From NCBI GenBank assembly GCA_963663765.2, contig CAXXUA010000015.1, positions 416,001 through 480,000 on the forward strand: 64,000 nucleotides of DNA, in the 5' to 3' direction. How positions within the stretch are numbered: position 1 is the first letter of the stretch; every line of letters begins with the position of its first letter. This stretch comes from Candidatus Poribacteria bacterium (GTDB lineage Bacteria > Poribacteria > WGA-4E > WGA-3G). Under the pieces are notes generated by a model that made no database searches, was not told the DNA's origin, and saw nothing but the letters and a program-made list of their open reading frames with translations. Made by a program: the position numbers and the translations under genes. Below, piece by piece: positions 1-64,000 of this stretch.

Positions 1-232
1 GACTCGGTTGAGGTGGTGGAAAAACAGGTTCAAGTCTGTTGACTTTCCTAATGGATGGATCAAACTTACCTTTAAATGACTCAATAGAGATAATGACATC
101 TGTAACTGGTTGTCCCGATTCATCAATTACAATACCAGATATTGTCGCTGCGAATGAGCATCTTGTTGTAGTAACAATTGACAATAATAATCCAAGAATT
201 AGTACAAATATTGTGAAGCAAATACGTTTCAT
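1..232 (-). CDS. Secreted protein with carboxypeptidase-regulatory-like N-terminal domain (5' part only, runs off the window)
   Basis: Manual translation MKRICFTIFVLILGLLLSIVTTTRCSFAATISGIVIDESGQPVTDVIISI...; signal peptide followed by an ISGxVxDxxGxPV motif; GGAGG RBS at 241-245 (minus strand). Confidence 0.7.
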   Translation of the reverse strand, partial: MKRICFTIFVLILGLLLSIVTTTRCSFAATISGIVIDESGQPVTDVIISIESFKGKFDPSIRKVNRLEPVFPPPQPS

Positions 233-353
233 TGTGTATTCCTCCAACTGTTAGGTGTAACCAGGAAATATTGTGCTATATACTATAGTATTGTAATCAT
301 TATACACATAATAGGAGAATATAGCAATGTGTTTATCACAGAGTTATTCAGCT

Positions 354-492
354 TTATAGTAGATTATATAGTTATTCTTACACTTTCAGGTGTAGGAGGG
401 AACTCCGATTCCCGACTATCAAGGCGTTCAGTCGCGATTCGGAGATCGCTCCTACAGAAGAAGTGTAAACTTAATTGTAAATTTCACTATAA
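354..492. mobile_element. MITE-like element with TTATAGT...ACTATAA ends and an internal GTAG REP pair
   Basis: Highly similar inverted copy at 35721-35860; internal gtaggagggaactccgattcccgac...gtcgcgattcggagatcgctcctac. Confidence 0.7.
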
Positions 493-826
493 GAATCTAT
501 CGTTCTACCATTTAACTACATCTTAACTCATAAATCATAGGAGGTGTTTCTAACCCCGAAATACCAGATACACGTTCCAGTGAATTTAAGAGATACGGTG
601 TAGTGTTCTTGTTGAGCAAAAGTTTAGAAATTTTTTGAATTGTTCTGATGAGGTAAATCTTGGTTCTCATAAAATCTTGAAAATTCTAATTTAGAAAAAA
701 AACCTACTCATCTTTTCTGTAAGGAATGTCCAGAGTTCTTGTGTTGACACTATAAAATTATAACATTTCTATGATATTTTATTTAATTTGCTGCGGCAAT
801 GTGGCAATGGGTGTGTAAAGTTTTTG

Positions 827-975
827 CACCATAGGCGTCAATTTAAGAAAATATTGTTGTCATTTTTCTTGTGGGAGGGGTTTTCAACCCCGATTTGAGC
901 GGAAATGCACTAAAAAATCGGGGTTGAAAACCCCTCCCACAAGAGGTGAAAATCCTTAAATTGACGCCTATGGTG
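827..975. repeat. Nested palindromic element (21-bp outer IR, 30-bp inner IR)
   Basis: caccataggcgtcaatttaag (827-847) and its reverse complement (955-975); inner IR tcttgtgggaggggttttcaaccccgattt at 867-896 and 915-944. Confidence 0.8.
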
Positions 976-1009
976 TGTAAAGTTTTTGCACAGAGGTACA
1001 AACTTTTGT

Positions 1010-1175
1010 TCTCTTTAGTCCCGTAGGGACGCAATGTTTATAGAAAGACGTTATCACATCCCCTCTCTTTAGTTCCGTAGGAACGACATATAAGGATAAA
1101 CATACCGTCCCTACGGGACTAAAAAGACATGGGATATGTATTTCTATAAACATATCGTCCCTACGGGACTGAAGA
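1010..1175. repeat. REP cluster of the gtccc-gtag-ggac family
   Basis: Four copies of tagtcccgtagggacg / cgtccctacgggact in inverted arrangement; related copies at 55663-55905. Confidence 0.7.
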
Positions 1176-1411
1176 ATATGGTAAATATTAACAATATTTC
1201 TTTATATTGACACCTAATGAAGTTTGACAATCAAAATCGGTAGTTGAATTCGTAGGGGTTGGGTTCCCCAACCCGTTGGTTTTTGAGTTTGCGTAGATCA
1301 AGTGTGTGGGGAAACCACGCCCCTACGAATATACAACTTGAACGTCAAAACTCATTAGGACTCTGTGTCCGCAATCTCTCATTTAATCAGTTGCGGCGGG
1401 GCACAGAGACC

Positions 1412-1470
1412 CGGGGAATGCCTAAATGGCATTCATACCGTTGTTTTCTTGATTTCTTGATTTCTTGATT
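1412..1470 (+). repeat. GAATGCC-hairpin short dispersed repeat with (ttgatttc)n tail
   Basis: cggggaatgcctaaatggcattcataccgttg...; recurs near 1582, 2800-2900, 12040, 22240, 22485, 46030, 53860, 55680, 55840 and 63090. Confidence 0.85.
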
Positions 1471-1706
1471 TCGCCCTACAATGGAGAGTGGGATGTTTGT
1501 GCAAATACTGTACACACCCTGTGGCAATGTGGCAATGTGGCAATCATGTTGATGTTACCTTCCGGTCTCGACCGAAGGTCGAATCAACGGTATAAATGCC
1601 ATTTAGACATTCCCCGCTTACAGAAGAGAAGTCTTCCAACCAGTAATTACAATGAAATTCCTTATTGAGACATTATTTATTAGAATTGGTGTATTATAAA
1701 AAATCA

Positions 1707-1735
1707 TTGCATCAAAAAATCCAGTTTGCTAAAAT
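1707..1735 (+). promoter_or_regulatory. Sigma70-type promoter for the cytochrome c gene
   Basis: TTGCAT-17bp-TAAAAT with an extended TG, about 50 bp upstream of ATG 1784. Confidence 0.5.
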
Positions 1736-1783
1736 AGTTTCTGATATAACTAATACAATGTCCTTGAAAAGGGGAAATATAAT

Positions 1784-2347
1784 ATGCGTAGAAGTTTTTT
1801 GATTATGACTGCGTCGTTATTTTTTTTATGTGCAGTGATAACATTTGGAATTCGTTCAGTAGACAGTCAGAACGAAATAGTAGAACGAGGTAAGTATCTT
1901 GTTGATGCTGTTGCTGCATGTGGTTATTGTCATACGCCTCGCGTTGGAGCAGAATACAATATGAAAATGTACCTTGCTGGACATCCATCAGAAGAATCTT
2001 TTCCTCGCTATAATTTTAACATGATGCAGCAGAACATTTTTCTATTAACATCTCCACAGTTAAGTGCTTTTTCCGGTCCTTTTGGTACAAGTTTTGCATC
2101 TAATTTAACTCCAGACAAAGAAACTGGTTTAGGAGAATGGACAGAAAAGATGTTTATTGATGCCATGCGAACTGGAAAACATCAAGGAAATCCTACTAAT
2201 CGGAATATATTCCCACCCATGCCTAATAAACACTATGCCTTGATGAAAGATGCTGATCTTAAAGCGATATGGGCGTATCTTAAGACAATTAAACCCGTAA
2301 AAAACGATGTCAGTCCGGTATTGAATAGACTTGGTAGACCCTTTTAA
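1784..2347 (+). CDS. Periplasmic monoheme c-type cytochrome
   Basis: Signal peptide; RGKYLV..AACGYCHTP heme motif; NLTPDKETGLGEWT and PPMP motifs typical of this cytochrome c family. Confidence 0.9.
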   Translation: MRRSFLIMTASLFFLCAVITFGIRSVDSQNEIVERGKYLVDAVAACGYCHTPRVGAEYNMKMYLAGHPSEESFPRYNFNMMQQNIFLLTSPQLSAFSGPFGTSFASNLTPDKETGLGEWTEKMFIDAMRTGKHQGNPTNRNIFPPMPNKHYALMKDADLKAIWAYLKTIKPVKNDVSPVLNRLGRPF

Positions 2348-2564
2348 ATTCGGTAATCACTATTATCAAAAGACACACTTGACATAAATTGTAATGTAAA
2401 CAAGACTTACTCATTTTCTCTTAAAGTCCCTTGATAAGGGAGTAGGGTTCCCATAGCAATAGCGTATGGGAGAGTAGGGGTTAAAAAGACTAAAAACACT
2501 GAAATAACGCACTATTTAACCTCCCTTCACACCTTATATGTAGATTAATTTATTAGATTAATTT

Positions 2565-2960
2565 ATTAATTAGGTAATAGAATATTTCTCACACGGTAAG
2601 TGTGCTTTATAGTAAACTTTGAAATTATTAGGGCACTTTAATAAATCTATTTTGGAACATAACGGAGAATAGAAGTTGTAATACAGACTGTTAGTTTGTG
2701 TAAAAAGAGCGCAAACTAACAGTTTACGCTACAAAGGTGTCCCATTAATTATATGTTTTTCTATATAAGCGAGCCGTTGGGACTTGATGTGCCAGCGCCA
2801 AATCAATAAATCAACGGTATGAATGCCTTTTGGCATTCACCGGGTATGAATGTCTATTGGCATTTCCCAGGTATGAATACCTTTTGGCGTTCCCCGCCTA
2901 CAAAGCACGCTTACCGAGGAGGGGTTACTTAGAATTACCGATTCGAATTTATTAATTTTC
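2565..2960. repeat. Composite REPIN/MITE-like element with nested insertions
   Basis: Shares ends and the gttgggacttgatgt(g/c)ccagc core with 22200-22670 and 63050-63250; contains three reverse GAATGCC-hairpin units. Confidence 0.6.
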
Positions 2961-3016
2961 ATTCAAAGATGAATGCGAAAGTCCTCGTAAATAATAAATT
3001 GGAGAAAATACTTCCT

Positions 3017-4081
3017 ATGGCTACAAATAAAAAACATGTGCGCGTTGCTGTTGTTGGGATGGGTATCGGTAGACCTAACGGTGCAGCATTGTCTCGCAAT
3101 CCGAGAGGAAAAGTTGTTGCTCTGTGTGATCTTGTTGAAGACCGAATGAAAGGTTTTGCAACGGATTTACCGGGGAATATCAAACTGTACACAGATTACA
3201 AAGAGATGTGTAAAGCATCTGATATTGATGCGGTTTTTGTCGGTACGCCGAATCAATGGCATGTGCCGGTTGCGTTGGAAGCGGTGCGAAATGGTAAACA
3301 TGTGTTGGTAACCAAACCGTTAGCGGATACTGAGGAAGCTGCAGCGAAGTTGGTTAAAGAAGCTGAGGCGGCGGGAGTGGTCAACATGATGTCTCTTTCA
3401 ACCCGTTTTGGTCATAGCTGCCAACACCTTGGTAAACTCGCCAGTGAGAATTACTTCGGTGAATTGTATTATGCGCGTGCACGTAGTATTAGACGAAGTG
3501 GAATACCTGCTTGGAATCTTGGATTCATTCAGAAAGGTGGCGGTGCATTTCGCGATATGGGAGTGCATGTACTTGATGCAGTCTGGTGGATAATAGGTAT
3601 GCCGAAACCTGTTTCTGTGCTGGGAGCAGCGGGTGCGAAATTCGGACCTCGCGGTCTTGGTTATTGGAACCGGTCAAAACCTCCGAAAGAAACTTATGAG
3701 AAATATGATTCTGATGATTATGCTGGGGGGTTTATTACCTTTGAAAATGGCATAGGGTTACAGGTGGAAAGTTTTTGGGCATCTCATCAACCCGGAGAAT
3801 TCCAGATAGAATTGTTCGGGACTGAAGCAGGTGCTACTCTAAGTCCATTGAAAGCCTACCGTACTGACAAGAAAAATGAGTTTGAGGATATAGATATAAA
3901 ACTACCGAAGAGTAAGTATAATGAAGCCTGGGATGCAATTGCTGACAATTTCATTGAAGCTATATTAGATGGTGTTGAATGCAAAGCTCCGCTTCGTCAT
4001 GGACTAATTGTGCAAAGAATGATGGAAGGCTTATTGAAAAGTGGTGAGACAGGACGTGAAGTCCATCTTGAGGTAGAATAG
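3017..4081 (+). CDS. Gfo/Idh/MocA family oxidoreductase
   Basis: VAVVGMGIG Rossmann motif, GTPNQWH, GKHVLVTKP, GGGAFRDMGVHVLD; GGAG upstream of ATG 3017. Confidence 0.9.
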   Translation: MATNKKHVRVAVVGMGIGRPNGAALSRNPRGKVVALCDLVEDRMKGFATDLPGNIKLYTDYKEMCKASDIDAVFVGTPNQWHVPVALEAVRNGKHVLVTKPLADTEEAAAKLVKEAEAAGVVNMMSLSTRFGHSCQHLGKLASENYFGELYYARARSIRRSGIPAWNLGFIQKGGGAFRDMGVHVLDAVWWIIGMPKPVSVLGAAGAKFGPRGLGYWNRSKPPKETYEKYDSDDYAGGFITFENGIGLQVESFWASHQPGEFQIELFGTEAGATLSPLKAYRTDKKNEFEDIDIKLPKSKYNEAWDAIADNFIEAILDGVECKAPLRHGLIVQRMMEGLLKSGETGREVHLEVE

Positions 4082-4083
4082 GT

Positions 4084-4788
4084 ATGAAGGTGAATTTAGC
4101 AAAACTACATGATGACTTTAGTCAGAATGGATATGCAATCGTACCGAATCTGTATACTCGAGATGAGGTGCAAAGTTTAAAGTTGGAGTCTATCAACATT
4201 CTGGAGGCAGTTAGGAAAGAGACAGGGGCAGCTGCTGGACACGGTGTTCACGTTGGTTTAGCTGCAAGCAGTACTGTCTTTCAAGAAGCAGTCGGTGACT
4301 CTCGGATACTGGATATTTTAGAAGTAATCCTCGCACCGAATATTGAGTTCTTGAGCGATAAGGTTGTTTTCAAGAGCGATTCGATGACCTTTGCAAGTCC
4401 GTGGCACCAAGATTGGCACTATTGGCACGGTGCGCATAAACTCTCAATATGGGTTGCACTTGATGATGCCAAAATTGAAAATGGGTGTTTAAAGCTATTT
4501 CCCGGTTCACACAAATCTGCAATCGTACATGATGGTGATGCCAGTGACGGACATGGGTTTGGAAACCGTTTACGTCCTGACGCTGTTGATGAAAACCTTG
4601 CTATCACTGCGGAATTGGAAGCGGGAGGTGCAGTCTTTTTTCATGATTTGACTCTACATGCAAGCCATCCGAACCGTTCAGGTGCGGAACGGTGGGTATG
4701 GATTCCCACTTACCGTGATGCAAAAGCCGAAGATATGGATTATCCGTGGGCAGTTGCAGCAAAGGTCTTACGCGGAAAAAAGGGATAA
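4084..4788 (+). CDS. Phytanoyl-CoA dioxygenase (PhyH) family protein
   Basis: PWHQD, ENGCLKLFPGSH and HASHPN Fe(II)/2OG motifs. Confidence 0.9.
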   Translation: MKVNLAKLHDDFSQNGYAIVPNLYTRDEVQSLKLESINILEAVRKETGAAAGHGVHVGLAASSTVFQEAVGDSRILDILEVILAPNIEFLSDKVVFKSDSMTFASPWHQDWHYWHGAHKLSIWVALDDAKIENGCLKLFPGSHKSAIVHDGDASDGHGFGNRLRPDAVDENLAITAELEAGGAVFFHDLTLHASHPNRSGAERWVWIPTYRDAKAEDMDYPWAVAAKVLRGKKG

Positions 4789-4831
4789 CAATTTCATAGG
4801 ATTTAAGATATAGAAAACGAAAAGGAGATGT

Positions 4832-5686
4832 ATGTATAAAAATCTAAGTACGGGTGCAATCGGTATTCGTGCTGGTATGAAAGACGGTTTAGCATTAGCA
4901 AAAGAGGCTGGTTTTGAAGGGCTTGACCTAAATATCGGTGAAGCAGCTCAACTTGCTGAAGAACACTCTGTTGAATATGTCAAAGAGTTGTGGCAAGAGG
5001 CAGGTATTGCTATGGGTGGTTGGGGATTCGGAGTAAATTGGCGCGGTTCAATTTCTGATTTCTTTGCAGGATTGTCACAATTACCTGCACGTGCTGAACT
5101 TGCAGCAGAACTCGGTTGTTTCCGAACGACTACCGTTGTGGGTCCCGCTTCAAACGATATGACATTTCAAGAGAATTGGAATTTCTCTGTTAAAAGACTT
5201 CGTGCAGTTGCAGAAATACTCAATGCACATGGACATTCAATAGGACTCGAGTTTATTGGACCTGCGACAAGCAGGAAAGCAGCAAAACACTTGTTTGCTT
5301 ATACAATGGATGCGATGTTAGGACTGTCAGCTGCAATTGGTACTGGTAATGTTGGTCTACTTTTTGATACATGGCATTGGTATACCTGTCGTTCCACTGT
5401 TGATGATGTGCGTAAACTTTCTGCATCTGATGTTGTATATGTCCACATCAACGATGCACCTGCAGGTATTGATCCTGACGAACAGATTGACAATATCCGT
5501 TGTCTTCCTGCTAAAACCGGGGTAATACCTCTGACAGAATTAATGCAAATCCTTGATGGTATCGGTTATGATGGACCTGTAACCCCTGAACCTTTCAGTA
5601 AAAAGCTTAGCGAAATGGAACCAGCACACGCTGCGAAAGCTACTGCTGAATCTCTCAACCAAGTGTGGAAGAATGCTGGACTGTAA
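4832..5686 (+). CDS. Sugar phosphate isomerase/epimerase (xylose isomerase-like TIM barrel)
   Basis: GLEF, VGLLFDTWHW, VHIND and GYDGPVTPEPF metal ligands; AGGAG RBS. Confidence 0.9.
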   Translation: MYKNLSTGAIGIRAGMKDGLALAKEAGFEGLDLNIGEAAQLAEEHSVEYVKELWQEAGIAMGGWGFGVNWRGSISDFFAGLSQLPARAELAAELGCFRTTTVVGPASNDMTFQENWNFSVKRLRAVAEILNAHGHSIGLEFIGPATSRKAAKHLFAYTMDAMLGLSAAIGTGNVGLLFDTWHWYTCRSTVDDVRKLSASDVVYVHINDAPAGIDPDEQIDNIRCLPAKTGVIPLTELMQILDGIGYDGPVTPEPFSKKLSEMEPAHAAKATAESLNQVWKNAGL

Positions 5687-5715
5687 GAAAAATGACTTAA
5701 ACGGAAGGAACATTA

Positions 5716-6522
5716 GTGCAACTAATCAATGAGGAAAACATTTTAGCTATCACACATAAATGGGAAGGTGATCGATTTCCTGACGGTCGTCCCCGGGTTC
5801 CCGACGATATTCTAAAACGGATGAAGGCAATTAGTATTGAACAAGCATGGGGTGTCTTGCATGGTAATGGGTATAGATTTCAGTTTGCAGGAGATTGGAT
5901 GAATCTCCATCCTGATCGTATCCTTGTTGGTCGAGCAGTAACATGTGCTTTTGTACCTATTCGTCCTGACTTTAATGATGCAGTTTCAGCTCAGGGTGAA
6001 AAAGATGGACGCGTTGGTGGACAGAATTCGTGGGTAATTGACACGCTTGTTCATGATGATGTCATCGTCGTGGATCTGTTTGGAAAGGTTAAAGATGGCA
6101 CTTTTGCGGGTGATAATCTCGGTAATTCAATCTACGCAAAAACTAGGACCGGCATGGTGATTGACGGTGGGATACGTGATCTGGATGGTATATATGAATT
6201 ACCCGATTTTGCGACTTATGTTCGGGGTGTTGACCCAACAGGTATAGCAAATGTTACACTCACAGGAATAAACATTCCTATCCGTATCGGTGAAGCGACC
6301 ATTTTGCCAGGTGATGTTGTATTAGGTAGGCGCGGCGGTGTCATCTTCATTCCTCCGCACTTTGCACAGCAGGTTGTTGAACGTGGTGAAGAGGTGCAGC
6401 TCCGTGATCGATTTGGACACCAACGATTACGCGAGGGTATTTACACCCCTGGCGAAATTGATCGAAAATGGTCAGATGAGATTGAGAAAGACTTTGCTGA
6501 TTGGCGTAACAATCAGAAATAG
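5716..6522 (+). CDS. RraA / HMG-aldolase family protein
   Basis: GRAVT, GDNL, VIDGGIRD and PGDVVLG motifs. Confidence 0.85.
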   Translation: MQLINEENILAITHKWEGDRFPDGRPRVPDDILKRMKAISIEQAWGVLHGNGYRFQFAGDWMNLHPDRILVGRAVTCAFVPIRPDFNDAVSAQGEKDGRVGGQNSWVIDTLVHDDVIVVDLFGKVKDGTFAGDNLGNSIYAKTRTGMVIDGGIRDLDGIYELPDFATYVRGVDPTGIANVTLTGINIPIRIGEATILPGDVVLGRRGGVIFIPPHFAQQVVERGEEVQLRDRFGHQRLREGIYTPGEIDRKWSDEIEKDFADWRNNQK

Positions 6523-6564
6523 ATTATGTCTTAAATGATGGCTTTCTGCTGAAGGATATTCATA

Positions 6565-7275
6565 TTGCGTGACTATGGTGTGATTATTGGACATTTGAAG
6601 CGATTAGATCTATCTGTGAATTTGATAGGTGCTGTTAACGATTATCCGATACATCTGTTTCAACTTGAGTCCTTTACGCACAATCCCAAAAAGATACTGA
6701 TTACGGGTGGTGTGCATGGTGATGAACCTGCAGGCGTAGAAGCAGTGTTACAATTCTTAGCACGTGACAATACCGAACTTCTGAAGCGATTCTCATTTAT
6801 TGTTATTCCGTGTGTTAATCCATACGGTTATGTACACGAGACACGAGAGAATAGCGATGGAATAGATATTAACCGTTCTTTTGAAGATGAACAGGTAAGT
6901 GAAGTTGATATCTTAAAACGGGCTATTGGTCAAACCCAATTTACGTTAGCGATAGATTTCCACGAAGATTACGAAGCAACAGGATTTTACCTTTATGAAG
7001 GAAACCGAGATGGACAGTATCTCGGACCAAAGATTGTCAATGTTGTAAAGAATATAGGTCCAATAGATTCCGAGGAATTTGACAAAGAAGCACCAGGTAT
7101 TGCTGAAGGTGTTTACAAGGTTTCATCTGAATGGGGCACACAAGGTTTAGTACCCTACCTATTACATTACCACAGCGAACATGTTATCATCACAGAAACA
7201 CCGACAGTGTGGCCGCTTGAACAACGTGCAGCTTTGCATTTAGGTGTTTTAGACTCCGCTTTATCATACTATTAA
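6565..7275 (+). CDS. M14 metallocarboxypeptidase / succinylglutamate desuccinylase family
   Basis: GGVHGDEPAG, NPYG..RENSDGIDINRSF, DFHED, ETP. Confidence 0.88.
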   Translation: MRDYGVIIGHLKRLDLSVNLIGAVNDYPIHLFQLESFTHNPKKILITGGVHGDEPAGVEAVLQFLARDNTELLKRFSFIVIPCVNPYGYVHETRENSDGIDINRSFEDEQVSEVDILKRAIGQTQFTLAIDFHEDYEATGFYLYEGNRDGQYLGPKIVNVVKNIGPIDSEEFDKEAPGIAEGVYKVSSEWGTQGLVPYLLHYHSEHVIITETPTVWPLEQRAALHLGVLDSALSYY

Positions 7276-7288
7276 TAAAGAAATACCT

Positions 7289-8548
7289 ATGGAAACACAA
7301 TCTATATTATCGAATGTGGAAACTGCTTCTCATCCATCTGGACTGAAGATCACTGACATGCGTATCGTCCGAACTCAAGTTGGTGGACCGATCCTGAGAC
7401 TTGACACGAATCAAGGTATACATGGTTTGGGTGAGGTACGTGACGCTGCTAGTCCTACCTATGCATTGATGCTCAAAAGCAGACTGTTAGGTGAAAATCC
7501 CTGTAATGTTGATAAGATCTTTCGGAAGATAAAACAGTTTGGACATCATGCTCGACAAGGTGGGGGTGTATGTAGTATTGAAATGGCACTTATGGATCTT
7601 GCTGGTAAAGCTTATGGGGTACCGTGTTATCAACTTGTTGGTGGTAAATTCCGTGATAGAATTCGGTGTTATAGTGACACACCGTCCCTAAAAGATGCGG
7701 AAGCAATGGGCAACAAACTGCAAGAACGAATTGACAGAGGATTCACCTTCCTGAAGATGGATGTTGGTGTTGGGTTACTCCGTGACATATCAGGGACCCT
7801 CTCCGCACCAGACGGACATTTAAGTAATCACAATTTGATGCATCCGTTTACCGGTATCCGTCTGACAGAAAAAGGCATCGGCGTGCTGTGTGAATATGTA
7901 GAGACGGTTCGGGATATAATTGGATATGAAATACCTCTTGCAGTTGACCATTTTGGTCATATTGGCATTGAAGATTGCATTCGTCTTGCAAGAGCATTAG
8001 AGAAGTATAACCTTGCATGGTTAGAAGATATGGTGCCGTGGCAATATACTGACCAATATGTCCGTCTATCAAATTCATGTGCAACACCTATTTGCACAGG
8101 TGAGGACATTTATTGTAAAGAGGGATTCATGCCACTGTTTAAGAAAAGTGCGATTGCTATCTGCCATCCCGACATTGCAACATCGGGTGGTATTTTGGAG
8201 ACGAAGAAGATTGGCGACCTTGCTGAAGAGCATGGTATTGCAATGGCACTTCACATGGCAGGTACACCTGTCTGTGCAATGGCAAGTGTTCACTGTGCTG
8301 CAGCAACATCCAATTTTTTGGTTTTGGAGAATCATTCCTTTGATAATCCTTGGTGGGATGAAATGGTAACTGGATTATCTAATCCGATTATCCAAGATGG
8401 TTATATTGCGGTTCCTGAATCACCCGGTTTGGGTATTGAACTTATTGAGGAAGTCATAAAAGAACATCTGCATTCAATGGAGACAGGTTATTTTGTACCA
8501 ACAACTGAATGGGACGATGAACGTTCACATGATAGGTTGTGGAGTTAG
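7289..8548 (+). CDS. Mandelate racemase/muconate lactonizing enzyme family dehydratase
   Basis: GLGE, MDLAGKAYGVP, KMD, WLED, TGED, PGLGIEL. Confidence 0.9.
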   Translation: METQSILSNVETASHPSGLKITDMRIVRTQVGGPILRLDTNQGIHGLGEVRDAASPTYALMLKSRLLGENPCNVDKIFRKIKQFGHHARQGGGVCSIEMALMDLAGKAYGVPCYQLVGGKFRDRIRCYSDTPSLKDAEAMGNKLQERIDRGFTFLKMDVGVGLLRDISGTLSAPDGHLSNHNLMHPFTGIRLTEKGIGVLCEYVETVRDIIGYEIPLAVDHFGHIGIEDCIRLARALEKYNLAWLEDMVPWQYTDQYVRLSNSCATPICTGEDIYCKEGFMPLFKKSAIAICHPDIATSGGILETKKIGDLAEEHGIAMALHMAGTPVCAMASVHCAAATSNFLVLENHSFDNPWWDEMVTGLSNPIIQDGYIAVPESPGLGIELIEEVIKEHLHSMETGYFVPTTEWDDERSHDRLWS

Positions 8549-8558
8549 GTTTTCCGTA

Positions 8559-9050
8559 TTAGTATGGGAAGACATCCGTGAGTCTTGTGCCACAGCGCGC
8601 TGTCTTAATTTCATAAGAATTACCATTAAAATATATTCCTGAGTGATCTTTTTTTAGTTGTGTGACCTCTGCTCTACTAATGGAATTGTGAAACAAAATG
8701 GGACGACAGATGCTTTCTAAATTAATTGGAGAATAAGAAGCTGCTATGACAGCACCAGCTTTTAATTGTTTTACTGCTTTTGACGCTTCAGCGTTTTTAC
8801 CACCTTTTAGTTCTATTAAAACCACTACAAGTTTCGCATCGTTATCAAAATAGAAGAGTATACATTCACATTGGTTTTCTCCTTGGCGACCATGGGGAAA
8901 AACTTTATCCAGATCCACAACAACTCTATTTTCTTCTGCGATACCAGTTAGATTTACACTACAATTCCTTTTTTTGAACAAACTACCATAAAAAAGGTTT
9001 TTTCTTCCAACACGATTTCGAATTTCATCAAGTATTGCACTCCTATTCAC
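8559..9050 (-). CDS. Hypothetical protein with PD-(D/E)XK-like motif, partner of the AAA ATPase
   Basis: CECILF...VVVLIELKGG...AVKQL; overlaps the ATPase stop codon (translational coupling). Confidence 0.6.
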   Translation of the reverse strand: MNRSAILDEIRNRVGRKNLFYGSLFKKRNCSVNLTGIAEENRVVVDLDKVFPHGRQGENQCECILFYFDNDAKLVVVLIELKGGKNAEASKAVKQLKAGAVIAASYSPINLESICRPILFHNSISRAEVTQLKKDHSGIYFNGNSYEIKTARCGTRLTDVFPY

Positions 9051-10500
9051 TCGTGTTGTCTCCCATCTTCTCCCTGAGTGAGGTCCGGAGATCTACCGAA
9101 TGATTATAGAGTTCTTCAGCTACTTTTCCGTAATCCGGAGGTTCAAAACCGCCTATATGATCAAACTCGATTTCTTCCACAGGTTTATCTGTGTGAAACC
9201 ACCAGGCACCAACGTCTTCCGTGGTCAACCAAGTAGAAGGTTGTTCTGATTGGTTTGTACCGAATTTCATTATCTCACCTTCACGAACCAAATTCCCAAT
9301 TTGCTCAAGGAGCCAATCGCTATGTGTTGTTATAATTACGCGGACACCTGCGCGGACCAAACGGGCGAGGGCAATGGCTATTTGGGTTTGCGCTCTTGGG
9401 TGTAAGTGGGATTCGGGTTCTTCAATGATGAGCGTATCTCCATAAAAAACAACACTGCGTAATAACAACACTATTGGTGCAAGTTCAGAAATCATTGAGG
9501 AAGTTTGTCTCATCCTTAGAGACTTTTCGGACTTTAGAGGACGGTAACGGAATTGTATATTTCCAACTTCAGCATGGCGATAGGTTTCTATTTCACCTCG
9601 CAGCACTTTGTTTTCAAGAGTTTTAGATACCTCAATTATTTCACTTGGATATATTTCACGTTCCTTGTAATTATTTATGAGTTTAAGAAAATCAGCTATC
9701 ATACCCGAGAATGTGGAATCTTGAGTAAATTGTTCCGAACCACCAGAAGTAGCTATATCTATTAGTGAACTGGCAATTATCCCTCGGGTTTCCATGAGAC
9801 CACTCCGGGCAGCAGGTAGATAATAAGATGTTGCCGACTTTGGATCAAGAAAACGCAAAGGAATTTGCTTATCTTTAACGTTAAGTGCCCTTTGGAATAT
9901 ATCCCTATCCTCGGACCTAAAAACTATATCCTTGTTAATACATTTTTCAATATTAATCTCGGATTCAGAGTCATAGAAGCATAAAGACCAGAGAGTTTGA
10001 TTTTCCTCTTGAACATCAAAAGAAATTTTCATTTCAACATCCAGATCTTTGGTTAATCTTACCATATCTGAAATAGACTCATAACCAAAGCACCTTTTGA
10101 GTTCTGCTTCAAGCATGTCAGAATGCGCGGAACCACACATTAATCTGTCACGCACCCACTTAGGTAAGTCTAAAAACTTGAAAAGTTGTTCAGTATCTCC
10201 TAACTTTTTTAAAGCTTCTTGCGTTTCTTGTAACGTGATTTGATTTGAAAGATCAGCAGGTTGTGAATGATAAATAGGGTCAAAGCTGGAAGTTTTATAA
10301 TGCAACCATGGTGTACGCGGGATACCATCAAAAGCACGTTGTAATGCATAGATGAGTGCCGCAAGATATGTCTTACCCGTATTGCTTTCACCGACAAATA
10401 CAGTAAGGGGACGCAGGTCTATCTCTGCCTTCTCAATAGGACCGAAATTCTCTACAGCAATGTCTATTTTAAGGGGTTGTGTTTCTTTACTTTCATCCAT
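9043..10500 (-). CDS. ABC-type AAA ATPase (AAA_15/AAA_21, AbiEii/OLD-like)
   Basis: NFGPI, Walker A GESNTGKT, YLPAARSG, signature-like SSMISEL, Walker B IIEEPESHLHP, ITTHS. Confidence 0.85.
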   Translation of the reverse strand: MDESKETQPLKIDIAVENFGPIEKAEIDLRPLTVFVGESNTGKTYLAALIYALQRAFDGIPRTPWLHYKTSSFDPIYHSQPADLSNQITLQETQEALKKLGDTEQLFKFLDLPKWVRDRLMCGSAHSDMLEAELKRCFGYESISDMVRLTKDLDVEMKISFDVQEENQTLWSLCFYDSESEINIEKCINKDIVFRSEDRDIFQRALNVKDKQIPLRFLDPKSATSYYLPAARSGLMETRGIIASSLIDIATSGGSEQFTQDSTFSGMIADFLKLINNYKEREIYPSEIIEVSKTLENKVLRGEIETYRHAEVGNIQFRYRPLKSEKSLRMRQTSSMISELAPIVLLLRSVVFYGDTLIIEEPESHLHPRAQTQIAIALARLVRAGVRVIITTHSDWLLEQIGNLVREGEIMKFGTNQSEQPSTWLTTEDVGAWWFHTDKPVEEIEFDHIGGFEPPDYGKVAEELYNHSVDLRTSLREKMGDNTSE

Positions 10501-10553
10501 AGATTTTTATTCCTTATTGAAAGCAGAAAATATTAGAAACAACGAAGCATCTG

Positions 10554-10868
10554 TTATGTTGAAACATCATCAGAGAGTTCTCTCAAAAATGAGAATGTGT
10601 AAATTCCTGTTCTGTGTCCATCACTCCATTGTAGTTTTATTGCATACCGTCCGACTGGGTGAATGCCAACTAAGTGCAATTCTTCCCAATATTGATCCGA
10701 AGGTAATAAACGTAAAGGATCATGTGTCTGTTTTTCTGCATCACAACGTGCACAGGGACATTTTTCACGAAGTATACGATATGTGATTTCTCCTTGAAAA
10801 CCATCTTTCCATTGTATATCAAGACTATGAGGCAATCGTTTGATTTCAGTGGGTTGGAATTCCTGCAT
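10554..10868 (-). CDS. DUF971 / gamma-butyrobetaine hydroxylase N-terminal-like protein
   Basis: LREKCPCARC, VGRYAIKLQWSDGHRTGIY. Confidence 0.9.
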   Translation of the reverse strand: MQEFQPTEIKRLPHSLDIQWKDGFQGEITYRILREKCPCARCDAEKQTHDPLRLLPSDQYWEELHLVGIHPVGRYAIKLQWSDGHRTGIYTFSFLRELSDDVST

Positions 10869-10930
10869 AGTTGTGTTTTTCCAGTCTTAGTCAAAGTTTA
10901 CGGTTAATTTAGTAGTATTGTCTCATACCT

Positions 10931-11956
10931 TTACCCATTTGCATAGATAAGTCGTGTTCGATTTTTACATGGAAGTTCAATCGTTTTTCCTGTTAGACCG
11001 CTTTCAATGGTTGCAAACCCGATTTCGTTTACAGCAGGATAATCATCACGTGAACAATCTGGCAAAGAGCCACCATCAAGGTAATCACTAATCTGTTTAT
11101 ATGCAATCTTAAACGGACTTGCATTTTCTGGAAGGTTAAGGGAATCGTTTTCAATTAGTTTTCCACCTTTGTATACAGTTGTACCGCTATAGAAGCCTGT
11201 TTGGATTGTACCTTCACTACCGAGAATATCAACAGAAAAACCGCCACGGACGCCATGTTTCCCAACATGATAACCGATAGCACCATTTTTGAACTTGATA
11301 GTAGAACCTACGATTGATGGTTCTGGTTCGTAGGGTTCAGGTACGTTACCGCTACCTTCAATGAACCCAGTGACCGAAATTGGATCATAACCTGCAAACT
11401 GACATATCATATCTGTAGTATGGATGGAAAAAGACAACACACTACCCCCACAATAACCGATGACACTTTGCACATTACCCACAAGACCATCCTTTACAAG
11501 TTTTTGAAGTCGTATGAGATGTGGTCCCCAATGTCGTGTATAGTCAACGATGATTGGGATTCCTTTTGTGTCAGCACCCGTTGTCATAGTGTCTACTTCT
11601 TCAAGAGAACATCCTGCGGGTTTCTCAAGGAATATGGCTTTGATGTCTGCCTTTAAGACATTCTGCATGACTTGAAAATGATGTGGTCCACGCACACAAA
11701 CTGCAACGATGTCTAACTTTTCGCTTTCAAGCATTTGCGTATCAGTTTCGTAATAGTTGATGGATTTATCTGGAAAACCAGGTCCCCATGTTGTGCGAAA
11801 GTCATCTTGGCGTTCAGTGGACATATCTGCAACTGCTACTAATTCGGTAGTTTCACATAAGCGGATTCCACCTGCGTGACAATAGGGATAAGCGTCATCT
11901 GGTGTTGAATAACGGGCGGCGATACTTCCTAACCCGATTATACCGACACGGTACAT
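10931..11956 (-). CDS. Gfo/Idh/MocA family oxidoreductase
   Basis: VGIIGLGSIA, FLEKP. Confidence 0.88.
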   Translation of the reverse strand: MYRVGIIGLGSIAARYSTPDDAYPYCHAGGIRLCETTELVAVADMSTERQDDFRTTWGPGFPDKSINYYETDTQMLESEKLDIVAVCVRGPHHFQVMQNVLKADIKAIFLEKPAGCSLEEVDTMTTGADTKGIPIIVDYTRHWGPHLIRLQKLVKDGLVGNVQSVIGYCGGSVLSFSIHTTDMICQFAGYDPISVTGFIEGSGNVPEPYEPEPSIVGSTIKFKNGAIGYHVGKHGVRGGFSVDILGSEGTIQTGFYSGTTVYKGGKLIENDSLNLPENASPFKIAYKQISDYLDGGSLPDCSRDDYPAVNEIGFATIESGLTGKTIELPCKNRTRLIYANG

Positions 11957-12013
11957 TTTTTACTCCAATTTGGAAGGATTGAAAAAAGTAATTTAGTAAA
12001 TAGATTATTAAGC

Positions 12014-12228
12014 AGGACTTACGCACCGAACAGTAGGCGGGGAATGCCTAAAGGAGCATGCGCGTATGGCATGCTCCATGATTCATACCCGGGGAATGCC
12101 AAAAGGCATTCATACCGTTGATTTCTTGATTTGGTGCTTTGTAAGCGCGCTGGAAACCTAAAAAATCCTGAAAATAACATCATTTTCGTCGTAATTCTTG
12201 ACTAAAACATGAAAACTGCGTAAGTCCT
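12014..12228. mobile_element. MITE with 12-bp TIR AGGACTTACGCA/TGCGTAAGTCCT
   Basis: Perfect TIRs; internal sequence shared with 46007-46257 and 53838-54024. Confidence 0.8.
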
Positions 12229-12290
12229 ATTAAGATAACGCGATAAATAGTTTGTAAGAAAATACTGCTACCAGAGTCTTTCTATTTCAC

Positions 12291-12815
12291 CTACATAGTG
12301 CCGAATTCAAAGACAGAAAAGATTGGAATATTCCCTATTTTTTCTCGTCCATTTAGTTCTTGTAGTTCAATTAAGAAAGCAATACCCACAATGTCTCCAC
12401 CCAGTTTTTCGATCAATTCAATTGTTGCAGCGATGGTTCCACCCGTTGCCAAAAGATCATCACAAATCAGTACACGGGTTCCTTTTGGAAAAGCATCTTG
12501 ATGAATTGTTAATGTATCAGTACCGTATTCAAGATCGTAAGTTACTTGATATGTGTCGGAGGGTAACTTTCCCTCTTTACGAACAGGAGCAAATCCTGTC
12601 CCCATACGATACGCAAGTGCAGAAGCGAAAATAAAGCCTCTGGCTTCGGGACCTACTATCATCTCAACTCCTGAGTTCTTGTAGTGGTTAGCATATACCT
12701 CAATTACAGCATTGAAGATGGGTGCATTACCTAAAAGTGGTGTTATGTCTTTATACATAATTCCTGGTTTTGGATAGTCTGGAATATTTCGGATAAATTT
12801 GGATAAATTATCCAT
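12291..12815 (-). CDS. apt: Adenine phosphoribosyltransferase
   Basis: IPDYPKPGIMYKDITPLL, EARGF, LEYGTD, PRPP motif ICDDLLATGGT. Confidence 0.97.
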   Translation of the reverse strand: MDNLSKFIRNIPDYPKPGIMYKDITPLLGNAPIFNAVIEVYANHYKNSGVEMIVGPEARGFIFASALAYRMGTGFAPVRKEGKLPSDTYQVTYDLEYGTDTLTIHQDAFPKGTRVLICDDLLATGGTIAATIELIEKLGGDIVGIAFLIELQELNGREKIGNIPIFSVFEFGTM

Positions 12816-13171
12816 ATTGAAAATTTACTCCTAAAAAGTTAGAATCACGATTAAAGCACCAACGTTAGTTTAGGGATGCTATCATGAATACTGTTGATTT
12901 AGTGCATTGTAATCGCGCAGGAAAATCGTAATATTGTGTAAAAACTATTTAATTTAGACAGTAATAACAAAAATATATCAAAATTACGTAAGTCCTAATA
13001 TTAAAACCTGATTCCCATTGCAATATTAAAAGTTTACTACATTTTGCCCTGTTTTGTCAAATATAGTAGGTAAATTAAACATAGTCCTATACTATATTTA
13101 TAGTGTTTTTTGAAAAGTAATTTACTGTCAAAATTCAATGAGTGGTTATCGTGTATCTACTCATCGCCATG

Positions 13172-14359
13172 TTATAGGATACCATTCTGTCTTAGCTGCA
13201 GTATTTCTTCAGGAGTAATTTTCAACATATCAGTTAACACTTCATCAGTATGTTCACCGAGATCTGGTGCAGGAACTTCAATATGACCAGGGGTTTCGGA
13301 GAGTTTTATCGGTAATCCTGGTACTTCAACAGCACCTGTTATTTGGTGAAACACATTTGTGATCATCTCACGAGCTTGCACCTGTGGGTGGTTAACCACT
13401 GTGTCAATTGTATTGATAGGTCCACACGGCACACCAATCTTTTCAAGTGCCTCAAGCCATTCATCAGTTGTACGTTGACGCATAATATCTGAAAGAATTG
13501 GAAACAGTACCGCATGGTTTGCGGTACGTTCAGCATTAGAGCAAAACCTTGAGTCCGAAATCAGTTGCTTCTGATTTACGTATTCACAGAACTTCGTCCA
13601 CAACGTATCATTGCCAATTGCAATGATTATATGTCCATCTGCAGATTCAAACGCTTCAAAAGGTGTTATGGCAGGATGCCGACTACCGAGGGGTCGTGGT
13701 ATCTCATCCGTTGCAAAATACCGCACGATTGCATTTTCCAAGACCGCTACGAGACTATCTAACATTGCGACATCAACTAACTGTCCCTTACCAGATATGT
13801 TTCGATGATGTAGCGCAGACAATATACCGATTGTTGTGAATAGTGCTGCGGTAATGTCACTAATTGATGTTCCAACACGAACTGGAGGTGCGTCGGGTTG
13901 ACCAGTGATGCTAATTATTCCACCCATCCCTTGTATAATCATATCATAAGCACCATGTTTCGCCATCGGTCCGGTCTGTCCAAATCCTGAACATGCAGCA
14001 TAAATAAGCGATGGGTATTCAACTGTAAGTGTTTCGTAGTCCAAACCGAGTTTCTTCATCGTTCCAGGTCGGAAATTCTCAACTAATATGTCGCATTGAC
14101 TGATGAGTTCCTTGAATATATTAATGCCACGTTCGGTCTTTAAATTTAGCGTGACGCTCCTTTTACCGCGATTTACGCTCATGAAATAAAGACTAAACCC
14201 ATTTTTAAAAGGTCCAAAATTTCTGGATTCATCACCTGTTTCTGGTTGTTCAATTTTAATTACTTCTGCTCCAAGATCACTTAGAAGCATCGTTGCAAAA
14301 GGTCCAGCAAGTACTCTTGTTAAATCCAGTACTTTTATACCTTCTAACGGACCTGCCAT
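13172..14359 (-). CDS. CaiB/BaiF family (class III) CoA-transferase
   Basis: VLDLTRVLAGPFATMLLSDLGAEVIKIE, NRGKRS, ENFRPG. Confidence 0.95.
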   Translation of the reverse strand: MAGPLEGIKVLDLTRVLAGPFATMLLSDLGAEVIKIEQPETGDESRNFGPFKNGFSLYFMSVNRGKRSVTLNLKTERGINIFKELISQCDILVENFRPGTMKKLGLDYETLTVEYPSLIYAACSGFGQTGPMAKHGAYDMIIQGMGGIISITGQPDAPPVRVGTSISDITAALFTTIGILSALHHRNISGKGQLVDVAMLDSLVAVLENAIVRYFATDEIPRPLGSRHPAITPFEAFESADGHIIIAIGNDTLWTKFCEYVNQKQLISDSRFCSNAERTANHAVLFPILSDIMRQRTTDEWLEALEKIGVPCGPINTIDTVVNHPQVQAREMITNVFHQITGAVEVPGLPIKLSETPGHIEVPAPDLGEHTDEVLTDMLKITPEEILQLRQNGIL

Positions 14360-14421
14360 GTTAATGTTCCTTTATTTTTATTGTGTTATGTTCATTGGTT
14401 GATGTGGAATCTAACACATTA

Positions 14422-14450
14422 TTGCATAATCGCAAAACTTTTGCTATAAT
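14422..14450 (+). promoter_or_regulatory. Sigma70-type promoter for the EF-Tu-like gene
   Basis: TTGCAT-17bp-TATAAT with an extended TG; AAGGAG RBS before ATG 14507. Confidence 0.6.
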
Positions 14451-14506
14451 TAAAGAACATGCAACAGATATTTATACGCATTTTGAAAAATCTGAAGGAG
14501 TAATTA

Positions 14507-15676
14507 ATGGACGAAAAGAGAGCAACCTCACATCGCTTCCTACCTATCAGTACACTTGGTGCCGCCGGACATGGGAAAACAACATTGACGTCAGCAATAG
14601 CAAAGGTCGTCTCAAGAATTGGTGCAATTCGCTCAAAGACACAGCAACAACTTGAACAACAATTACCTGAACATCACACGATACGTGAAGGCGTCAGCAT
14701 AACCTATCGATACATTGATTACGAAACGAGTGGTAAATTCTATACACAGATTGACTGCGTAACACATCTGGATTTAATCAAAATGTTAGTCAGTCGATCA
14801 TTCAGATTGCAGGGTGTGATATGGATTGTGGATGCTGTTGAAGGGGTTACGGATGAATCTGAAGAACTACTCCGAATTGTCAAAAACGTGAATATTCCAA
14901 GTATCATATCTTTTCTAAACACACGAAAAAACATAACAGATGATGAATTGATTGATATATGCAAACATGAGATGCGTGATTTACTGACTGAATGTGGTTG
15001 GGAAGAAGAGAAAAGTCCGATAATTGTTGGTGATACGGATAGTGCATTGAACTACAAAGGAGATAATATCGGTTCTAATCAATGGAAACCGATTGTTGAC
15101 CTGATTTTTGCTTTGAATCGCTTTATGCCTAAACCCGTCAATCCTGATAATCTTCACCCAATCATGCCGATCTATGAGATTGTTGAGGAGTTGAAGGAAC
15201 GTGTAACGGTTCGCGGTGAGCTTGTTCAAGGACATCTTGGAGTTGGACATGCTGTGGATATTGTTGGAAAAGGTGAACGTATAAAGACGAAGTGCCTGGG
15301 TATCAAAGAGGATGAGGTAGTTGTTGAGGCTGAACCGAATTGGGTATCGATCGGACAAGTCATGTGTCATCCTAAAACGATTAAGGCACATTCCGATTTT
15401 ACTGCTCTGGTCTATCTCTTCACACAGGAAGAGAGTGGAACACACATTCCTCTTATAGAAAATGATAAACCCGATATTCATTTATGGGGTATTGATGTCA
15501 AAGCACGTTTACATCTCCCACCAAGTTTGTCCATCGTAACACCAGGAGCAAATGCACATGTTGCATTTTCACTTCAATTACCCCTTGCTATGGAAATCGG
15601 TACTACGTTTGAAGTGAAGAAAATGGGGTCTTGTATCGGTATCGGAATAGTGACTACTTTGGAGAAATTTGCTTGA
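14507..15676 (+). CDS. Degenerate EF-Tu paralog (EF-Tu-like protein with altered G motifs)
   Basis: Collinear with EF-Tu domains I-III (GHGKTTLTSAI, YET..YTQIDC..H, ELIDICKHEMRDLL, FTALVYLFTQEESGTHIP), but with G2, G3 and G4 substitutions. Confidence 0.8.
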   Translation: MDEKRATSHRFLPISTLGAAGHGKTTLTSAIAKVVSRIGAIRSKTQQQLEQQLPEHHTIREGVSITYRYIDYETSGKFYTQIDCVTHLDLIKMLVSRSFRLQGVIWIVDAVEGVTDESEELLRIVKNVNIPSIISFLNTRKNITDDELIDICKHEMRDLLTECGWEEEKSPIIVGDTDSALNYKGDNIGSNQWKPIVDLIFALNRFMPKPVNPDNLHPIMPIYEIVEELKERVTVRGELVQGHLGVGHAVDIVGKGERIKTKCLGIKEDEVVVEAEPNWVSIGQVMCHPKTIKAHSDFTALVYLFTQEESGTHIPLIENDKPDIHLWGIDVKARLHLPPSLSIVTPGANAHVAFSLQLPLAMEIGTTFEVKKMGSCIGIGIVTTLEKFA

Positions 15677-15684
15677 ACTCTTTT

Positions 15685-16395
15685 CTATCGCGCAGCGTCA
15701 ATTACTTCAGACAAGACAAGGTCACCTATGTACAATGCGCGCCCGATAATTGCGCCACTTACACCAATTTCCTTTAATGTAATAACATCAGATATTGAAG
15801 TAACGCCTCCTGATGCAATTACATCTGCTGAGACAGCATTGAATATTTTTGAAGTCGCATCAACATTTGGTCCTTTTAGCATTCCATCGCTTTTTATGTC
15901 TGTGTAAATGATTGTCTGGACTTCAGTGAGTTCTGTGGCAAAATCAACTGCGGACGTCTGTGATACCTCTAACCATCCGTGTGTAGCAACCATACCGTCT
16001 CTTGCGTCAATACCAACAGCAATTCGTTCTTTGTATTTACTGCATGCAATTGTCACCAAGTCTGGATTCTTAAGAGCTGCAGTTCCCAAAATTGCTCGGT
16101 GAACACCCAATTTTAGGATAGTATCAATCTGTTCTATATTTCGTATACCACCACCGAGTTGGACTGGTATATTAAGAACAGAGACAATTTCGCTAACAAT
16201 ATTCAAGTTAGCGGATTCGCCATGAAATGCACCATCCAAATCAACAAGATGTAAGTATTCTGCTCCTTCTGTCTGCCACCGCTTTGCCATGTCAACAGGA
16301 GAATCAGAGAAGACTGTTTCCTGCTCTGCTATCCCTTGAACTAAGTTAACACATTTTCCACCTCGTAGGTCTATAGCTGGTAGTATTTGCATCAA
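15685..16395 (-). CDS. hisA: ProFAR isomerase
   Basis: ILPAIDLRGGKCV, HLVDLDGA, GGGIR, TDIKSDGMLKGPN, ASGGV. Confidence 0.96.
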   Translation of the reverse strand: MMQILPAIDLRGGKCVNLVQGIAEQETVFSDSPVDMAKRWQTEGAEYLHLVDLDGAFHGESANLNIVSEIVSVLNIPVQLGGGIRNIEQIDTILKLGVHRAILGTAALKNPDLVTIACSKYKERIAVGIDARDGMVATHGWLEVSQTSAVDFATELTEVQTIIYTDIKSDGMLKGPNVDATSKIFNAVSADVIASGGVTSISDVITLKEIGVSGAIIGRALYIGDLVLSEVIDAAR

Positions 16396-16407
16396 ATTTC
16401 CTTTCTT

Positions 16408-17310
16408 CTATTCCTCACGAAAAATACCGAGTAATTTAAGTTGCACTATTGAGATTGCAGCGATTATAATAAATAGCACCCATCCGATTGTTGCAGCGTA
16501 ACCGAGTCGCATGAACTGAAACCCGTTCTTATATAAATACATCACGATTGTAGTACCAGCATCAGCAGGATTTCCACCATTTGTTAGAATAAAGGGTAAG
16601 TCAAAGAGTTGGAACGAACCTATCATAGATACAACAACGACAAAAGCGATAACTGGACGTAATGAAGGCAGTGTGATATGGATAAAGGACTGCCACCAGT
16701 TTGCACCATCAACTGCGGCAGCTTCATATAGCTCTTGGCGAATGCCTTGTAAACCTGCTAAGAAGAAGATCATATTGTATCCCGCCCACTGCCACACTCC
16801 CGTGAGAATCACTGCTGGCATGACAAACCTTGTATCGTTCAACCAACCGATCTCTTTACCGAATAGTACAAATTCATTATTTATCATGCCGGCGCGTTGG
16901 TCATATATTAGATTAAAGATTATAGCAACAAATACACCAGCGACCAGAACCGGTGTGAAAAAGGCGAGTCGTAAAAAGTTCTTTCCCTTCACAAACTTTG
17001 CGTTTAATAGAATAGCAAGAAACAGTGCAATCGGTAATTGAATTATGAGTGTACCTAAAGCAAAATATGTCGTATTCCAGAGTGATTTCCAAAAGATTGG
17101 ATCACGAAATAGGTCTATGAAGTTCCCAAAACCGACAAAGATTCTGCTCTGAAATCCACGCATCTCATAAAAACTCAATATAAGTGATGAGATTAATGGA
17201 TACCCCATAAAGATAGCAAAGAGAATATAGAACGGTGCGATAAAAAGATAGGGTGCAATTTTCTGTTGTTGATGCCAGTAACGGGATTTAACAAATGGGA
17301 TTTTCATCAA
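16408..17310 (-). CDS. Carbohydrate ABC transporter permease
   Basis: Six TM segments; EAA loop ELYEAAAVDGA. Confidence 0.95.
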   Translation of the reverse strand: MMKIPFVKSRYWHQQQKIAPYLFIAPFYILFAIFMGYPLISSLILSFYEMRGFQSRIFVGFGNFIDLFRDPIFWKSLWNTTYFALGTLIIQLPIALFLAILLNAKFVKGKNFLRLAFFTPVLVAGVFVAIIFNLIYDQRAGMINNEFVLFGKEIGWLNDTRFVMPAVILTGVWQWAGYNMIFFLAGLQGIRQELYEAAAVDGANWWQSFIHITLPSLRPVIAFVVVVSMIGSFQLFDLPFILTNGGNPADAGTTIVMYLYKNGFQFMRLGYAATIGWVLFIIIAAISIVQLKLLGIFREE

Positions 17311-17358
17311 ATAGTCTCATTTTAAAGTTTTGAAAGTAGAGATTTAAGAGACAAATCG

Positions 17359-18729
17359 TCATTGCATTCTTTCCCATCTTTGCTGATCTTTTGCGATAAT
17401 TGTCCTGACCTTATCAGCAAGCGTTGACAAGGCATCTCTGGGAGTCTGTTTTTCTGTGACAGCATTAAAAATTGCATCATTTAGTAAGTCAGCAGCTTCT
17501 GACCAATAGGGATTCTGATATCGTGGTGGAATATCAGACGATAGTTCAATAAACAACTCACCGATAGGTTGTCCTCCAAGGTATTCATCTGGTTCTTTAT
17601 ATATAGGTGCGTCCCATGCATCTTTCAAAGGGGGAATTATTGAAGTGGTTTCGTATCTGTTTATCAATCCATCTCTATCAAAATATATGAATTTTATGAG
17701 TTCCCAAGCAAGATCAGGATTTTTGCATTGTTTTGTAATACCGATCATTGTGCCGCCGCGCGTTGTAGTGCGTCTTCCACCTATTTCCCACGCAGGCATG
17801 CTGGTTGCTTTCCATTTACCTGTCATCTGTGGTACTTGACTTTTTAGAAGTCCAAGATACCAATCAGGGGCAAGAATAGAGAGTATCTTCCCATCTTGCA
17901 TTGCAGCATAGTTACTTGGATCTCCGTGCCATGTACCATAAACGGGAGTAGTGATTTTATGTTGATTGAATAACGAAGAGAAAAATGATAAGGTATCTAT
18001 AGCAATTTCATTGTCAATCACAACTTTTCCATCAACATCAAAAAAGCCACCACCCCTTTGAAGTAGAAGGTTAAAATAATCGCTGTCAGACTTATTATCA
18101 AGTACAATAGCATATTGGTCAATAGTTCCATCGCCATCAAGATCGCGGGTTGCTTTTTTACCCGCTTCAATGAAATCATTCCACGTCTCAATCTCTGTCA
18201 TCTCAACACCGGAGGCTTTAAAAAGGTCATCTCTGTATAATAGAACGACTGGATGTAGGTCGTGTGGTATTCCGTAGATTCTATTTTTGTATGACCAAGG
18301 CGTGAATCGGCTTTGAACCAGTTTCTCCATCCATCCTTCTTTTTCCAAACGAGGACGAAGATCAACAAAACCTACTTCATCAATTGCACCTTTAAGGAAA
18401 CGTCCAATAGATGTAATTTCAACTTCTACAATATCTGGTGCACCGAAATCTGAGAGAAATGCGGTAAGGAGTTTATCGTGCATTGCATTCCCAAAGTTTA
18501 TCAGCTGCACGTTAATTTCTGGATGTTGTTCTTGAAAAATGGGCAATCGTGCTTTATATTCATTATAATGGGTTGGTGCGAACACCCAGAATTCTAATTT
18601 CTCACCTGTCTCTTCTGCTGGGGTAAAAATAAAGAAACAAGAGATGAGGAATAGAACGAACATAACCATTGGTCCTTTACCGAGTGGAAAATTTTCAAAA
18701 TCAAATGGAAATTGCATGTTTTTTCTCAT
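17359..18729 (-). CDS. Carbohydrate ABC transporter substrate-binding protein
   Basis: N-terminal TM anchor; GAPDI, IYGIP, LLYRDDLF and TWNDFIEA motifs; DLDGDG Ca-binding loop. Confidence 0.9.
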   Translation of the reverse strand: MRKNMQFPFDFENFPLGKGPMVMFVLFLISCFFIFTPAEETGEKLEFWVFAPTHYNEYKARLPIFQEQHPEINVQLINFGNAMHDKLLTAFLSDFGAPDIVEVEITSIGRFLKGAIDEVGFVDLRPRLEKEGWMEKLVQSRFTPWSYKNRIYGIPHDLHPVVLLYRDDLFKASGVEMTEIETWNDFIEAGKKATRDLDGDGTIDQYAIVLDNKSDSDYFNLLLQRGGGFFDVDGKVVIDNEIAIDTLSFFSSLFNQHKITTPVYGTWHGDPSNYAAMQDGKILSILAPDWYLGLLKSQVPQMTGKWKATSMPAWEIGGRRTTTRGGTMIGITKQCKNPDLAWELIKFIYFDRDGLINRYETTSIIPPLKDAWDAPIYKEPDEYLGGQPIGELFIELSSDIPPRYQNPYWSEAADLLNDAIFNAVTEKQTPRDALSTLADKVRTIIAKDQQRWERMQ

Positions 18730-18958
18730 CTGTCCTGATTGACAGAATTTACTTTTTTAGGGCAGGTGTGTCTGATCGTGTTGGAAGGAATGACATCCTA
18801 GTCACGTTGTTTGATACATAAAAAACACGTACCGCGTTTTCTATGACCTTTGCGTCCTCTGTGATTCAGACAAAATACTGAAGATCCCTATTTTATCCGC
18901 GAAATCCTTGATTCTGTCCGCGAAAAAAACTTTACACACCCGTTTTTTAGAATTTGAC

Positions 18959-18987
18959 TTGACATTTTCAGTTTTTACCATTAGAAT
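18959..18987 (+). promoter_or_regulatory. Sigma70-type promoter
   Basis: TTGACA-17bp-TAGAAT upstream of the FmdB gene. Confidence 0.6.
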
Positions 18988-19038
18988 TTATCAGATTATA
19001 TTCATTTTATCAACAAAGAAATGGAGGAAAACAGTTAT

Positions 19039-19347
19039 ATGCCTACGTATGACTATAAATGTACAGCGTGCGATATACAATTCGAGAAGTTCCAAGGTAT
19101 GACAGAAGAACCTATAAAGGAATGTCCTGAGTGTGATGGAGAAGTAAAACGACTCATCGGCGCTGGAGCTGGATTGATCTTCAAAGGATCAGGTTTCTAC
19201 ATTACCGATTATCGCAGTGAAGGTTATAAAGAATCAGCTAAGAAAGACAAAACTTCTTCATCAGAAAAAAGTAAAAAAAGCGATAAGAAAGAAAAGAAAA
19301 CAGAAAAAAGTAGTGAATCTAAAAGCAAAACAAAAGAGTCTGACTAA
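19039..19347 (+). CDS. FmdB family zinc-ribbon protein
   Basis: MPTYDYKCTAC...CPECDG...FKGSGFYITDY, followed by a K/S/E-rich tail; GGAGG RBS. Confidence 0.93.
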   Translation: MPTYDYKCTACDIQFEKFQGMTEEPIKECPECDGEVKRLIGAGAGLIFKGSGFYITDYRSEGYKESAKKDKTSSSEKSKKSDKKEKKTEKSSESKSKTKESD

Positions 19348-19393
19348 ATCTGCAGACAGTGGACACTCTTGTCAATTATATACTGAAAAAACA

Positions 19394-20335
19394 ATGCACA
19401 ATCACGAAAATCATCACCATCATAACGAACCACATTCACATCATCATCAAACAGTATTGCAAAATAAGTTTAAAATTGCTGTTGTGGTGACATTTTGTAT
19501 TTTTGTCGGTGAAGTAATCGGTGGAATTTGGTCGGGCAGCCTTGCGTTGCTGAGTGATGCTGCTCATGTTTTTTCGGATGTACTCTCACTTATGATTAGT
19601 TGGTTCGCGATTTATTTATCAACACGTCCTGCGACGTCCTCTCGGACATTTGGTTATCATCGTACTGAAGTATTCGCTGCGTTACTGAACGGTATGACCC
19701 TCATCGGTGTCTCTTGCTGGATATTCTTCAAGGCTTATCACAGGTTCAATGCACCGGAACCGATTCAAGGTTATGGCATGCTTATTGTTGCGTGCCTTGG
19801 ATTTGCTGGGAACCTTTTTATACTTTGGAAACTACATGGTCATAGTCATGGCAACCTGAATGTCCGAAGTGCGGTACTTCATGTAGTTGGGGATACGTTG
19901 TCCTCAGTCGCTGTAATTTTCGGTGGATTGTTTATACTTTGGACAAGTTGGTATCCAATTGATGCACTCCTAAGTTTCCTAATCGGTGCGATAATTCTAA
20001 TCGGTGCGATCAACATTACAAGGGAAGCGGTACATATCTTGCTTGAGAATTCTCCGAAAAACACTGACGCAACTGTCGTTGCCAATCATATCACAGAATT
20101 AGAGACAGTCAAAGATGTTCATGATATGCATATATGGTCTCTATGTTCAAACTATAATGCATTAAGTGCTCATGTGGTAATTCACGAGAACAGTGTTCTT
20201 GCCCATGATCAAATACTCAAACAGATCAATTCCGAATTACAGAAGCATTTTGGCATTAGTCATACAACTCTTCAACTTGAGCATGTTGCATGTACCCATG
20301 CAGGTAATTTATTCTGCAATGCAAAACATACATAA
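19394..20335 (+). CDS. Cation diffusion facilitator (CzcD/ZitB-like) Zn/Co/Cd exporter
   Basis: His-rich N-terminus, SLALLSDAAH, HVVGD, VHDMHIW, HTTLQLE. Confidence 0.93.
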   Translation: MHNHENHHHHNEPHSHHHQTVLQNKFKIAVVVTFCIFVGEVIGGIWSGSLALLSDAAHVFSDVLSLMISWFAIYLSTRPATSSRTFGYHRTEVFAALLNGMTLIGVSCWIFFKAYHRFNAPEPIQGYGMLIVACLGFAGNLFILWKLHGHSHGNLNVRSAVLHVVGDTLSSVAVIFGGLFILWTSWYPIDALLSFLIGAIILIGAINITREAVHILLENSPKNTDATVVANHITELETVKDVHDMHIWSLCSNYNALSAHVVIHENSVLAHDQILKQINSELQKHFGISHTTLQLEHVACTHAGNLFCNAKHT

Positions 20336-20342
20336 CTTGTCT

Positions 20343-20921
20343 TTAACCGTGATCTTCCTTTATCCTGTGTGCTTTCCGTATTAAGGACGGATCCTTAGCA
20401 AATCTTTGGGTTGCTTGAACAAGACCATCCACATGTGAAACCATATCCTTTTCAACTTGTACAACACGTGTCATAAGATAGGGTTGATTGCTTTGCTGTA
20501 TTGCCTTTCTAATGACAGAGAGTAAGTACATATATACTGTATCCGCTTCACTACTTTCAATTGAGATGGCAATTTCAAATGCTTCATCTAATGTAATCCT
20601 TCCTCTTTGCAACTTTGCTTCATGTGCATCCAATCGGTCTGTGATCTGCTGAATGGAAATGTCAGGTATGAGTGGTATTGGTGAGTCTGTATTTTCAGTT
20701 TCATTGTTTGGGATTACAGCTTCCTTCCCAAATACATCAAAACACAAAGCACGTCCAAAATCAACAAGTATGTAGTGTTGCCATTCCTCAGTACTCATCC
20801 TCTCCCATAATTTTGCTATCCGTTCATCCACATCCCCTAAAGTTAATGAGAAGGAAGCATATAATCTGGCTTGTCTCAGTTCTATTTCTTTACATATTTC
20901 AAAGAGTTCTTCTAATGTCAA
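20343..20921 (-). CDS. Ferritin/rubrerythrin-like four-helix protein
   Basis: E..A.LY, EEWQH, ESSE..VY pattern; probable TTG start after an AAGGAG RBS. Confidence 0.6.
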   Translation of the reverse strand: MTLEELFEICKEIELRQARLYASFSLTLGDVDERIAKLWERMSTEEWQHYILVDFGRALCFDVFGKEAVIPNNETENTDSPIPLIPDISIQQITDRLDAHEAKLQRGRITLDEAFEIAISIESSEADTVYMYLLSVIRKAIQQSNQPYLMTRVVQVEKDMVSHVDGLVQATQRFAKDPSLIRKAHRIKEDHG

Positions 20922-20997
20922 TGTAACTCCTTCCTTTTTTAGTATCGTTAAAAAATAATAACTCATGTCAGTTGTTGCTGTTGTCAAAATCTCCATT

Positions 20998-22044
20998 CTA
21001 TCCATTCGCCATTTGAAGTGGCAAAGTAATCGCTGCGGCAGATGACATGCTACGTGAGACCGCTTCAGTAAATTCCATATATTTGACACCAGTGTCAAAA
21101 TCTGTATGTGTAATTGTCTCTTCACCACGGATAGCATTCACAAACTCTTCCTCAACCCTCCATCCACCTTCTTCATTCTTTGGGATTTCAATTTCCTTTA
21201 GTTTTTCATCGCTTCTTTGTCCACCAAATAGTCTATTTCCCGAAAATCGTAAAGTACCTTGACTACCGAAAAGAAACACTTCTGGTGCGCCTGCATGTCC
21301 TGTGATTGCAGAGATTTGCAAGTGCAATTGTGCTCCACAAACGAGTTCACCAACAACATCAATGTGTTCTGGTATGCGAACTGCACGTACCGTTCCGTTT
21401 TCGTCAGGACGCATTTTTACAAAAGTCTTCCCCATCGCCATCACACGTGTTGCTTCACCTACCCAACGCATCAATGCCTCATACCAGATACCCATGGACA
21501 TGATATTCATTCCACTAAAGTCATAGTTCTGTCGCCATTGAAGCGGTGCATCAGTGTCAATGAACGATCCCCCTGCTCTAACCTCAACAGCGAGTACATC
21601 TCCGATATATCCTTCAGCAATCAGCCGTTTGATGGTATTGTCAACCCGAAGTGTCATCGGTGAAGGGACAATCTGTGCAGCGAGTTTAGACTTTTGCCGT
21701 GCCATCATTCGCATTATATGTGCTTCTCGTGCGTTCATTGCCATCCTTGCTTCACACATCACATGTTTATTAACCATCAGCGCTGCAACTGTCGCACGAC
21801 AGTGCAAATAGGGCCAGGTACCAATCACAATAGCATTTGTTTCATTGTCACCGATTGCATCTTGCCAGTTGTCATAGATTTTAGAAATATTAAATTCGTC
21901 TGCGACGCGTTGGGAAGACTCTTGACTGCGATTACACACTCCGACAATCTCAACCCCTTCTATTGCTTGTAGTCCTGGAATGTGTCGTGACTTAGTGTTT
22001 CTACCTGCACCGATAATACCGACTCGGATTGTTTCTGATGCCAC
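20998..22044 (-). CDS. Gfo/Idh/MocA family oxidoreductase
   Basis: VGIIGAG, GTWPYLH, HVMCEARMA. Confidence 0.9.
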   Translation of the reverse strand: MASETIRVGIIGAGRNTKSRHIPGLQAIEGVEIVGVCNRSQESSQRVADEFNISKIYDNWQDAIGDNETNAIVIGTWPYLHCRATVAALMVNKHVMCEARMAMNAREAHIMRMMARQKSKLAAQIVPSPMTLRVDNTIKRLIAEGYIGDVLAVEVRAGGSFIDTDAPLQWRQNYDFSGMNIMSMGIWYEALMRWVGEATRVMAMGKTFVKMRPDENGTVRAVRIPEHIDVVGELVCGAQLHLQISAITGHAGAPEVFLFGSQGTLRFSGNRLFGGQRSDEKLKEIEIPKNEEGGWRVEEEFVNAIRGEETITHTDFDTGVKYMEFTEAVSRSMSSAAAITLPLQMANG

Positions 22045-22083
22045 TACTATGCTCCTTACCGTATGTTTGTTAGTTCTAATTTT

Positions 22084-22112
22084 AATCTATCAAGATAGTG
22101 AGTTCTTGTCAA
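22084..22112 (-). promoter_or_regulatory. Sigma70-type promoter
   Basis: TTGACA-17bp-TAGATT on the minus strand, upstream of 22044. Confidence 0.5.
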
Positions 22113-22199
22113 GTAGAAAAAATATAGGTGTGTAAAGTTTTTGACGGATAGAGTCACGGATTACGCGGATAAGAAGCTGCACGCCAGATGAAAATAAAC

Positions 22200-22670
22200 T
22201 TATTAATTCGGAAATTATTTTTTTCACCAACGATAGGCGGGGAATGCCATAAGGCATTCATACCGTTGATTTCTTGATTTGGTGCTTTGTAAGCGCGCCC
22301 CCGATTGTATGCGTTCTTTGTAAGCGCGCCATCCCCGCCCTCACCTGCAGGCATACCCCCACTGCAGGCGTGCTTTGTAAGCGCGCCATCCCCCCACTCA
22401 ACTGCAGGCACCCCCACTGCAGGCACCCCCACTGCAGGCACCCCCACTGCAGGCGTGCTTTGTAAGCGCGCCACCGATTGTAGGCGGGGAATGCCTAAAT
22501 GGCATTCATACCGTTGATTTGGTGCTTTGTAAGCGCGCCCCCGATTGTAGGCGTGCTTTGTAAGCGCGCCCCCAATGGTAGGCGTGCTTTGTAAGCGCGC
22601 TATTGGGACTTGATGTCCCAGCACGCCTACCAGGGTGGGTTAGATAGATCTCCTAATTAATTATTTTAAT
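22200..22670. repeat. REP array (gtaggcgtgctttgtaagcgcgc units) with 15-bp tandem ccccactgcaggca(c) and GAATGCC-hairpin insertions
   Basis: About seven tttgtaagcgcgc units; tandem 15-mers at about 22400-22455. Confidence 0.85.
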
Positions 22671-22872
22671 CTCCATACAGTTTGTGCTACAATAACTTGT
22701 GAAAAGGACATTATACTAAGAATAAACGGTATCTGCAGGTCTATAATCCTATAGGTAGCAACTTGCGTTATTATATGTGATTTCTTTTGGGTTTTGTAGT
22801 TTTTTGGGTGTCTGTTTATTCGCATTTCCAATAGTTAAGCAATAGATTTCCAATGGGTTTTGGTTTGTAGTT

Positions 22873-23829
22873 TGGGAATTAGTCGTTTTGGGATTAAAAA
22901 TCACACCAGAAATTTATTAAGATGAATTCTATAATAGATCAACAAGGGACTATTTCCCAACAGAAGTTATTCAGAAATATTCAGATCGCCTAAAAACTCT
23001 AAACGAGTGTATAGAAATCCTAACGTTTACTCTTGAATAGTATAGAACGCATGGAATAGAAGAAGGATACGCCACATTAAGGCATCAAATCTTATTTCAA
23101 AATTACTGTCTCTTGAAACTTACACTTTCATTGACAGACTTTCAATGATGTCTCGGTCGAAATCCTTCTGACGTTTCCCCTGATGTAAGTTTCATCAGGG
23201 GAAACGATTCCTTCAAGTAACGATGAATTTTTCGCCATTTCTACACGTATCTTCATCATAATACACCAGGTAGCACGTTGCTGCAAACCTAAATCGCGTG
23301 CAAGTTGGCAACTTGATAAACTTTTCTTTGCATTTGCCATCAGCACATTCGCCAAAAACCACAACTGCAGCGGTATCTTTGTGTCTTGAAAGATTGTGCC
23401 ACTGGTCACTTTGAACGATGCACCACAATCCCCGCAGTGATAGCGTCCAATGCGTCCTGTGCCGCTCTCATTTTTGCGTTTCAGGTGTTTACCTTCACAC
23501 TTCGGACATCTGGACACATTTCCCCAAGGTATCTCTTCAAGACGCTCAATACACGCCCCTTGATTAGGGAATCGTTCCATTATTTTAATCAAATCCATCA
23601 GATACTCCTATTGATTTAGGAGTTGTTTTTTTCTGATGAATTCTGATACAATAATCAGATAAGTTGAACATTAGAGAAAACAACTCTTTTTTCTAGTTCA
23701 TTTAGGGGTTTGACAACCCCCTAATACTTATCAATATTGTATCTTATATTGTAATTAAAACAAGCCATAAATTCACTCTATGTATAGGCTTATAGCAGTC
23801 TTATTGAATCCCAAAACGACTAATTCCCA
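22873..23829. mobile_element. Internally deleted IS1595-family element
   Basis: Perfect 23-bp inverted repeats tgggaattagtcgttttgggatt (22873-22895 and 23807-23829) enclosing a truncated transposase. Confidence 0.8.
23128..23598 (-). pseudogene. Truncated IS1595-family transposase
   Basis: Zn ribbon CPKC...CGDC, TIFQDTKIPL, SSCQLARDLG, DETY; stops after the first catalytic Asp. Confidence 0.85.
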
Positions 23830-24399
23830 TATAAAATATTATGCTTCAAATAACATCAATCAAAAGGAATGTCTTATGTAACACAAGTTTTAAAACAAAA
23901 AGGTATTTTGTGAATTGCGACCAAAAGATCGCTCTTAAGATAATCGTGGTGGGAGGTTGGAAAAGGCATGCTATTATCTTTTCTTGCGTAGTCTACGTCT
24001 TCTCACTTTACCCCGTTTAGGACGAGGTTGACACTGGTTCATTCATAAGTGTATCTGAATGTAACTGTATCTCTGTCATGTTCCCTGATTCGTCAATGTA
24101 ATGGTCTTGTAAACCTGCGGCAGCGAGGTTTTCCATTTAATCTATCAACTTGTCTTTAGACACTTCCATCATATTTTTTGATGTTACCGATAAAGTTATG
24201 TTCCGGTATTTTGAGTTCTTTTGATAAGAAAGAAATCTCTTTCTGGATACTCATTATGTTTACCTTTGTCGTGATAGCTCCCACAAAAGGGAAAAAATCA
24301 ATCAGAAATCAATGAATAAATTAACCATTTTCGGGTTGATATATTACACAAAATAGTATATAATAAAGATATATCTACTATGACTACATTTACACTTTC

Positions 24400-24805
24400 C
24401 GATAAGAAACAAAGATTATTGTCAGTTTTTGTTATCAAGTTTTACAAACTTTACACAAACCTATATGGCAGACCATACTGATAAGTGGAGTCACGATCAA
24501 CTCAATCGGTTTCTGAGCGTTAAAAGCATCCCCGCGAATGAACTTTGGAAATCGGTCAAAAACGACATTGAGTTTGATGATGGCTACATTAACCCTATGC
24601 GAAAGAGATTGAGACACACCGTTCTCAGTATGGCAAAACCAAAATAGACCATTTACTGGAAATGTTGCACAACGCTAACTCCAAAAAACAGCAATCGTTT
24701 CGGACGGTACTAACGGATACTTGGTATGCCTTCTTGCAAGTTATGAAAGCGATTGAAAAACTTTCTAAGATTTACTACGTGCCCTGAAATGAAATCGTCT
24801 TGTAT
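24400..24805 (+). pseudogene. IS701-family transposase remnant
   Basis: DYCQFLLSS.TNFTQTYMADH..SHDQLNRFL and, in another frame, TVLTDTWYA..VMKAIE.L.K.YY; frameshifts and stops. Confidence 0.7.
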
Positions 24806-24890
24806 CTGTAAAATGCGAAACAGGCATATAAAGACCGAAGAAATTATAGAAAATGTAAAATCGACCGTGGTTCGGTTCGGAGGATATTAA

Positions 24891-27800
24891 ATGTTCGGAC
24901 GAGAAAAAAGAATATTTGTGGTTTCTCTATTTTGTCTATTTGTTTTAACTCTCTATTTTACCCCAATTACCTTTGCACAAGATGTAACGAGCGATGAGCA
25001 AATCATTGAAAGATACAAGTTAATGTTGGTTCAAAAGCCAAAAGAAGGCAGCACATTTGACCGTGTTTACCAGTTTTACCTTGAAAATGCTGGGTTGGAG
25101 GCACTCGTCAGCGATTACCAAGCTGAAGTGCAAGCGAAACCGAAAGATGCTAATCTTCAACTTATCTTAGGGCATATATACAAACGCCTCGGCGAAGGGA
25201 CTGAAGCACTTGAAACGTATCAGCGCGCTGTTGAACTCGCACCCGATAAATATTACCCACATGTTGCGTTAGGAAAGATGTATGCTACGTTACGACAACA
25301 CGAGGCAGCAATCCAAGAGTTGACTAAGGCAACATCGTTGTCTGAACAAACACAGAATGTCCCACCTGAAGAATTAACAGCAATATATAAGGCACTTGGA
25401 AACGCCTATTTCAGTCGCGACAAAGTTGACCAAGCAATTCAAGCCTGGAAGCAGATATCAGAACTTGATCCGGACGACATTTTTGCGCGTATCGAACTCG
25501 CAGACCTATTCCGAGAACAGCAACTATTTGAACAGGCAATTGCTCAACATGAAGCGATCATTCAACTGAAAAAGGGTGAACCTTATCGTGTCTGTTTAAG
25601 CCGTAGGGAAATCGGTAATATCCACGAAGCGAAAGGTGATTTTGAGAAAGCGATCCAACATTATGACGAGGCACTCACGCTTACTGCGCCCGGTAACTGG
25701 CTACGTAAAGACCTACAACACCGCATCATCGGTATCTTTGCAGCTGATAGCAATTGGGAAGGACTAATTGAATACTATCAAGAGAAACTTGAAGCAACCC
25801 CAAATGAACCGGAACTTATCGGTTTATTGGCAGCTGCATACATTGAGAACCAACAACTTGAAGAAGGGATGAAAACTTATCGGAAAGGGTTAGAACTTGC
25901 ACCGACCAATTCAGCCCTGCGTCTTAACCTAATTGCTTCTCTTCGCAACGCAGAAAAATATGAGGAGGCAGCAGCGGAATACGAGGTACTCAGTGAACAG
26001 TCCCCTGATGATTTCGGAATCTACCGTGAACTCGGTGAGTTATACCTGCAAATTGGAAATCAAACTAAGGCTAAGGCTGTATATCAGAAAATGATTGAAC
26101 GGGACCCAAAAAACCCAAGTACACATCTCGTCCTTGCGGAGATTTACGCTGGACACGAATGGATTGAGGATGCTGTTGAGCAGTATGAAAAAGCGATTAC
26201 GCTTGCTCCAAAGAATCTTGATTTCATTGAGTATTTCGGTGATTTCTATTTCCGTCAAGGTGATCGTGAGAAAGCACTTGAAACTTGGAAGCGAATGGTT
26301 GCTGGAGAGTTGCACACTGCCCAGAATTATAACCAGTTAGCGGAACTATTCAATGCAAAGAAATTCAAGACTGAAGCAGTTGCTGCAACCCGCAAAGCGG
26401 TTGAGTTAATGCCGGATGAATACCGCTATCGTGAAGCATTGGCAAAACAGCTCATGGAGAACAATGAGTATGCGGATGCTCTTAAAGAATTCACGAAGGC
26501 AATGGAACTTGCTCCAAATGCGTTTTTCGCAGAAAAAATGGATGACAAGCGGATCGAACTCTTCCGTAGACAAGGGACACTCCTTGAAAAAATCGAAGAA
26601 TTGGAAACTAAACTTGAAAAAACAGGATTGGCTGAATCGGATGTATTCACATATCACAAGCAACTTGCCAAGATGTATCTTAAGTTAGGCAATGTTACTT
26701 ATGCACTTGAAGTACTTCTGAAAGCGAAAGAACAACGACCAGATGATATTGGTGTCAACCGTTGGCTTGCGGAAGTGTACTACAGACAAGGCAGGCGCGA
26801 TGATTCTAATGCTGTCTATATGTATCTGATTGAATTGGACAGCGCAAATGCTCGGGAATATCACGCAAACATTGCAAAGTCGTATCTAAATGTGATGGAC
26901 TTTGAGGCGGCGATAACTGCCGCAAAACAGGTCATTGCACACAGTCCGCGTAATCCCGAAGGACACCAATTGCTGGCACAAGTTGCGAAGCAATCCGGAG
27001 AATATGAGACCGCTATTGATAGTTTGAAACAAGCAGTGCGTTTGCGACCAGAAGCAATTGACATCCGCAGAGAATTGGCAGCGATTTATAAACTCTCAGG
27101 AAAACTGCAGCAATCCCTCTCCCAGTATTGGCGTTGTTGGGAATTGAGCGATAACATCAACGACAAACTTACTTTTGTCAAACCACTTTCTGAAGTCTAT
27201 TATGACCTTGGGAGACGCGGTGAATTTGAAGAAAGACTGAAGCAGATGGCGAAGTCAAGCACTGTTGGTATAAGCCCTGTTCTTGCTCTTGCCGAACTTC
27301 ACCGAATAGAGGGTGACCTGCCGAGTGCACGTTTCCAATTGGCACAAGCATTAAACAAGCAACGCGAAAATTCAGAACTATTGATACACCTTGTCCAGAT
27401 TAGCATGGAACTCGGTGACTTGCAAGACGCGCTGTCATATCAACAAAGACTGGTCAAAGTTGATCCGGATTATGCACATCAACGTAGACTTGGAGAGTTA
27501 CTGTTTGATGCTGGACGTGAACAGGAAGCGATTCAGGCATGGACTAAACTCCTCCATGCAAAAAACCAGACACTTGAAGCAGAAATTAAACTTGCTGGGT
27601 TGTTGCTGCGACACGGATTGTCTGAAGAGGCATTTATTGTGCTTGACCGCGCAGCTGAGAAAATCAGCGGTACTGATGCACATCTGCCGCTATATCGGTT
27701 AGGCGTGATGTTAGTGAGTATGAACGAACCGGAACGCGCACAGACATATTTCCACCGAATCCTTGAAATGTCCGAACCAATTGGGAAGACTTCAAATAAG

Positions 27801-30800
27801 AAGTCAGCACAACCTTCAATCTTTTATCACTCTTCCGTCCCTGGAATTGAACGTAACAAATTTAAGATATTACGCGGCAGCCTTGGGACTATTCAGAGCA
27901 GACCGAATTTTGCTGGTGCAAGTATGCCGTGGATGCCAAAAGATTTTGAGGAAGCACAATCCGGGGCACTTGTTCAATTGACAACAATCGCACAGAGCCA
28001 GGAGAAACTACCTGAACTCATCAAACATTTTGAAGACAAGACTGAAGCAAATCCTACGGATGTTAAGTCTATTGAAATCCTGGTGAAACTATATACTTTG
28101 GTTCAATTTGATGACAAAGCGAAGGCAGCTATTGGCAGATTAGTTGAAATTTCACCTAACGATTCTGCATACCAACCACTAAGATTGCATCGCACCATGG
28201 AAGAAAACCCTGATTATGAAACCTTGAAAAAATCACTCAAGGAAATGCCTGGGATAGATAACATATCACGACTTGCTTATATAGCAGAATATGCACAAAT
28301 ACTTTACCACAAGGACAAAAAAGAAGACGCAGCAAAGCTATTGAGTGAAATTGAAGATGTAACTGTGACCGATATTAACACAGGTTTTGAATTAATTGAC
28401 GCTTTTCGTCTAATTAAGAAGGTAGATATCGCAGAGCGGTTACTTACTAATTTACCTGTTCCTCCCCAAAAGCAACAATATCAATTTATGCGAAAGTTCG
28501 AAAGTCTCACAGATGATTACATTGAAAAAGACAAACTGGAGAAGGCAACTGCACTCTTCTGGACTTATTGTGAACGGACAAAACCCACAAAGATTAATCC
28601 ACGACGGGTGGCTGCACTGGCACAAGCATCCTATTCTTATGGTGGGTATAGACCGATTCAGACCAGTTATCCGGCTCCAACAGCATATTTCAATAGTGAT
28701 CGCTTAGGCTATCTACAATCTATCTTCCGAGATTTTTGGATGCGGGATCAACAGCAGTTGTTACTTACTAAATTTGAAACTGAATTTGAAACCACAGAAG
28801 GTAGAAATAAGATTTTCCCCGCTTTGGCTCTTAGTTATTGCTATTGGTGGGATGAAAAACGAGATGAAGCACAACAGGTCCTAACAGTCCTACAACAGGA
28901 ATTTCCTGATGATCTTACTCTGAAACTCAACACTGCTCTTGCTTCCATTCAGACAGGGAAGCATAAGGTAGCAACAGAGCTGCTTGAAAACCTTGTTGCA
29001 ACTGAACCCCGAAATCGGAAGCAATACCAAGACCTATTGCTGCAACTTGCCATTCATACAGGCGATACCATTGCTATACGTGAATTGATGTCAAAACTGT
29101 TGAGTTCACCAACAGGTGCAACAGAACTTTATCAATACTCACAGAAACTCCGGGACGCAGGTTTCACCCAGTATGCTATCGCTGCAGCGAAAAAAGCGAT
29201 GGCATTGGCGATGGTGCAACGTAACCCAAATTTCCTTATACAACTGGGACAACATCTGGGTAATCTCGGTAGAGGGCAGGATGCTTCACTTCTCGCTGAA
29301 CGCGCACTCCGTTTCGCAAGCCGACCAGACCGCCAAGGACGCATGATGTATTCCTGGAATTTTCAGCAAGCCACAAACCTCGCAAACCGATCAAATAGTA
29401 TAAAAGAACGGGAAAATAAGTTTATCGCGGATGCCGAGAAAAATCCTGATTCATTCCAAGCACAACTCAGATTAGCAATGTACTATGAGGGGACAAACAA
29501 GATTAGTAAAGCCGCGGAAGCGTTTAAGGCTGCACTGAAATTACAGCCTAAAGACGATATGGTGAGATTACGATATATCCAGATGATGGAACGAAATGGG
29601 AAGGCTGTTGATGTCATACCGGAATATCTCACACTTCTTAAAAACGACTCAAGTGCACTCGGATACAATTACGAAAAAGCAGTTGATGCTTTCGTTGCAG
29701 CAGAGAAATTTGATGCATTAATATCGCTCATGAAAGACATGATTGATCCTGTCGGAAAATACGCTGGCAGCGAATTAACCGCAATTGTCGGTCGACGGTG
29801 TCTCAAAGAAGAAAAGGTTGATGACGCAATTGAGATTTTCAAGAAGATTATCAAGGTTCATCCCAGTTGGTATTATATACATCAAGACTTAGCTAACGCA
29901 TACATTGCAGCAGGTGATATAGAAAAAGCAGTACAATACTTAACTGATATGCATGAACTTGAAAAAACATCATTAACGCAATCACAGTTTGTATTGAAAA
30001 TTGCAAAGTATTATGAAGAAGCAGATGAACGTGAAAAAGCAATCCAATATATACGTGAACAACTCGGTTCAGAGGATTCCTCTAATTCTGATATTGCTTA
30101 TGTATTGAAACTCGCAGAACTCTATCAAAAAGATGAAAAGTTGGATAGTTTTATTGCGGAATATGATGCAAAACTTGCAGATTCTCCTGAAGATACTCAG
30201 CTGCTATATCTTACTGCAACTTTAAAACTAAAGGCAGAAGATACTGAAGGCGCAAGCACTCATGTCAATCAGCTTATTGATACATCGTTGGAGACTATTC
30301 AAACACAATGGCTCTATAACCTTGCTCAAGCATCCGAAGAAGCCAGAAGTTATAAACTCCAATTTCACATACTGGAAGCAGCAGCTGAAAAACTTGAACG
30401 AGAGAACTCTTGGAAACTTGAAGCATGTTACAAGAAACTCGGAGAGGCTTATGCAAAGAGAGATGAGTTAGAAAAAGCTCAGAACGCATTTCGTAAGATG
30501 GGTGCTCTCCAGACAATGCAAGGCAATCAAAGAAGTGTATATGAGAAAAGAAATCTTGGCGCAACCTATATGAAACATAAAATGTGGGATGATGCTGAGG
30601 CTCTCTTTACAGAGATTGTCAACGACCTTGCAACCTCATCGTATGATCGTGATTATTCACAGGGTCGGGTGATGCAAATTAAGCAACAGCGCGGTGAATT
30701 CAATACATCGGAACAGATTACTGAAAACTTACAGGAAATGGGTGTAGGCATGCGGCGCGCTATGGCAAAAGAATTCGCTCAGCGGAATCAGATTGGCAAA

Positions 30801-33800
30801 GCAATCAATGTTTACGAACAGATTGAGAAAGAGATGCCTGAAGACTTTGAATCACGCGCGCAACTTGCATCACTATATACCCGAAATAACCAACACGATA
30901 AGGCAACTGAAATGTGGAATGGGTTGATTGAATCCGACCCAGAAAACACAAAATATCAAGATGGATTGGTTAACAGCCTTCAAGATGCGGGTAAAAAGGA
31001 AGAAGCACTTCAACTTACGCTGAAATACATTGAAGCCGATCCGGAAAGCAGTGTTCATCACATCCGACTCGCAAAATACTACGCAAATAACGATATGATA
31101 GATGATGCTATCGATACTTTTGAAAAAGCCACTGAACTTGCACCCGGAGATAAACAGACTTACCTACAGATGGCACAACTCTATTTTCTCAAAGATGATA
31201 TGGATAGCGTTGAAAAGGCATATAAAAGCGCAATTCAATTCACACCTTCAGAATATGAACGTAAAAATACCGAACTGAAAATCATTAACCTATATCGTCT
31301 ACAAGGAAATTTAGAAGACAAACTGAAACAGGCTGAAGAAGAAGGCACAATCACTTATGAGATGCAAATGACATGGGCTGATAACTTATTTGATAAAGGT
31401 GAACTACAGAAATCTATTGACGCATATAAGAAAGCAGAAAATATGACAATAAGCACTTATGAGCAAAATAGAATCTCTAATAATCTGCTCAAAATTCAAG
31501 TAAAACTCGGTGATACCGATAAAGTGTTGGAAACCTACGAAAATAATGCGAGTACAAGTACATCCGTTAGATCAATCATGTACCGTTCAGTAGGATTTAC
31601 GGTTGAATCCGATGCTGATGCTTCACGCAAGACGTTGATAAATGCTTTTAAGGATCAAAACAAACTTGACGAACTGAAAACACGTTATGAGAGTAAACTT
31701 GAGAAAAAACCTGAAGATGTTTTAGCACTTTCTGTACTTGCAAACATCTATTGGGATGAGAAAGACTACAAGAATGCGGGTGAAACCTATCAAAAGTTGA
31801 GTAAAGCACAAACAGGTAATATCTTCAACTTTTACTATGCAGCAGTTGCCTTTGAAAAAAACAAACAGTCTGAGCTGTCTAAAGAGATACTCAAAAAGGC
31901 TAAAAGCGCACTCCAGACAAGCAGCAACAGTCATGATATGTATTATCTTGCTGCACTCGGCACGTTCTGTTATGAAAATAAGTTATACGAGCCAGCGATG
32001 AAACTGACGAAATTAGCAATTGAAGAGAGTAGCAGATACGGTGGCACTTACATGAAAGATAGACTATATCAGCTGCTTGCAAAAAACTATCACGCAATGA
32101 AACAATATGAAAAGGCTGTGGAAGCGTATCGTTCAGTGCCAAGCGGTAGCAGCATGAATGTGCAATCCGAAATTCGTAAAATCGCAAAAGAAGGTAAACT
32201 CTTTGAAAAATGGATTCCTGAACAACTGAAAAAGGTTGAGAAGAATCCCGAGGATACTAACCTACGTTTGACACTTGCACAAAATTATCAATCTGCTGAA
32301 AAACACAAAGAAGCAGTTGCACAGTATGAAATACTGACAACGCTCAAACCTGACAAAGCGGAATGGCATAAAAATTTGGGCGGTTTGTATGCGAATCTGT
32401 CAATAGAAAAACGGAATACAGGTCAAGTCATTGAAGGCACGGCTCTAACTCTGACAGGAGAAAAGAGTTTCGTCGCAATAGCCGATAGCGATGCTTTAAA
32501 CAACATCACAGAGCAAATGACGGTCTCTGCTTGGATCAAACCGACCGGATACCCAAATGAACACACACCTATTATCTATAAGAGTGATGAGAAAGTTCAG
32601 AACCCTAATATACGAAGTTTCGGTTTCAATATAGTAGAGGGTGGTAGAATTAGAATCTCATCAGCTCCAGCAGATAAACATTTTGTGTCCTTCAATTCAC
32701 CACCTGGTACCGTCAAACTCAACAAATGGTACCACATTGCAGTCGTCATTGATGTCAAAAAGAATTATTTGAAACTATTCGTTGATGGGATTGAAATTGG
32801 CAACACCGATTATAGAAGTGGGAAGAGTATACATAAGAGTAAGCTACCGTTCAGGATTGGATGGGTACATCGGGAAGATATGCCATCAAAAAAGACCTTC
32901 GTTGGGCAAATAGATGAGGTGCGTATCTGGAACATACCTCGCACGGTAGAACAGATTCGTGCTGATATGAACAAACAACTCAAAGGGAATGAACCCGGAT
33001 TGGTTGGTTATTGGAAATTTGATGAAGAGACAGAAGGTATTATTACCGATTCTTCACCTAACAATAATGATGGTAAGTTTATTGGCGATGCGAAACTTGA
33101 ACCGTACAAGCGTCCAGTATTTGAGACAACCAAGAATGAGAACTTAGCAAAGGCAACCGCTGCTTATGATAAAGCACTAAAACTCAAACCTACTTTATAC
33201 AACTATTATGACTTGTTAGCAAAGTCCTATCTAAAAGTTGATAAAAAATCCGATGCTGAAAAGGTATATCGTCAGGCATTGGATGCGCCACTTTCACAAA
33301 ACAACCACGATTCAGCAGTTCGAGCAATTGCCGGACTTTACGGTGAGGATAATCAAGCAGAACAACTTATTACTATCCTTGAAGAGTTCAGACCGAAAAT
33401 GGAAAGTCGCGCCTTTATGCATCAACTTATGGCTGAGACATACAAAAAGTTAGAGAACTCGGAAAAATCAGGTCTCGCTTATGATCGATGGATTCAAATT
33501 CGGGAGAAGGAATTGAACCGTTCAACGAGTTATTATAGCCTCCATAATTTCGCTAAGGAACTCCTTGATAAAGGTCTCTATCCGGAAGTCGCATTAAAAT
33601 TCGCAAAACGCGCACTACAAAGTTATACCTACGTTAGTTCTACATATCCTTCAACAGTTGGACGGGCATGTATTGCTAACGAATTATATGACGAAGCTGT
33701 AAAGTTTTACGAATACGCGTTTAGCACTGTATCTTCCATATCTGCAACGGACTTTGTTTGGAAAAGTGTTTTTGATGAAGTAAAGAAGCTTAAAGACAAA

Positions 33801-35075
33801 GAACAATACAAGCAGTTGCTTGATAATTTGATAGACTCAATTCCGAAGAAAAATTTTACTAAATGGGCAAACGGACACCGAATGGTTGCACAATTCTATA
33901 GTGATACAGGTATGCAGGAAACAGCAGAAAGTTATGTCATGAAGGGTGGTTTTATACCTGAAAACCGGTGGATTGTTCTCGCACCATTTATTAACATAGA
34001 TTCACACGGGCATGTAAAAGCGTATATCCCTGAAGACACAACACAGATTGATCCAACCACAGAATACTACGGTAGAGATGGACTCATCAGTTGGCAAAAA
34101 TCGGAATATCGGTCATTAGATGGACATTACAACATTACTGATCCGACAGATGCCAGTGCTGCCTATTTTTGGACAATCGTTGTTTCTCCTGAAGAACGTG
34201 ATGTTACAGTCCGATTTGACAGCGACGATCAGGGCACAGTCTGGTTAAACGGAATACAGGAGTATAAGCACGACAGAACCGGTGCCGAGCAAATTGACCG
34301 ATATTCTTTTCCCATCACATTAAAACAAGGGAAAAATACATTGCTCCTCAAGGTATGCAATTCAACACAGGGATGGGGTTTCTATTTTCGCATAACAGAC
34401 GATGATGGTATGCCGTTCGATGATCTGACATATAAATCCGCAGATGAGTTGCTGAGTGCTTCATCTCCAGAACCAAAATTCCATCTGAATGCTGTAATTG
34501 GTATGATCGAATACTACAGCAAAAATGATATGCAAGAAAAAGCAATGGAAGAAATGCTGAAGACAGGTCTAATTCATGAGAATCAATGGTTAGTTCTGGG
34601 ACCTTTTGACAACGATGGTGGAATAGGATATAACACCGCTTATGTTCCAGAAGATGCGATAGAGATTGATTTGACAGCCGAATATGATGGTGTTGATGGT
34701 AAGATTAGTTGGAAAAAACCTACAGATGATACTTTCAACGGCTATATTGATCTTGGTCGGAATGAAGATTGGCGTGTTGCTTACGCATGGGTGACTGTAA
34801 CTTCTCCTGATAAAAGAGCGGTGCAATTCCGCATCGGCAGCGACGATCAGAGTAAAATTTGGCTCAACGGCAAAGAGGTGTATGCATTTCCAGAATATCG
34901 TTGGGCAAAAGTTGATAACGATACAATTCCGGTTACGCTCAAGGCTGGGAAAAACTCTATACTTGTCAAAATCTGCAATGAAGAACTGAGTTGGGGCTTC
35001 TACTTTCGTATCACTAATACTGATGGAAAACCTATTCCAGATCTAAAAATTAACGTAACTCAAGATAATCAGTAA
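24891..35075 (+). CDS. Giant exported TPR protein with a LamG domain and two C-terminal beta-sandwich domains
   Basis: 3394-aa ORF; signal peptide; dozens of TPR repeats; LamG (TVSAWIKP, WYHIAV, FVGQIDEVRIWN); two WxVLxPF...SDD..xWLNG...LKxGKN domains; GGAGG RBS. Confidence 0.9.
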   Translation: MFGREKRIFVVSLFCLFVLTLYFTPITFAQDVTSDEQIIERYKLMLVQKPKEGSTFDRVYQFYLENAGLEALVSDYQAEVQAKPKDANLQLILGHIYKRLGEGTEALETYQRAVELAPDKYYPHVALGKMYATLRQHEAAIQELTKATSLSEQTQNVPPEELTAIYKALGNAYFSRDKVDQAIQAWKQISELDPDDIFARIELADLFREQQLFEQAIAQHEAIIQLKKGEPYRVCLSRREIGNIHEAKGDFEKAIQHYDEALTLTAPGNWLRKDLQHRIIGIFAADSNWEGLIEYYQEKLEATPNEPELIGLLAAAYIENQQLEEGMKTYRKGLELAPTNSALRLNLIASLRNAEKYEEAAAEYEVLSEQSPDDFGIYRELGELYLQIGNQTKAKAVYQKMIERDPKNPSTHLVLAEIYAGHEWIEDAVEQYEKAITLAPKNLDFIEYFGDFYFRQGDREKALETWKRMVAGELHTAQNYNQLAELFNAKKFKTEAVAATRKAVELMPDEYRYREALAKQLMENNEYADALKEFTKAMELAPNAFFAEKMDDKRIELFRRQGTLLEKIEELETKLEKTGLAESDVFTYHKQLAKMYLKLGNVTYALEVLLKAKEQRPDDIGVNRWLAEVYYRQGRRDDSNAVYMYLIELDSANAREYHANIAKSYLNVMDFEAAITAAKQVIAHSPRNPEGHQLLAQVAKQSGEYETAIDSLKQAVRLRPEAIDIRRELAAIYKLSGKLQQSLSQYWRCWELSDNINDKLTFVKPLSEVYYDLGRRGEFEERLKQMAKSSTVGISPVLALAELHRIEGDLPSARFQLAQALNKQRENSELLIHLVQISMELGDLQDALSYQQRLVKVDPDYAHQRRLGELLFDAGREQEAIQAWTKLLHAKNQTLEAEIKLAGLLLRHGLSEEAFIVLDRAAEKISGTDAHLPLYRLGVMLVSMNEPERAQTYFHRILEMSEPIGKTSNKKSAQPSIFYHSSVPGIERNKFKILRGSLGTIQSRPNFAGASMPWMPKDFEEAQSGALVQLTTIAQSQEKLPELIKHFEDKTEANPTDVKSIEILVKLYTLVQFDDKAKAAIGRLVEISPNDSAYQPLRLHRTMEENPDYETLKKSLKEMPGIDNISRLAYIAEYAQILYHKDKKEDAAKLLSEIEDVTVTDINTGFELIDAFRLIKKVDIAERLLTNLPVPPQKQQYQFMRKFESLTDDYIEKDKLEKATALFWTYCERTKPTKINPRRVAALAQASYSYGGYRPIQTSYPAPTAYFNSDRLGYLQSIFRDFWMRDQQQLLLTKFETEFETTEGRNKIFPALALSYCYWWDEKRDEAQQVLTVLQQEFPDDLTLKLNTALASIQTGKHKVATELLENLVATEPRNRKQYQDLLLQLAIHTGDTIAIRELMSKLLSSPTGATELYQYSQKLRDAGFTQYAIAAAKKAMALAMVQRNPNFLIQLGQHLGNLGRGQDASLLAERALRFASRPDRQGRMMYSWNFQQATNLANRSNSIKERENKFIADAEKNPDSFQAQLRLAMYYEGTNKISKAAEAFKAALKLQPKDDMVRLRYIQMMERNGKAVDVIPEYLTLLKNDSSALGYNYEKAVDAFVAAEKFDALISLMKDMIDPVGKYAGSELTAIVGRRCLKEEKVDDAIEIFKKIIKVHPSWYYIHQDLANAYIAAGDIEKAVQYLTDMHELEKTSLTQSQFVLKIAKYYEEADEREKAIQYIREQLGSEDSSNSDIAYVLKLAELYQKDEKLDSFIAEYDAKLADSPEDTQLLYLTATLKLKAEDTEGASTHVNQLIDTSLETIQTQWLYNLAQASEEARSYKLQFHILEAAAEKLERENSWKLEACYKKLGEAYAKRDELEKAQNAFRKMGALQTMQGNQRSVYEKRNLGATYMKHKMWDDAEALFTEIVNDLATSSYDRDYSQGRVMQIKQQRGEFNTSEQITENLQEMGVGMRRAMAKEFAQRNQIGKAINVYEQIEKEMPEDFESRAQLASLYTRNNQHDKATEMWNGLIESDPENTKYQDGLVNSLQDAGKKEEALQLTLKYIEADPESSVHHIRLAKYYANNDMIDDAIDTFEKATELAPGDKQTYLQMAQLYFLKDDMDSVEKAYKSAIQFTPSEYERKNTELKIINLYRLQGNLEDKLKQAEEEGTITYEMQMTWADNLFDKGELQKSIDAYKKAENMTISTYEQNRISNNLLKIQVKLGDTDKVLETYENNASTSTSVRSIMYRSVGFTVESDADASRKTLINAFKDQNKLDELKTRYESKLEKKPEDVLALSVLANIYWDEKDYKNAGETYQKLSKAQTGNIFNFYYAAVAFEKNKQSELSKEILKKAKSALQTSSNSHDMYYLAALGTFCYENKLYEPAMKLTKLAIEESSRYGGTYMKDRLYQLLAKNYHAMKQYEKAVEAYRSVPSGSSMNVQSEIRKIAKEGKLFEKWIPEQLKKVEKNPEDTNLRLTLAQNYQSAEKHKEAVAQYEILTTLKPDKAEWHKNLGGLYANLSIEKRNTGQVIEGTALTLTGEKSFVAIADSDALNNITEQMTVSAWIKPTGYPNEHTPIIYKSDEKVQNPNIRSFGFNIVEGGRIRISSAPADKHFVSFNSPPGTVKLNKWYHIAVVIDVKKNYLKLFVDGIEIGNTDYRSGKSIHKSKLPFRIGWVHREDMPSKKTFVGQIDEVRIWNIPRTVEQIRADMNKQLKGNEPGLVGYWKFDEETEGIITDSSPNNNDGKFIGDAKLEPYKRPVFETTKNENLAKATAAYDKALKLKPTLYNYYDLLAKSYLKVDKKSDAEKVYRQALDAPLSQNNHDSAVRAIAGLYGEDNQAEQLITILEEFRPKMESRAFMHQLMAETYKKLENSEKSGLAYDRWIQIREKELNRSTSYYSLHNFAKELLDKGLYPEVALKFAKRALQSYTYVSSTYPSTVGRACIANELYDEAVKFYEYAFSTVSSISATDFVWKSVFDEVKKLKDKEQYKQLLDNLIDSIPKKNFTKWANGHRMVAQFYSDTGMQETAESYVMKGGFIPENRWIVLAPFINIDSHGHVKAYIPEDTTQIDPTTEYYGRDGLISWQKSEYRSLDGHYNITDPTDASAAYFWTIVVSPEERDVTVRFDSDDQGTVWLNGIQEYKHDRTGAEQIDRYSFPITLKQGKNTLLLKVCNSTQGWGFYFRITDDDGMPFDDLTYKSADELLSASSPEPKFHLNAVIGMIEYYSKNDMQEKAMEEMLKTGLIHENQWLVLGPFDNDGGIGYNTAYVPEDAIEIDLTAEYDGVDGKISWKKPTDDTFNGYIDLGRNEDWRVAYAWVTVTSPDKRAVQFRIGSDDQSKIWLNGKEVYAFPEYRWAKVDNDTIPVTLKAGKNSILVKICNEELSWGFYFRITNTDGKPIPDLKINVTQDNQ

Positions 35076-35573
35076 GCGGTGTCCTGTTTGAAGGGACTCA
35101 ACGCTGAACACGCGTGTTTGACGAGATTTTTATGTTTATGTACCCTTTTATCCAAAAAACTTTGCCTTCTGACATACTCGCACTACAAGAAGTAAAATAA
35201 TAAGAGAAGCAAACGTCTATCCTAATCCACACCGATAGCGTTATAAAATTGCCTATATCCAACTCAATATTTTCGTCTTTGGTCATGTCTTTTTCAATTA
35301 TCGTCCCATCATCAACCAATAAATGCATAAACACCGCAACCTGTTTATGCCTCAGCATTGTTGATACGGCGCACCCTAAAGACCATTTCACTCCCATCAG
35401 GAAAGTCAATTACAACCGAGTCAATCTGCTGATACTCTTAAAATAGCTACTCTGTAGTAAGTGGAATCGCCTCAAGGCTTTCAAGTTCTTCTTCAGAAAC
35501 AATACGTACCTGTTGTTTCCTCTTTTCTTCACGCAAAATTTATCAAAACGCATAAAAGGTCCAAAACCGAAAC

Positions 35574-35892
35574 GGGTGTGTAAAGTTTTGGTTACTGTGC
35601 GTAGGGGCGGGGGTCTCCCCGCCCGATCAGAGGTCTTACGTAAGAGAGGAAACCTCGTCCCTACGATGTCCACAGCTCCCTAACGTCAAGCAAGCTTTCA
35701 TAGAAACTATAGATACTTCTTTTATAGTAAAATATACAATTAAGTTTACACTTGGTCTGTAGGAGCGATCTCCGAATCGCGACTGAACGCCTTGATAATC
35801 GGGAATCGGAGTTCCCTCCTACACCTGAAAGTGTAAAAATAATTCTAAAATCCACTATAATATCAGGGTTTCTATAAAAACTTTACACACCT
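35574..35892. mobile_element. MITE with GGTGTGTAAAGTTTT TIRs, carrying a nested second MITE
   Basis: 15-bp perfect IR (35575-35589 and 35877-35891); flanks aaaccgaaac/aaactgaaac (9/10 match, probable TSD). Confidence 0.65.
35721..35860. mobile_element. MITE-like element, inverted copy of 354-492
   Basis: Near-identical reverse-complement core with TTATAGT/ACTATAA ends. Confidence 0.7.
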
Positions 35893-35918
35893 AAACTGAA
35901 ACTTTACGAAACAATGAC

Positions 35919-35947
35919 TTGACAAACCTGTTATTTTGTGATATGTT
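35919..35947 (+). promoter_or_regulatory. Sigma70-type promoter
   Basis: TTGACA-17bp-TATGTT with an extended TG, upstream of the LamG gene. Confidence 0.5.
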
Positions 35948-36083
35948 GTAAACAGTGTTTTAGTATCTGGATAATGCCTAATCTATAGTCATTATTATCT
36001 GATAACTAAACCATATTTTTAATTCTAAGCGTTCAATATACAGGTGTAACAAACCTTTTGAATGCGAAAACTAATGGAGAATA

Positions 36084-36857
36084 TTGATGATTTTGAAAGC
36101 TAATAGATTGACTTGTATCCTCAGCCTATTATTGTTCGTAACGTTGAATGTTAATATGGTTGATGCGGAAGACTTTGTAACAGATGGACTTGTAGCGATG
36201 TATACGTTGAATCAATCCGATCTAAAGGGTGATGTTGTTATGGATGTGTCTGGAAACGACAATCATGCTAAACTAATTGGCAGCATTGAATTTGCTGAAG
36301 GACAGATCGATGATGCTATGAAATTCGTTGGATCAGCAAACAACTATGTTGAGATACCTGCTTTAGGAGGATTTGAATTTGCCTCAGTTGAATGTTACGC
36401 ACTTGAAGCAGCATTTCAGGGAATCCAAGGTATTGTATCTACATGGGAGTGGGCAGCAGGTAAGGTTCATTTCAAGTTTAAATCTAACCAGATTCAAGCA
36501 CAAAAAAATGATGGAGTCAAACTATATTATAGTAATACTGTAGTGAACACTTGGTATCACATCGTATATACGACAGATACGGCAGCAAATGAATATAAAC
36601 TCTATATTGATGGTGAGATGATAGGAGAAGGTACCGCAGGTGCAACACCTGAAAATATGAACGAACGAAGGATCGGCAGCGAACATGATGGTAGATGGCT
36701 GAACGGAATGATGGATAACGTCCGTATTTATGACCGTGTGCTAAGTGCTGATGAGGTGATGCAGAACTTTGAAGCAAAAATAGACACTTTTCCTGTTGAA
36801 CCTACTGACAAACTTTCTACTATTTGGGGGATACTCAAGCATAAGAGAAGTTATTAG
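36084..36857 (+). CDS. Secreted LamG-like jellyroll protein with Poribacteria-type C-terminal motif
   Basis: Signal peptide; DGLVAMY, DVSGNDNH, WYHIV, GMMDNVRIYDRVLS; C-terminal VEPTDKLSTIWGILK. Confidence 0.9.
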   Translation: MMILKANRLTCILSLLLFVTLNVNMVDAEDFVTDGLVAMYTLNQSDLKGDVVMDVSGNDNHAKLIGSIEFAEGQIDDAMKFVGSANNYVEIPALGGFEFASVECYALEAAFQGIQGIVSTWEWAAGKVHFKFKSNQIQAQKNDGVKLYYSNTVVNTWYHIVYTTDTAANEYKLYIDGEMIGEGTAGATPENMNERRIGSEHDGRWLNGMMDNVRIYDRVLSADEVMQNFEAKIDTFPVEPTDKLSTIWGILKHKRSY

Positions 36858-36862
36858 TTCAG

Positions 36863-37777
36863 ATGAAAAAGATAAATAAGGCGATTATTCCTATCGCTGG
36901 ATACGGAACACGCCTCTTCCCAGCTACGAAAGCCGTGCCAAAAGCACTGTTTCCAATAATTGACAAAGACGGAATCGCTAAACCGATTATTCAGTTGATA
37001 ATTGAGGAAGCACTAACTGCTGGTGTGGAAGAGGTGTGTCTCGTTGCGCAACCCCATCAGGTTGAACCGATTACCGATTATTTTTCTGGAGACGTTCCAG
37101 ATACTATCCGTGAAAAGCCTGAATTAGCTGAACAAGTTATCATTTTGACTGAAATAGGTGAACGGTTGCAATTTGCTATTCAAACAAAACCGCAGGGATT
37201 CGGCCATGCAATCTATTGTGCTAAAGACTTTGCTGGCAGTGAACCTGTCATGATTCTACTTGGCGACCATCTCTATATCTCTGAAACAGAATCTTCTTGT
37301 GCTAAACAGTTAGTAGATGTCTATGCACAGGTTGGAAAGTCCGTGACTAGTCTTGACATCTGTGATGAAAGTGAACTATCGCTGAATGGTATTGTGCATG
37401 GAGATGCAACTGTGGATAATCCAAGTCTTTTCAAGTTAGCACGTATCTCTGAAAAGCCGTCGGTAGACTTTGCACGAGAACACATGCGAGTTGAAGGAAT
37501 ATGGGACGCAGGGAAAACACATAAATACCTATGTCATTTCGGTATTGACCTTCTCACGCCGCTTCTGTTTGACATATTGGATTACAACTACCGTAACAAT
37601 ATTCTGACACACGGTGAGATTCAGTTGCGGGATGCAATGGCTGAAATGGTTCGACAAGAAGGTATGTACGGTTTCCGTGTTGCTGGTAATCGCTATGACA
37701 CAGGCAATCCACGAGAATTACTCACAACTGCTCATGCTTTTGGTCTTGAAGGTCCTTTCAGCGATACCTTAATCTAA
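36863..37777 (+). CDS. UTP--glucose-1-phosphate uridylyltransferase-like nucleotidyltransferase
   Basis: KAIIPIAGYGTRLFPATKAVPK, QGFGHA, EKP, GEIQL.DA, RYDTG. Confidence 0.88.
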   Translation: MKKINKAIIPIAGYGTRLFPATKAVPKALFPIIDKDGIAKPIIQLIIEEALTAGVEEVCLVAQPHQVEPITDYFSGDVPDTIREKPELAEQVIILTEIGERLQFAIQTKPQGFGHAIYCAKDFAGSEPVMILLGDHLYISETESSCAKQLVDVYAQVGKSVTSLDICDESELSLNGIVHGDATVDNPSLFKLARISEKPSVDFAREHMRVEGIWDAGKTHKYLCHFGIDLLTPLLFDILDYNYRNNILTHGEIQLRDAMAEMVRQEGMYGFRVAGNRYDTGNPRELLTTAHAFGLEGPFSDTLI

Positions 37778-38479
37778 CGTTCCTCCAATCTCCAATTCAA
37801 TTATCTCTACATCCTGATTAGCAGTTAATTGACGGTATTCTTCAATCGTTCCGGTTAAAAGCGGGAAAGTGCCGTAATGCATTGGTAAAACTGCGGGGAC
37901 ATTAAGTAGTTTTGTCGCATAAGCAGCTTCACGCGGTCCCATTGTAAAATGGTCTCCTATAGGTAGGATTGCTAAATCAGGTTGATAGATTTCCCCGATG
38001 ATTTTCATATCACCAAATACACAGGTGTCCCCAGCATAGTATATTTTATAACCATTTGCGAATTCAATCACAAACCCAGAAGATTCTCCTAAATAAACTA
38101 TCGTTCCATCTTCTTCAACGCAGCTACTACTATGGTTGGCTGTAACCATAGTAGCTTTTACGCCATCTACAGAAACAGTACCACCTTTGTTCATCCCGAT
38201 AGTATTTTCTACACCTTTGCTTTCAAGATATTTTGCTACTTCAATCATAGCTACGACTGTTGGTGTGTGCTTTTTTGCGATTGGTGCAGCATCTTCCATG
38301 TGATCCCAATGTCCGTGTGTTATGAACATAACATCAAGTCTCTCAAAAGTCTTGAGTTCATCAGGACAGACAGGATTGCTATCAACCCAAGGATCTATTA
38401 TGTAGGTTTTACATTCATTTTCAATTTTATATGTTGCATGACCTAACCATGTTAATCTTATTCCGTTGTTTAGTTTCAT
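37769..38479 (-). CDS. UPF0173 metallo-beta-lactamase-fold hydrolase
   Basis: TWLGHA, THGHWDH, YAGDT, LPIGDHFTM, PMHYGTF. Confidence 0.92.
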   Translation of the reverse strand: MKLNNGIRLTWLGHATYKIENECKTYIIDPWVDSNPVCPDELKTFERLDVMFITHGHWDHMEDAAPIAKKHTPTVVAMIEVAKYLESKGVENTIGMNKGGTVSVDGVKATMVTANHSSSCVEEDGTIVYLGESSGFVIEFANGYKIYYAGDTCVFGDMKIIGEIYQPDLAILPIGDHFTMGPREAAYATKLLNVPAVLPMHYGTFPLLTGTIEEYRQLTANQDVEIIELEIGGTLD

Positions 38480-38578
38480 TAGTTTCCTCTTTTTGCGTTT
38501 CGTTATGCCCGGAAGGTCTCTCCTATCTGTGCGAAGTGTTTGATTATTTCTTTATTCACTAAAGCATGGTGATCTGTA

Positions 38579-39385
38579 TTAACCAACTTCCTGACCGTCC
38601 AATTTTCCAACTTGCAGGTCAATTTCCTCGCGTGACTCAATTTTTTCTACCTTGCCATCTGACATGTGAAAAATCCTGTCGGAAACATCCAGCATTTTGT
38701 GGTCGTGTGTTGCAGTGATGATAGTCACCCCGTTTTCGTCATTCAGATTACGGAGGAGATCGATGATTTCAAGTCCAGTTTTTGTATCCAAATTTCCCGT
38801 AGGTTCATCGGCAAGGACAATTGCGGGGTCATTTGCAAGGGAGCGTGCAATTGCGACACGTTGCTGTTGACCACCCGAAAGTTCAAGCGGTTTGTGTTGA
38901 ATGCGGTCACCTAAACCTACCAGAGATAGCAGATCAACCCCTTTATCTCTGCTTTCATCGGCACTCATGCCAGCAAAAATCATGGGTAACGAGACATTTT
39001 CAAGTGCAGTCATGACAGGGATAAGGTTGAAGGATTGGAAAATATAACCGATCTTCCGGCAACGCAGCCATGCTAACTCATACGCGTCCAATTGTGCTAT
39101 ATCTACTTCATCAATATAGACTCTTCCCTCGGTAGGTTTGTCTAAACCGCCGATCATATTAAAGAGCGTAGATTTTCCTGAACCTGATGGTCCCATGATA
39201 GAGATGTATTCTCCGCGTTGAATGTGGAAGTTGACTCCCCGCAATGCGTCCACAGTTGTTGTTCCCATTTCGTAGCGTTTGATTAGGTTTCTCACGCGGA
39301 CGGTGTTTTCTTTGGGTATCATACGTTCAAGTCGTTTTGGTGTTTCGGTGAGATTTGGTTGCATTCCACCCATTTCTGCTTGCAT
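38579..39385 (-). CDS. ABC ATP-binding protein, LolD/MacB type
   Basis: GPSGSGKST, IGYIFQSFNL, LSGGQQQRV, LADEPTGNLD, H-loop ATHD; GGAG RBS. Confidence 0.95.
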   Translation of the reverse strand: MQAEMGGMQPNLTETPKRLERMIPKENTVRVRNLIKRYEMGTTTVDALRGVNFHIQRGEYISIMGPSGSGKSTLFNMIGGLDKPTEGRVYIDEVDIAQLDAYELAWLRCRKIGYIFQSFNLIPVMTALENVSLPMIFAGMSADESRDKGVDLLSLVGLGDRIQHKPLELSGGQQQRVAIARSLANDPAIVLADEPTGNLDTKTGLEIIDLLRNLNDENGVTIITATHDHKMLDVSDRIFHMSDGKVEKIESREEIDLQVGKLDGQEVG

Positions 39386-39417
39386 AACTTGTGTCTCCTC
39401 TACGGTAATACTTCCAC

Positions 39418-39882
39418 CTAACCTTTAGACAAAAACCCAAATCGTCTCTGTTGTGCCGGTTTCTTTGATTGTGCTTCGTTTGGTTTCGTTTCTGTTGGAA
39501 TAGCGAATTGGATGAAGTTCCGTTTACCGAGTTGCTGGATAAAGGTAAAGAGTGATGTTTCTGCTTCTTTACGTGTTAGTTGATGTTTTTTTTGTAGTGC
39601 CTTAATAATCTGTGAAATCGTGTGGTTTCCATCACACATCTCCCATACAAAAGAACCGATTCTATCCAGTACGACAACCCGTTTATCTGGAAGCATAAAG
39701 ATTTTACTCATCAATCTCACCCAAAGTGTTTCTTTCTGAGGAATAACAAGTGATGCTTCCCCTTTGTCATCTAATTCCCAAGTAATCAGCTTATTGCGCA
39801 GCGGGAATGCTTTGAGGACCTTTCCCCTATCTACATCGGGTCGTTTTTTTAGTTTTAGGTTGTAAAGAACTTTGTTGAGCAT
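39418..39882 (-). CDS. PqqD family / RiPP-recognition-element protein
   Basis: VVLDRIGSFVWEMCDGNHTISQII..L..K..L...EAETSL..FIQQL.KR.FI is the PqqD winged-helix pattern. Confidence 0.85.
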   Translation of the reverse strand: MLNKVLYNLKLKKRPDVDRGKVLKAFPLRNKLITWELDDKGEASLVIPQKETLWVRLMSKIFMLPDKRVVVLDRIGSFVWEMCDGNHTISQIIKALQKKHQLTRKEAETSLFTFIQQLGKRNFIQFAIPTETKPNEAQSKKPAQQRRFGFLSKG

Positions 39883-39914
39883 TTCTTATATACTTATCAA
39901 AGTAAAGTCTGATG

Positions 39915-40208
39915 TTATAAAAAATCAAACTCTTCAATCGTTTCTGCAGTAGCTGCTTTTTCAATGAGTAAATCAAGATCAGTGATTCTATGAATAGAAG
40001 CGACTTTCTGAGAAAAGTCATCTGGTATATTTTCAAATCGTATATTCAATAGTTTTAGGACGACTTCCTGTTTTGCCTGGGTTTCGCCTTGTTCTAAGCC
40101 TTGTTCTAAGCCTTGTTCTATGCCACGTTCTAAGCCTTGTTCTAAGCCTTGTTCTAAGCCTTGTTCTATGCCACGTTCTTCAAGTATGTTTGCCATAGAT
40201 TTTGCCAT
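39915..40208 (-). CDS. Small Rpn C-terminal-module protein, copy 2 (97 aa)
   Basis: Near-identical duplicate of 40234-40563 with its own ATG and upstream ttggaag; seven xE(Q/R)G repeats. Confidence 0.7.
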   Translation of the reverse strand: MAKSMANILEERGIEQGLEQGLEQGLERGIEQGLEQGLEQGETQAKQEVVLKLLNIRFENIPDDFSQKVASIHRITDLDLLIEKAATAETIEEFDFL

Positions 40209-40233
40209 GATTCTACTTCCAATAATATAGGGG

Positions 40234-40563
40234 TTAATCAATATTGTTTTGTAAATCAATTTCTTCAATCGTTTCTGCAGTAGCTGCTTTTTCAATGAGT
40301 AAATCAAGATCAGTGATTCTATGAATAGAAGCGACTTTCTGAGAAAAGTCATCTGGTATATTTTCAAATCGTATATTCAATAGTTTTAGGACGACTTCCT
40401 GTTTTGCCTGGGTTTCGCCTTGTTCTAAGCCTTGTTCTAAGCCTTGTTCTAAGCCTTGTTCTAAGCCTTGTTCTAAGCCTTGTTCTAAGCCTTGTTCTAA
40501 GCCTTGTTCTAAGCCTTGTTCTATGCCACGTTCTTCAAGTATGTCTGCCATAGATTTTGCCAT
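40234..40563 (-). CDS. Small Rpn C-terminal-module protein, copy 1 (109 aa; the original 3' end of the Rpn gene)
   Basis: GGAGG-taaaaacc-ATG; nine xEQG repeats, then LL..RF..IP...I..L.LL helical tail; in frame with 42918 once the IS is removed. Confidence 0.75.
   Translation of the reverse strand: MAKSMADILEERGIEQGLEQGLEQGLEQGLEQGLEQGLEQGLEQGLEQGETQAKQEVVLKLLNIRFENIPDDFSQKVASIHRITDLDLLIEKAATAETIEEIDLQNNID
40417..40525. repeat. 12-bp coding tandem repeat (gccttgttctaa)n encoding LEQG
   Basis: Directly visible; a second array lies at about 40086-40170. Confidence 0.95.
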
Positions 40564-40582
40564 GGTTTTTACCTCCAATTTA

Positions 40583-42115
40583 CTATAGTTTGGACAGTTT
40601 TAAGATTTTTAGTGACAAAAAGTAGAAAAGAGATTATCCTTCAAAACAAATACATTCTTTGAAAGGATATAACAATGAAACCTCTTTCCCACTTAGAGAC
40701 AATGTTATCAGAATATCAGTCGGTTTTCAAGTATAATAGTAACTTCAACCATTTTCAAACATTCGTCCAAGGTTTGATCTCTACCCCTTATCGTGGAACG
40801 ATGACACAGATATATCAATCAACAAAACCAACATCCACCTATTGGACTTTACCGAAGTTTCTATCCCGTAGCCAATGGTGTATTGATGAACTTGCATCCG
40901 TTCTGACCCAACAAGTTCAAAAAGTTTACAGCAAGGGTGTTTATGTTTATGATGAAACCAAGTCTACTAACGAGGGTCGTCATCAATATGGCACACATTT
41001 TTTCAGAAACACTCGGTATAACAAACGCAACAAAAATCAATCCAAGTTCCATTACGGCCACCAGTTTGGTGCGATCGGATGGCTCTGTGAAACACCAGAT
41101 GGCACGCGCCTGTTTCCATTGGCAGCCAGGGTGATGTGTCCGAGAAAAGAACAAGATAATAGCCTACAAGTGCTTGCGTCTATCTGTGCCAATGTGCCGC
41201 CAGGGTTGATCATATTTGATAGAGGTTTTAATAGGCGTAAAGTGTTTGCAGAGATCCTTTCACAAGGACATCATTTACTCTGTCGTGCAAAGTCTAATGC
41301 TGTGTTCTATTATATCCCCAAAGAAAAGAAACGAAAGGGACCCGGCAGAACGCGTATTTATGGGGATCGTGTGCATAAACCCTATCTAAAATATAGAGAT
41401 TTCGTCGTGGATAATGAAACATATTCTGTCACTGACAAAGTTGTGCGAACAAAGATGTGTCCACAACCCGTAAGGCTTGTTGTGATACGCAAAAAGCCAA
41501 ATCCATCTAAACCGTATAAGTATTTTTGTATGTTTACCTCTGATTTACAACTCTCCGTTGCCGAAGTAATCACACACTATAGAAATAGATGGCAGATTGA
41601 AACGGCGTTCCGGGATGTCAAACAGGAGTTTGGATTTGATACATATCAGGTCCGAAATCGTGTGAGTTTGAACCGACACGTGCAAATCAGTTTTGTGGCA
41701 GCAAGTCTCACACAACTCTGTTGGACAGATACACCGACTGATACAACATCAAACATATCATCGGATACTGAAGAAAATGATGTTCCTGATTTAGACGCTG
41801 TGCTACAAACGCTCGGTATCCATTGGTATAAACCGAAATATCTAACACGTGGATTAATGGTCGCTTATTTACGCTTCTGTTTCCAGCAAAAATATTTTTC
41901 TGCGAGTAACGATCAAAAACAAAACTCAAAGAAAAGTCTAAAAATAGTGGAAGATACGACATGAACTTAGCAGATTTTTGTATTTTTGCGATTTTTTTCA
42001 AAAATATAGTCTAAAATGCTGTGATTTCAAACAGAAAATGAGTAAAAAAAGTGTTTACACAACAATTTTTTTCGCTGTTGAAAGTCCTGACAGGTTTAAA
42101 CTGTCCAAACTATAG
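40583..42115 (+). mobile_element. Intact insertion sequence, IS4 superfamily (IS4/IS701-like), 1533 bp
   Basis: 18-bp perfect TIR ctatagtttggacagttt; 9-bp TSD tccaattta at 40574-40582 and 42116-42124. Confidence 0.95.
40675..41964 (+). CDS. DDE transposase
   Basis: YDET, FDRGF and the YREK signature YRNRWQIETAFRDVK. Confidence 0.93.
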   Translation: MKPLSHLETMLSEYQSVFKYNSNFNHFQTFVQGLISTPYRGTMTQIYQSTKPTSTYWTLPKFLSRSQWCIDELASVLTQQVQKVYSKGVYVYDETKSTNEGRHQYGTHFFRNTRYNKRNKNQSKFHYGHQFGAIGWLCETPDGTRLFPLAARVMCPRKEQDNSLQVLASICANVPPGLIIFDRGFNRRKVFAEILSQGHHLLCRAKSNAVFYYIPKEKKRKGPGRTRIYGDRVHKPYLKYRDFVVDNETYSVTDKVVRTKMCPQPVRLVVIRKKPNPSKPYKYFCMFTSDLQLSVAEVITHYRNRWQIETAFRDVKQEFGFDTYQVRNRVSLNRHVQISFVAASLTQLCWTDTPTDTTSNISSDTEENDVPDLDAVLQTLGIHWYKPKYLTRGLMVAYLRFCFQQKYFSASNDQKQNSKKSLKIVEDTT

Positions 42116-42918
42116 TCCAATTTAGGTACTTCTTGATCGATAAGTTTAATCAATTCCTCATGTTCATCTGCGGAACGTCTATGTAGTATCAACAGCAGAA
42201 AATAATTTATTGCTAACTGAAGTTGAACACCTTGTTCTTTATCAAGGTTGATAATGTTGGATATTGCATCAATTATTACTCTACTAATAGTTTCTTTATC
42301 AGATTGTTCTTTTTGAAGAACAGTGAGTAACCATCCAAAAGGATGACCCGATTTCGTTAACTCAGTTAAATCGGTTTCTTTTACATTAAGAAATAGGATA
42401 TCAAATTTTGGGATAAAGCCAGATAGTTCTTCTGGAATATCCATTAAAGGTTCAAGTGTAAGTGGATATTTCCAGTTTGAATCACCAGTGTAAAACACAA
42501 TTGGAAGTATTGGACGAAAACGCAATACATTTTTAAGAATATTACTTGATTCCGATTCCCTCCTTTGAAAATCCCATATTTGTGTCATATAGTATAATAC
42601 CCTAAAACCCATTGAGATATCAACTGTTGATTGATGTTCAATGAGGATATAGATGAGAATCTCGTCAGTTCCCAATTCTCGTTTAAAAGGGACACTTAAA
42701 ACAATATCTGCTTCCTGTTCTCTTAAGGTATCGGGGATAAAACTCCGGTTAATCTGTGTAAGTTGGTTAAAATCAATGTGATCTACCAACTCACGGGCGA
42801 TGATTTCCAACAATCCTCTAACGTTTTCCTTATCTTGAAGCAACCATCTGGCACTCCTGTCAGGGAAGTGTCCAATCTTGATGTCAAAAAACTTGAGTGT
42901 TTGTGTATTTAATGTCAT
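42116..42918 (-). pseudogene. Rpn/YhgA-like PD-(D/E)XK nuclease, N-terminal part (IS-interrupted)
   Basis: HFPDR..RWLL, SFIPDTLREQEADIVL, YILIEHQST, PILPIVFYTG...W; translation reads into the IS end and stops at 42055. Confidence 0.88.
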
Positions 42919-42974
42919 AAACTCTATGATACAATTGAATTTCTAATTATAATTGATACTTCTCCAATATAATC

Positions 42975-43934
42975 CTAATGGCAACGAATACTCTCAGCAA
43001 CTTGCTGCGCGAGTCTATCAGATTCTTCGTTACGTCCGATGGTTTGCACGACATAGATGCGGTTTGAATGAAGACAATGCCATATAATAAAAGTAAGTCG
43101 GACCCGTTTGCGTACTTTATCAAAAGCAAGTACGGGTGAAAATGGTATACTATCGTACATCCGTGTCTGCTGTCCAAGAAAGTATATTCGTCTATCTTCG
43201 TTTTCTTCATTCTGTTTGACATCAAATCCGTATCCACGAATTGCTTTAGCATATCGAGAGCGAAACCAAGTTTCAAGTTGATTTGGTTCTGAATTATAGT
43301 CATTTAATAGTACTTCAGCAGGACCAAAACGTTCGACACTTATTTTTTTAGTTTTACCTCTTGTGAATGCGAACAACAGGTAACCACTGAGCAGTTTCTG
43401 CTTTTCCAACTTGTAGTTGTTCGGAACAGCAAGTCTAAGACCGTATGCACTCCAGAAAGTTTGGTTCTTCTCACCTTGTTCGGATATAGATTGAAAGATG
43501 CGATGGACAGTGGGACGCCAATTCTCTTTGATTCGTCCCATAACTTGTACGATGGTGATCCGTTTTGTAGTAGGATTATGGAAGATAATACCGTTTGCAC
43601 GTATACCGCCTTTCCAACTAAAACCCAAGACGGTGTTTCCCTCTAAGAAATCTTCATCTTTGACATGTTCTACGTTTCTACGAAATGAGACGTTGCCTCC
43701 ACGTTTATAATTCTTACGGACTAATTTGAAATATTCGTCAAGGGTTTTATGAAGGTCAGGTTTCTTTTTTTTTGCTTTTGCCCATTTGAGTTCTAATCTT
43801 GGCATATCAGCATCATCTAACCGTAGATAACCGTTCTTTTCATCTCCACTGATGCCACTGATTTCCCACGTCTTAGGAATTTCTAATTGAATACCTGCCC
43901 AACCAAATTGAGTCCAATCCATATTTCTTTCCAC
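42975..43934 (-). CDS. Hypothetical cytoplasmic protein of the FtsX/OPT/PqqD cluster
   Basis: 319-aa ORF directly behind the OPT-like gene; two WxGxxLxxPxxW/Y-like repeats (GWAGIQLEIPKTW; SAYGLRLAVPNNY). Confidence 0.75.
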   Translation of the reverse strand: MERNMDWTQFGWAGIQLEIPKTWEISGISGDEKNGYLRLDDADMPRLELKWAKAKKKKPDLHKTLDEYFKLVRKNYKRGGNVSFRRNVEHVKDEDFLEGNTVLGFSWKGGIRANGIIFHNPTTKRITIVQVMGRIKENWRPTVHRIFQSISEQGEKNQTFWSAYGLRLAVPNNYKLEKQKLLSGYLLFAFTRGKTKKISVERFGPAEVLLNDYNSEPNQLETWFRSRYAKAIRGYGFDVKQNEENEDRRIYFLGQQTRMYDSIPFSPVLAFDKVRKRVRLTFIIWHCLHSNRIYVVQTIGRNEESDRLAQQVAESIRCH

Positions 43935-43950
43935 CCATGAATCACTCCAT

Positions 43951-45939
43951 CTAAAACGGTTTTACGATGACAGCTTTTGAGACCAGGGCAATTGCGACGG
44001 TACCCATCCCTATCAAACCTACACCGCAAGCAAAACCCGCCGCCAATACAGGATTGAACATAAACCATCTTTTCAGTCCGAACCGCTTAATCATGTAGAA
44101 TCTACCGATGATAGCACCGAGTAATCTTGCGACCATACTACCAGGATCATCTCCAATTCCCCCGATGATACCGTAAAACCACATTGATGGGAACTTAAAT
44201 ACCCATAGTAATCCGTAAATCGCAAGGCTTGATGTAAATCCAGCCGCGACATAATCACCGCGTATGGCTTGTAACATTTCACTATTCCCATCTCGTAATG
44301 ATGTCTTCATCAGACATTCATTTGTAGCATTAATCGGCCACATCATCTGGACAAATGGATATTGTGCACTTGGAATTGGCGCGATTTTCCAGATAAAGTG
44401 CTGTACTACAATGCCACTCACAATCAATATAGGCATAATGAGCAGCGTAGCAGCAAGGTTTGATGTAAATGTTGTTCCTGTAAGTTCAAGTACGCGCCAA
44501 CCTTGTGTACCTTGTCCGTAATCTTCGTCTGGCATCGGTGCAAACCAGATATCAATTTCTTCATACCGACTCAGTATAAACGTAATTTCATGTAAGTATG
44601 GTATTTCGAATAGGTCTCGTCCGAGTACACCAAATGTCCTTGCTGTAATGTATGAGTTTATCGGGGTATATAAGAATGCAAAACCCAAAAGGAAACTGAG
44701 TGGGAAGTTTGGTACCATCCAATGAATGAGCCATACAAATGCACCCATACCGATAAGCCAGAGTAGGCCCATAAGCCAAAGCGGAAAATCACCTCTGTTA
44801 GGAGGTGTAGCGAGTGAACCACGTTCACCGGCTTTCTTCTGTGTGTTACGAAGTTTGAAAATCATTGGTATAGAAGCTGCCATACCGACGAGACCAAGAC
44901 TAAACGTCTTACCCATACCATAACTACGCCAGAAATCAAGTCCGTTAAACAAACCAGTCGCGCGCACATCAAGTCCTGGATGCCATTGATGTAAAATCTC
45001 ATATTTATAGAGTATATGTGGGTTCAAAACAAATTGCGAAAGCATCGCGGTCACAAACTCAGACATCACGACGGGGAAGGGTAGGACGAATCCGAATAAC
45101 ATCTGTCCGAAATCTGTTCTAAGCGCGAAGACACCCGTAGGTGCAAAACCTTCAATGCTTTGTGTAAAGTCTATCCACGGAATTTTCAGTATCTGTATGG
45201 GTTGACTCATCATCACACCGCTGAGTGCTGGTACGCCGATATATATGAATCCCCATATTAAACCTGCCATTGAACCGATTGAGAAGACCTGCCATCGCCA
45301 TGTTTCTTGTTTACCGGTTGTTTCAGCCAATGCAGTTGCGCCCTGTGCTGTTATCGGTGCCATAGGATATGGCAACCGTTCAAGGTCAGCAGTAAGTCTA
45401 AACAGTATATATTGTCCACTGACAAAACGTAATGTGCCAAGGAATTTTGTTACGAGATAAATTCCAATAGGTAGAAACCAATCAGGATGCAGAAGACTTC
45501 TCTCAGCAATAGCTACAGATTCACCTGAGGGTACAACCCATGCGGGTATTTTATCAGCAATTTCATAGGATATAGCTTGTTGCGTGTTGACAAAATATGC
45601 ATACCAGATAAAACTACGGTATTGCATTCCACTACCGACTGCTGCCCCAGTGAGACTGAGCAACATATAGAGTTCCTGCCGACGTGCGGTTGTGAAGGAT
45701 CGTCTGGCTAATTCAGTGAAAAGGATCACAGCAACCCAAGGTGCAGCAGCAGCCCCAGATTGCCCAGAAACATAGCTTAGATATATGGAACCGGGCATCA
45801 TCAATAATCCAACAAAGAGTGCGCCGAAAAACACTTTGACGGTAAGTCCTGATTCAAAGGTTCTTACGCCACCTTCTATGTCATAGCGTTGTGCCCAAGT
45901 TTGCCATTCATCTGCTTGTGAGATTCTCTCTCGCGCCAA
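43951..45939 (-). CDS. OPT-superfamily-like integral membrane transporter
   Basis: Many TM segments; ERLPYPMAPI motif reminiscent of the OPT family; IPSAQYP; AAGGAG RBS with a TTG start. Confidence 0.7.
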   Translation of the reverse strand: MARERISQADEWQTWAQRYDIEGGVRTFESGLTVKVFFGALFVGLLMMPGSIYLSYVSGQSGAAAAPWVAVILFTELARRSFTTARRQELYMLLSLTGAAVGSGMQYRSFIWYAYFVNTQQAISYEIADKIPAWVVPSGESVAIAERSLLHPDWFLPIGIYLVTKFLGTLRFVSGQYILFRLTADLERLPYPMAPITAQGATALAETTGKQETWRWQVFSIGSMAGLIWGFIYIGVPALSGVMMSQPIQILKIPWIDFTQSIEGFAPTGVFALRTDFGQMLFGFVLPFPVVMSEFVTAMLSQFVLNPHILYKYEILHQWHPGLDVRATGLFNGLDFWRSYGMGKTFSLGLVGMAASIPMIFKLRNTQKKAGERGSLATPPNRGDFPLWLMGLLWLIGMGAFVWLIHWMVPNFPLSFLLGFAFLYTPINSYITARTFGVLGRDLFEIPYLHEITFILSRYEEIDIWFAPMPDEDYGQGTQGWRVLELTGTTFTSNLAATLLIMPILIVSGIVVQHFIWKIAPIPSAQYPFVQMMWPINATNECLMKTSLRDGNSEMLQAIRGDYVAAGFTSSLAIYGLLWVFKFPSMWFYGIIGGIGDDPGSMVARLLGAIIGRFYMIKRFGLKRWFMFNPVLAAGFACGVGLIGMGTVAIALVSKAVIVKPF

Positions 45940-46006
45940 TTTAAAATTACTCCTTTGTATTGGCTATCGGTTCTCAGCATTTTGTAAGCACGCTGGAAAC
46001 CTTTAC

Positions 46007-46257
46007 AGGACTTACGCACCCAACGGTAGGCGGGGAATGCCTAAAGAAGCATGCGCCTATGGCATGCTCCATGATTCATACCCGGGGAATGCCAAAAGGC
46101 ATTCATACCCGGGGAATGCCTAAATGGCATTCATACCGTTGATTTCTTGATTTCTTGATTTGGTGCTTTGTAAGCGCGCCGGAAACCTAAAATATGCTGA
46201 TAATTACATCATTTTCAACATAATTCTTGATTAAATCAAGAAAACTGTGTAAGTCCT
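46007..46257. mobile_element. MITE (AGGACTTACGCA family)
   Basis: TIRs aggacttacgca / tgtgtaagtcct; three GAATGCC-hairpin units inside. Confidence 0.8.
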
Positions 46258-46262
46258 ATTGA

Positions 46263-46454
46263 TCAATTATCGTCTTTTGGTGTTTTCTTGTCTTTTCCTT
46301 CGCTGAGTTCTTCCCAAAAATGTGCAGAGAAGATTCCTATTGTTAAGATGAGTGCTGCGAACATCTGCCATTGCCAACGTCCCCCTAAGAACAGGATACT
46401 GATAAACCATAAGATTGTACCGATGACAATTATTACGCTTGCTAACCTTTCCAT
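46263..46454 (-). CDS. Small two-TM membrane protein (63 aa)
   Basis: Two hydrophobic helices and a charged tail; AAGGA RBS; starts 37 bp after the stop of the giant gene. Confidence 0.65.
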   Translation of the reverse strand: MERLASVIIVIGTILWFISILFLGGRWQWQMFAALILTIGIFSAHFWEELSEGKDKKTPKDDN

Positions 46455-46491
46455 AATTATTTGTTCCTTAATTAGAGAATTTTGGAGAATA

Positions 46492-49400
46492 CTAATCCGC
46501 GGTAGTCAAGACAGGTTCTAATCGTGCGGTTTCTTCAACAGTATCACTGCTTTCATTTCTACCGCGTTCATGGAATTCTGATCGGATATCAACACTGAAT
46601 GTCCGCCATATCAGTAATTGTTTACGCAACAAATTCAGGAAACGCCGATTGACACGTTTCCATGATGCGATCTCACCACTTTCACGGTTTACCTCTAAAG
46701 TGATTTTGAATAGATCTTCCTCTTCTCCACCGACAGGTGAAGTGACAAATTGAATAGATTGACTCACACCTAAATCGTAAGGAGCTAACCATACCATCAT
46801 ACCAATCTGATATGAATCGTCACCAGTAGAACTAAATGCTACATTGTCGGTATAGAAATCGCTTGCAGACTCATCTGCGTGTGCATCAAAGTAGTCACGC
46901 ATAAAGACGTTCAAACCGAGTGCTTCTTCAGCTAAAACGGTAAACGGTAGATTGAAATGCCACACATCCCCCTCAGGTTCAGGTAATTTCCATTTACGTT
47001 CAATATCTGGTACAGCCATACGTGATGCTTTTATTGCAGGATATAACGTGCTGAGGAGCACTACAATCATTACAATCACTGTAGCGATAACAGTAGACAT
47101 AGATGAGTAATTAAGTGTTAAACCTGCAAGTAGTCCGAAATGCACCAATGTTGTCGCGATGACCTGTCCCATCAGATACCCAAGAACTGCCCCTACTATT
47201 GCATACACACACGCTTCGGCAAGGAAGAGGAAGGCGATATGTGTAGGTGCAAGACCGACAGAACTGTAGATTCCTATCTCGCGCACTCGTTCATACACTG
47301 CACCTAACATGGTATTCAAGACAATCAAGGCAGCAATGAGAATTGGCACAAACAGGTTACCCATTCCACTAAAACTTGTCATACCGATACTGCTGTAAAG
47401 ATAGGTGTCTTTGTCGCGTCCCACGAAGAAATCAAGTGCAATACGGTTCATCAAAGGTGCCATGATGAGATCAAGTTTATCAATTGCACCGATAAGTTCT
47501 GGATCATCCTCTCGTGGTTCCATATTAACTGCCACACTTCGTAGCGTTCCGCCTTGGTTCATCACGACTTCATAGGGTAAAATTGCAATGCTATCCGGTG
47601 TGAGGTGTAGGTATTTCTGAAGTTCTCCTTCAAGTGTTTCATCACCTGTACCACCTCGACTACGTTGTTGTTGCATCAATTGGTAGTCAACAGGAGTCAA
47701 TTCTTCTCCGTCATTATCAGTTAAATCTTTGAACCCTATCCCTAAAACACCAACAACAGTGAAGTCTGCTCCATAAACAGAGATTGTAGCTTTGCCCATA
47801 TCATTTTCTGTTAGTTTCAGGAGATCTGCCATCCCTTTCGGTAGAACAATGGCGTAGGGCCATTCAGTTGGCCAATTCTCCGCATCTTCACGGTTAAACC
47901 ATTTGCCGTATTGTAAATAGCGATCAATACCTGTAACAGAAGGTTCAGTCTCACTCATGCCTACCAGCATGTTCGCTGCAAACTTTAGTGCTTCACCGTT
48001 TAATGGATGTGTTGGTGGTGACGAGTCTTGTGTGTTTGCTGTTCGCGTCAGTTGTACGAAGGATTGGTCGCCAGTCCCAGATGACTGATACCAAGCACGC
48101 GGGGCAACAATATTCTGAACTGTAAGTACTGGTTCCTCATCAACGTTTTCAATATATCCACCTTGCTGCAGTTGTGCAATTGCATTCGGTATATCAACTA
48201 ATGGTTGTCCCTGTTTTCCTCTGAGTAAGTTTTTCTGTTCCAGAAGTTGTTCTAAATCAAGCACAGAAATTTGTGTTTTCTGCATGTCGTTAAGAATGGA
48301 ATTCAGGACAGGTTCTTCAAGTGGTCGCCAATACTGGTCTCGGATGAGTAAGCCTGTGTAACTTGGTGTAACTTGTGGCAAACTTGTTCTGTTGGGACGC
48401 ATAAATGTCCGCACAGACGTAAACGAAATGACTGTGAACGTGAGGATAACCAAAGTTGCACACGTAAGGATAGTTCGACCTTTTCGTTTACGCATATTAG
48501 AAATACCGAGACTAAATGCTGCTGCACTTGCACTGAGTCTACCGACATCAGCTTTGTAGACCTTGTTCCCACGTTGACGAATTTTCTCAAGTTGCTCCTC
48601 AAATTTTCTAACAATGATACTAATTACAATTACCGTCAAAGCAAGAACAACGAAAGCAATCAGTATTATAATCGGCGTGGTCGTAATTTGGAATGCTGGG
48701 TGTACCTGGCTTAAGAAATAAAACACAAGTAAGAATATTCCGAACGTCGCTAAAATCTGTCTATTAATGTTTGTGAAACCAAATATGAGACGTTCCATAA
48801 AGTATGCAAATGGCATCAAAAGAGCGAGATAGAACATAATACCATTAACGACATCATTTCCAGTTTTTTTAACGTCAGGATATGCACGGGATTCATAACC
48901 CCATGCTGCACGCGCTAACTTGAGTGCTTGCTGATAGTCATTCTGATATAGCGCAGTTTCTGCTCTTGTAAGATATTCGTCAGCAAACTTGTGTAGTTTA
49001 TCAAGACGGTCGCTTGAGATGCCGAAACGTTTGTATAGTCTGGATCGGTTTTCATCAAGCCACCACATATCGCGCACCACAACATAAGGTGTGAGACGTA
49101 TGCTTCCATTTTCCCGTACAACAAATCCTTCACCCGTATAAAGCGTTGGGTTTTTCATCCCACTCTTTGTTGCTTTAATCAGCAGCAAACGTTTACCTAT
49201 CTGTCCGTACGCCATTCCGATTTTTATTCTACTTTGAGGTTCGCTGTAGACAAGTGCAATTGGTTCAGCGGCAGAAACACCTTCCTGTTGCCACGGTTTA
49301 GAGACACCGTATTTTTCTGGAGGACTATCGGACAGTGCGTCATATACCTCTAATTCACGTAAGGTGCGCAGGTAACGTTGGTCAACTAAGTCATAGATTG

Positions 49401-52400
49401 TCGTGGATACACAAGGGAAGGTTACAACGCGACATCCACGACGGCGTGTGTTAATAGGTACTTTATTCGGTAGGAGTTTTGCTCCGTAATTCCCCAAGTC
49501 TGGTGCATAGACAATGTCACCGGAATCTGGATCGAGAATATAAGCTTCTACTTCCTGTGCTCCACCGAGTCTACGGGTAGCTCTACCCTCCATTGCCAAC
49601 CCAGCAACCTCAAAATTACCTTTATTGTCTCCCATTGCGAATAGGTCACCTCGCACACCCATCATTGTCTTATGTTTTCGTCGGAGCGTTATGATTGGAT
49701 AAGGTACGGGTTTATTTGGTAGTGCAGATTCACGAGCATCAAACTCGACTACATCTCCGAAAAGATTACAATAGAAGTTTCCGACTCTTGCAGCTGTTGG
49801 CATCCGCGGGTCGCGTAATGCTTGTATTAGAATTGATGCCAAAGTCATTGCCTGTTGATGTAAGTTACCATCTTCACGTAGGTCAACGCGGTCAATCGTA
49901 TCCAGTGGGGTGTCTGTGAGTACTCTTGCATCTTCTATAGTAGCAAATGCTATACCCGTTTTACCAACGAGTGTCGCTACCTCACTGTCAAAAGCAATTT
50001 TTCCTGGGATATAGGTCTTCCATGTTTTGCCGCCACTTGCGGATATAGCGTTGACAAAGTTTGAGCCACCCCCAAGTCCGACGATTGAAATCAGTGTATT
50101 GATGTCATCAATTTCATCTTCAGTAAATGTGTCTGGGTCTTCGTGTCGGAGTCTGAGCATGGCATCTAACTTACCACGCATGCGTATACTGTTTTTTCTG
50201 TTTTTCTTCGCGTTACGTACATCGTTTCGGATGAACCGTTCCACCTCTTTTCGGATGTAATCCATATCTTTGAGCATATCTTCAGAGGGTTCGCCACGAC
50301 TTCTCCACTGTTCAAACTGCATCCGCATCAGACGACTCACACCACCTAAACCTGTGAGTTTACCATAGTGTGCACTCAGTAGTGTTTCAAGTGTTTTGCC
50401 TTCAAGGTTGGCTTTATCGGAAATCTGGCTTGAAACCGACCATTGACGCGCCATCACTGCCTGGCGAATTTGGTCGTCAGTCGCGCGCCACAGTTTTCTT
50501 ACTCTGACTCCGAAATCCGCATCTGTTGCATAAGCTGCCAGTTTATTACCAATACTTGCAAATTCACGTCTGAGTACAAACTCAGGTTGTTGGTCATAGA
50601 ACCAACCTTTGTTGAAAACACCGAACTGATTAGATTGAGAGGATAGATCTATGCTACAAAAAAGTGAGGTATAATACCGATTGAATAGGTCCTGAAGGGC
50701 GATTGCTGCTTCAATCTGTGCTAATTTGCGATTGTATTCATCCTCGCTAATACGTGCCATCTTTTGAACCCGACTCTGTATGTTACGGAACCTTGCATTC
50801 CGTAAAGTCAACATGTTGTCACGCAGAAGCACCTTTATCTGTACATCTAAATCTGTTATTAGTGAGGGTAGATTTTCAATGAGATTATCCAAAGCAACTA
50901 AATCTGCATCAGCATTAATTCTTACTGTCTGTAGGATTTGTGTTTCCATGAGATATGCAGAGATTAACTTTCGTTTTTCAATTGCTTGTTTAACCTCGTC
51001 ATTTGTTAAATGACTCTGTAGGATTAATAACTCCTCATCCAGATATTCACGCGTAAGTGATCCGTGGGAGTCAAGAAGGTTTTGGATACGTCTGCTTTCC
51101 AAACGTGCGTTCCGTAGAGCGATCTCAAATATCCCCTGCTTATCACGTGTCAAGTCTTTTATCAAACCGTCTTCACTATCTACCATACCCTCCCCAGCTG
51201 CTGCTTCAGTTAGCCGTTGCCGTATTTGGTCATTGATACTAACAATACGTTCTTGTGATGCAACAGTAAGATACTGTTTTCCAATTTCAGATGGCAAGTC
51301 ATGCACACGATCACTGCTTAACTTTGTTATTGCATCTTTAATCTGCACATCAAGAGATGAACTATCATTTAAGTTCTGTTGAACTTTCTGAAGAAGTGCT
51401 TTCTCACGAGATATAGCTGCCTCTTTAGTCTCTTTAGTATTCGCTATTATCTCTCGCGCATTTCTGGCTTCCCTAAGTGTAGGTAGGTCTAAATGACGGT
51501 CAAGTATCTTATCGGGTGTCCACATAAGAGCAAACTTTCGTTGGTCACTCATTTCCCAGTTGGCAAGGTTATTATTTAACTTTTCAATGTCTGCGAGCAG
51601 TTCAGGAGGGAGATCACTTGGAGTTGGTACTACATAATTTGACCCGTCTTTTTCGGGTAATAGGTAGGATGATTTCGGATGTGTGCCGAATTTATCACCG
51701 ATCCTATCCGCATCAAGTTCTCTAATCAGTCTGTCCACTGCCCATGTGTCTAAACGTGCTATCGGTAGAGCGATGTTATTTATAAGATCTATCTGTGCTT
51801 CTCTGCTTGTTTCTAATGCAGATGCACGTATCTGACCAAGACGTTTGACAATTTGTCTGAGGAAGTGTGTTGTTTGCAATGCTTCTTTTTCAAAACGTAC
51901 AAGGTTTGCATTTAATCTTGATTTTTCTTCCTCTGTAAATCCCTGTTTTTCACGTTTTCTTTTTCTTTCTGCATCTTTTTTCTGTCTTTCTGAATAATCA
52001 CGTTGAGCTCTATGCAGCCAATCAATCTGTGAACGTGTAGAAGCAAGTCCTTCAAGCGTTGTAGAAAGTGATTCTATATCCTCTTTTATGCCGTGCACAC
52101 CAAAATAAAACTCTGTGTCCAAATCAACCAAAATGCTCCGATCAATAGATAGCAAGAGTTTACGTCCTAATTCTTCAAATTCTATTATATCGGTGGATAA
52201 TCCGCGCCGTAATCCTTGTAAGGTAGGTGTACCAGGTGAGTCAGTTGCAGAACCTACGATGTCTTGTCCAATTCCTTCCATGAAAGCACGCATCCCAGCT
52301 AACCCTTGGAAATGCGCGTCTACAGCAACAAATAGCACTGAACGTCCTGGGCGGTATTGTTGATCTGCAAACAGTCGTGCAAGTTCCATCAGCACAGCAA

Positions 52401-53760
52401 TACCACAAGTTGGATCCGCTCCGGGAGCGAGTGCGGGAACAACTGACATGGAATCATAATATGCGGTAAGGACTACCAACTCATCACGTAATACGGGGTC
52501 TCCACCTTCTAAGAATCCGCGGATGTTTTGACCCTCGCGCCGTTCCCATTTCATTTTGCCACGCAATCGGACATTGACAGCCTCTCCAGTGGATAGGAGT
52601 GTTTTCAGTTGTTCAGCATCTTCTTTGGAGACCCAAAAACGTGGTATATTAGCCGGAACGGTGAGAAACTTGTTCTCTGCTTCACCACGAATTGTCGATT
52701 CAGGTTCAATGAATACAACTGCTGCGGCGCCTAACATAGCAGCGTTAATCCATCTCGTACCAGAATTAAACTCCGCAAGAACGACAGCACCCTTTGGAAT
52801 GAAGATGTGAGATTCACTTGCTGCAACAAATTCGCCAGTTTCGTCAATTTGTCCGTCATTGTTGTTGTCAATCCCATCTGTTTCATCACCCGGTCTCTCG
52901 TCAGTCCATCCATCCGCATTGTTGTCAATCCCATCTGTTGCCCACCCATGTATCTCTGATAGCAAAGGGATCTCACCATATTCGTCAACGATGCCATCTT
53001 CATCGTTGTCTATCCCATCGGAAGCCTTTTGTAGATGACCATTAAGAACATCGTCTGTAATGCTTGCTTGTGTCACGCGAAACCGTCTTGCCAGTGATAC
53101 AAGTGTATCTCCCTCTTGCAGTCTATACCAATATCCACCAACGTTACTTCCATTGAAATCAGCAAGTTGTGCATCATCCGCATAAAGCAAAGGACCGGTA
53201 AGACCACCCGTTGGAATGAAGACTGTATTCCCTTCAACAACTGGTGAGGGTAAGTTTTGGTTATGCGGATTCTCTATAATATCAGTTAGGGGAATAGCAT
53301 AGTTTTCGGCTATTATTTTGAGGGTTTCACCTACTTCAACAGTATGCTTTATTCTATCGGTAAGCAGTGAAGTCCGAACAAGGTTGGGCCATAAGGCTTT
53401 AAGAGGAAATGCTTGTATTACTGTACCATCAGAACCAAGGATTTCAATAGCACTATTACCATAGTCTATTGGAACTGTGACAGAGAATTCTCGACTTTCA
53501 ACATTCTTCAAACCCATTTCAACGAAACGGTCGAAAATGTATTTACTGCCATTGGCTGCCTGTGGATATCCAGTAACACGGCTTTCTAAACTGGATAGAC
53601 GTGCAAGGTCTTTACGGATGTTACGAATAGATACATCATCGCGAATCTGGATTGCAGATTCCGACAATCCTAACTTTTTTTCTCCATCTGCAGCATTACT
53701 ATAAGGAATGCTACAACAAAAGACTAATAATAGCGTTATAGAATAATACCAATACCTCAT
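46492..53760 (-). CDS. Giant LysM / M28-peptidase-like / FtsX(MacB)-type ABC permease fusion (~2422 aa)
   Basis: GAGG RBS and ATG at 53760; signal peptide; two LysM domains; three DGIDNxxDGxxDE repeats; M28-like fold; C-terminal TM block with NMRKRKGRTILT and ERVREIGIYSSVGL (FtsX). Confidence 0.85.
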   Translation of the reverse strand: MRYWYYSITLLLVFCCSIPYSNAADGEKKLGLSESAIQIRDDVSIRNIRKDLARLSSLESRVTGYPQAANGSKYIFDRFVEMGLKNVESREFSVTVPIDYGNSAIEILGSDGTVIQAFPLKALWPNLVRTSLLTDRIKHTVEVGETLKIIAENYAIPLTDIIENPHNQNLPSPVVEGNTVFIPTGGLTGPLLYADDAQLADFNGSNVGGYWYRLQEGDTLVSLARRFRVTQASITDDVLNGHLQKASDGIDNDEDGIVDEYGEIPLLSEIHGWATDGIDNNADGWTDERPGDETDGIDNNNDGQIDETGEFVAASESHIFIPKGAVVLAEFNSGTRWINAAMLGAAAVVFIEPESTIRGEAENKFLTVPANIPRFWVSKEDAEQLKTLLSTGEAVNVRLRGKMKWERREGQNIRGFLEGGDPVLRDELVVLTAYYDSMSVVPALAPGADPTCGIAVLMELARLFADQQYRPGRSVLFVAVDAHFQGLAGMRAFMEGIGQDIVGSATDSPGTPTLQGLRRGLSTDIIEFEELGRKLLLSIDRSILVDLDTEFYFGVHGIKEDIESLSTTLEGLASTRSQIDWLHRAQRDYSERQKKDAERKRKREKQGFTEEEKSRLNANLVRFEKEALQTTHFLRQIVKRLGQIRASALETSREAQIDLINNIALPIARLDTWAVDRLIRELDADRIGDKFGTHPKSSYLLPEKDGSNYVVPTPSDLPPELLADIEKLNNNLANWEMSDQRKFALMWTPDKILDRHLDLPTLREARNAREIIANTKETKEAAISREKALLQKVQQNLNDSSSLDVQIKDAITKLSSDRVHDLPSEIGKQYLTVASQERIVSINDQIRQRLTEAAAGEGMVDSEDGLIKDLTRDKQGIFEIALRNARLESRRIQNLLDSHGSLTREYLDEELLILQSHLTNDEVKQAIEKRKLISAYLMETQILQTVRINADADLVALDNLIENLPSLITDLDVQIKVLLRDNMLTLRNARFRNIQSRVQKMARISEDEYNRKLAQIEAAIALQDLFNRYYTSLFCSIDLSSQSNQFGVFNKGWFYDQQPEFVLRREFASIGNKLAAYATDADFGVRVRKLWRATDDQIRQAVMARQWSVSSQISDKANLEGKTLETLLSAHYGKLTGLGGVSRLMRMQFEQWRSRGEPSEDMLKDMDYIRKEVERFIRNDVRNAKKNRKNSIRMRGKLDAMLRLRHEDPDTFTEDEIDDINTLISIVGLGGGSNFVNAISASGGKTWKTYIPGKIAFDSEVATLVGKTGIAFATIEDARVLTDTPLDTIDRVDLREDGNLHQQAMTLASILIQALRDPRMPTAARVGNFYCNLFGDVVEFDARESALPNKPVPYPIITLRRKHKTMMGVRGDLFAMGDNKGNFEVAGLAMEGRATRRLGGAQEVEAYILDPDSGDIVYAPDLGNYGAKLLPNKVPINTRRRGCRVVTFPCVSTTIYDLVDQRYLRTLRELEVYDALSDSPPEKYGVSKPWQQEGVSAAEPIALVYSEPQSRIKIGMAYGQIGKRLLLIKATKSGMKNPTLYTGEGFVVRENGSIRLTPYVVVRDMWWLDENRSRLYKRFGISSDRLDKLHKFADEYLTRAETALYQNDYQQALKLARAAWGYESRAYPDVKKTGNDVVNGIMFYLALLMPFAYFMERLIFGFTNINRQILATFGIFLLVFYFLSQVHPAFQITTTPIIILIAFVVLALTVIVISIIVRKFEEQLEKIRQRGNKVYKADVGRLSASAAAFSLGISNMRKRKGRTILTCATLVILTFTVISFTSVRTFMRPNRTSLPQVTPSYTGLLIRDQYWRPLEEPVLNSILNDMQKTQISVLDLEQLLEQKNLLRGKQGQPLVDIPNAIAQLQQGGYIENVDEEPVLTVQNIVAPRAWYQSSGTGDQSFVQLTRTANTQDSSPPTHPLNGEALKFAANMLVGMSETEPSVTGIDRYLQYGKWFNREDAENWPTEWPYAIVLPKGMADLLKLTENDMGKATISVYGADFTVVGVLGIGFKDLTDNDGEELTPVDYQLMQQQRSRGGTGDETLEGELQKYLHLTPDSIAILPYEVVMNQGGTLRSVAVNMEPREDDPELIGAIDKLDLIMAPLMNRIALDFFVGRDKDTYLYSSIGMTSFSGMGNLFVPILIAALIVLNTMLGAVYERVREIGIYSSVGLAPTHIAFLFLAEACVYAIVGAVLGYLMGQVIATTLVHFGLLAGLTLNYSSMSTVIATVIVMIVVLLSTLYPAIKASRMAVPDIERKWKLPEPEGDVWHFNLPFTVLAEEALGLNVFMRDYFDAHADESASDFYTDNVAFSSTGDDSYQIGMMVWLAPYDLGVSQSIQFVTSPVGGEEEDLFKITLEVNRESGEIASWKRVNRRFLNLLRKQLLIWRTFSVDIRSEFHERGRNESSDTVEETARLEPVLTTAD

Positions 53761-53837
53761 ATAATTCCTCAAATTCTTGTTTTGACTTTTCTTAGTGTAA
53801 CAAATATTTGAAATTATTTCAATAGAAAATAAAGTGC

Positions 53838-54024
53838 AGCACTTACGCAAAAACGGTAGGCGGGGAATGCATAAAGAAGCATGCGCGTATGGCATGCTCC
53901 ATGATTCATACCGTTGATTTCTTGATTAGGTGCTTGTAAGCGCGCTGGAAACCCATAAAAATGCTGATAATGACATCATTTTCATCTTAATTCTTGCATT
54001 TGATCAAAAAAATGCGTAAGTCCT
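53838..54024. mobile_element. MITE (AGGACTTACGCA family)
   Basis: agcacttacgca / tgcgtaagtcct ends; internal sequence shared with the other copies. Confidence 0.78.
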
Positions 54025-54157
54025 GAAGAGGAAGGTTGAATTGTATTTTATGTCAACTCGGTTGAATCATGAATATATAACGGGAGATCAATACCAGAAG
54101 AGAAGTAATGCTAACAACGCATGTCTATCGTTTGAGAATAATGTAAACCGAAGTAAA

Positions 54158-55399
54158 TTATGTATGTCGAATGGCATCAATTGGACTTAATTTCGCAGCT
54201 TTGCTTGCGGGGTAATAACCAAAAAATAATCCGACAGCAGTTCCAGCTGCAACGGAAGTGAGAACTGATCTTATAGTAACAACAGATGGCCAACTCATCA
54301 TTCCCATCAAGAACTTATCTACTGCCCAAGCAAAACCTTGTCCAACAAAGGCTCCCAGAATTATACCAAGTATACTTCCAAAGAGACACAATAGTATTGA
54401 CTCAGTCAGGAATTGAAAGCGGATATGGTATGTTTTTGCACCCACTGCCTTTCTTAAACCAATTTCGGGGATTCTTTCTGTAACAGATACGAGCATAATA
54501 TTAAGGATACCGATACCGCCAACAATTAGTGCTACAGAAGCGATAACTACTAACACCATTTCAATAATAAAAATTGTCTTCTTAGCACTTTCAATCCCTT
54601 TCTGAGCTTGCCATGTACGAAAAAATGTGTCATCTCCATCGTGATTACGTCGGATGATTGTTTGAACTTCTTTGACTGCTTGGTCAACCTGGAACGGACT
54701 TTTTGCACGGACCATAATATGCCCAACGTTTTCATGTCCCCAAAACCTTGTCTGTGCAGTTGTGATTGGAATGAAAATCATATTGTCATCGCTTTTGCCC
54801 TGTTCTAAGCCAGGTCCTCTGCTTTCCATAATTCCAATCACAGTGAAACGTTTGTTATTTATTCCAACCTCTTTTCCAATCGGATCCAAACCCTTAAACT
54901 GTTCTTTCCAAACTTGCGAACCGATAACGCAGACCTTATTCCAGAAATCCATATCTGTGTCAGCAAGAAATCTTCCATACTGACTGTGCCACTGCCGAAC
55001 TGCTTGATATTCTACGGTAGTCGCTCGCATGTAGGTCGGTTGATGTCTTCCGTGAACATCAAAACGGATATAATAACTACCTTCAACTGTAGCAACTTCC
55101 ACAGATGGACATTGATTCTGGACATCGCGTAAGTCAGTCATATTCAGATGGTGCGGACTTGTATTGCGTTGCCAACGATTGTTTTTTCGTATATATCCAG
55201 GACGGTAAACCCCGAACATGCTGGGACCACCTATCTTCTCAAATTCCAACAGTATGAGTTTTTCTGCTCCTGCCCCCAACGACATCATCGCAATCACACC
55301 AGCAATTCCAATGGTAATACCTAACAAGGTTAGGATCGTTCGGAGTTTACTCGCACGAAGTGCTGAAAGAGCAGTTAGCAGGTTCTCTATAATTCGCAT
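54158..55399 (-). CDS. MacB-like ABC transporter permease (MacB_PCD + FtsX)
   Basis: KLRTILTLLGITIGIAGVI, GGIGILNIMLVSVTERIPEIGLRKAVGA, YPASKAAKLSPIDAIR. Confidence 0.95.
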   Translation of the reverse strand: MRIIENLLTALSALRASKLRTILTLLGITIGIAGVIAMMSLGAGAEKLILLEFEKIGGPSMFGVYRPGYIRKNNRWQRNTSPHHLNMTDLRDVQNQCPSVEVATVEGSYYIRFDVHGRHQPTYMRATTVEYQAVRQWHSQYGRFLADTDMDFWNKVCVIGSQVWKEQFKGLDPIGKEVGINNKRFTVIGIMESRGPGLEQGKSDDNMIFIPITTAQTRFWGHENVGHIMVRAKSPFQVDQAVKEVQTIIRRNHDGDDTFFRTWQAQKGIESAKKTIFIIEMVLVVIASVALIVGGIGILNIMLVSVTERIPEIGLRKAVGAKTYHIRFQFLTESILLCLFGSILGIILGAFVGQGFAWAVDKFLMGMMSWPSVVTIRSVLTSVAAGTAVGLFFGYYPASKAAKLSPIDAIRHT

Positions 55400-55662
55400 T
55401 TTTCTTGATAATATATACGTTACAGAACTTCAGAATGTAAAATGGTTTTCTTGATGGAATGCAATGTATTGCATCTGACTATAAATAGTGCTAAAATTGA
55501 AAACGGTATTTCATATTGATACTTTTTCACAGTATACAACAAAATCAACAATATATGCAAATTTCTTATGGTTACGAGTTGTGCTAAATAACTATATGTT
55601 AACCATTGTTTCACATAAGCATGACGTTTTGCAGGTGTCTTTCATATTTTGAAACGATCTTC

Positions 55663-55905
55663 AGTCCCGACAAATGCCATACGGGGAATGCCTTAATGGC
55701 ATTCATACCCGGGGAATGCCAAAAGGCATTCATACCGTTGATTTCTTGATTTGGCGCATTTGGCGTTGATTTGGTAGGGACGATATGTTTATAGAAAAAC
55801 GTCATAGTACATCCTCTTTAGTCCCGACAAATGCCATACGGGGAATGCCTTAATGGCATTCATACCGTTGATTTGGCGCATTTGGCGTTGATTTGGTAGG
55901 GACGA
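55663..55905. repeat. Two gtccc/gtagggac REP units interrupted by GAATGCC-hairpin cassettes
   Basis: agtcccgacaaatgccatacggggaatgcc...ttgatttggtagggacg occurs twice. Confidence 0.8.
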
Positions 55906-55989
55906 TATGTGCGCATTATAAACCTAATATATGTAAAAACTTTGAAAACAATGGGTTAACTGGCACAAGTCGTTATGGTTAGAATTATC

Positions 55990-57810
55990 ATGGATACAAA
56001 TTTATCAATAAATTCAAGTATCTCACTACTCAAGTATCCAAGTTCACATAATGTGACAATACACAAGTCAGAATTAGCAAAACTAATTACACGCAACAAA
56101 ACGGCTTGGATACTTATGAATGCTGACATGATTCAGACACGTTTCCAGTTGAATGTTCTATACATGCATTTTCAAACAACTGAAATGCCAGCATCAATTC
56201 AAATGAAATTGCGAAATATCCTTGCTCATACCAATTCAGATAAAGGTAACACTAATTATTGTGAGTTTTTTCTTATTGCACAGACGCATACGGAAGATAC
56301 ATTTTACAACATTACTGATTATGTTCAAAGATGTAGCCAATGGGATTTGTCGATAGCAGAACGTTTACGCGGAAGAACACTTCTCTTTATCTATCAGACA
56401 GAGGAAGATGCCTATGATTTGTTATGTACATCTGGGGTTAACTCCTTTATTAACCATGTATTTAACAGATATATAGAGACTTATGGTTTGGAAATGATTG
56501 AGGGTTTTGCTATTGAATTACCATACTTTTTGTCAATCTTTAACACTGATAGTTCCTCTATTCCTTGGAGTCATTCTCTGTTGAAACGTCTGGAGAATGA
56601 AAAAGAGAGAACTGAAAAAGTTCAGGGTAATTCTACACCCTATCTGTTTTACGAAACATATAACTCACCTGTCATAAGAAGTATATTTTGGCAGAGTTTA
56701 ACAACACAATTCGCAGAATGTTTTTTCGTAGGAGTTAAAGAATTTTGTCAAAAACATAAGCTTCGTTTTGCTATAACAATCCAGGAAAGCTCAAGGTCGT
56801 TACAATATGACTTAGGGTCACTCTTAGAACAGTCAGATTGTCCAATTCTTATTGCCTCTGAGGATGATACACCGCGACGTTTTGCAGTTGTTAAATCAAC
56901 TTGTAGTAATTCCAACAATACTGGAATAGTTCGTAAAAATAAATACATCAATTCACTGTGTGTCAAAGATGCCTCTCTTGGTTTCAATCAGTGGATTATA
57001 AATGATGAATTAGATTTGCATTCAGAGATAGAACGACATCACATTTTAGGGCAAGCATTGCAGGGTGGTACACCTGTGCGAAAAATTCTAATGTTATCTC
57101 CAATACAGAGTCTATGGATGAAGCCGGAAGAAAAGGAGTGGAGTAGCATTACAAAAGCATGGGGTTGGTTGACCCAAAATGTTTGGAACATGGGTTATGA
57201 CTTTGATATTGTTTCAGAAAAACAATTGTCCAATGCAATCGTGAATAAGAATGGACGAAGGATTTGTCTCTATGAGAAAGAGTATGAACTTGTCCTACTT
57301 CCAAGCTGTCTGTCACTACATGAAACTACTGTTCAACTCTTAACGAATTTTGCAAAATCAAAGGGTCGTATTCTTGCTAATGATCCAGTTCCCTATCTGT
57401 TAAATGGTAAGGTAGGACTTGAACCATATCAGTTAGAACGACTCATCTTCAGACGACAAACGACTGTATTAGACGGACCACTGAATGAAAGGGAGTTAGA
57501 CTTAATCAAGTATTTGCGTAAATGGGTTAAACCAGTTATCTCAGTTTATACTGACAACGAGAATACACCCGCGACAAATATTAGAATTCACCATAGACAG
57601 CATGAGAATGGACAATTGTTCTTTGTTTACTATATTGGGGATAAAGCAATTGAGACTTTGGTTGAGATTGAAGGACATGCTGAGAATGTTGAAGAACAAC
57701 ATTTACAGACTGGTAAAAACGTTAAGTTAAAGATTTGGCACGCGAACGACAAAACTTATCTTAATTGTCAATTTAAACCTCAACAAGGTAGACTCCTATT
57801 CGTTTCATGA
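55990..57810 (+). CDS. Hypothetical protein resembling a degenerate glycoside hydrolase with a glutamine-amidotransferase-like C-terminal domain
   Basis: IPWS..L, R..FW..L...F.E.F....EFC, GYDFDIVSE..L, YELVLLP.C..L...T..LL..F...G motifs as in GH106-type enzymes. Confidence 0.55.
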   Translation: MDTNLSINSSISLLKYPSSHNVTIHKSELAKLITRNKTAWILMNADMIQTRFQLNVLYMHFQTTEMPASIQMKLRNILAHTNSDKGNTNYCEFFLIAQTHTEDTFYNITDYVQRCSQWDLSIAERLRGRTLLFIYQTEEDAYDLLCTSGVNSFINHVFNRYIETYGLEMIEGFAIELPYFLSIFNTDSSSIPWSHSLLKRLENEKERTEKVQGNSTPYLFYETYNSPVIRSIFWQSLTTQFAECFFVGVKEFCQKHKLRFAITIQESSRSLQYDLGSLLEQSDCPILIASEDDTPRRFAVVKSTCSNSNNTGIVRKNKYINSLCVKDASLGFNQWIINDELDLHSEIERHHILGQALQGGTPVRKILMLSPIQSLWMKPEEKEWSSITKAWGWLTQNVWNMGYDFDIVSEKQLSNAIVNKNGRRICLYEKEYELVLLPSCLSLHETTVQLLTNFAKSKGRILANDPVPYLLNGKVGLEPYQLERLIFRRQTTVLDGPLNERELDLIKYLRKWVKPVISVYTDNENTPATNIRIHHRQHENGQLFFVYYIGDKAIETLVEIEGHAENVEEQHLQTGKNVKLKIWHANDKTYLNCQFKPQQGRLLFVS

Positions 57811-57992
57811 AGGCTTGTATCGACGTTGTAACATTAATAATGCTTGACATAATCATAATAATAGGTTATTTTATATCGGATGGATTGTCAAGACAACATC
57901 AACAATCATTCAGCATTTATGCGCTGACATGAATTTAGAAATTACAATATAAATTAAAAAATCAATACGTTTTTGGGACTTATAAAGACAAA

Positions 57993-59879
57993 ATGAATAA
58001 GCAGAAACAAAAAAATAAAAAAGAATTTTCTGGGACTATCGTTATTATTGAGATGGGATATACTGATGAGAATATTGGAGGTCGAGGTACGGGGTTCTTC
58101 ATAGATGACAACAAAATCATTACCAACATTCATGTGCTTGCGGGTGCTAAAGATGTAAATGCAAGAAATGTGAGTACTGGTATGGTTTATACAATTGAAG
58201 GAGTTATCTCGTTTGATGATATAAACGATCTCGTTGTCCTTCAGACATCAGAATGCGATAAGCCGTTTCCTATTGAGGATAGTAATAATGTGAAGATTGG
58301 TGATAAGATAACTGCTATAGGCTGTCCTGATGGGAATGAAAGAATTGCTGAAGGAATTATACACGGAATCAGACATCACAATAAAAGTTTTCGCGTACAA
58401 ATGCCTAATGCTAGCAAGGGTTTTAGTGGAGGTCCAGTCATCAACAGCAATGGTAGAATCATTGCTATATTAGACCAGTTAAATTATGTAGAAGGCAGTC
58501 TTGATTACGATTTTGGTAACGCAATATCATCAAACACTATCAAGGAACTTACAAAAAAGTCATCCGTTCATTTGGAACCGATATCTAAATGGCTAAGACG
58601 ACCAAGTGTGCATGCATACTTTCTGTACTATAATGGAATTGAGTTGTCTCAAGAAGGAAATCAGAAAGGTGCGATCGCTACTTATAATAAAACAATCAAA
58701 TTAAACCCTAATTTAGCAAATGCACTTCACAATCGCGGGTTAGCTAAGAATAATCTTAGAAAGCATAAGAATGCAATTGCAGACTATGATGCAGCTTTAA
58801 AACTCGAACCGGATTCTGCTTTATCATACAGCAACCGTGGAGCTTCTAATATTGCTTTAAAAAACTTTGAACAAGCTTTGGAAGATTGTAATGCTGCATT
58901 AAAAATCAACCCGGATTTGTTAATTGCTCACTGCAACCGTGCTTTAGCGAAAGTATCGTTAAATGATTATCAAGGAGCGTTAGATGATGCTAATGTAGTT
59001 CTTCAAAAACACACGGATGCTTTTGAATCTTTTCGTCTTTACTTGGCGTGTTCTGCTGCTAATATTGCTCTGGGTGACTTTGCTGAAGCATTAAAAGACA
59101 TTAATACAGTCATTAAACGTAACCCCAATTTCGCTGAATCTTATGTTATGCGTGCTTTAATCAAGAAAGAACTTAATGACTATCTTGGTGCAATCAAAGA
59201 TGCTGATAAGATGATAAAAATGAAACCGATGTCAGAGATGGGATATACTTGTCGTGCAACTGTATATTTAGAATTAGGTAAGTCTAAATTAGAGAATGAA
59301 GAGAAAAAGGCTTCTCAAGATTTCTATGACAAAGCCCTTGTTGATGCAAATAAAGCAGTTAAGCTCAACCGAAAATCACATAGTTCTTATGCCAGTAGAG
59401 GAAAGGTGAGAATGTATTTTGGGGTATCAGAGGCTGCTCAAGGTGAAATTGAGGAAGCAAAAAAACTATTTAACTCAGCTATATCGGATTATACGAAATC
59501 TATTCAACTAAATTCCCGTTCTGCAGCAAGTTTGAATGCACTTGGATGGGTAAATTATAATATTGGTAAATTGGAAAGTACACATGGTAAGGAAGATGCA
59601 GCCCAAAAACATTTTCAAAAGGCAGTAATTGAAAGCGAGGAAGCAATCCGTTTTGATAAGGATTCTTTTGCAGTTTATGCTTATTATCATACGCATGGCG
59701 TTGCAAAAGCAGCACTAAGAGATTTTGAAAAAGCAATTGAAGATTTCAGTGAAGCTATTAACAGAAATCCAAAGCATATTTTGTCTTATCAAGATCGGGC
59801 AAAAGCAAAGGAAGCACTTGGATTGGCAGATGATGCAGCAGATGACTATCAAACGGTAGAAAAATTAGAAGCGAGTTAG
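57993..59879 (+). CDS. Trypsin-like serine protease with C-terminal TPR array
   Basis: GTGFF, TNIHV, DLVVL, GFSGGP (intact triad), then multiple TPRs; no signal peptide. Confidence 0.9.
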   Translation: MNKQKQKNKKEFSGTIVIIEMGYTDENIGGRGTGFFIDDNKIITNIHVLAGAKDVNARNVSTGMVYTIEGVISFDDINDLVVLQTSECDKPFPIEDSNNVKIGDKITAIGCPDGNERIAEGIIHGIRHHNKSFRVQMPNASKGFSGGPVINSNGRIIAILDQLNYVEGSLDYDFGNAISSNTIKELTKKSSVHLEPISKWLRRPSVHAYFLYYNGIELSQEGNQKGAIATYNKTIKLNPNLANALHNRGLAKNNLRKHKNAIADYDAALKLEPDSALSYSNRGASNIALKNFEQALEDCNAALKINPDLLIAHCNRALAKVSLNDYQGALDDANVVLQKHTDAFESFRLYLACSAANIALGDFAEALKDINTVIKRNPNFAESYVMRALIKKELNDYLGAIKDADKMIKMKPMSEMGYTCRATVYLELGKSKLENEEKKASQDFYDKALVDANKAVKLNRKSHSSYASRGKVRMYFGVSEAAQGEIEEAKKLFNSAISDYTKSIQLNSRSAASLNALGWVNYNIGKLESTHGKEDAAQKHFQKAVIESEEAIRFDKDSFAVYAYYHTHGVAKAALRDFEKAIEDFSEAINRNPKHILSYQDRAKAKEALGLADDAADDYQTVEKLEAS

Positions 59880-59927
59880 AGTATTGGGTTTATTCTACTG
59901 CCTTAGCCAAAGTCTCTGAAAGGAAAA

Positions 59928-61490
59928 ATGATGACAGGTGGAACACTCTTTGTCGAATGTTTGAAGACACAAGGGGTTAAAGTGATTTTCGGATTACCAG
60001 GGAATCATCTTGATACCGTTTATGAAGCGTTATATCACAATCAAGACAGCATTCGGCACTATGTGACTCGACATGAAGGTGGAGCCGCGTTTATGGCTGA
60101 TGGGTATGCACGTGCTACAGGAGATGTCGGTGTCTGCATGACTGTACCGGGTCCTGGTGCTAATAATGCAGCGATTGGGATCTGTGAAGCATATACTGCA
60201 TGTTCACCTGTACTGTTAATTACGGGACAAAACCCATCATACTTGGCACAGAAAGATCCGAGAAAAAGTTTCCACGGGTTAGACCAAGAAGCTGCCTTTG
60301 CTCCGTTCACAAAACATATTGAAATAGTAAGACAAGTTGATCAAATACCTGCAGCAGTGAATAGATCCTTCAACGCATTACGTTCAGGTCGTCCAGGTCC
60401 TGTTTTGATTGAACTTGCAACAGACGCTTTACAAGCTGAAACCGATCTACCTATACCTCCACGAAACAATGGCGTTCATACAATGGCAAGTCAGGAAGAC
60501 ATTGACTCACTTGTAACGTTGATTAGAGAATCAAAACAACCACTGATAGTTTCGGGTAGTGGGATAAATCATGAACGCGCAACCAATGAACTGATGGAAT
60601 TCGCACAGTTACTTGATGCACCTATGGCAATGACAGGTATGGGAAAAGGGTCAGTACCTGAAGATAACCCTTACGCAATTGGACTATTCCGTGACGGTGT
60701 CGCACAAGCTGCTCTGAAAGCATCTGACCTGATAATTGCTATTGGCACACGATTTACATATCGAGATACAGGGAACTGGTCACTAAGAATACCACAGCCA
60801 CTCATACATATTGAAGCAGACAGTAATGAAATACATAAGGAATTTCAAGCGACTGTAGGCATCGGCGCGAATCCAAAATTGGTGCTTCAGCAGTTAAATG
60901 CTACACTCAGTGAAGAGAAACTCACATGTGGTTGGGGTGAGAACTTGAAGCAGCTACATAGTCAATTTACATCAATTGAATCCCCACCTATACTCAAGCA
61001 GTTACGAGATGTATTGCCTCGTGATGCAATACTGGCTGTAGATGTAAATATCACTGGTTATGGTGCGTTGTCCCATTTTCCCACTTATGCATCAGGGAGT
61101 TATATCTTTTCAGGTATATCAGTCGCAATGGGAATTGGCTTAACAGCTGCTATCGGCGCACAAGTTGCTTTTCCAAACCGAAAAGTTGTCGCTCTAAGCG
61201 GTGATGGTGGTTTCTTGATGACAAGTCCTGATCTGGCAACTGCAGTGATGTATGACCTACCGGTTGTGACCATCGTGATGAATGATAACCAATACACCTC
61301 AATTGAGAGAGGACAATTACGAAGATTCGGTAAACGAATTGGAGTAGAATTGGAAAACCCAGATTTTGTTAAATTTGCTGAATCGTTCGGTGCAGTTGGT
61401 TTACGAGTTGAAGATTTGTCAGACTTTAGACACATGCTTGAAAAAGCACTTGCAATGGATAAGCCAGTCGTTGTGGAAGTGAAGAAATAG
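59928..61490 (+). CDS. Thiamine pyrophosphate-binding protein (acetolactate synthase-like)
   Basis: FGLPG, RHEGGAAFMADGYAR, GDGGF...N, NPDF. Confidence 0.93.
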   Translation: MMTGGTLFVECLKTQGVKVIFGLPGNHLDTVYEALYHNQDSIRHYVTRHEGGAAFMADGYARATGDVGVCMTVPGPGANNAAIGICEAYTACSPVLLITGQNPSYLAQKDPRKSFHGLDQEAAFAPFTKHIEIVRQVDQIPAAVNRSFNALRSGRPGPVLIELATDALQAETDLPIPPRNNGVHTMASQEDIDSLVTLIRESKQPLIVSGSGINHERATNELMEFAQLLDAPMAMTGMGKGSVPEDNPYAIGLFRDGVAQAALKASDLIIAIGTRFTYRDTGNWSLRIPQPLIHIEADSNEIHKEFQATVGIGANPKLVLQQLNATLSEEKLTCGWGENLKQLHSQFTSIESPPILKQLRDVLPRDAILAVDVNITGYGALSHFPTYASGSYIFSGISVAMGIGLTAAIGAQVAFPNRKVVALSGDGGFLMTSPDLATAVMYDLPVVTIVMNDNQYTSIERGQLRRFGKRIGVELENPDFVKFAESFGAVGLRVEDLSDFRHMLEKALAMDKPVVVEVKK

Positions 61491-61562
61491 AATCTATCTG
61501 GAGACAAGACGACAATGTAATACCATTTTCATGTGATAATGTCTCATTAGCAGCGGAAATCT

Positions 61563-61605
61563 GGTAGGAGCGACCTCCCGGTCGCGACCGTGAGGTCGCT
61601 CCTAC
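61563..61605. repeat. GTAG REP hairpin
   Basis: gtaggagcgacctc...gaggtcgctcctac, related to the REP inside the 354-492 element. Confidence 0.7.
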
Positions 61606-61774
61606 CGAAGAGAGTAACCCCCTGCCAGTAAACAGTAGAATTCCTTAATGTGACAAGATTTATTTGAATTGGTATTATTTTCACCACATTTCTTGATAAA
61701 ACCATGAAAATTGGGTGTGTTCTGTCATTATTACAGTTTTCTCAATCGTCTGATTGGGGAGTTAGGAGAAAAAT

Positions 61775-62974
61775 ATGCGAATGAAGATAGGAGTTTTAAC
61801 AGGGGGTGGCGACACAAGCGCTCTTAACGCTACCCTAAAAGGTATAGCATTGAAAGCCGAAGAACTCGGTTTTGAACTGATCGGTTTTATGGAAGGATGG
61901 AGGGGTGTACTAAAAGGTGGACGTTATTTTACACTCACGCCTGATCTGATTGACGAAAATCATGGAGGGACGATCTTAAAGAGCTCACGTACCAACCTTA
62001 TCGCAATGGATAAGTTAGATGAAGCTATTGACAATCTCAATAAATTAAATATCAGTGGACTGATTCCTATCGGTGGAGACGATACCTTAACAGTAGGCAC
62101 GGCACTATCCGAACAATTTACAACAGTTTTCGTCACAAAAACAATTGATAACGATGTCGGAATAAATCCACCTGAAGGCGATTCAGTTGATTATTCCAAG
62201 ATGGTGAACTACTTCTGTCCTGGTTTTCCTTCCGCAGCGAGTCGTGTAATCAATGCAGTCAGTGATTTAAGGACAACAACATACTCCCACGATCGCGTCA
62301 TCGTCGTAGAAGCTATGGGCAGAGATGCAGGTTGGCTAACATTGTCTGCTGCCTACGGTTTAGCTGACCTCATTGTGGTACCCGAAGTCCCTTATCAACC
62401 AGATAGATTAGCAGAAGCAATCCGTGAAAAACATGCTACACAAAAGAATGTCATAGTCGTTGTTTCGGAAGGAATCCGAAATGATGAAGGTGAATTGATG
62501 ATTACGTCACAAGCGGAACTGGACGCGTTCGGTCATACAAAACCTGGAGGCTGTTCAGAAATCATCGTTGAAGCGATGAAAAAACGATTACCTGAAATCT
62601 CCAGTTCAGCGTTCCGCGCATTGATACTTGGCTATATGCAGAGATGTGGTAGTCCTACAATATTAGACCGAGACACCGCAATTAAAGCAGGTTCATTAGC
62701 AGTACGATCCCTTGCGGACGGTATGGACAACGGGGTTGCAACAATCACCCGAACAGATGTTGGTATTGTACCGATTATGTTGCATTTAGAACAGGTCTTA
62801 AAACGCGATGAAACGGGTCATGTCATACGACGAAGCCTTGACCCACGATTCTATGATGAAGACCGATTTCATCTGTCAGCTGAGGGAGCAGGTTATTTCC
62901 GACCACTCTTTGGCGACCTACCTCGTAGACGGAGAACTTTAGATGAACGTGGACTTGATATTGGTACAATCTAA
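61775..62974 (+). CDS. pfkA: PfkA-family phosphofructokinase, probably PPi-dependent
   Basis: TGGGD, GGTILKSSR, GGDDT, KTIDND, EAMGR, LGYMQR; AGGAG RBS. Confidence 0.9.
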   Translation: MRMKIGVLTGGGDTSALNATLKGIALKAEELGFELIGFMEGWRGVLKGGRYFTLTPDLIDENHGGTILKSSRTNLIAMDKLDEAIDNLNKLNISGLIPIGGDDTLTVGTALSEQFTTVFVTKTIDNDVGINPPEGDSVDYSKMVNYFCPGFPSAASRVINAVSDLRTTTYSHDRVIVVEAMGRDAGWLTLSAAYGLADLIVVPEVPYQPDRLAEAIREKHATQKNVIVVVSEGIRNDEGELMITSQAELDAFGHTKPGGCSEIIVEAMKKRLPEISSSAFRALILGYMQRCGSPTILDRDTAIKAGSLAVRSLADGMDNGVATITRTDVGIVPIMLHLEQVLKRDETGHVIRRSLDPRFYDEDRFHLSAEGAGYFRPLFGDLPRRRRTLDERGLDIGTI

Positions 62975-63049
62975 TCACGGTAAGTTTAGGAATAACTATA
63001 TTAAAGCATATAATTTTTTGGACAATTTATAGCACAAACTGTATTAAGA

Positions 63050-63250
63050 TTAATTTTTAATTTCGTAACAGAATCTATCTCACCCAGTAGGCTGGGAATG
63101 CCTAAATGGCATTCATACCGTTGATTTCTTGAATTCTTGAATTCTTGATTTGGTGCTTTGTAATCGCGCTGTTGAGTTTTGACATACCAGCGCGCTTACA
63201 AAGCACGCCTACCTGGGTGGGTAAGATTGAATTACCAATTCAATTTATTC
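63050..63250. repeat. REPIN/MITE-like element with a GAATGCC-hairpin insert
   Basis: gtaggc...gtgctttgtaatcgcgc...gcgcgcttacaaagcacgcctac inverted REP pair. Confidence 0.7.
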
Positions 63251-63290
63251 ATCCTCAATTAGGTCTCAGTTTATTTTCACCCAAAACAGG

Positions 63291-63715
63291 TCAAACCAAA
63301 AAATCTATATCCAATCTAAAGTTTGGATTTTGTTCACGAAAACTGTAAACCGGTGACATGTCCTGAATGGGGTTCCCTTTGATAGTCAAGGAGGTTAATC
63401 GCGGAAAGTTATCAATAACACTCATGTCACTTGTGTTGTTATTAGCAAGGAATAAACTTCGCAATTTCACCAAATTCGCTAAAGGTCTGATGTCTTCAAA
63501 TTCATTATTACTATAAAGATGCAACATCTTCAACTCTGTCAAATGTTCTATACCAGATAAACGCTCACATAATAGTAAACAGCAGTCAGTATCTCCACAC
63601 CTGTTAGACTGTCTTTTGAAATTGGTTCATCCGTATCCAAGCCAGCTGCCTATCTAATGAGTTTAGCTAATCTCGGATCGGGTATATGGATATATTCTAT
63701 ATTGGAGTTGTTCAT
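63291..63715 (-). pseudogene. Internalin-like leucine-rich-repeat protein, disrupted
   Basis: MNNSNIEYIHIPDPRLAKLIR* (in-frame TAG), then a frameshift into LSGIEHLTELKMLHLYSN..DIRPLANLVKLRSLFL. Confidence 0.7.
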
Positions 63716-63745
63716 ATCACCACAAAAATCTATAGATTATTGACA

Positions 63746-64000
63746 TTACAATGGCAATGATATTGGTTTCCCAGTTTCCGATGACCTATATGTCGCTTCA
63801 GCCAATTCAATTCCGTCTCTTCCGATACGTCCATGTGTTGTCGGTTCTGCTTCACCAGCGATACACTGTAACCAGTGATCAATGCTTGCTCCTTTCGCTG
63901 CAATTCCCCAATATCGCTGATTCCGTTGTGCATCTGGAATGTTACGATAGGTTTCGTCATCTGGAATTGGTGCAGTAAATTCCTCTGCAGATTTCATATC
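63746..64000 (-). CDS. Gfo/Idh/MocA oxidoreductase, C-terminal part (partial)
   Basis: DHWLQCI.GE.EP...G..G.ELAEATYRSSETGKPISLP C-terminal signature. Confidence 0.75.
   Translation of the reverse strand, partial: DMKSAEEFTAPIPDDETYRNIPDAQRNQRYWGIAAKGASIDHWLQCIAGEAEPTTHGRIGRDGIELAEATYRSSETGKPISLPL

Follow-up and report, generated by a model that had tools for sequence, protein, structure and literature searches.

The window analysed here, a stretch of 64,000 nucleotides from a Candidatus Poribacteria genome, contains seven co-oriented ORFs, all on the minus strand and at the coordinates given in the preliminary description (Table 1). The domain assignments made there stand: a giant protein combines LysM, PA, M28-like and MacB/FtsX permease domains, and the PqqD-like protein and the LolD-class ATPase were confirmed. 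The short gaps, MITEs and Rpn/IS insertion between the genes are as described, and the repeat family and the mobile ORFs have been identified. A 3.1-kb mobile-element insertion interrupts the operon upstream of PqqD and the ATPase; the spacer between the 319-aa and PqqD genes, 3.1 kb in the window, measures tens of bases in sister loci, e.g., L022. In the 63-aa protein, reported to have two TM segments, a 19-residue hydropathy scan recovers one (residues 4-22), the second hydrophobic stretch being recognized by eye only.

Table 1. Features of the gene cluster and its surroundings in the window, with ORF residue numbers for the domains of the giant.
Feature	Position	Strand	Giant ORF residues	Basis or remark
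MacB-type permease, 413 aa	54158..55399	-		MacB_PCD 4.5e-42, FtsX 4.9e-20; adjacent here, non-conserved
Intergenic copy of dispersed repeat family	53896..54157	.		49 matches in the window's genome (G000), including the copy at window 46147-46257
Giant permease, 2422 aa from Met46	46492..53760	-		Public gene call P0126; ORF extends to 53895
Signal/anchor			~46-69	
Two LysM-like motifs			~184-300	
Three DGIDNxxDG acidic repeats			293-350	
PA domain			367-430	
M28-like N half	52261..52527	-	457-545	Non-canonical active site
Charged insert, ~725 aa, lineage-specific	50086..52260	-	546-1270	Splits the M28-like fold
M28-like C part			~1273-1340	
Conserved region without known identity			1340-1680	
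Three extra TM segments			1682-1760	
MacB-type TM1			1808-1826	
Periplasmic domain			1827-2181	
FtsX-type C-terminal permease domain, TM2-4	47017..47349	-	2182-2284	PF02687, 48.1 bits (cut-off 25.5)
Cytoplasmic C-terminal domain, no known family	46495..47043	-	2285-2467	Conserved in L094 and L099
Small membrane protein, 63 aa	46263..46454	-		Poribacteria-like loci only
Intergenic dispersed (MITE-like) repeat	45940..46262	.		94 matches in the window's genome (G000)
OPT/YSL-fold polytopic membrane protein, 662 aa (predicted)	43951..45939	-		AF2 model, Foldseek, PF03169 of homologues
Cytoplasmic protein, 319 aa, predicted tandem PsbP/Mog1-like domains	42975..43934	-		AF2, Foldseek
Rpn/YhgA-like (Transposase_31) ORF, window-specific insertion	42055..42918	-		PF04754 3e-26; missing here in sister loci
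IS transposase (DDE_Tnp_1/DDE_5), within the insertion	40675..41964	+		Pfam
ORF fragment, weak DUF4351, within the insertion	39915..40367	-		PF14261 6.1e-4, below cut-off
PqqD-like (RRE-type) cytoplasmic protein, 154 aa	39418..39882	-		PF05402, 45 bits (cut-off 23.4), 1.4e-11
ABC ATPase, LolD/MacB/FtsE/YbbA class, 268 aa	38579..39385	-		Pfam, NCBIfam

The giant is a permease subunit of a kind that spans 1500-2400 aa and carries an extracytoplasmic N-terminal PA/M28 aminopeptidase fold. Its ORF (46492-53895) encodes 2467 residues, of which the public call of 2422 aa begins at Met46 (position 53760), and its domain map was drawn from Pfam, the translation, BLASTP to 1581- and 1621-aa homologues, hydropathy and composition. 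Pfam reports FtsX (1.4e-12), Peptidase_M28 (1.3e-09) and LysM (2.8e-06), with weak matches to PA and MacB_PCD. The four-TM topology of the FtsX type is present (hydrophobic segments 1808-1826, 2182-2200, ~2223-2251 and 2266-2284), with a TM1-TM2 loop of 355 aa that PF12704 (MacB_PCD) matches weakly at 19.3 bits against a cut-off of 27. The NCBIfam equivalog models stay far under their cut-offs for LolC (34 bits against 473), MacB (30.3 against 966) and FtsX_Gneg (15.8 against 255). For the cytoplasmic C-terminal domain, a PDB sequence search gave no match and Atlas matches stayed below 0.9. The M28 and FtsX fusion recurs in four of five distant giants; LysM and the long insert are missing from all five scanned. 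This insert, assumed to be helical or coiled-coil, consists for 48.8% of E, K, R, Q, D and L, and is only ~95 aa long in the Armatimonadota-type homologue L094.

Membership of the M28 sequence family is indicated by PF04389, which reaches 38.5 bits (cut-off 21.3) over the N half only, and a PDB search matched the domain to the Aeromonas aminopeptidase AAP (1AMP/2ANP) at E 2.3e-5. Of the co-catalytic zinc ligands and catalytic Glu of AAP, a set that also includes the C-terminal ligands Asp179 and His256, the active-site comparison covers His97, Asp117, Glu151 and Glu152. In the alignment to 1AMP/2ANP these four residues correspond to Tyr479, Asp494, His528 and Phe529 of the giant. Column counts over 54 sequences give Tyr 47, Phe 3, Ser 1, His 1 and gap 2 at position 479, Phe in 45 at position 529 and an invariant His528 (54/54). 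As judged from these columns, the domain has lost the canonical zinc and catalytic set at the four positions compared. Instead of being dead, the site could retain some chemistry or perform a different one, given the invariant His in place of Glu151.

The 662-aa protein itself has no Pfam (to E<=1) or NCBIfam match, and none was found among PDB sequences, profile search included. Four of its 15 aligned homologues match PF03169 (OPT), with 6e-12 as best value. Its AF2 model (mean pLDDT 74.8, pTM 0.78) was aligned by Foldseek to barley YS1 (7wst_A) at E 6.5e-10, with TM-scores of 0.62/0.68 over 675 columns; YS1 was the sole family at E<=1e-3, the next match having E 1e-2, and sequence identity to it is 15%. 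The model thus predicts an OPT/YSL fold. We know of no characterized member of this bacterial OPT branch, and the characterized OPT/YSL carriers are, to our knowledge, all importers.

Also for the 319-aa protein the assignment comes from structure prediction, as neither Pfam nor NCBIfam gave a sequence-family match. The AF2 model (pLDDT 89.2, pTM 0.85) matches PsbP chains with Foldseek probability 1.00 and TM-scores relative to the target of 0.47-0.64, and aligns over its full length with Tli4/TplEi; two PsbP/Mog1-like domains, each a PsbP-type alpha-beta sandwich, are predicted. A hydropathy scan found no TM segment. The family counts 1952 clusters at E<=1e-3, and most of its lineages carry a CxxC...CH motif that is lost in the window's genus. 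The gene is always adjacent to, and often overlaps, the PqqD gene, whose product has a PqqD domain by PF05402 with every NCBIfam PqqD-type model under its cut-off. The complex prediction that the preliminary description suggested for these two proteins scored 0.46, with 0.00 for the best of three controls. Of 80 solved complexes, 58 attain the mark applied to this score, as do 2 of 110 mismatched pairs; at 0.60 or under, only seven of the solved complexes attain it, along with the two mismatches. At least 63% of contacts are shared between runs, with partner pLDDT of at least 67, and binding of both proteins is weakly supported by this modeling. The ATPase is a cognate NBD of the LolD/MacB/FtsE class; its best NCBIfam matches (LolD, YbbA, DarD, DevA) all fall under the equivalog cut-offs, and it is 65-72% identical to same-cluster ATPases of other phyla.

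Conservation was counted by tblastn (E<=1e-5) in 38 Poribacteria-like loci and 41 loci of other phyla, many of the latter being cut off. The conserved order is giant, (63-aa), OPT-like, 319-aa, PqqD, ATPase, and for giant, OPT-like, 319-aa, PqqD and ATPase genes it is identical in all assessable Poribacteria-like loci, several Armatimonadota and one Desulfobacterales genome. Among the 38 Poribacteria-like loci, the giant is present in 37 (the sole miss lacks the upstream flank), the 319-aa and PqqD genes in 37 (the miss is a cut-off locus), the ATPase in 36 (both misses are cut-off loci) and the 63-aa protein in 34, compared to none of the 41 others. In these often truncated loci of other phyla, the giant lies directly upstream of the OPT-like gene 26 times, and the ATPase, 319-aa and PqqD genes occur 11, 11 and 8 times. 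The OPT-like gene, present in 38 of 41 related genomes, has no adjacent giant in 15 of the 41 non-Poribacteria loci, and many loci with giant and OPT-like gene lack the 319-aa and PqqD pair. Giant/OPT-like adjacency, with gaps of tens of bases, extends over loci titled Poribacteria, Armatimonadota, Planctomycetota/Brocadiia, Nitrospiraceae, WS1, Abditibacterium and Desulfobacterales. Because the order is conserved and the pair recurs in 26 of 41 other-phyla loci, the cluster is, on the evidence of gene order, a conserved functional module. The co-location of homologues, on which the earlier claim had been staked, is thereby upheld.

The membership of this module differs from the first list. 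The 413-aa MacB permease, initially counted as a member, is rejected because its orthologues lie megabases away in each of four other genomes compared. A small FtsX-only protein had been overlooked; its gene adjoins the ATPase gene wherever a non-Poribacteria locus contains the latter, and in the window's genome a 46%-identical orthologue is found on another contig (C5), where its neighbor is a paralogous ATPase with 61% identity. A separate canonical-type FtsX-like gene is located at G000:C6:235371-236210. Along the sequences compared, the giant gene is kept beside the OPT/YSL-fold carrier gene, and usually with the genes of the LolD-class ATPase and the small FtsX-only, tandem PsbP-like and PqqD-like proteins. 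Gene adjacency is the sole link from which we read a giant-OPT-like partnership. In G041-like genomes, which have three giant paralogues, a second OPT-like gene lies beside one of them and DUF6785-like proteins beside two, so that the pairing is not exclusive. Such giants beside other membrane proteins, the 15 loci in which the OPT-like gene lacks an adjacent giant, and an operon that in several Poribacteria has withstood insertions between genes would also fit an ABC unit (giant, small FtsX, ATPase) and an independent OPT-type carrier with accessories, kept together by regulation or chance synteny. We hold this to be quite improbable, however, since genes that stay adjacent across the taxa named above, spaced by tens of bases, would hardly do so unless they were functionally coupled.

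As a tentative reading, we propose that the cluster encodes a conserved, previously undescribed type VII (MacB/FtsX-fold) ABC system with a dead-peptidase receptor and an OPT-fold carrier. The ATPase would power a MacB-type "mechanotransmission" movement of the giant, which would probably pair with the small FtsX protein as a heterodimer. The dead-peptidase ectodomain may serve as receptor for a free peptide end, with nicastrin and the transferrin receptor, in which canonical catalytic residues are lost, as models by analogy; in Poribacteria, LysM would tether it to the wall. MacB-fold proteins offer no route through the membrane, so that the ligand would cross via the OPT-fold partner, most likely inwards as with characterized OPT/YSL carriers. 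In line with this, MacB homologues seemingly move no substrates across the cytoplasmic membrane, according to a review on MacB (PMC5985334). On the cytoplasmic side, the PqqD-like and 319-aa pair would bind either the ligand or the transporter; candidate substrates are a peptide, a muropeptide or a metal chelate. Of the earlier interpretation, which is partly supported overall, the joining of the cluster proteins into one complex and a peptide or glycopeptide as substrate may hold. That interpretation knew of no characterized system with this architecture, and neither such a system nor a paper on one was found in the literature. In its boldest form the proposal is doubtful: this would be the first type VII ABC machine to have a secondary transporter as its fixed partner, in which a receptor-captured peptide-like ligand would be passed into or from an OPT-fold channel with PqqD and tandem-PsbP proteins docked on its cytoplasmic face, as a new housekeeping envelope system of Poribacteria, Armatimonadota and several other little-studied phyla.

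The same components might work in the opposite direction, the PqqD-like and 319-aa pair holding a peptide, the OPT-fold protein passing it outwards and the giant expelling or placing it in the manner in which MacAB or PvdRT handle periplasmic cargo. PqqD/RRE domains bind RiPP precursor peptides in the cytoplasm, and the PqqD, 319-aa and ATPase genes are clustered. Type VII ABC systems, as PMC5985334 describes them, act on cargo already beyond the cytoplasm. Yet, no conserved precursor-like small ORF or modifying enzyme was found in the window or in distant loci: the scanned window ORFs of >=120 aa hold no RiPP-type enzyme, in agreement with the absence of RiPP-modifying enzymes claimed before, the ORFs scanned in the window gave no precursor gene either, and no RiPP-type precursor or maturase family recurs in distant loci. 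Nor was a membrane-fusion or outer-membrane-channel gene seen in the cluster. Near-universal occurrence within the bacterial order (38/41 genomes) speaks more for a housekeeping function than for a secondary metabolite, and the importing direction of the characterized carriers also argues against export, which we regard as unlikely.

The charged insert and LysM motifs of the Poribacteria giant raise another question, namely whether the inactive peptidase domain positions or activates a wall hydrolase as an envelope-remodeling regulator, with the OPT-fold protein recycling released peptides and LysM and insert assisting in Poribacteria. FtsEX-EnvC, as presented in PMC7668044 and PMC12646458, joins a type VII ABC system to an activator that sits on a coiled coil and whose peptidase fold is catalytically dead, and the near-universal occurrence of the cluster within the bacterial order would suit such a task. 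However, LysM and the 725-aa insert are absent from the five distant giants scanned, the cluster has no conserved hydrolase gene, the genome has its separate canonical-type FtsX, and the PqqD and 319-aa pair would be left without a role; a regulator of this type is improbable.

Type VII ABC systems are used for efflux, lipoprotein release, wall hydrolase control and lipid extraction, each via a different periplasmic partner. If true, the receptor-carrier system proposed here would add ATP-driven hand-over to a secondary transporter as a new working principle, and would provide a first functional handle on three large families: the bacterial OPT branch, the tandem PsbP-like proteins and the M28-FtsX giants. 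Nearly all Poribacteria (sponge symbionts by their labels) have the cluster, which is also common in Armatimonadota, and it therefore likely matters for how these cells handle peptides or their envelope.

Compared to RiPP pathways with a PqqD/RRE chaperone (PQQ, lasso peptides), the cluster likewise has a PqqD-fold gene beside partner and ABC ATPase genes, but lacks a precursor, radical-SAM enzyme, protease, cyclase or other maturase, and its PqqD protein stays under all NCBIfam PqqD-type cut-offs. Among PsbP/Mog1-fold proteins (PsbP, the T6SS immunity proteins Tli4/TplEi), the modeled tandem pair of domains resembles Tli4/TplEi, whereas the 319-aa protein is cytoplasmic without signal peptide and has no sequence similarity to them. 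The OPT/YSL family (PF03169; barley YS1, 7wst) is approached by a whole-length fold match and by the homologues reaching PF03169, while the window protein has no Pfam match and its identity to YS1 is low. Nicastrin, nicalin, the transferrin receptor and GCPII similarly present a PA and M28 fold outside a membrane complex. The giant matches nicalin, GCPII and TfR chains and L099 gives a weak Nicastrin Pfam match, yet all of these are eukaryotic proteins, with a single TM helix and no ABC module. Because the similarity is weak (E 1e-3 to 5e-2), we treat the likeness to this group as an analogy of use, not as membership.

FtsEX-EnvC shares a mechanotransducing ABC system joined to a non-cutting peptidase fold and, with the Poribacteria giant, a long element that is charged or helical. 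Whereas EnvC stands by itself as an M23/LytM protein, the M28 fold of the giant is fused; moreover, the window's genome has its own FtsX-like gene elsewhere, and no amidase partner was seen. With regard to type VII ABC systems in general (MacAB-TolC, LolCDE, FtsEX-EnvC, YbbAP-TesA, BceAB), the giant differs in its M28-like partner, fused in cis on the N-terminal side of three additional TM segments, in its 180-aa cytoplasmic C-terminal domain of no known family, and in scores far under the cut-offs of the LolC/E, MacB and FtsX models. The likely dimer partner is an FtsX-only protein without periplasmic domain, and the conserved neighbors are an OPT-fold carrier, PqqD and tandem-PsbP proteins. 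What the cluster has in common with these systems is an FtsX-type four-TM permease with a large TM1-TM2 loop, a separate LolD/FtsE-class ATPase and a periplasmic partner domain of the kind on which, after PMC5985334 and PMC12646458, ATP-driven movement would act.

At 38579-55399 of the window (G000:C15:416001-480000, the window's own genome, 6.35 Mb) lies a gene cluster that represents a real, widely conserved and hitherto undescribed module. Close homologues of proteins encoded in the window carry the label Candidatus Poribacteria. The preliminary description of this cluster was right in its observation, and its gene membership needs two corrections. All seven minus-strand open reading frames (ORFs) that it listed are present, among them a clear PqqD protein (PF05402 at 45 bits) and a clear LolD/MacB ATPase (LolD/YbbA/DevA class). 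The 413-aa protein carries MacB_PCD and FtsX domains (Pfam), and neither Pfam nor NCBIfam has a match for the 63-aa, 662-aa (OPT-like) or 319-aa protein. The MITEs reported in the gaps are there as well: both larger gaps contain copies of one dispersed repeat (94 and 49 genome matches), which partly forms tandem arrays, e.g., at C4:790708-791443, and is heavily represented in contigs from sponge RNA libraries. Likewise, the Rpn/IS insertion was correctly recognised, since an Rpn/YhgA-like ORF, an oppositely oriented DDE transposase gene and a DUF4351 fragment lie within the 3.1 kb that separate the 319-aa gene from PqqD; in sister loci, e.g., L022, this spacing is tens of bases. Insertions of 0.6-5 kb among the 319-aa, PqqD and ATPase genes also occur in other Poribacteria (L025, L036, L038, L021, L058), a stretch that tolerates or attracts mobile elements and whose genes remain intact.

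In six RNA-library runs, only 6-7% of the sampled words were present. Over 42975-53895, four runs gave contigs of 47-424 nt in the giant LysM/PA/M28-like/FtsX permease gene and one in the OPT-like gene, from libraries that may contain DNA; heavy cover of this region is confined to the multi-copy repeat, and none of these short contigs bridges a gene junction. The Rfam scan of the window returned no family, and the sole ARAGORN tRNA call (tRNA-Tyr, 34763-34841) is probably false, falling within a 3394-aa ORF (24891-35075) that is rich in TPR repeats and has a LamG-like domain. At 8559-10500, a 485-aa AAA_15/AAA_21 ATPase overlaps a 163-aa ORF without family; together they may form a two-gene defence-type pair.

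Of the 41 genomes that represent the order, with G000 among them, 38 carry the OPT-like gene. A locus scan with one genome per species gave at least 579 pattern matches, at least 483 of them confirmed by tblastn. The best 80 of the confirmed matches yielded 79 loci with up to 10 kb of flank per side, which were searched with the window proteins (tblastn, E ≤ 1e-5) and split into 38 Poribacteria-like loci (OPT identity 57-94%) and 41 from other phyla, the latter titled Armatimonadota, Planctomycetota/Brocadiia, Nitrospiraceae, WS1, Abditibacterium, Zipacnadia, Desulfobacterales, Gemmatimonadota and Latescibacterota. The co-location expected by the preliminary description recurs in both sets. 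The giant lies upstream in 37 of the 38 Poribacteria-like loci (the exception, L032, has no upstream flank), and on the same strand upstream of the OPT-like gene in 26 of the 41 other loci. Within the former set, the 63-aa gene is present in 34 loci, the 319-aa and PqqD genes in 37 (L049 stops right after the OPT-like gene) and the ATPase in 36 (L047 and L049 are both cut off). The other phyla, with many short loci among the 41, have a cluster-type ATPase in 11 (65-72% identity), the 319-aa gene in 11 and PqqD in eight. A mere neighbourhood of genes is a rival reading; these counts weigh against it, and the 15 of 41 non-Poribacteria loci in which the OPT-like gene has no adjacent giant weigh in its favour. 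ORF maps reveal two layouts: giant, OPT-like, 319-aa, PqqD, small FtsX, ATPase (L064, L080, L084, L090, L092, L094), and small FtsX, ATPase, giant, OPT-like (L071, L074, L079, L099). At four loci, a prepilin-type (N_methyl) DUF1559 gene lies directly 3' of the OPT-like gene on the same strand.

The first correction concerns the MacB-like 413-aa permease, whose proposed membership was not borne out. In four of four other genomes, its best orthologue either sits on a different contig from the cluster or is over 1 Mb away. Upstream of the giant, eight Poribacteria loci were extended by 6-7 kb, and these stretches contain no permease match above 60 bits, matches of 60 bits or less being left out. 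On both grounds the permease was dropped as partner of the giant. Divergently upstream of it, at 57993-59879, lies a 628-aa protein with a trypsin-like peptidase domain and many TPR repeats. The second correction brings in a small FtsX-only protein without periplasmic domain (most calls are 203-242 aa long, and that of L064 reaches 280 aa), which adjoins the ATPase in every non-Poribacteria locus that has one. Its orthologue in G000 (225 aa, 46% identical) is on contig C5, together with a 252-aa paralogous ATPase (61% identical to that of the cluster). The half of the transporter that the cluster lacks may be encoded by this distant pair. One uninterrupted 378-aa ORF (L081:13367-14503) combines PqqD (89-140) and FtsX (251-369). 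We have set this fusion aside as evidence; it may be an isolated case or an artefact of start-codon choice, since none of the 120 listed relatives combines both domains, the closest being a 211-aa FtsX-only call.

Features of the cluster and of related loci (giant residues in ORF numbering; site counts over 54 family sequences)
Feature	Location	Detail
ATPase	38579-39385 (-)	
PqqD protein	39418-39882 (-)	
319-aa protein	42975-43934 (-)	
OPT-like protein	43951-45939 (-)	662 aa
Dispersed repeat	45940-46262	MITE-like; 94 genome matches
63-aa membrane protein	46263-46454 (-)	
Giant	46492-53760 (-)	ORF to 53895
Dispersed repeat	53896-54157	MITE-like; 49 genome matches
413-aa permease	54158-55399 (-)	
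Giant, FtsX	residues 2183-2293	Pfam
Giant, Peptidase_M28	residues 457-540	Pfam; just first 78 of 193 model positions
Giant, LysM		Pfam
Giant, PA and MacB_PCD		Pfam; weak
AAP His97	residue 479	Tyr 47, Phe 3, Ser 1, His 1, gap 2
AAP Asp117	residue 494	Asp 31, Glu 20, Gln 3
AAP Glu151	residue 528	His 54
AAP Glu152	residue 529	Phe 45, other 9
DUF6785+DUF6784 proteins beside giants	L077:12-3834; L078:2874-4874; L099:7887-9899; L109:13369-15444; L110:4141-6378	polytopic membrane proteins, ~570-745 aa
Small FtsX orthologue and paralogous ATPase	L108 (G000:C5:664000-680000), 5607-8595	IS605-type TnpB gene between
DUF1559 genes 3' of OPT-like	L061:3481-5120; L071:11515-12441; L074:10401-11480; L079:12134-12865	N_methyl; same strand

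The giant ORF comprises 2467 aa, and the public 2422-aa gene call begins at Met46, ahead of a signal-like segment. By BLASTP, the giant shares with its counterparts of L094 (1581 aa) and L099 (1621 aa) the PA/M28-like N-terminal half (366-540) and the whole stretch that runs from about residue 1273 to the C-terminus. The giant of L092, whose cluster is of the Armatimonadota type like that of L094, measures 1613 aa. The shared parts are separated by a charged insert of about 725 residues (E+K+R+Q+D+L = 48.8%), of which the counterpart in L094 has only about 95 residues, so that the long insert is a Poribacteria feature. M28 and FtsX occur together in four of five distant giants, and LysM in none of the five. 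Compared with the Aeromonas aminopeptidase (AAP; 1AMP/2ANP), the giant has Tyr in place of the ligand His97, keeps Asp117 and replaces the pair Glu151-Glu152 by His-Phe. Judging from the residue counts over the family, the M28-like site does not conform to a canonical di-zinc peptidase site, yet selection acts on it. Hydropathy places three transmembrane segments at 1682-1760, followed by the four of the FtsX module, which has a 355-aa loop between its first two segments and a 183-aa tail. With the N-terminal 1600 residues outside, the loop is outside and the tail cytoplasmic, which is the MacB/FtsX topology. NCBIfam scores of the giant for LolC/E, MacB and FtsX are far under the cut-offs. G000 has a separate FtsX-like gene at another site, which led us to abandon the giant as a replacement for FtsX. 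Sequence searches of the PDB with residues 1270-1700 and the C-terminal domain returned nothing usable, and ESM Atlas scores for the latter were all below 0.9.

The OPT-like protein owes its assignment to both profile and fold: PF03169 is reached by four of 15 aligned homologues (best 6e-12), and the AF2 model (pLDDT 74.8, pTM 0.78) matches barley Yellow Stripe 1 over its full length (E 6.5e-10, TM 0.62/0.68), with no other fold match at E ≤ 1e-3. PDB sequence searches, single and profile, gave nothing usable. The pairing with the giant is not exclusive. Three genomes with a lone OPT-like locus hold giants elsewhere. Of the three giants in G041, one adjoins a DUF6785-like gene, the next is flanked by a gene of this type on one side and by a second OPT-like gene (38% identity) on the other, and the last adjoins an unassigned 617-aa ORF. 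These neighbours, together with the DUF6785/DUF6784 proteins that flank giants in L077, L078 and L099, indicate that giants pair with large polytopic membrane proteins, in this sample most often with members of the OPT-like family. An E-R-L-x-F-P motif is common to the DUF6785+DUF6784 proteins and the OPT-like family. DUF6785 proteins were rejected as hidden OPT relatives, since the profile-profile comparison fell short of significance (0.3% and 0.8% probability).

The 319-aa and PqqD genes are constantly adjacent and frequently overlap. The model of the 319-aa protein (pLDDT 89.2) consists of two PsbP/Mog1-like domains, with PsbP chains and the two-domain T6SS immunity proteins Tli4/TplEi as best fold matches, and hydropathy predicts no transmembrane segment. 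Most lineages of the family retain a CxxC and, at the C-terminus, a CH; both are lost in the genus of the window, where HNPTTKR replaces the CxxC in the window's protein. Against 1.84 billion representatives, its profile reaches 1952 clusters at E ≤ 1e-3, 1207 at 1e-10 and 410 at 1e-30. The 150 listed relatives measure 199-432 aa, mostly near the query length, and therefore include no large fusion. ESM Atlas places the protein in unnamed clusters only, and a PDB sequence search gave nothing usable. For the suggested complex of the two proteins, prediction gave a score of 0.46 against 0.00 for the best of three controls, with at least 63% of contacts agreeing between runs and partner pLDDT of at least 67. 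Of 80 solved complexes, 58 reach the mark, as do two of 110 mismatched pairs; at 0.60 or under, just seven of the 80 and both mismatches do. The prediction thus lends the complex weak support.

The literature searched (subscription journals and supplements were outside its scope) does not join FtsX to PqqD, DUF6785 or DUF6784, nor any three of FtsX, M28, PqqD and 'oligopeptide transporter', and has no relevant tie of FtsX to M28, nicastrin or Poribacteria; the one co-mention of FtsX and 'OPT family' is a transporter census. MacB-fold proteins are held not to move substrates across the cytoplasmic membrane (PMC5985334), and the known systems each act on a periplasmic partner (PMC12646458, PMC7668044). 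In the giant, this partner would be fused on as a peptidase fold without canonical site, and a ligand that crosses the membrane would need the OPT-fold protein. For these reasons, and building on the parts, their folds, the topology by hydropathy and the conserved linkage, we favour a model in which a peptide-like ligand would be captured outside, handed over by an ATP-driven step and taken across by the OPT-fold carrier, the pair formed by PqqD and the 319-aa protein presumably sitting on the inner side. Rival readings, besides mere neighbourhood, are an export route and a wall regulator of the FtsEX-EnvC kind. Capture outside followed by OPT-fold passage, our preferred reading, would assign to the peptidase fold a role with precedent: nicastrin, nicalin and the transferrin receptor use the PA/M28 fold in the same way as is proposed here for the giant, and sequence matches of the giants, albeit weak, point to these proteins.
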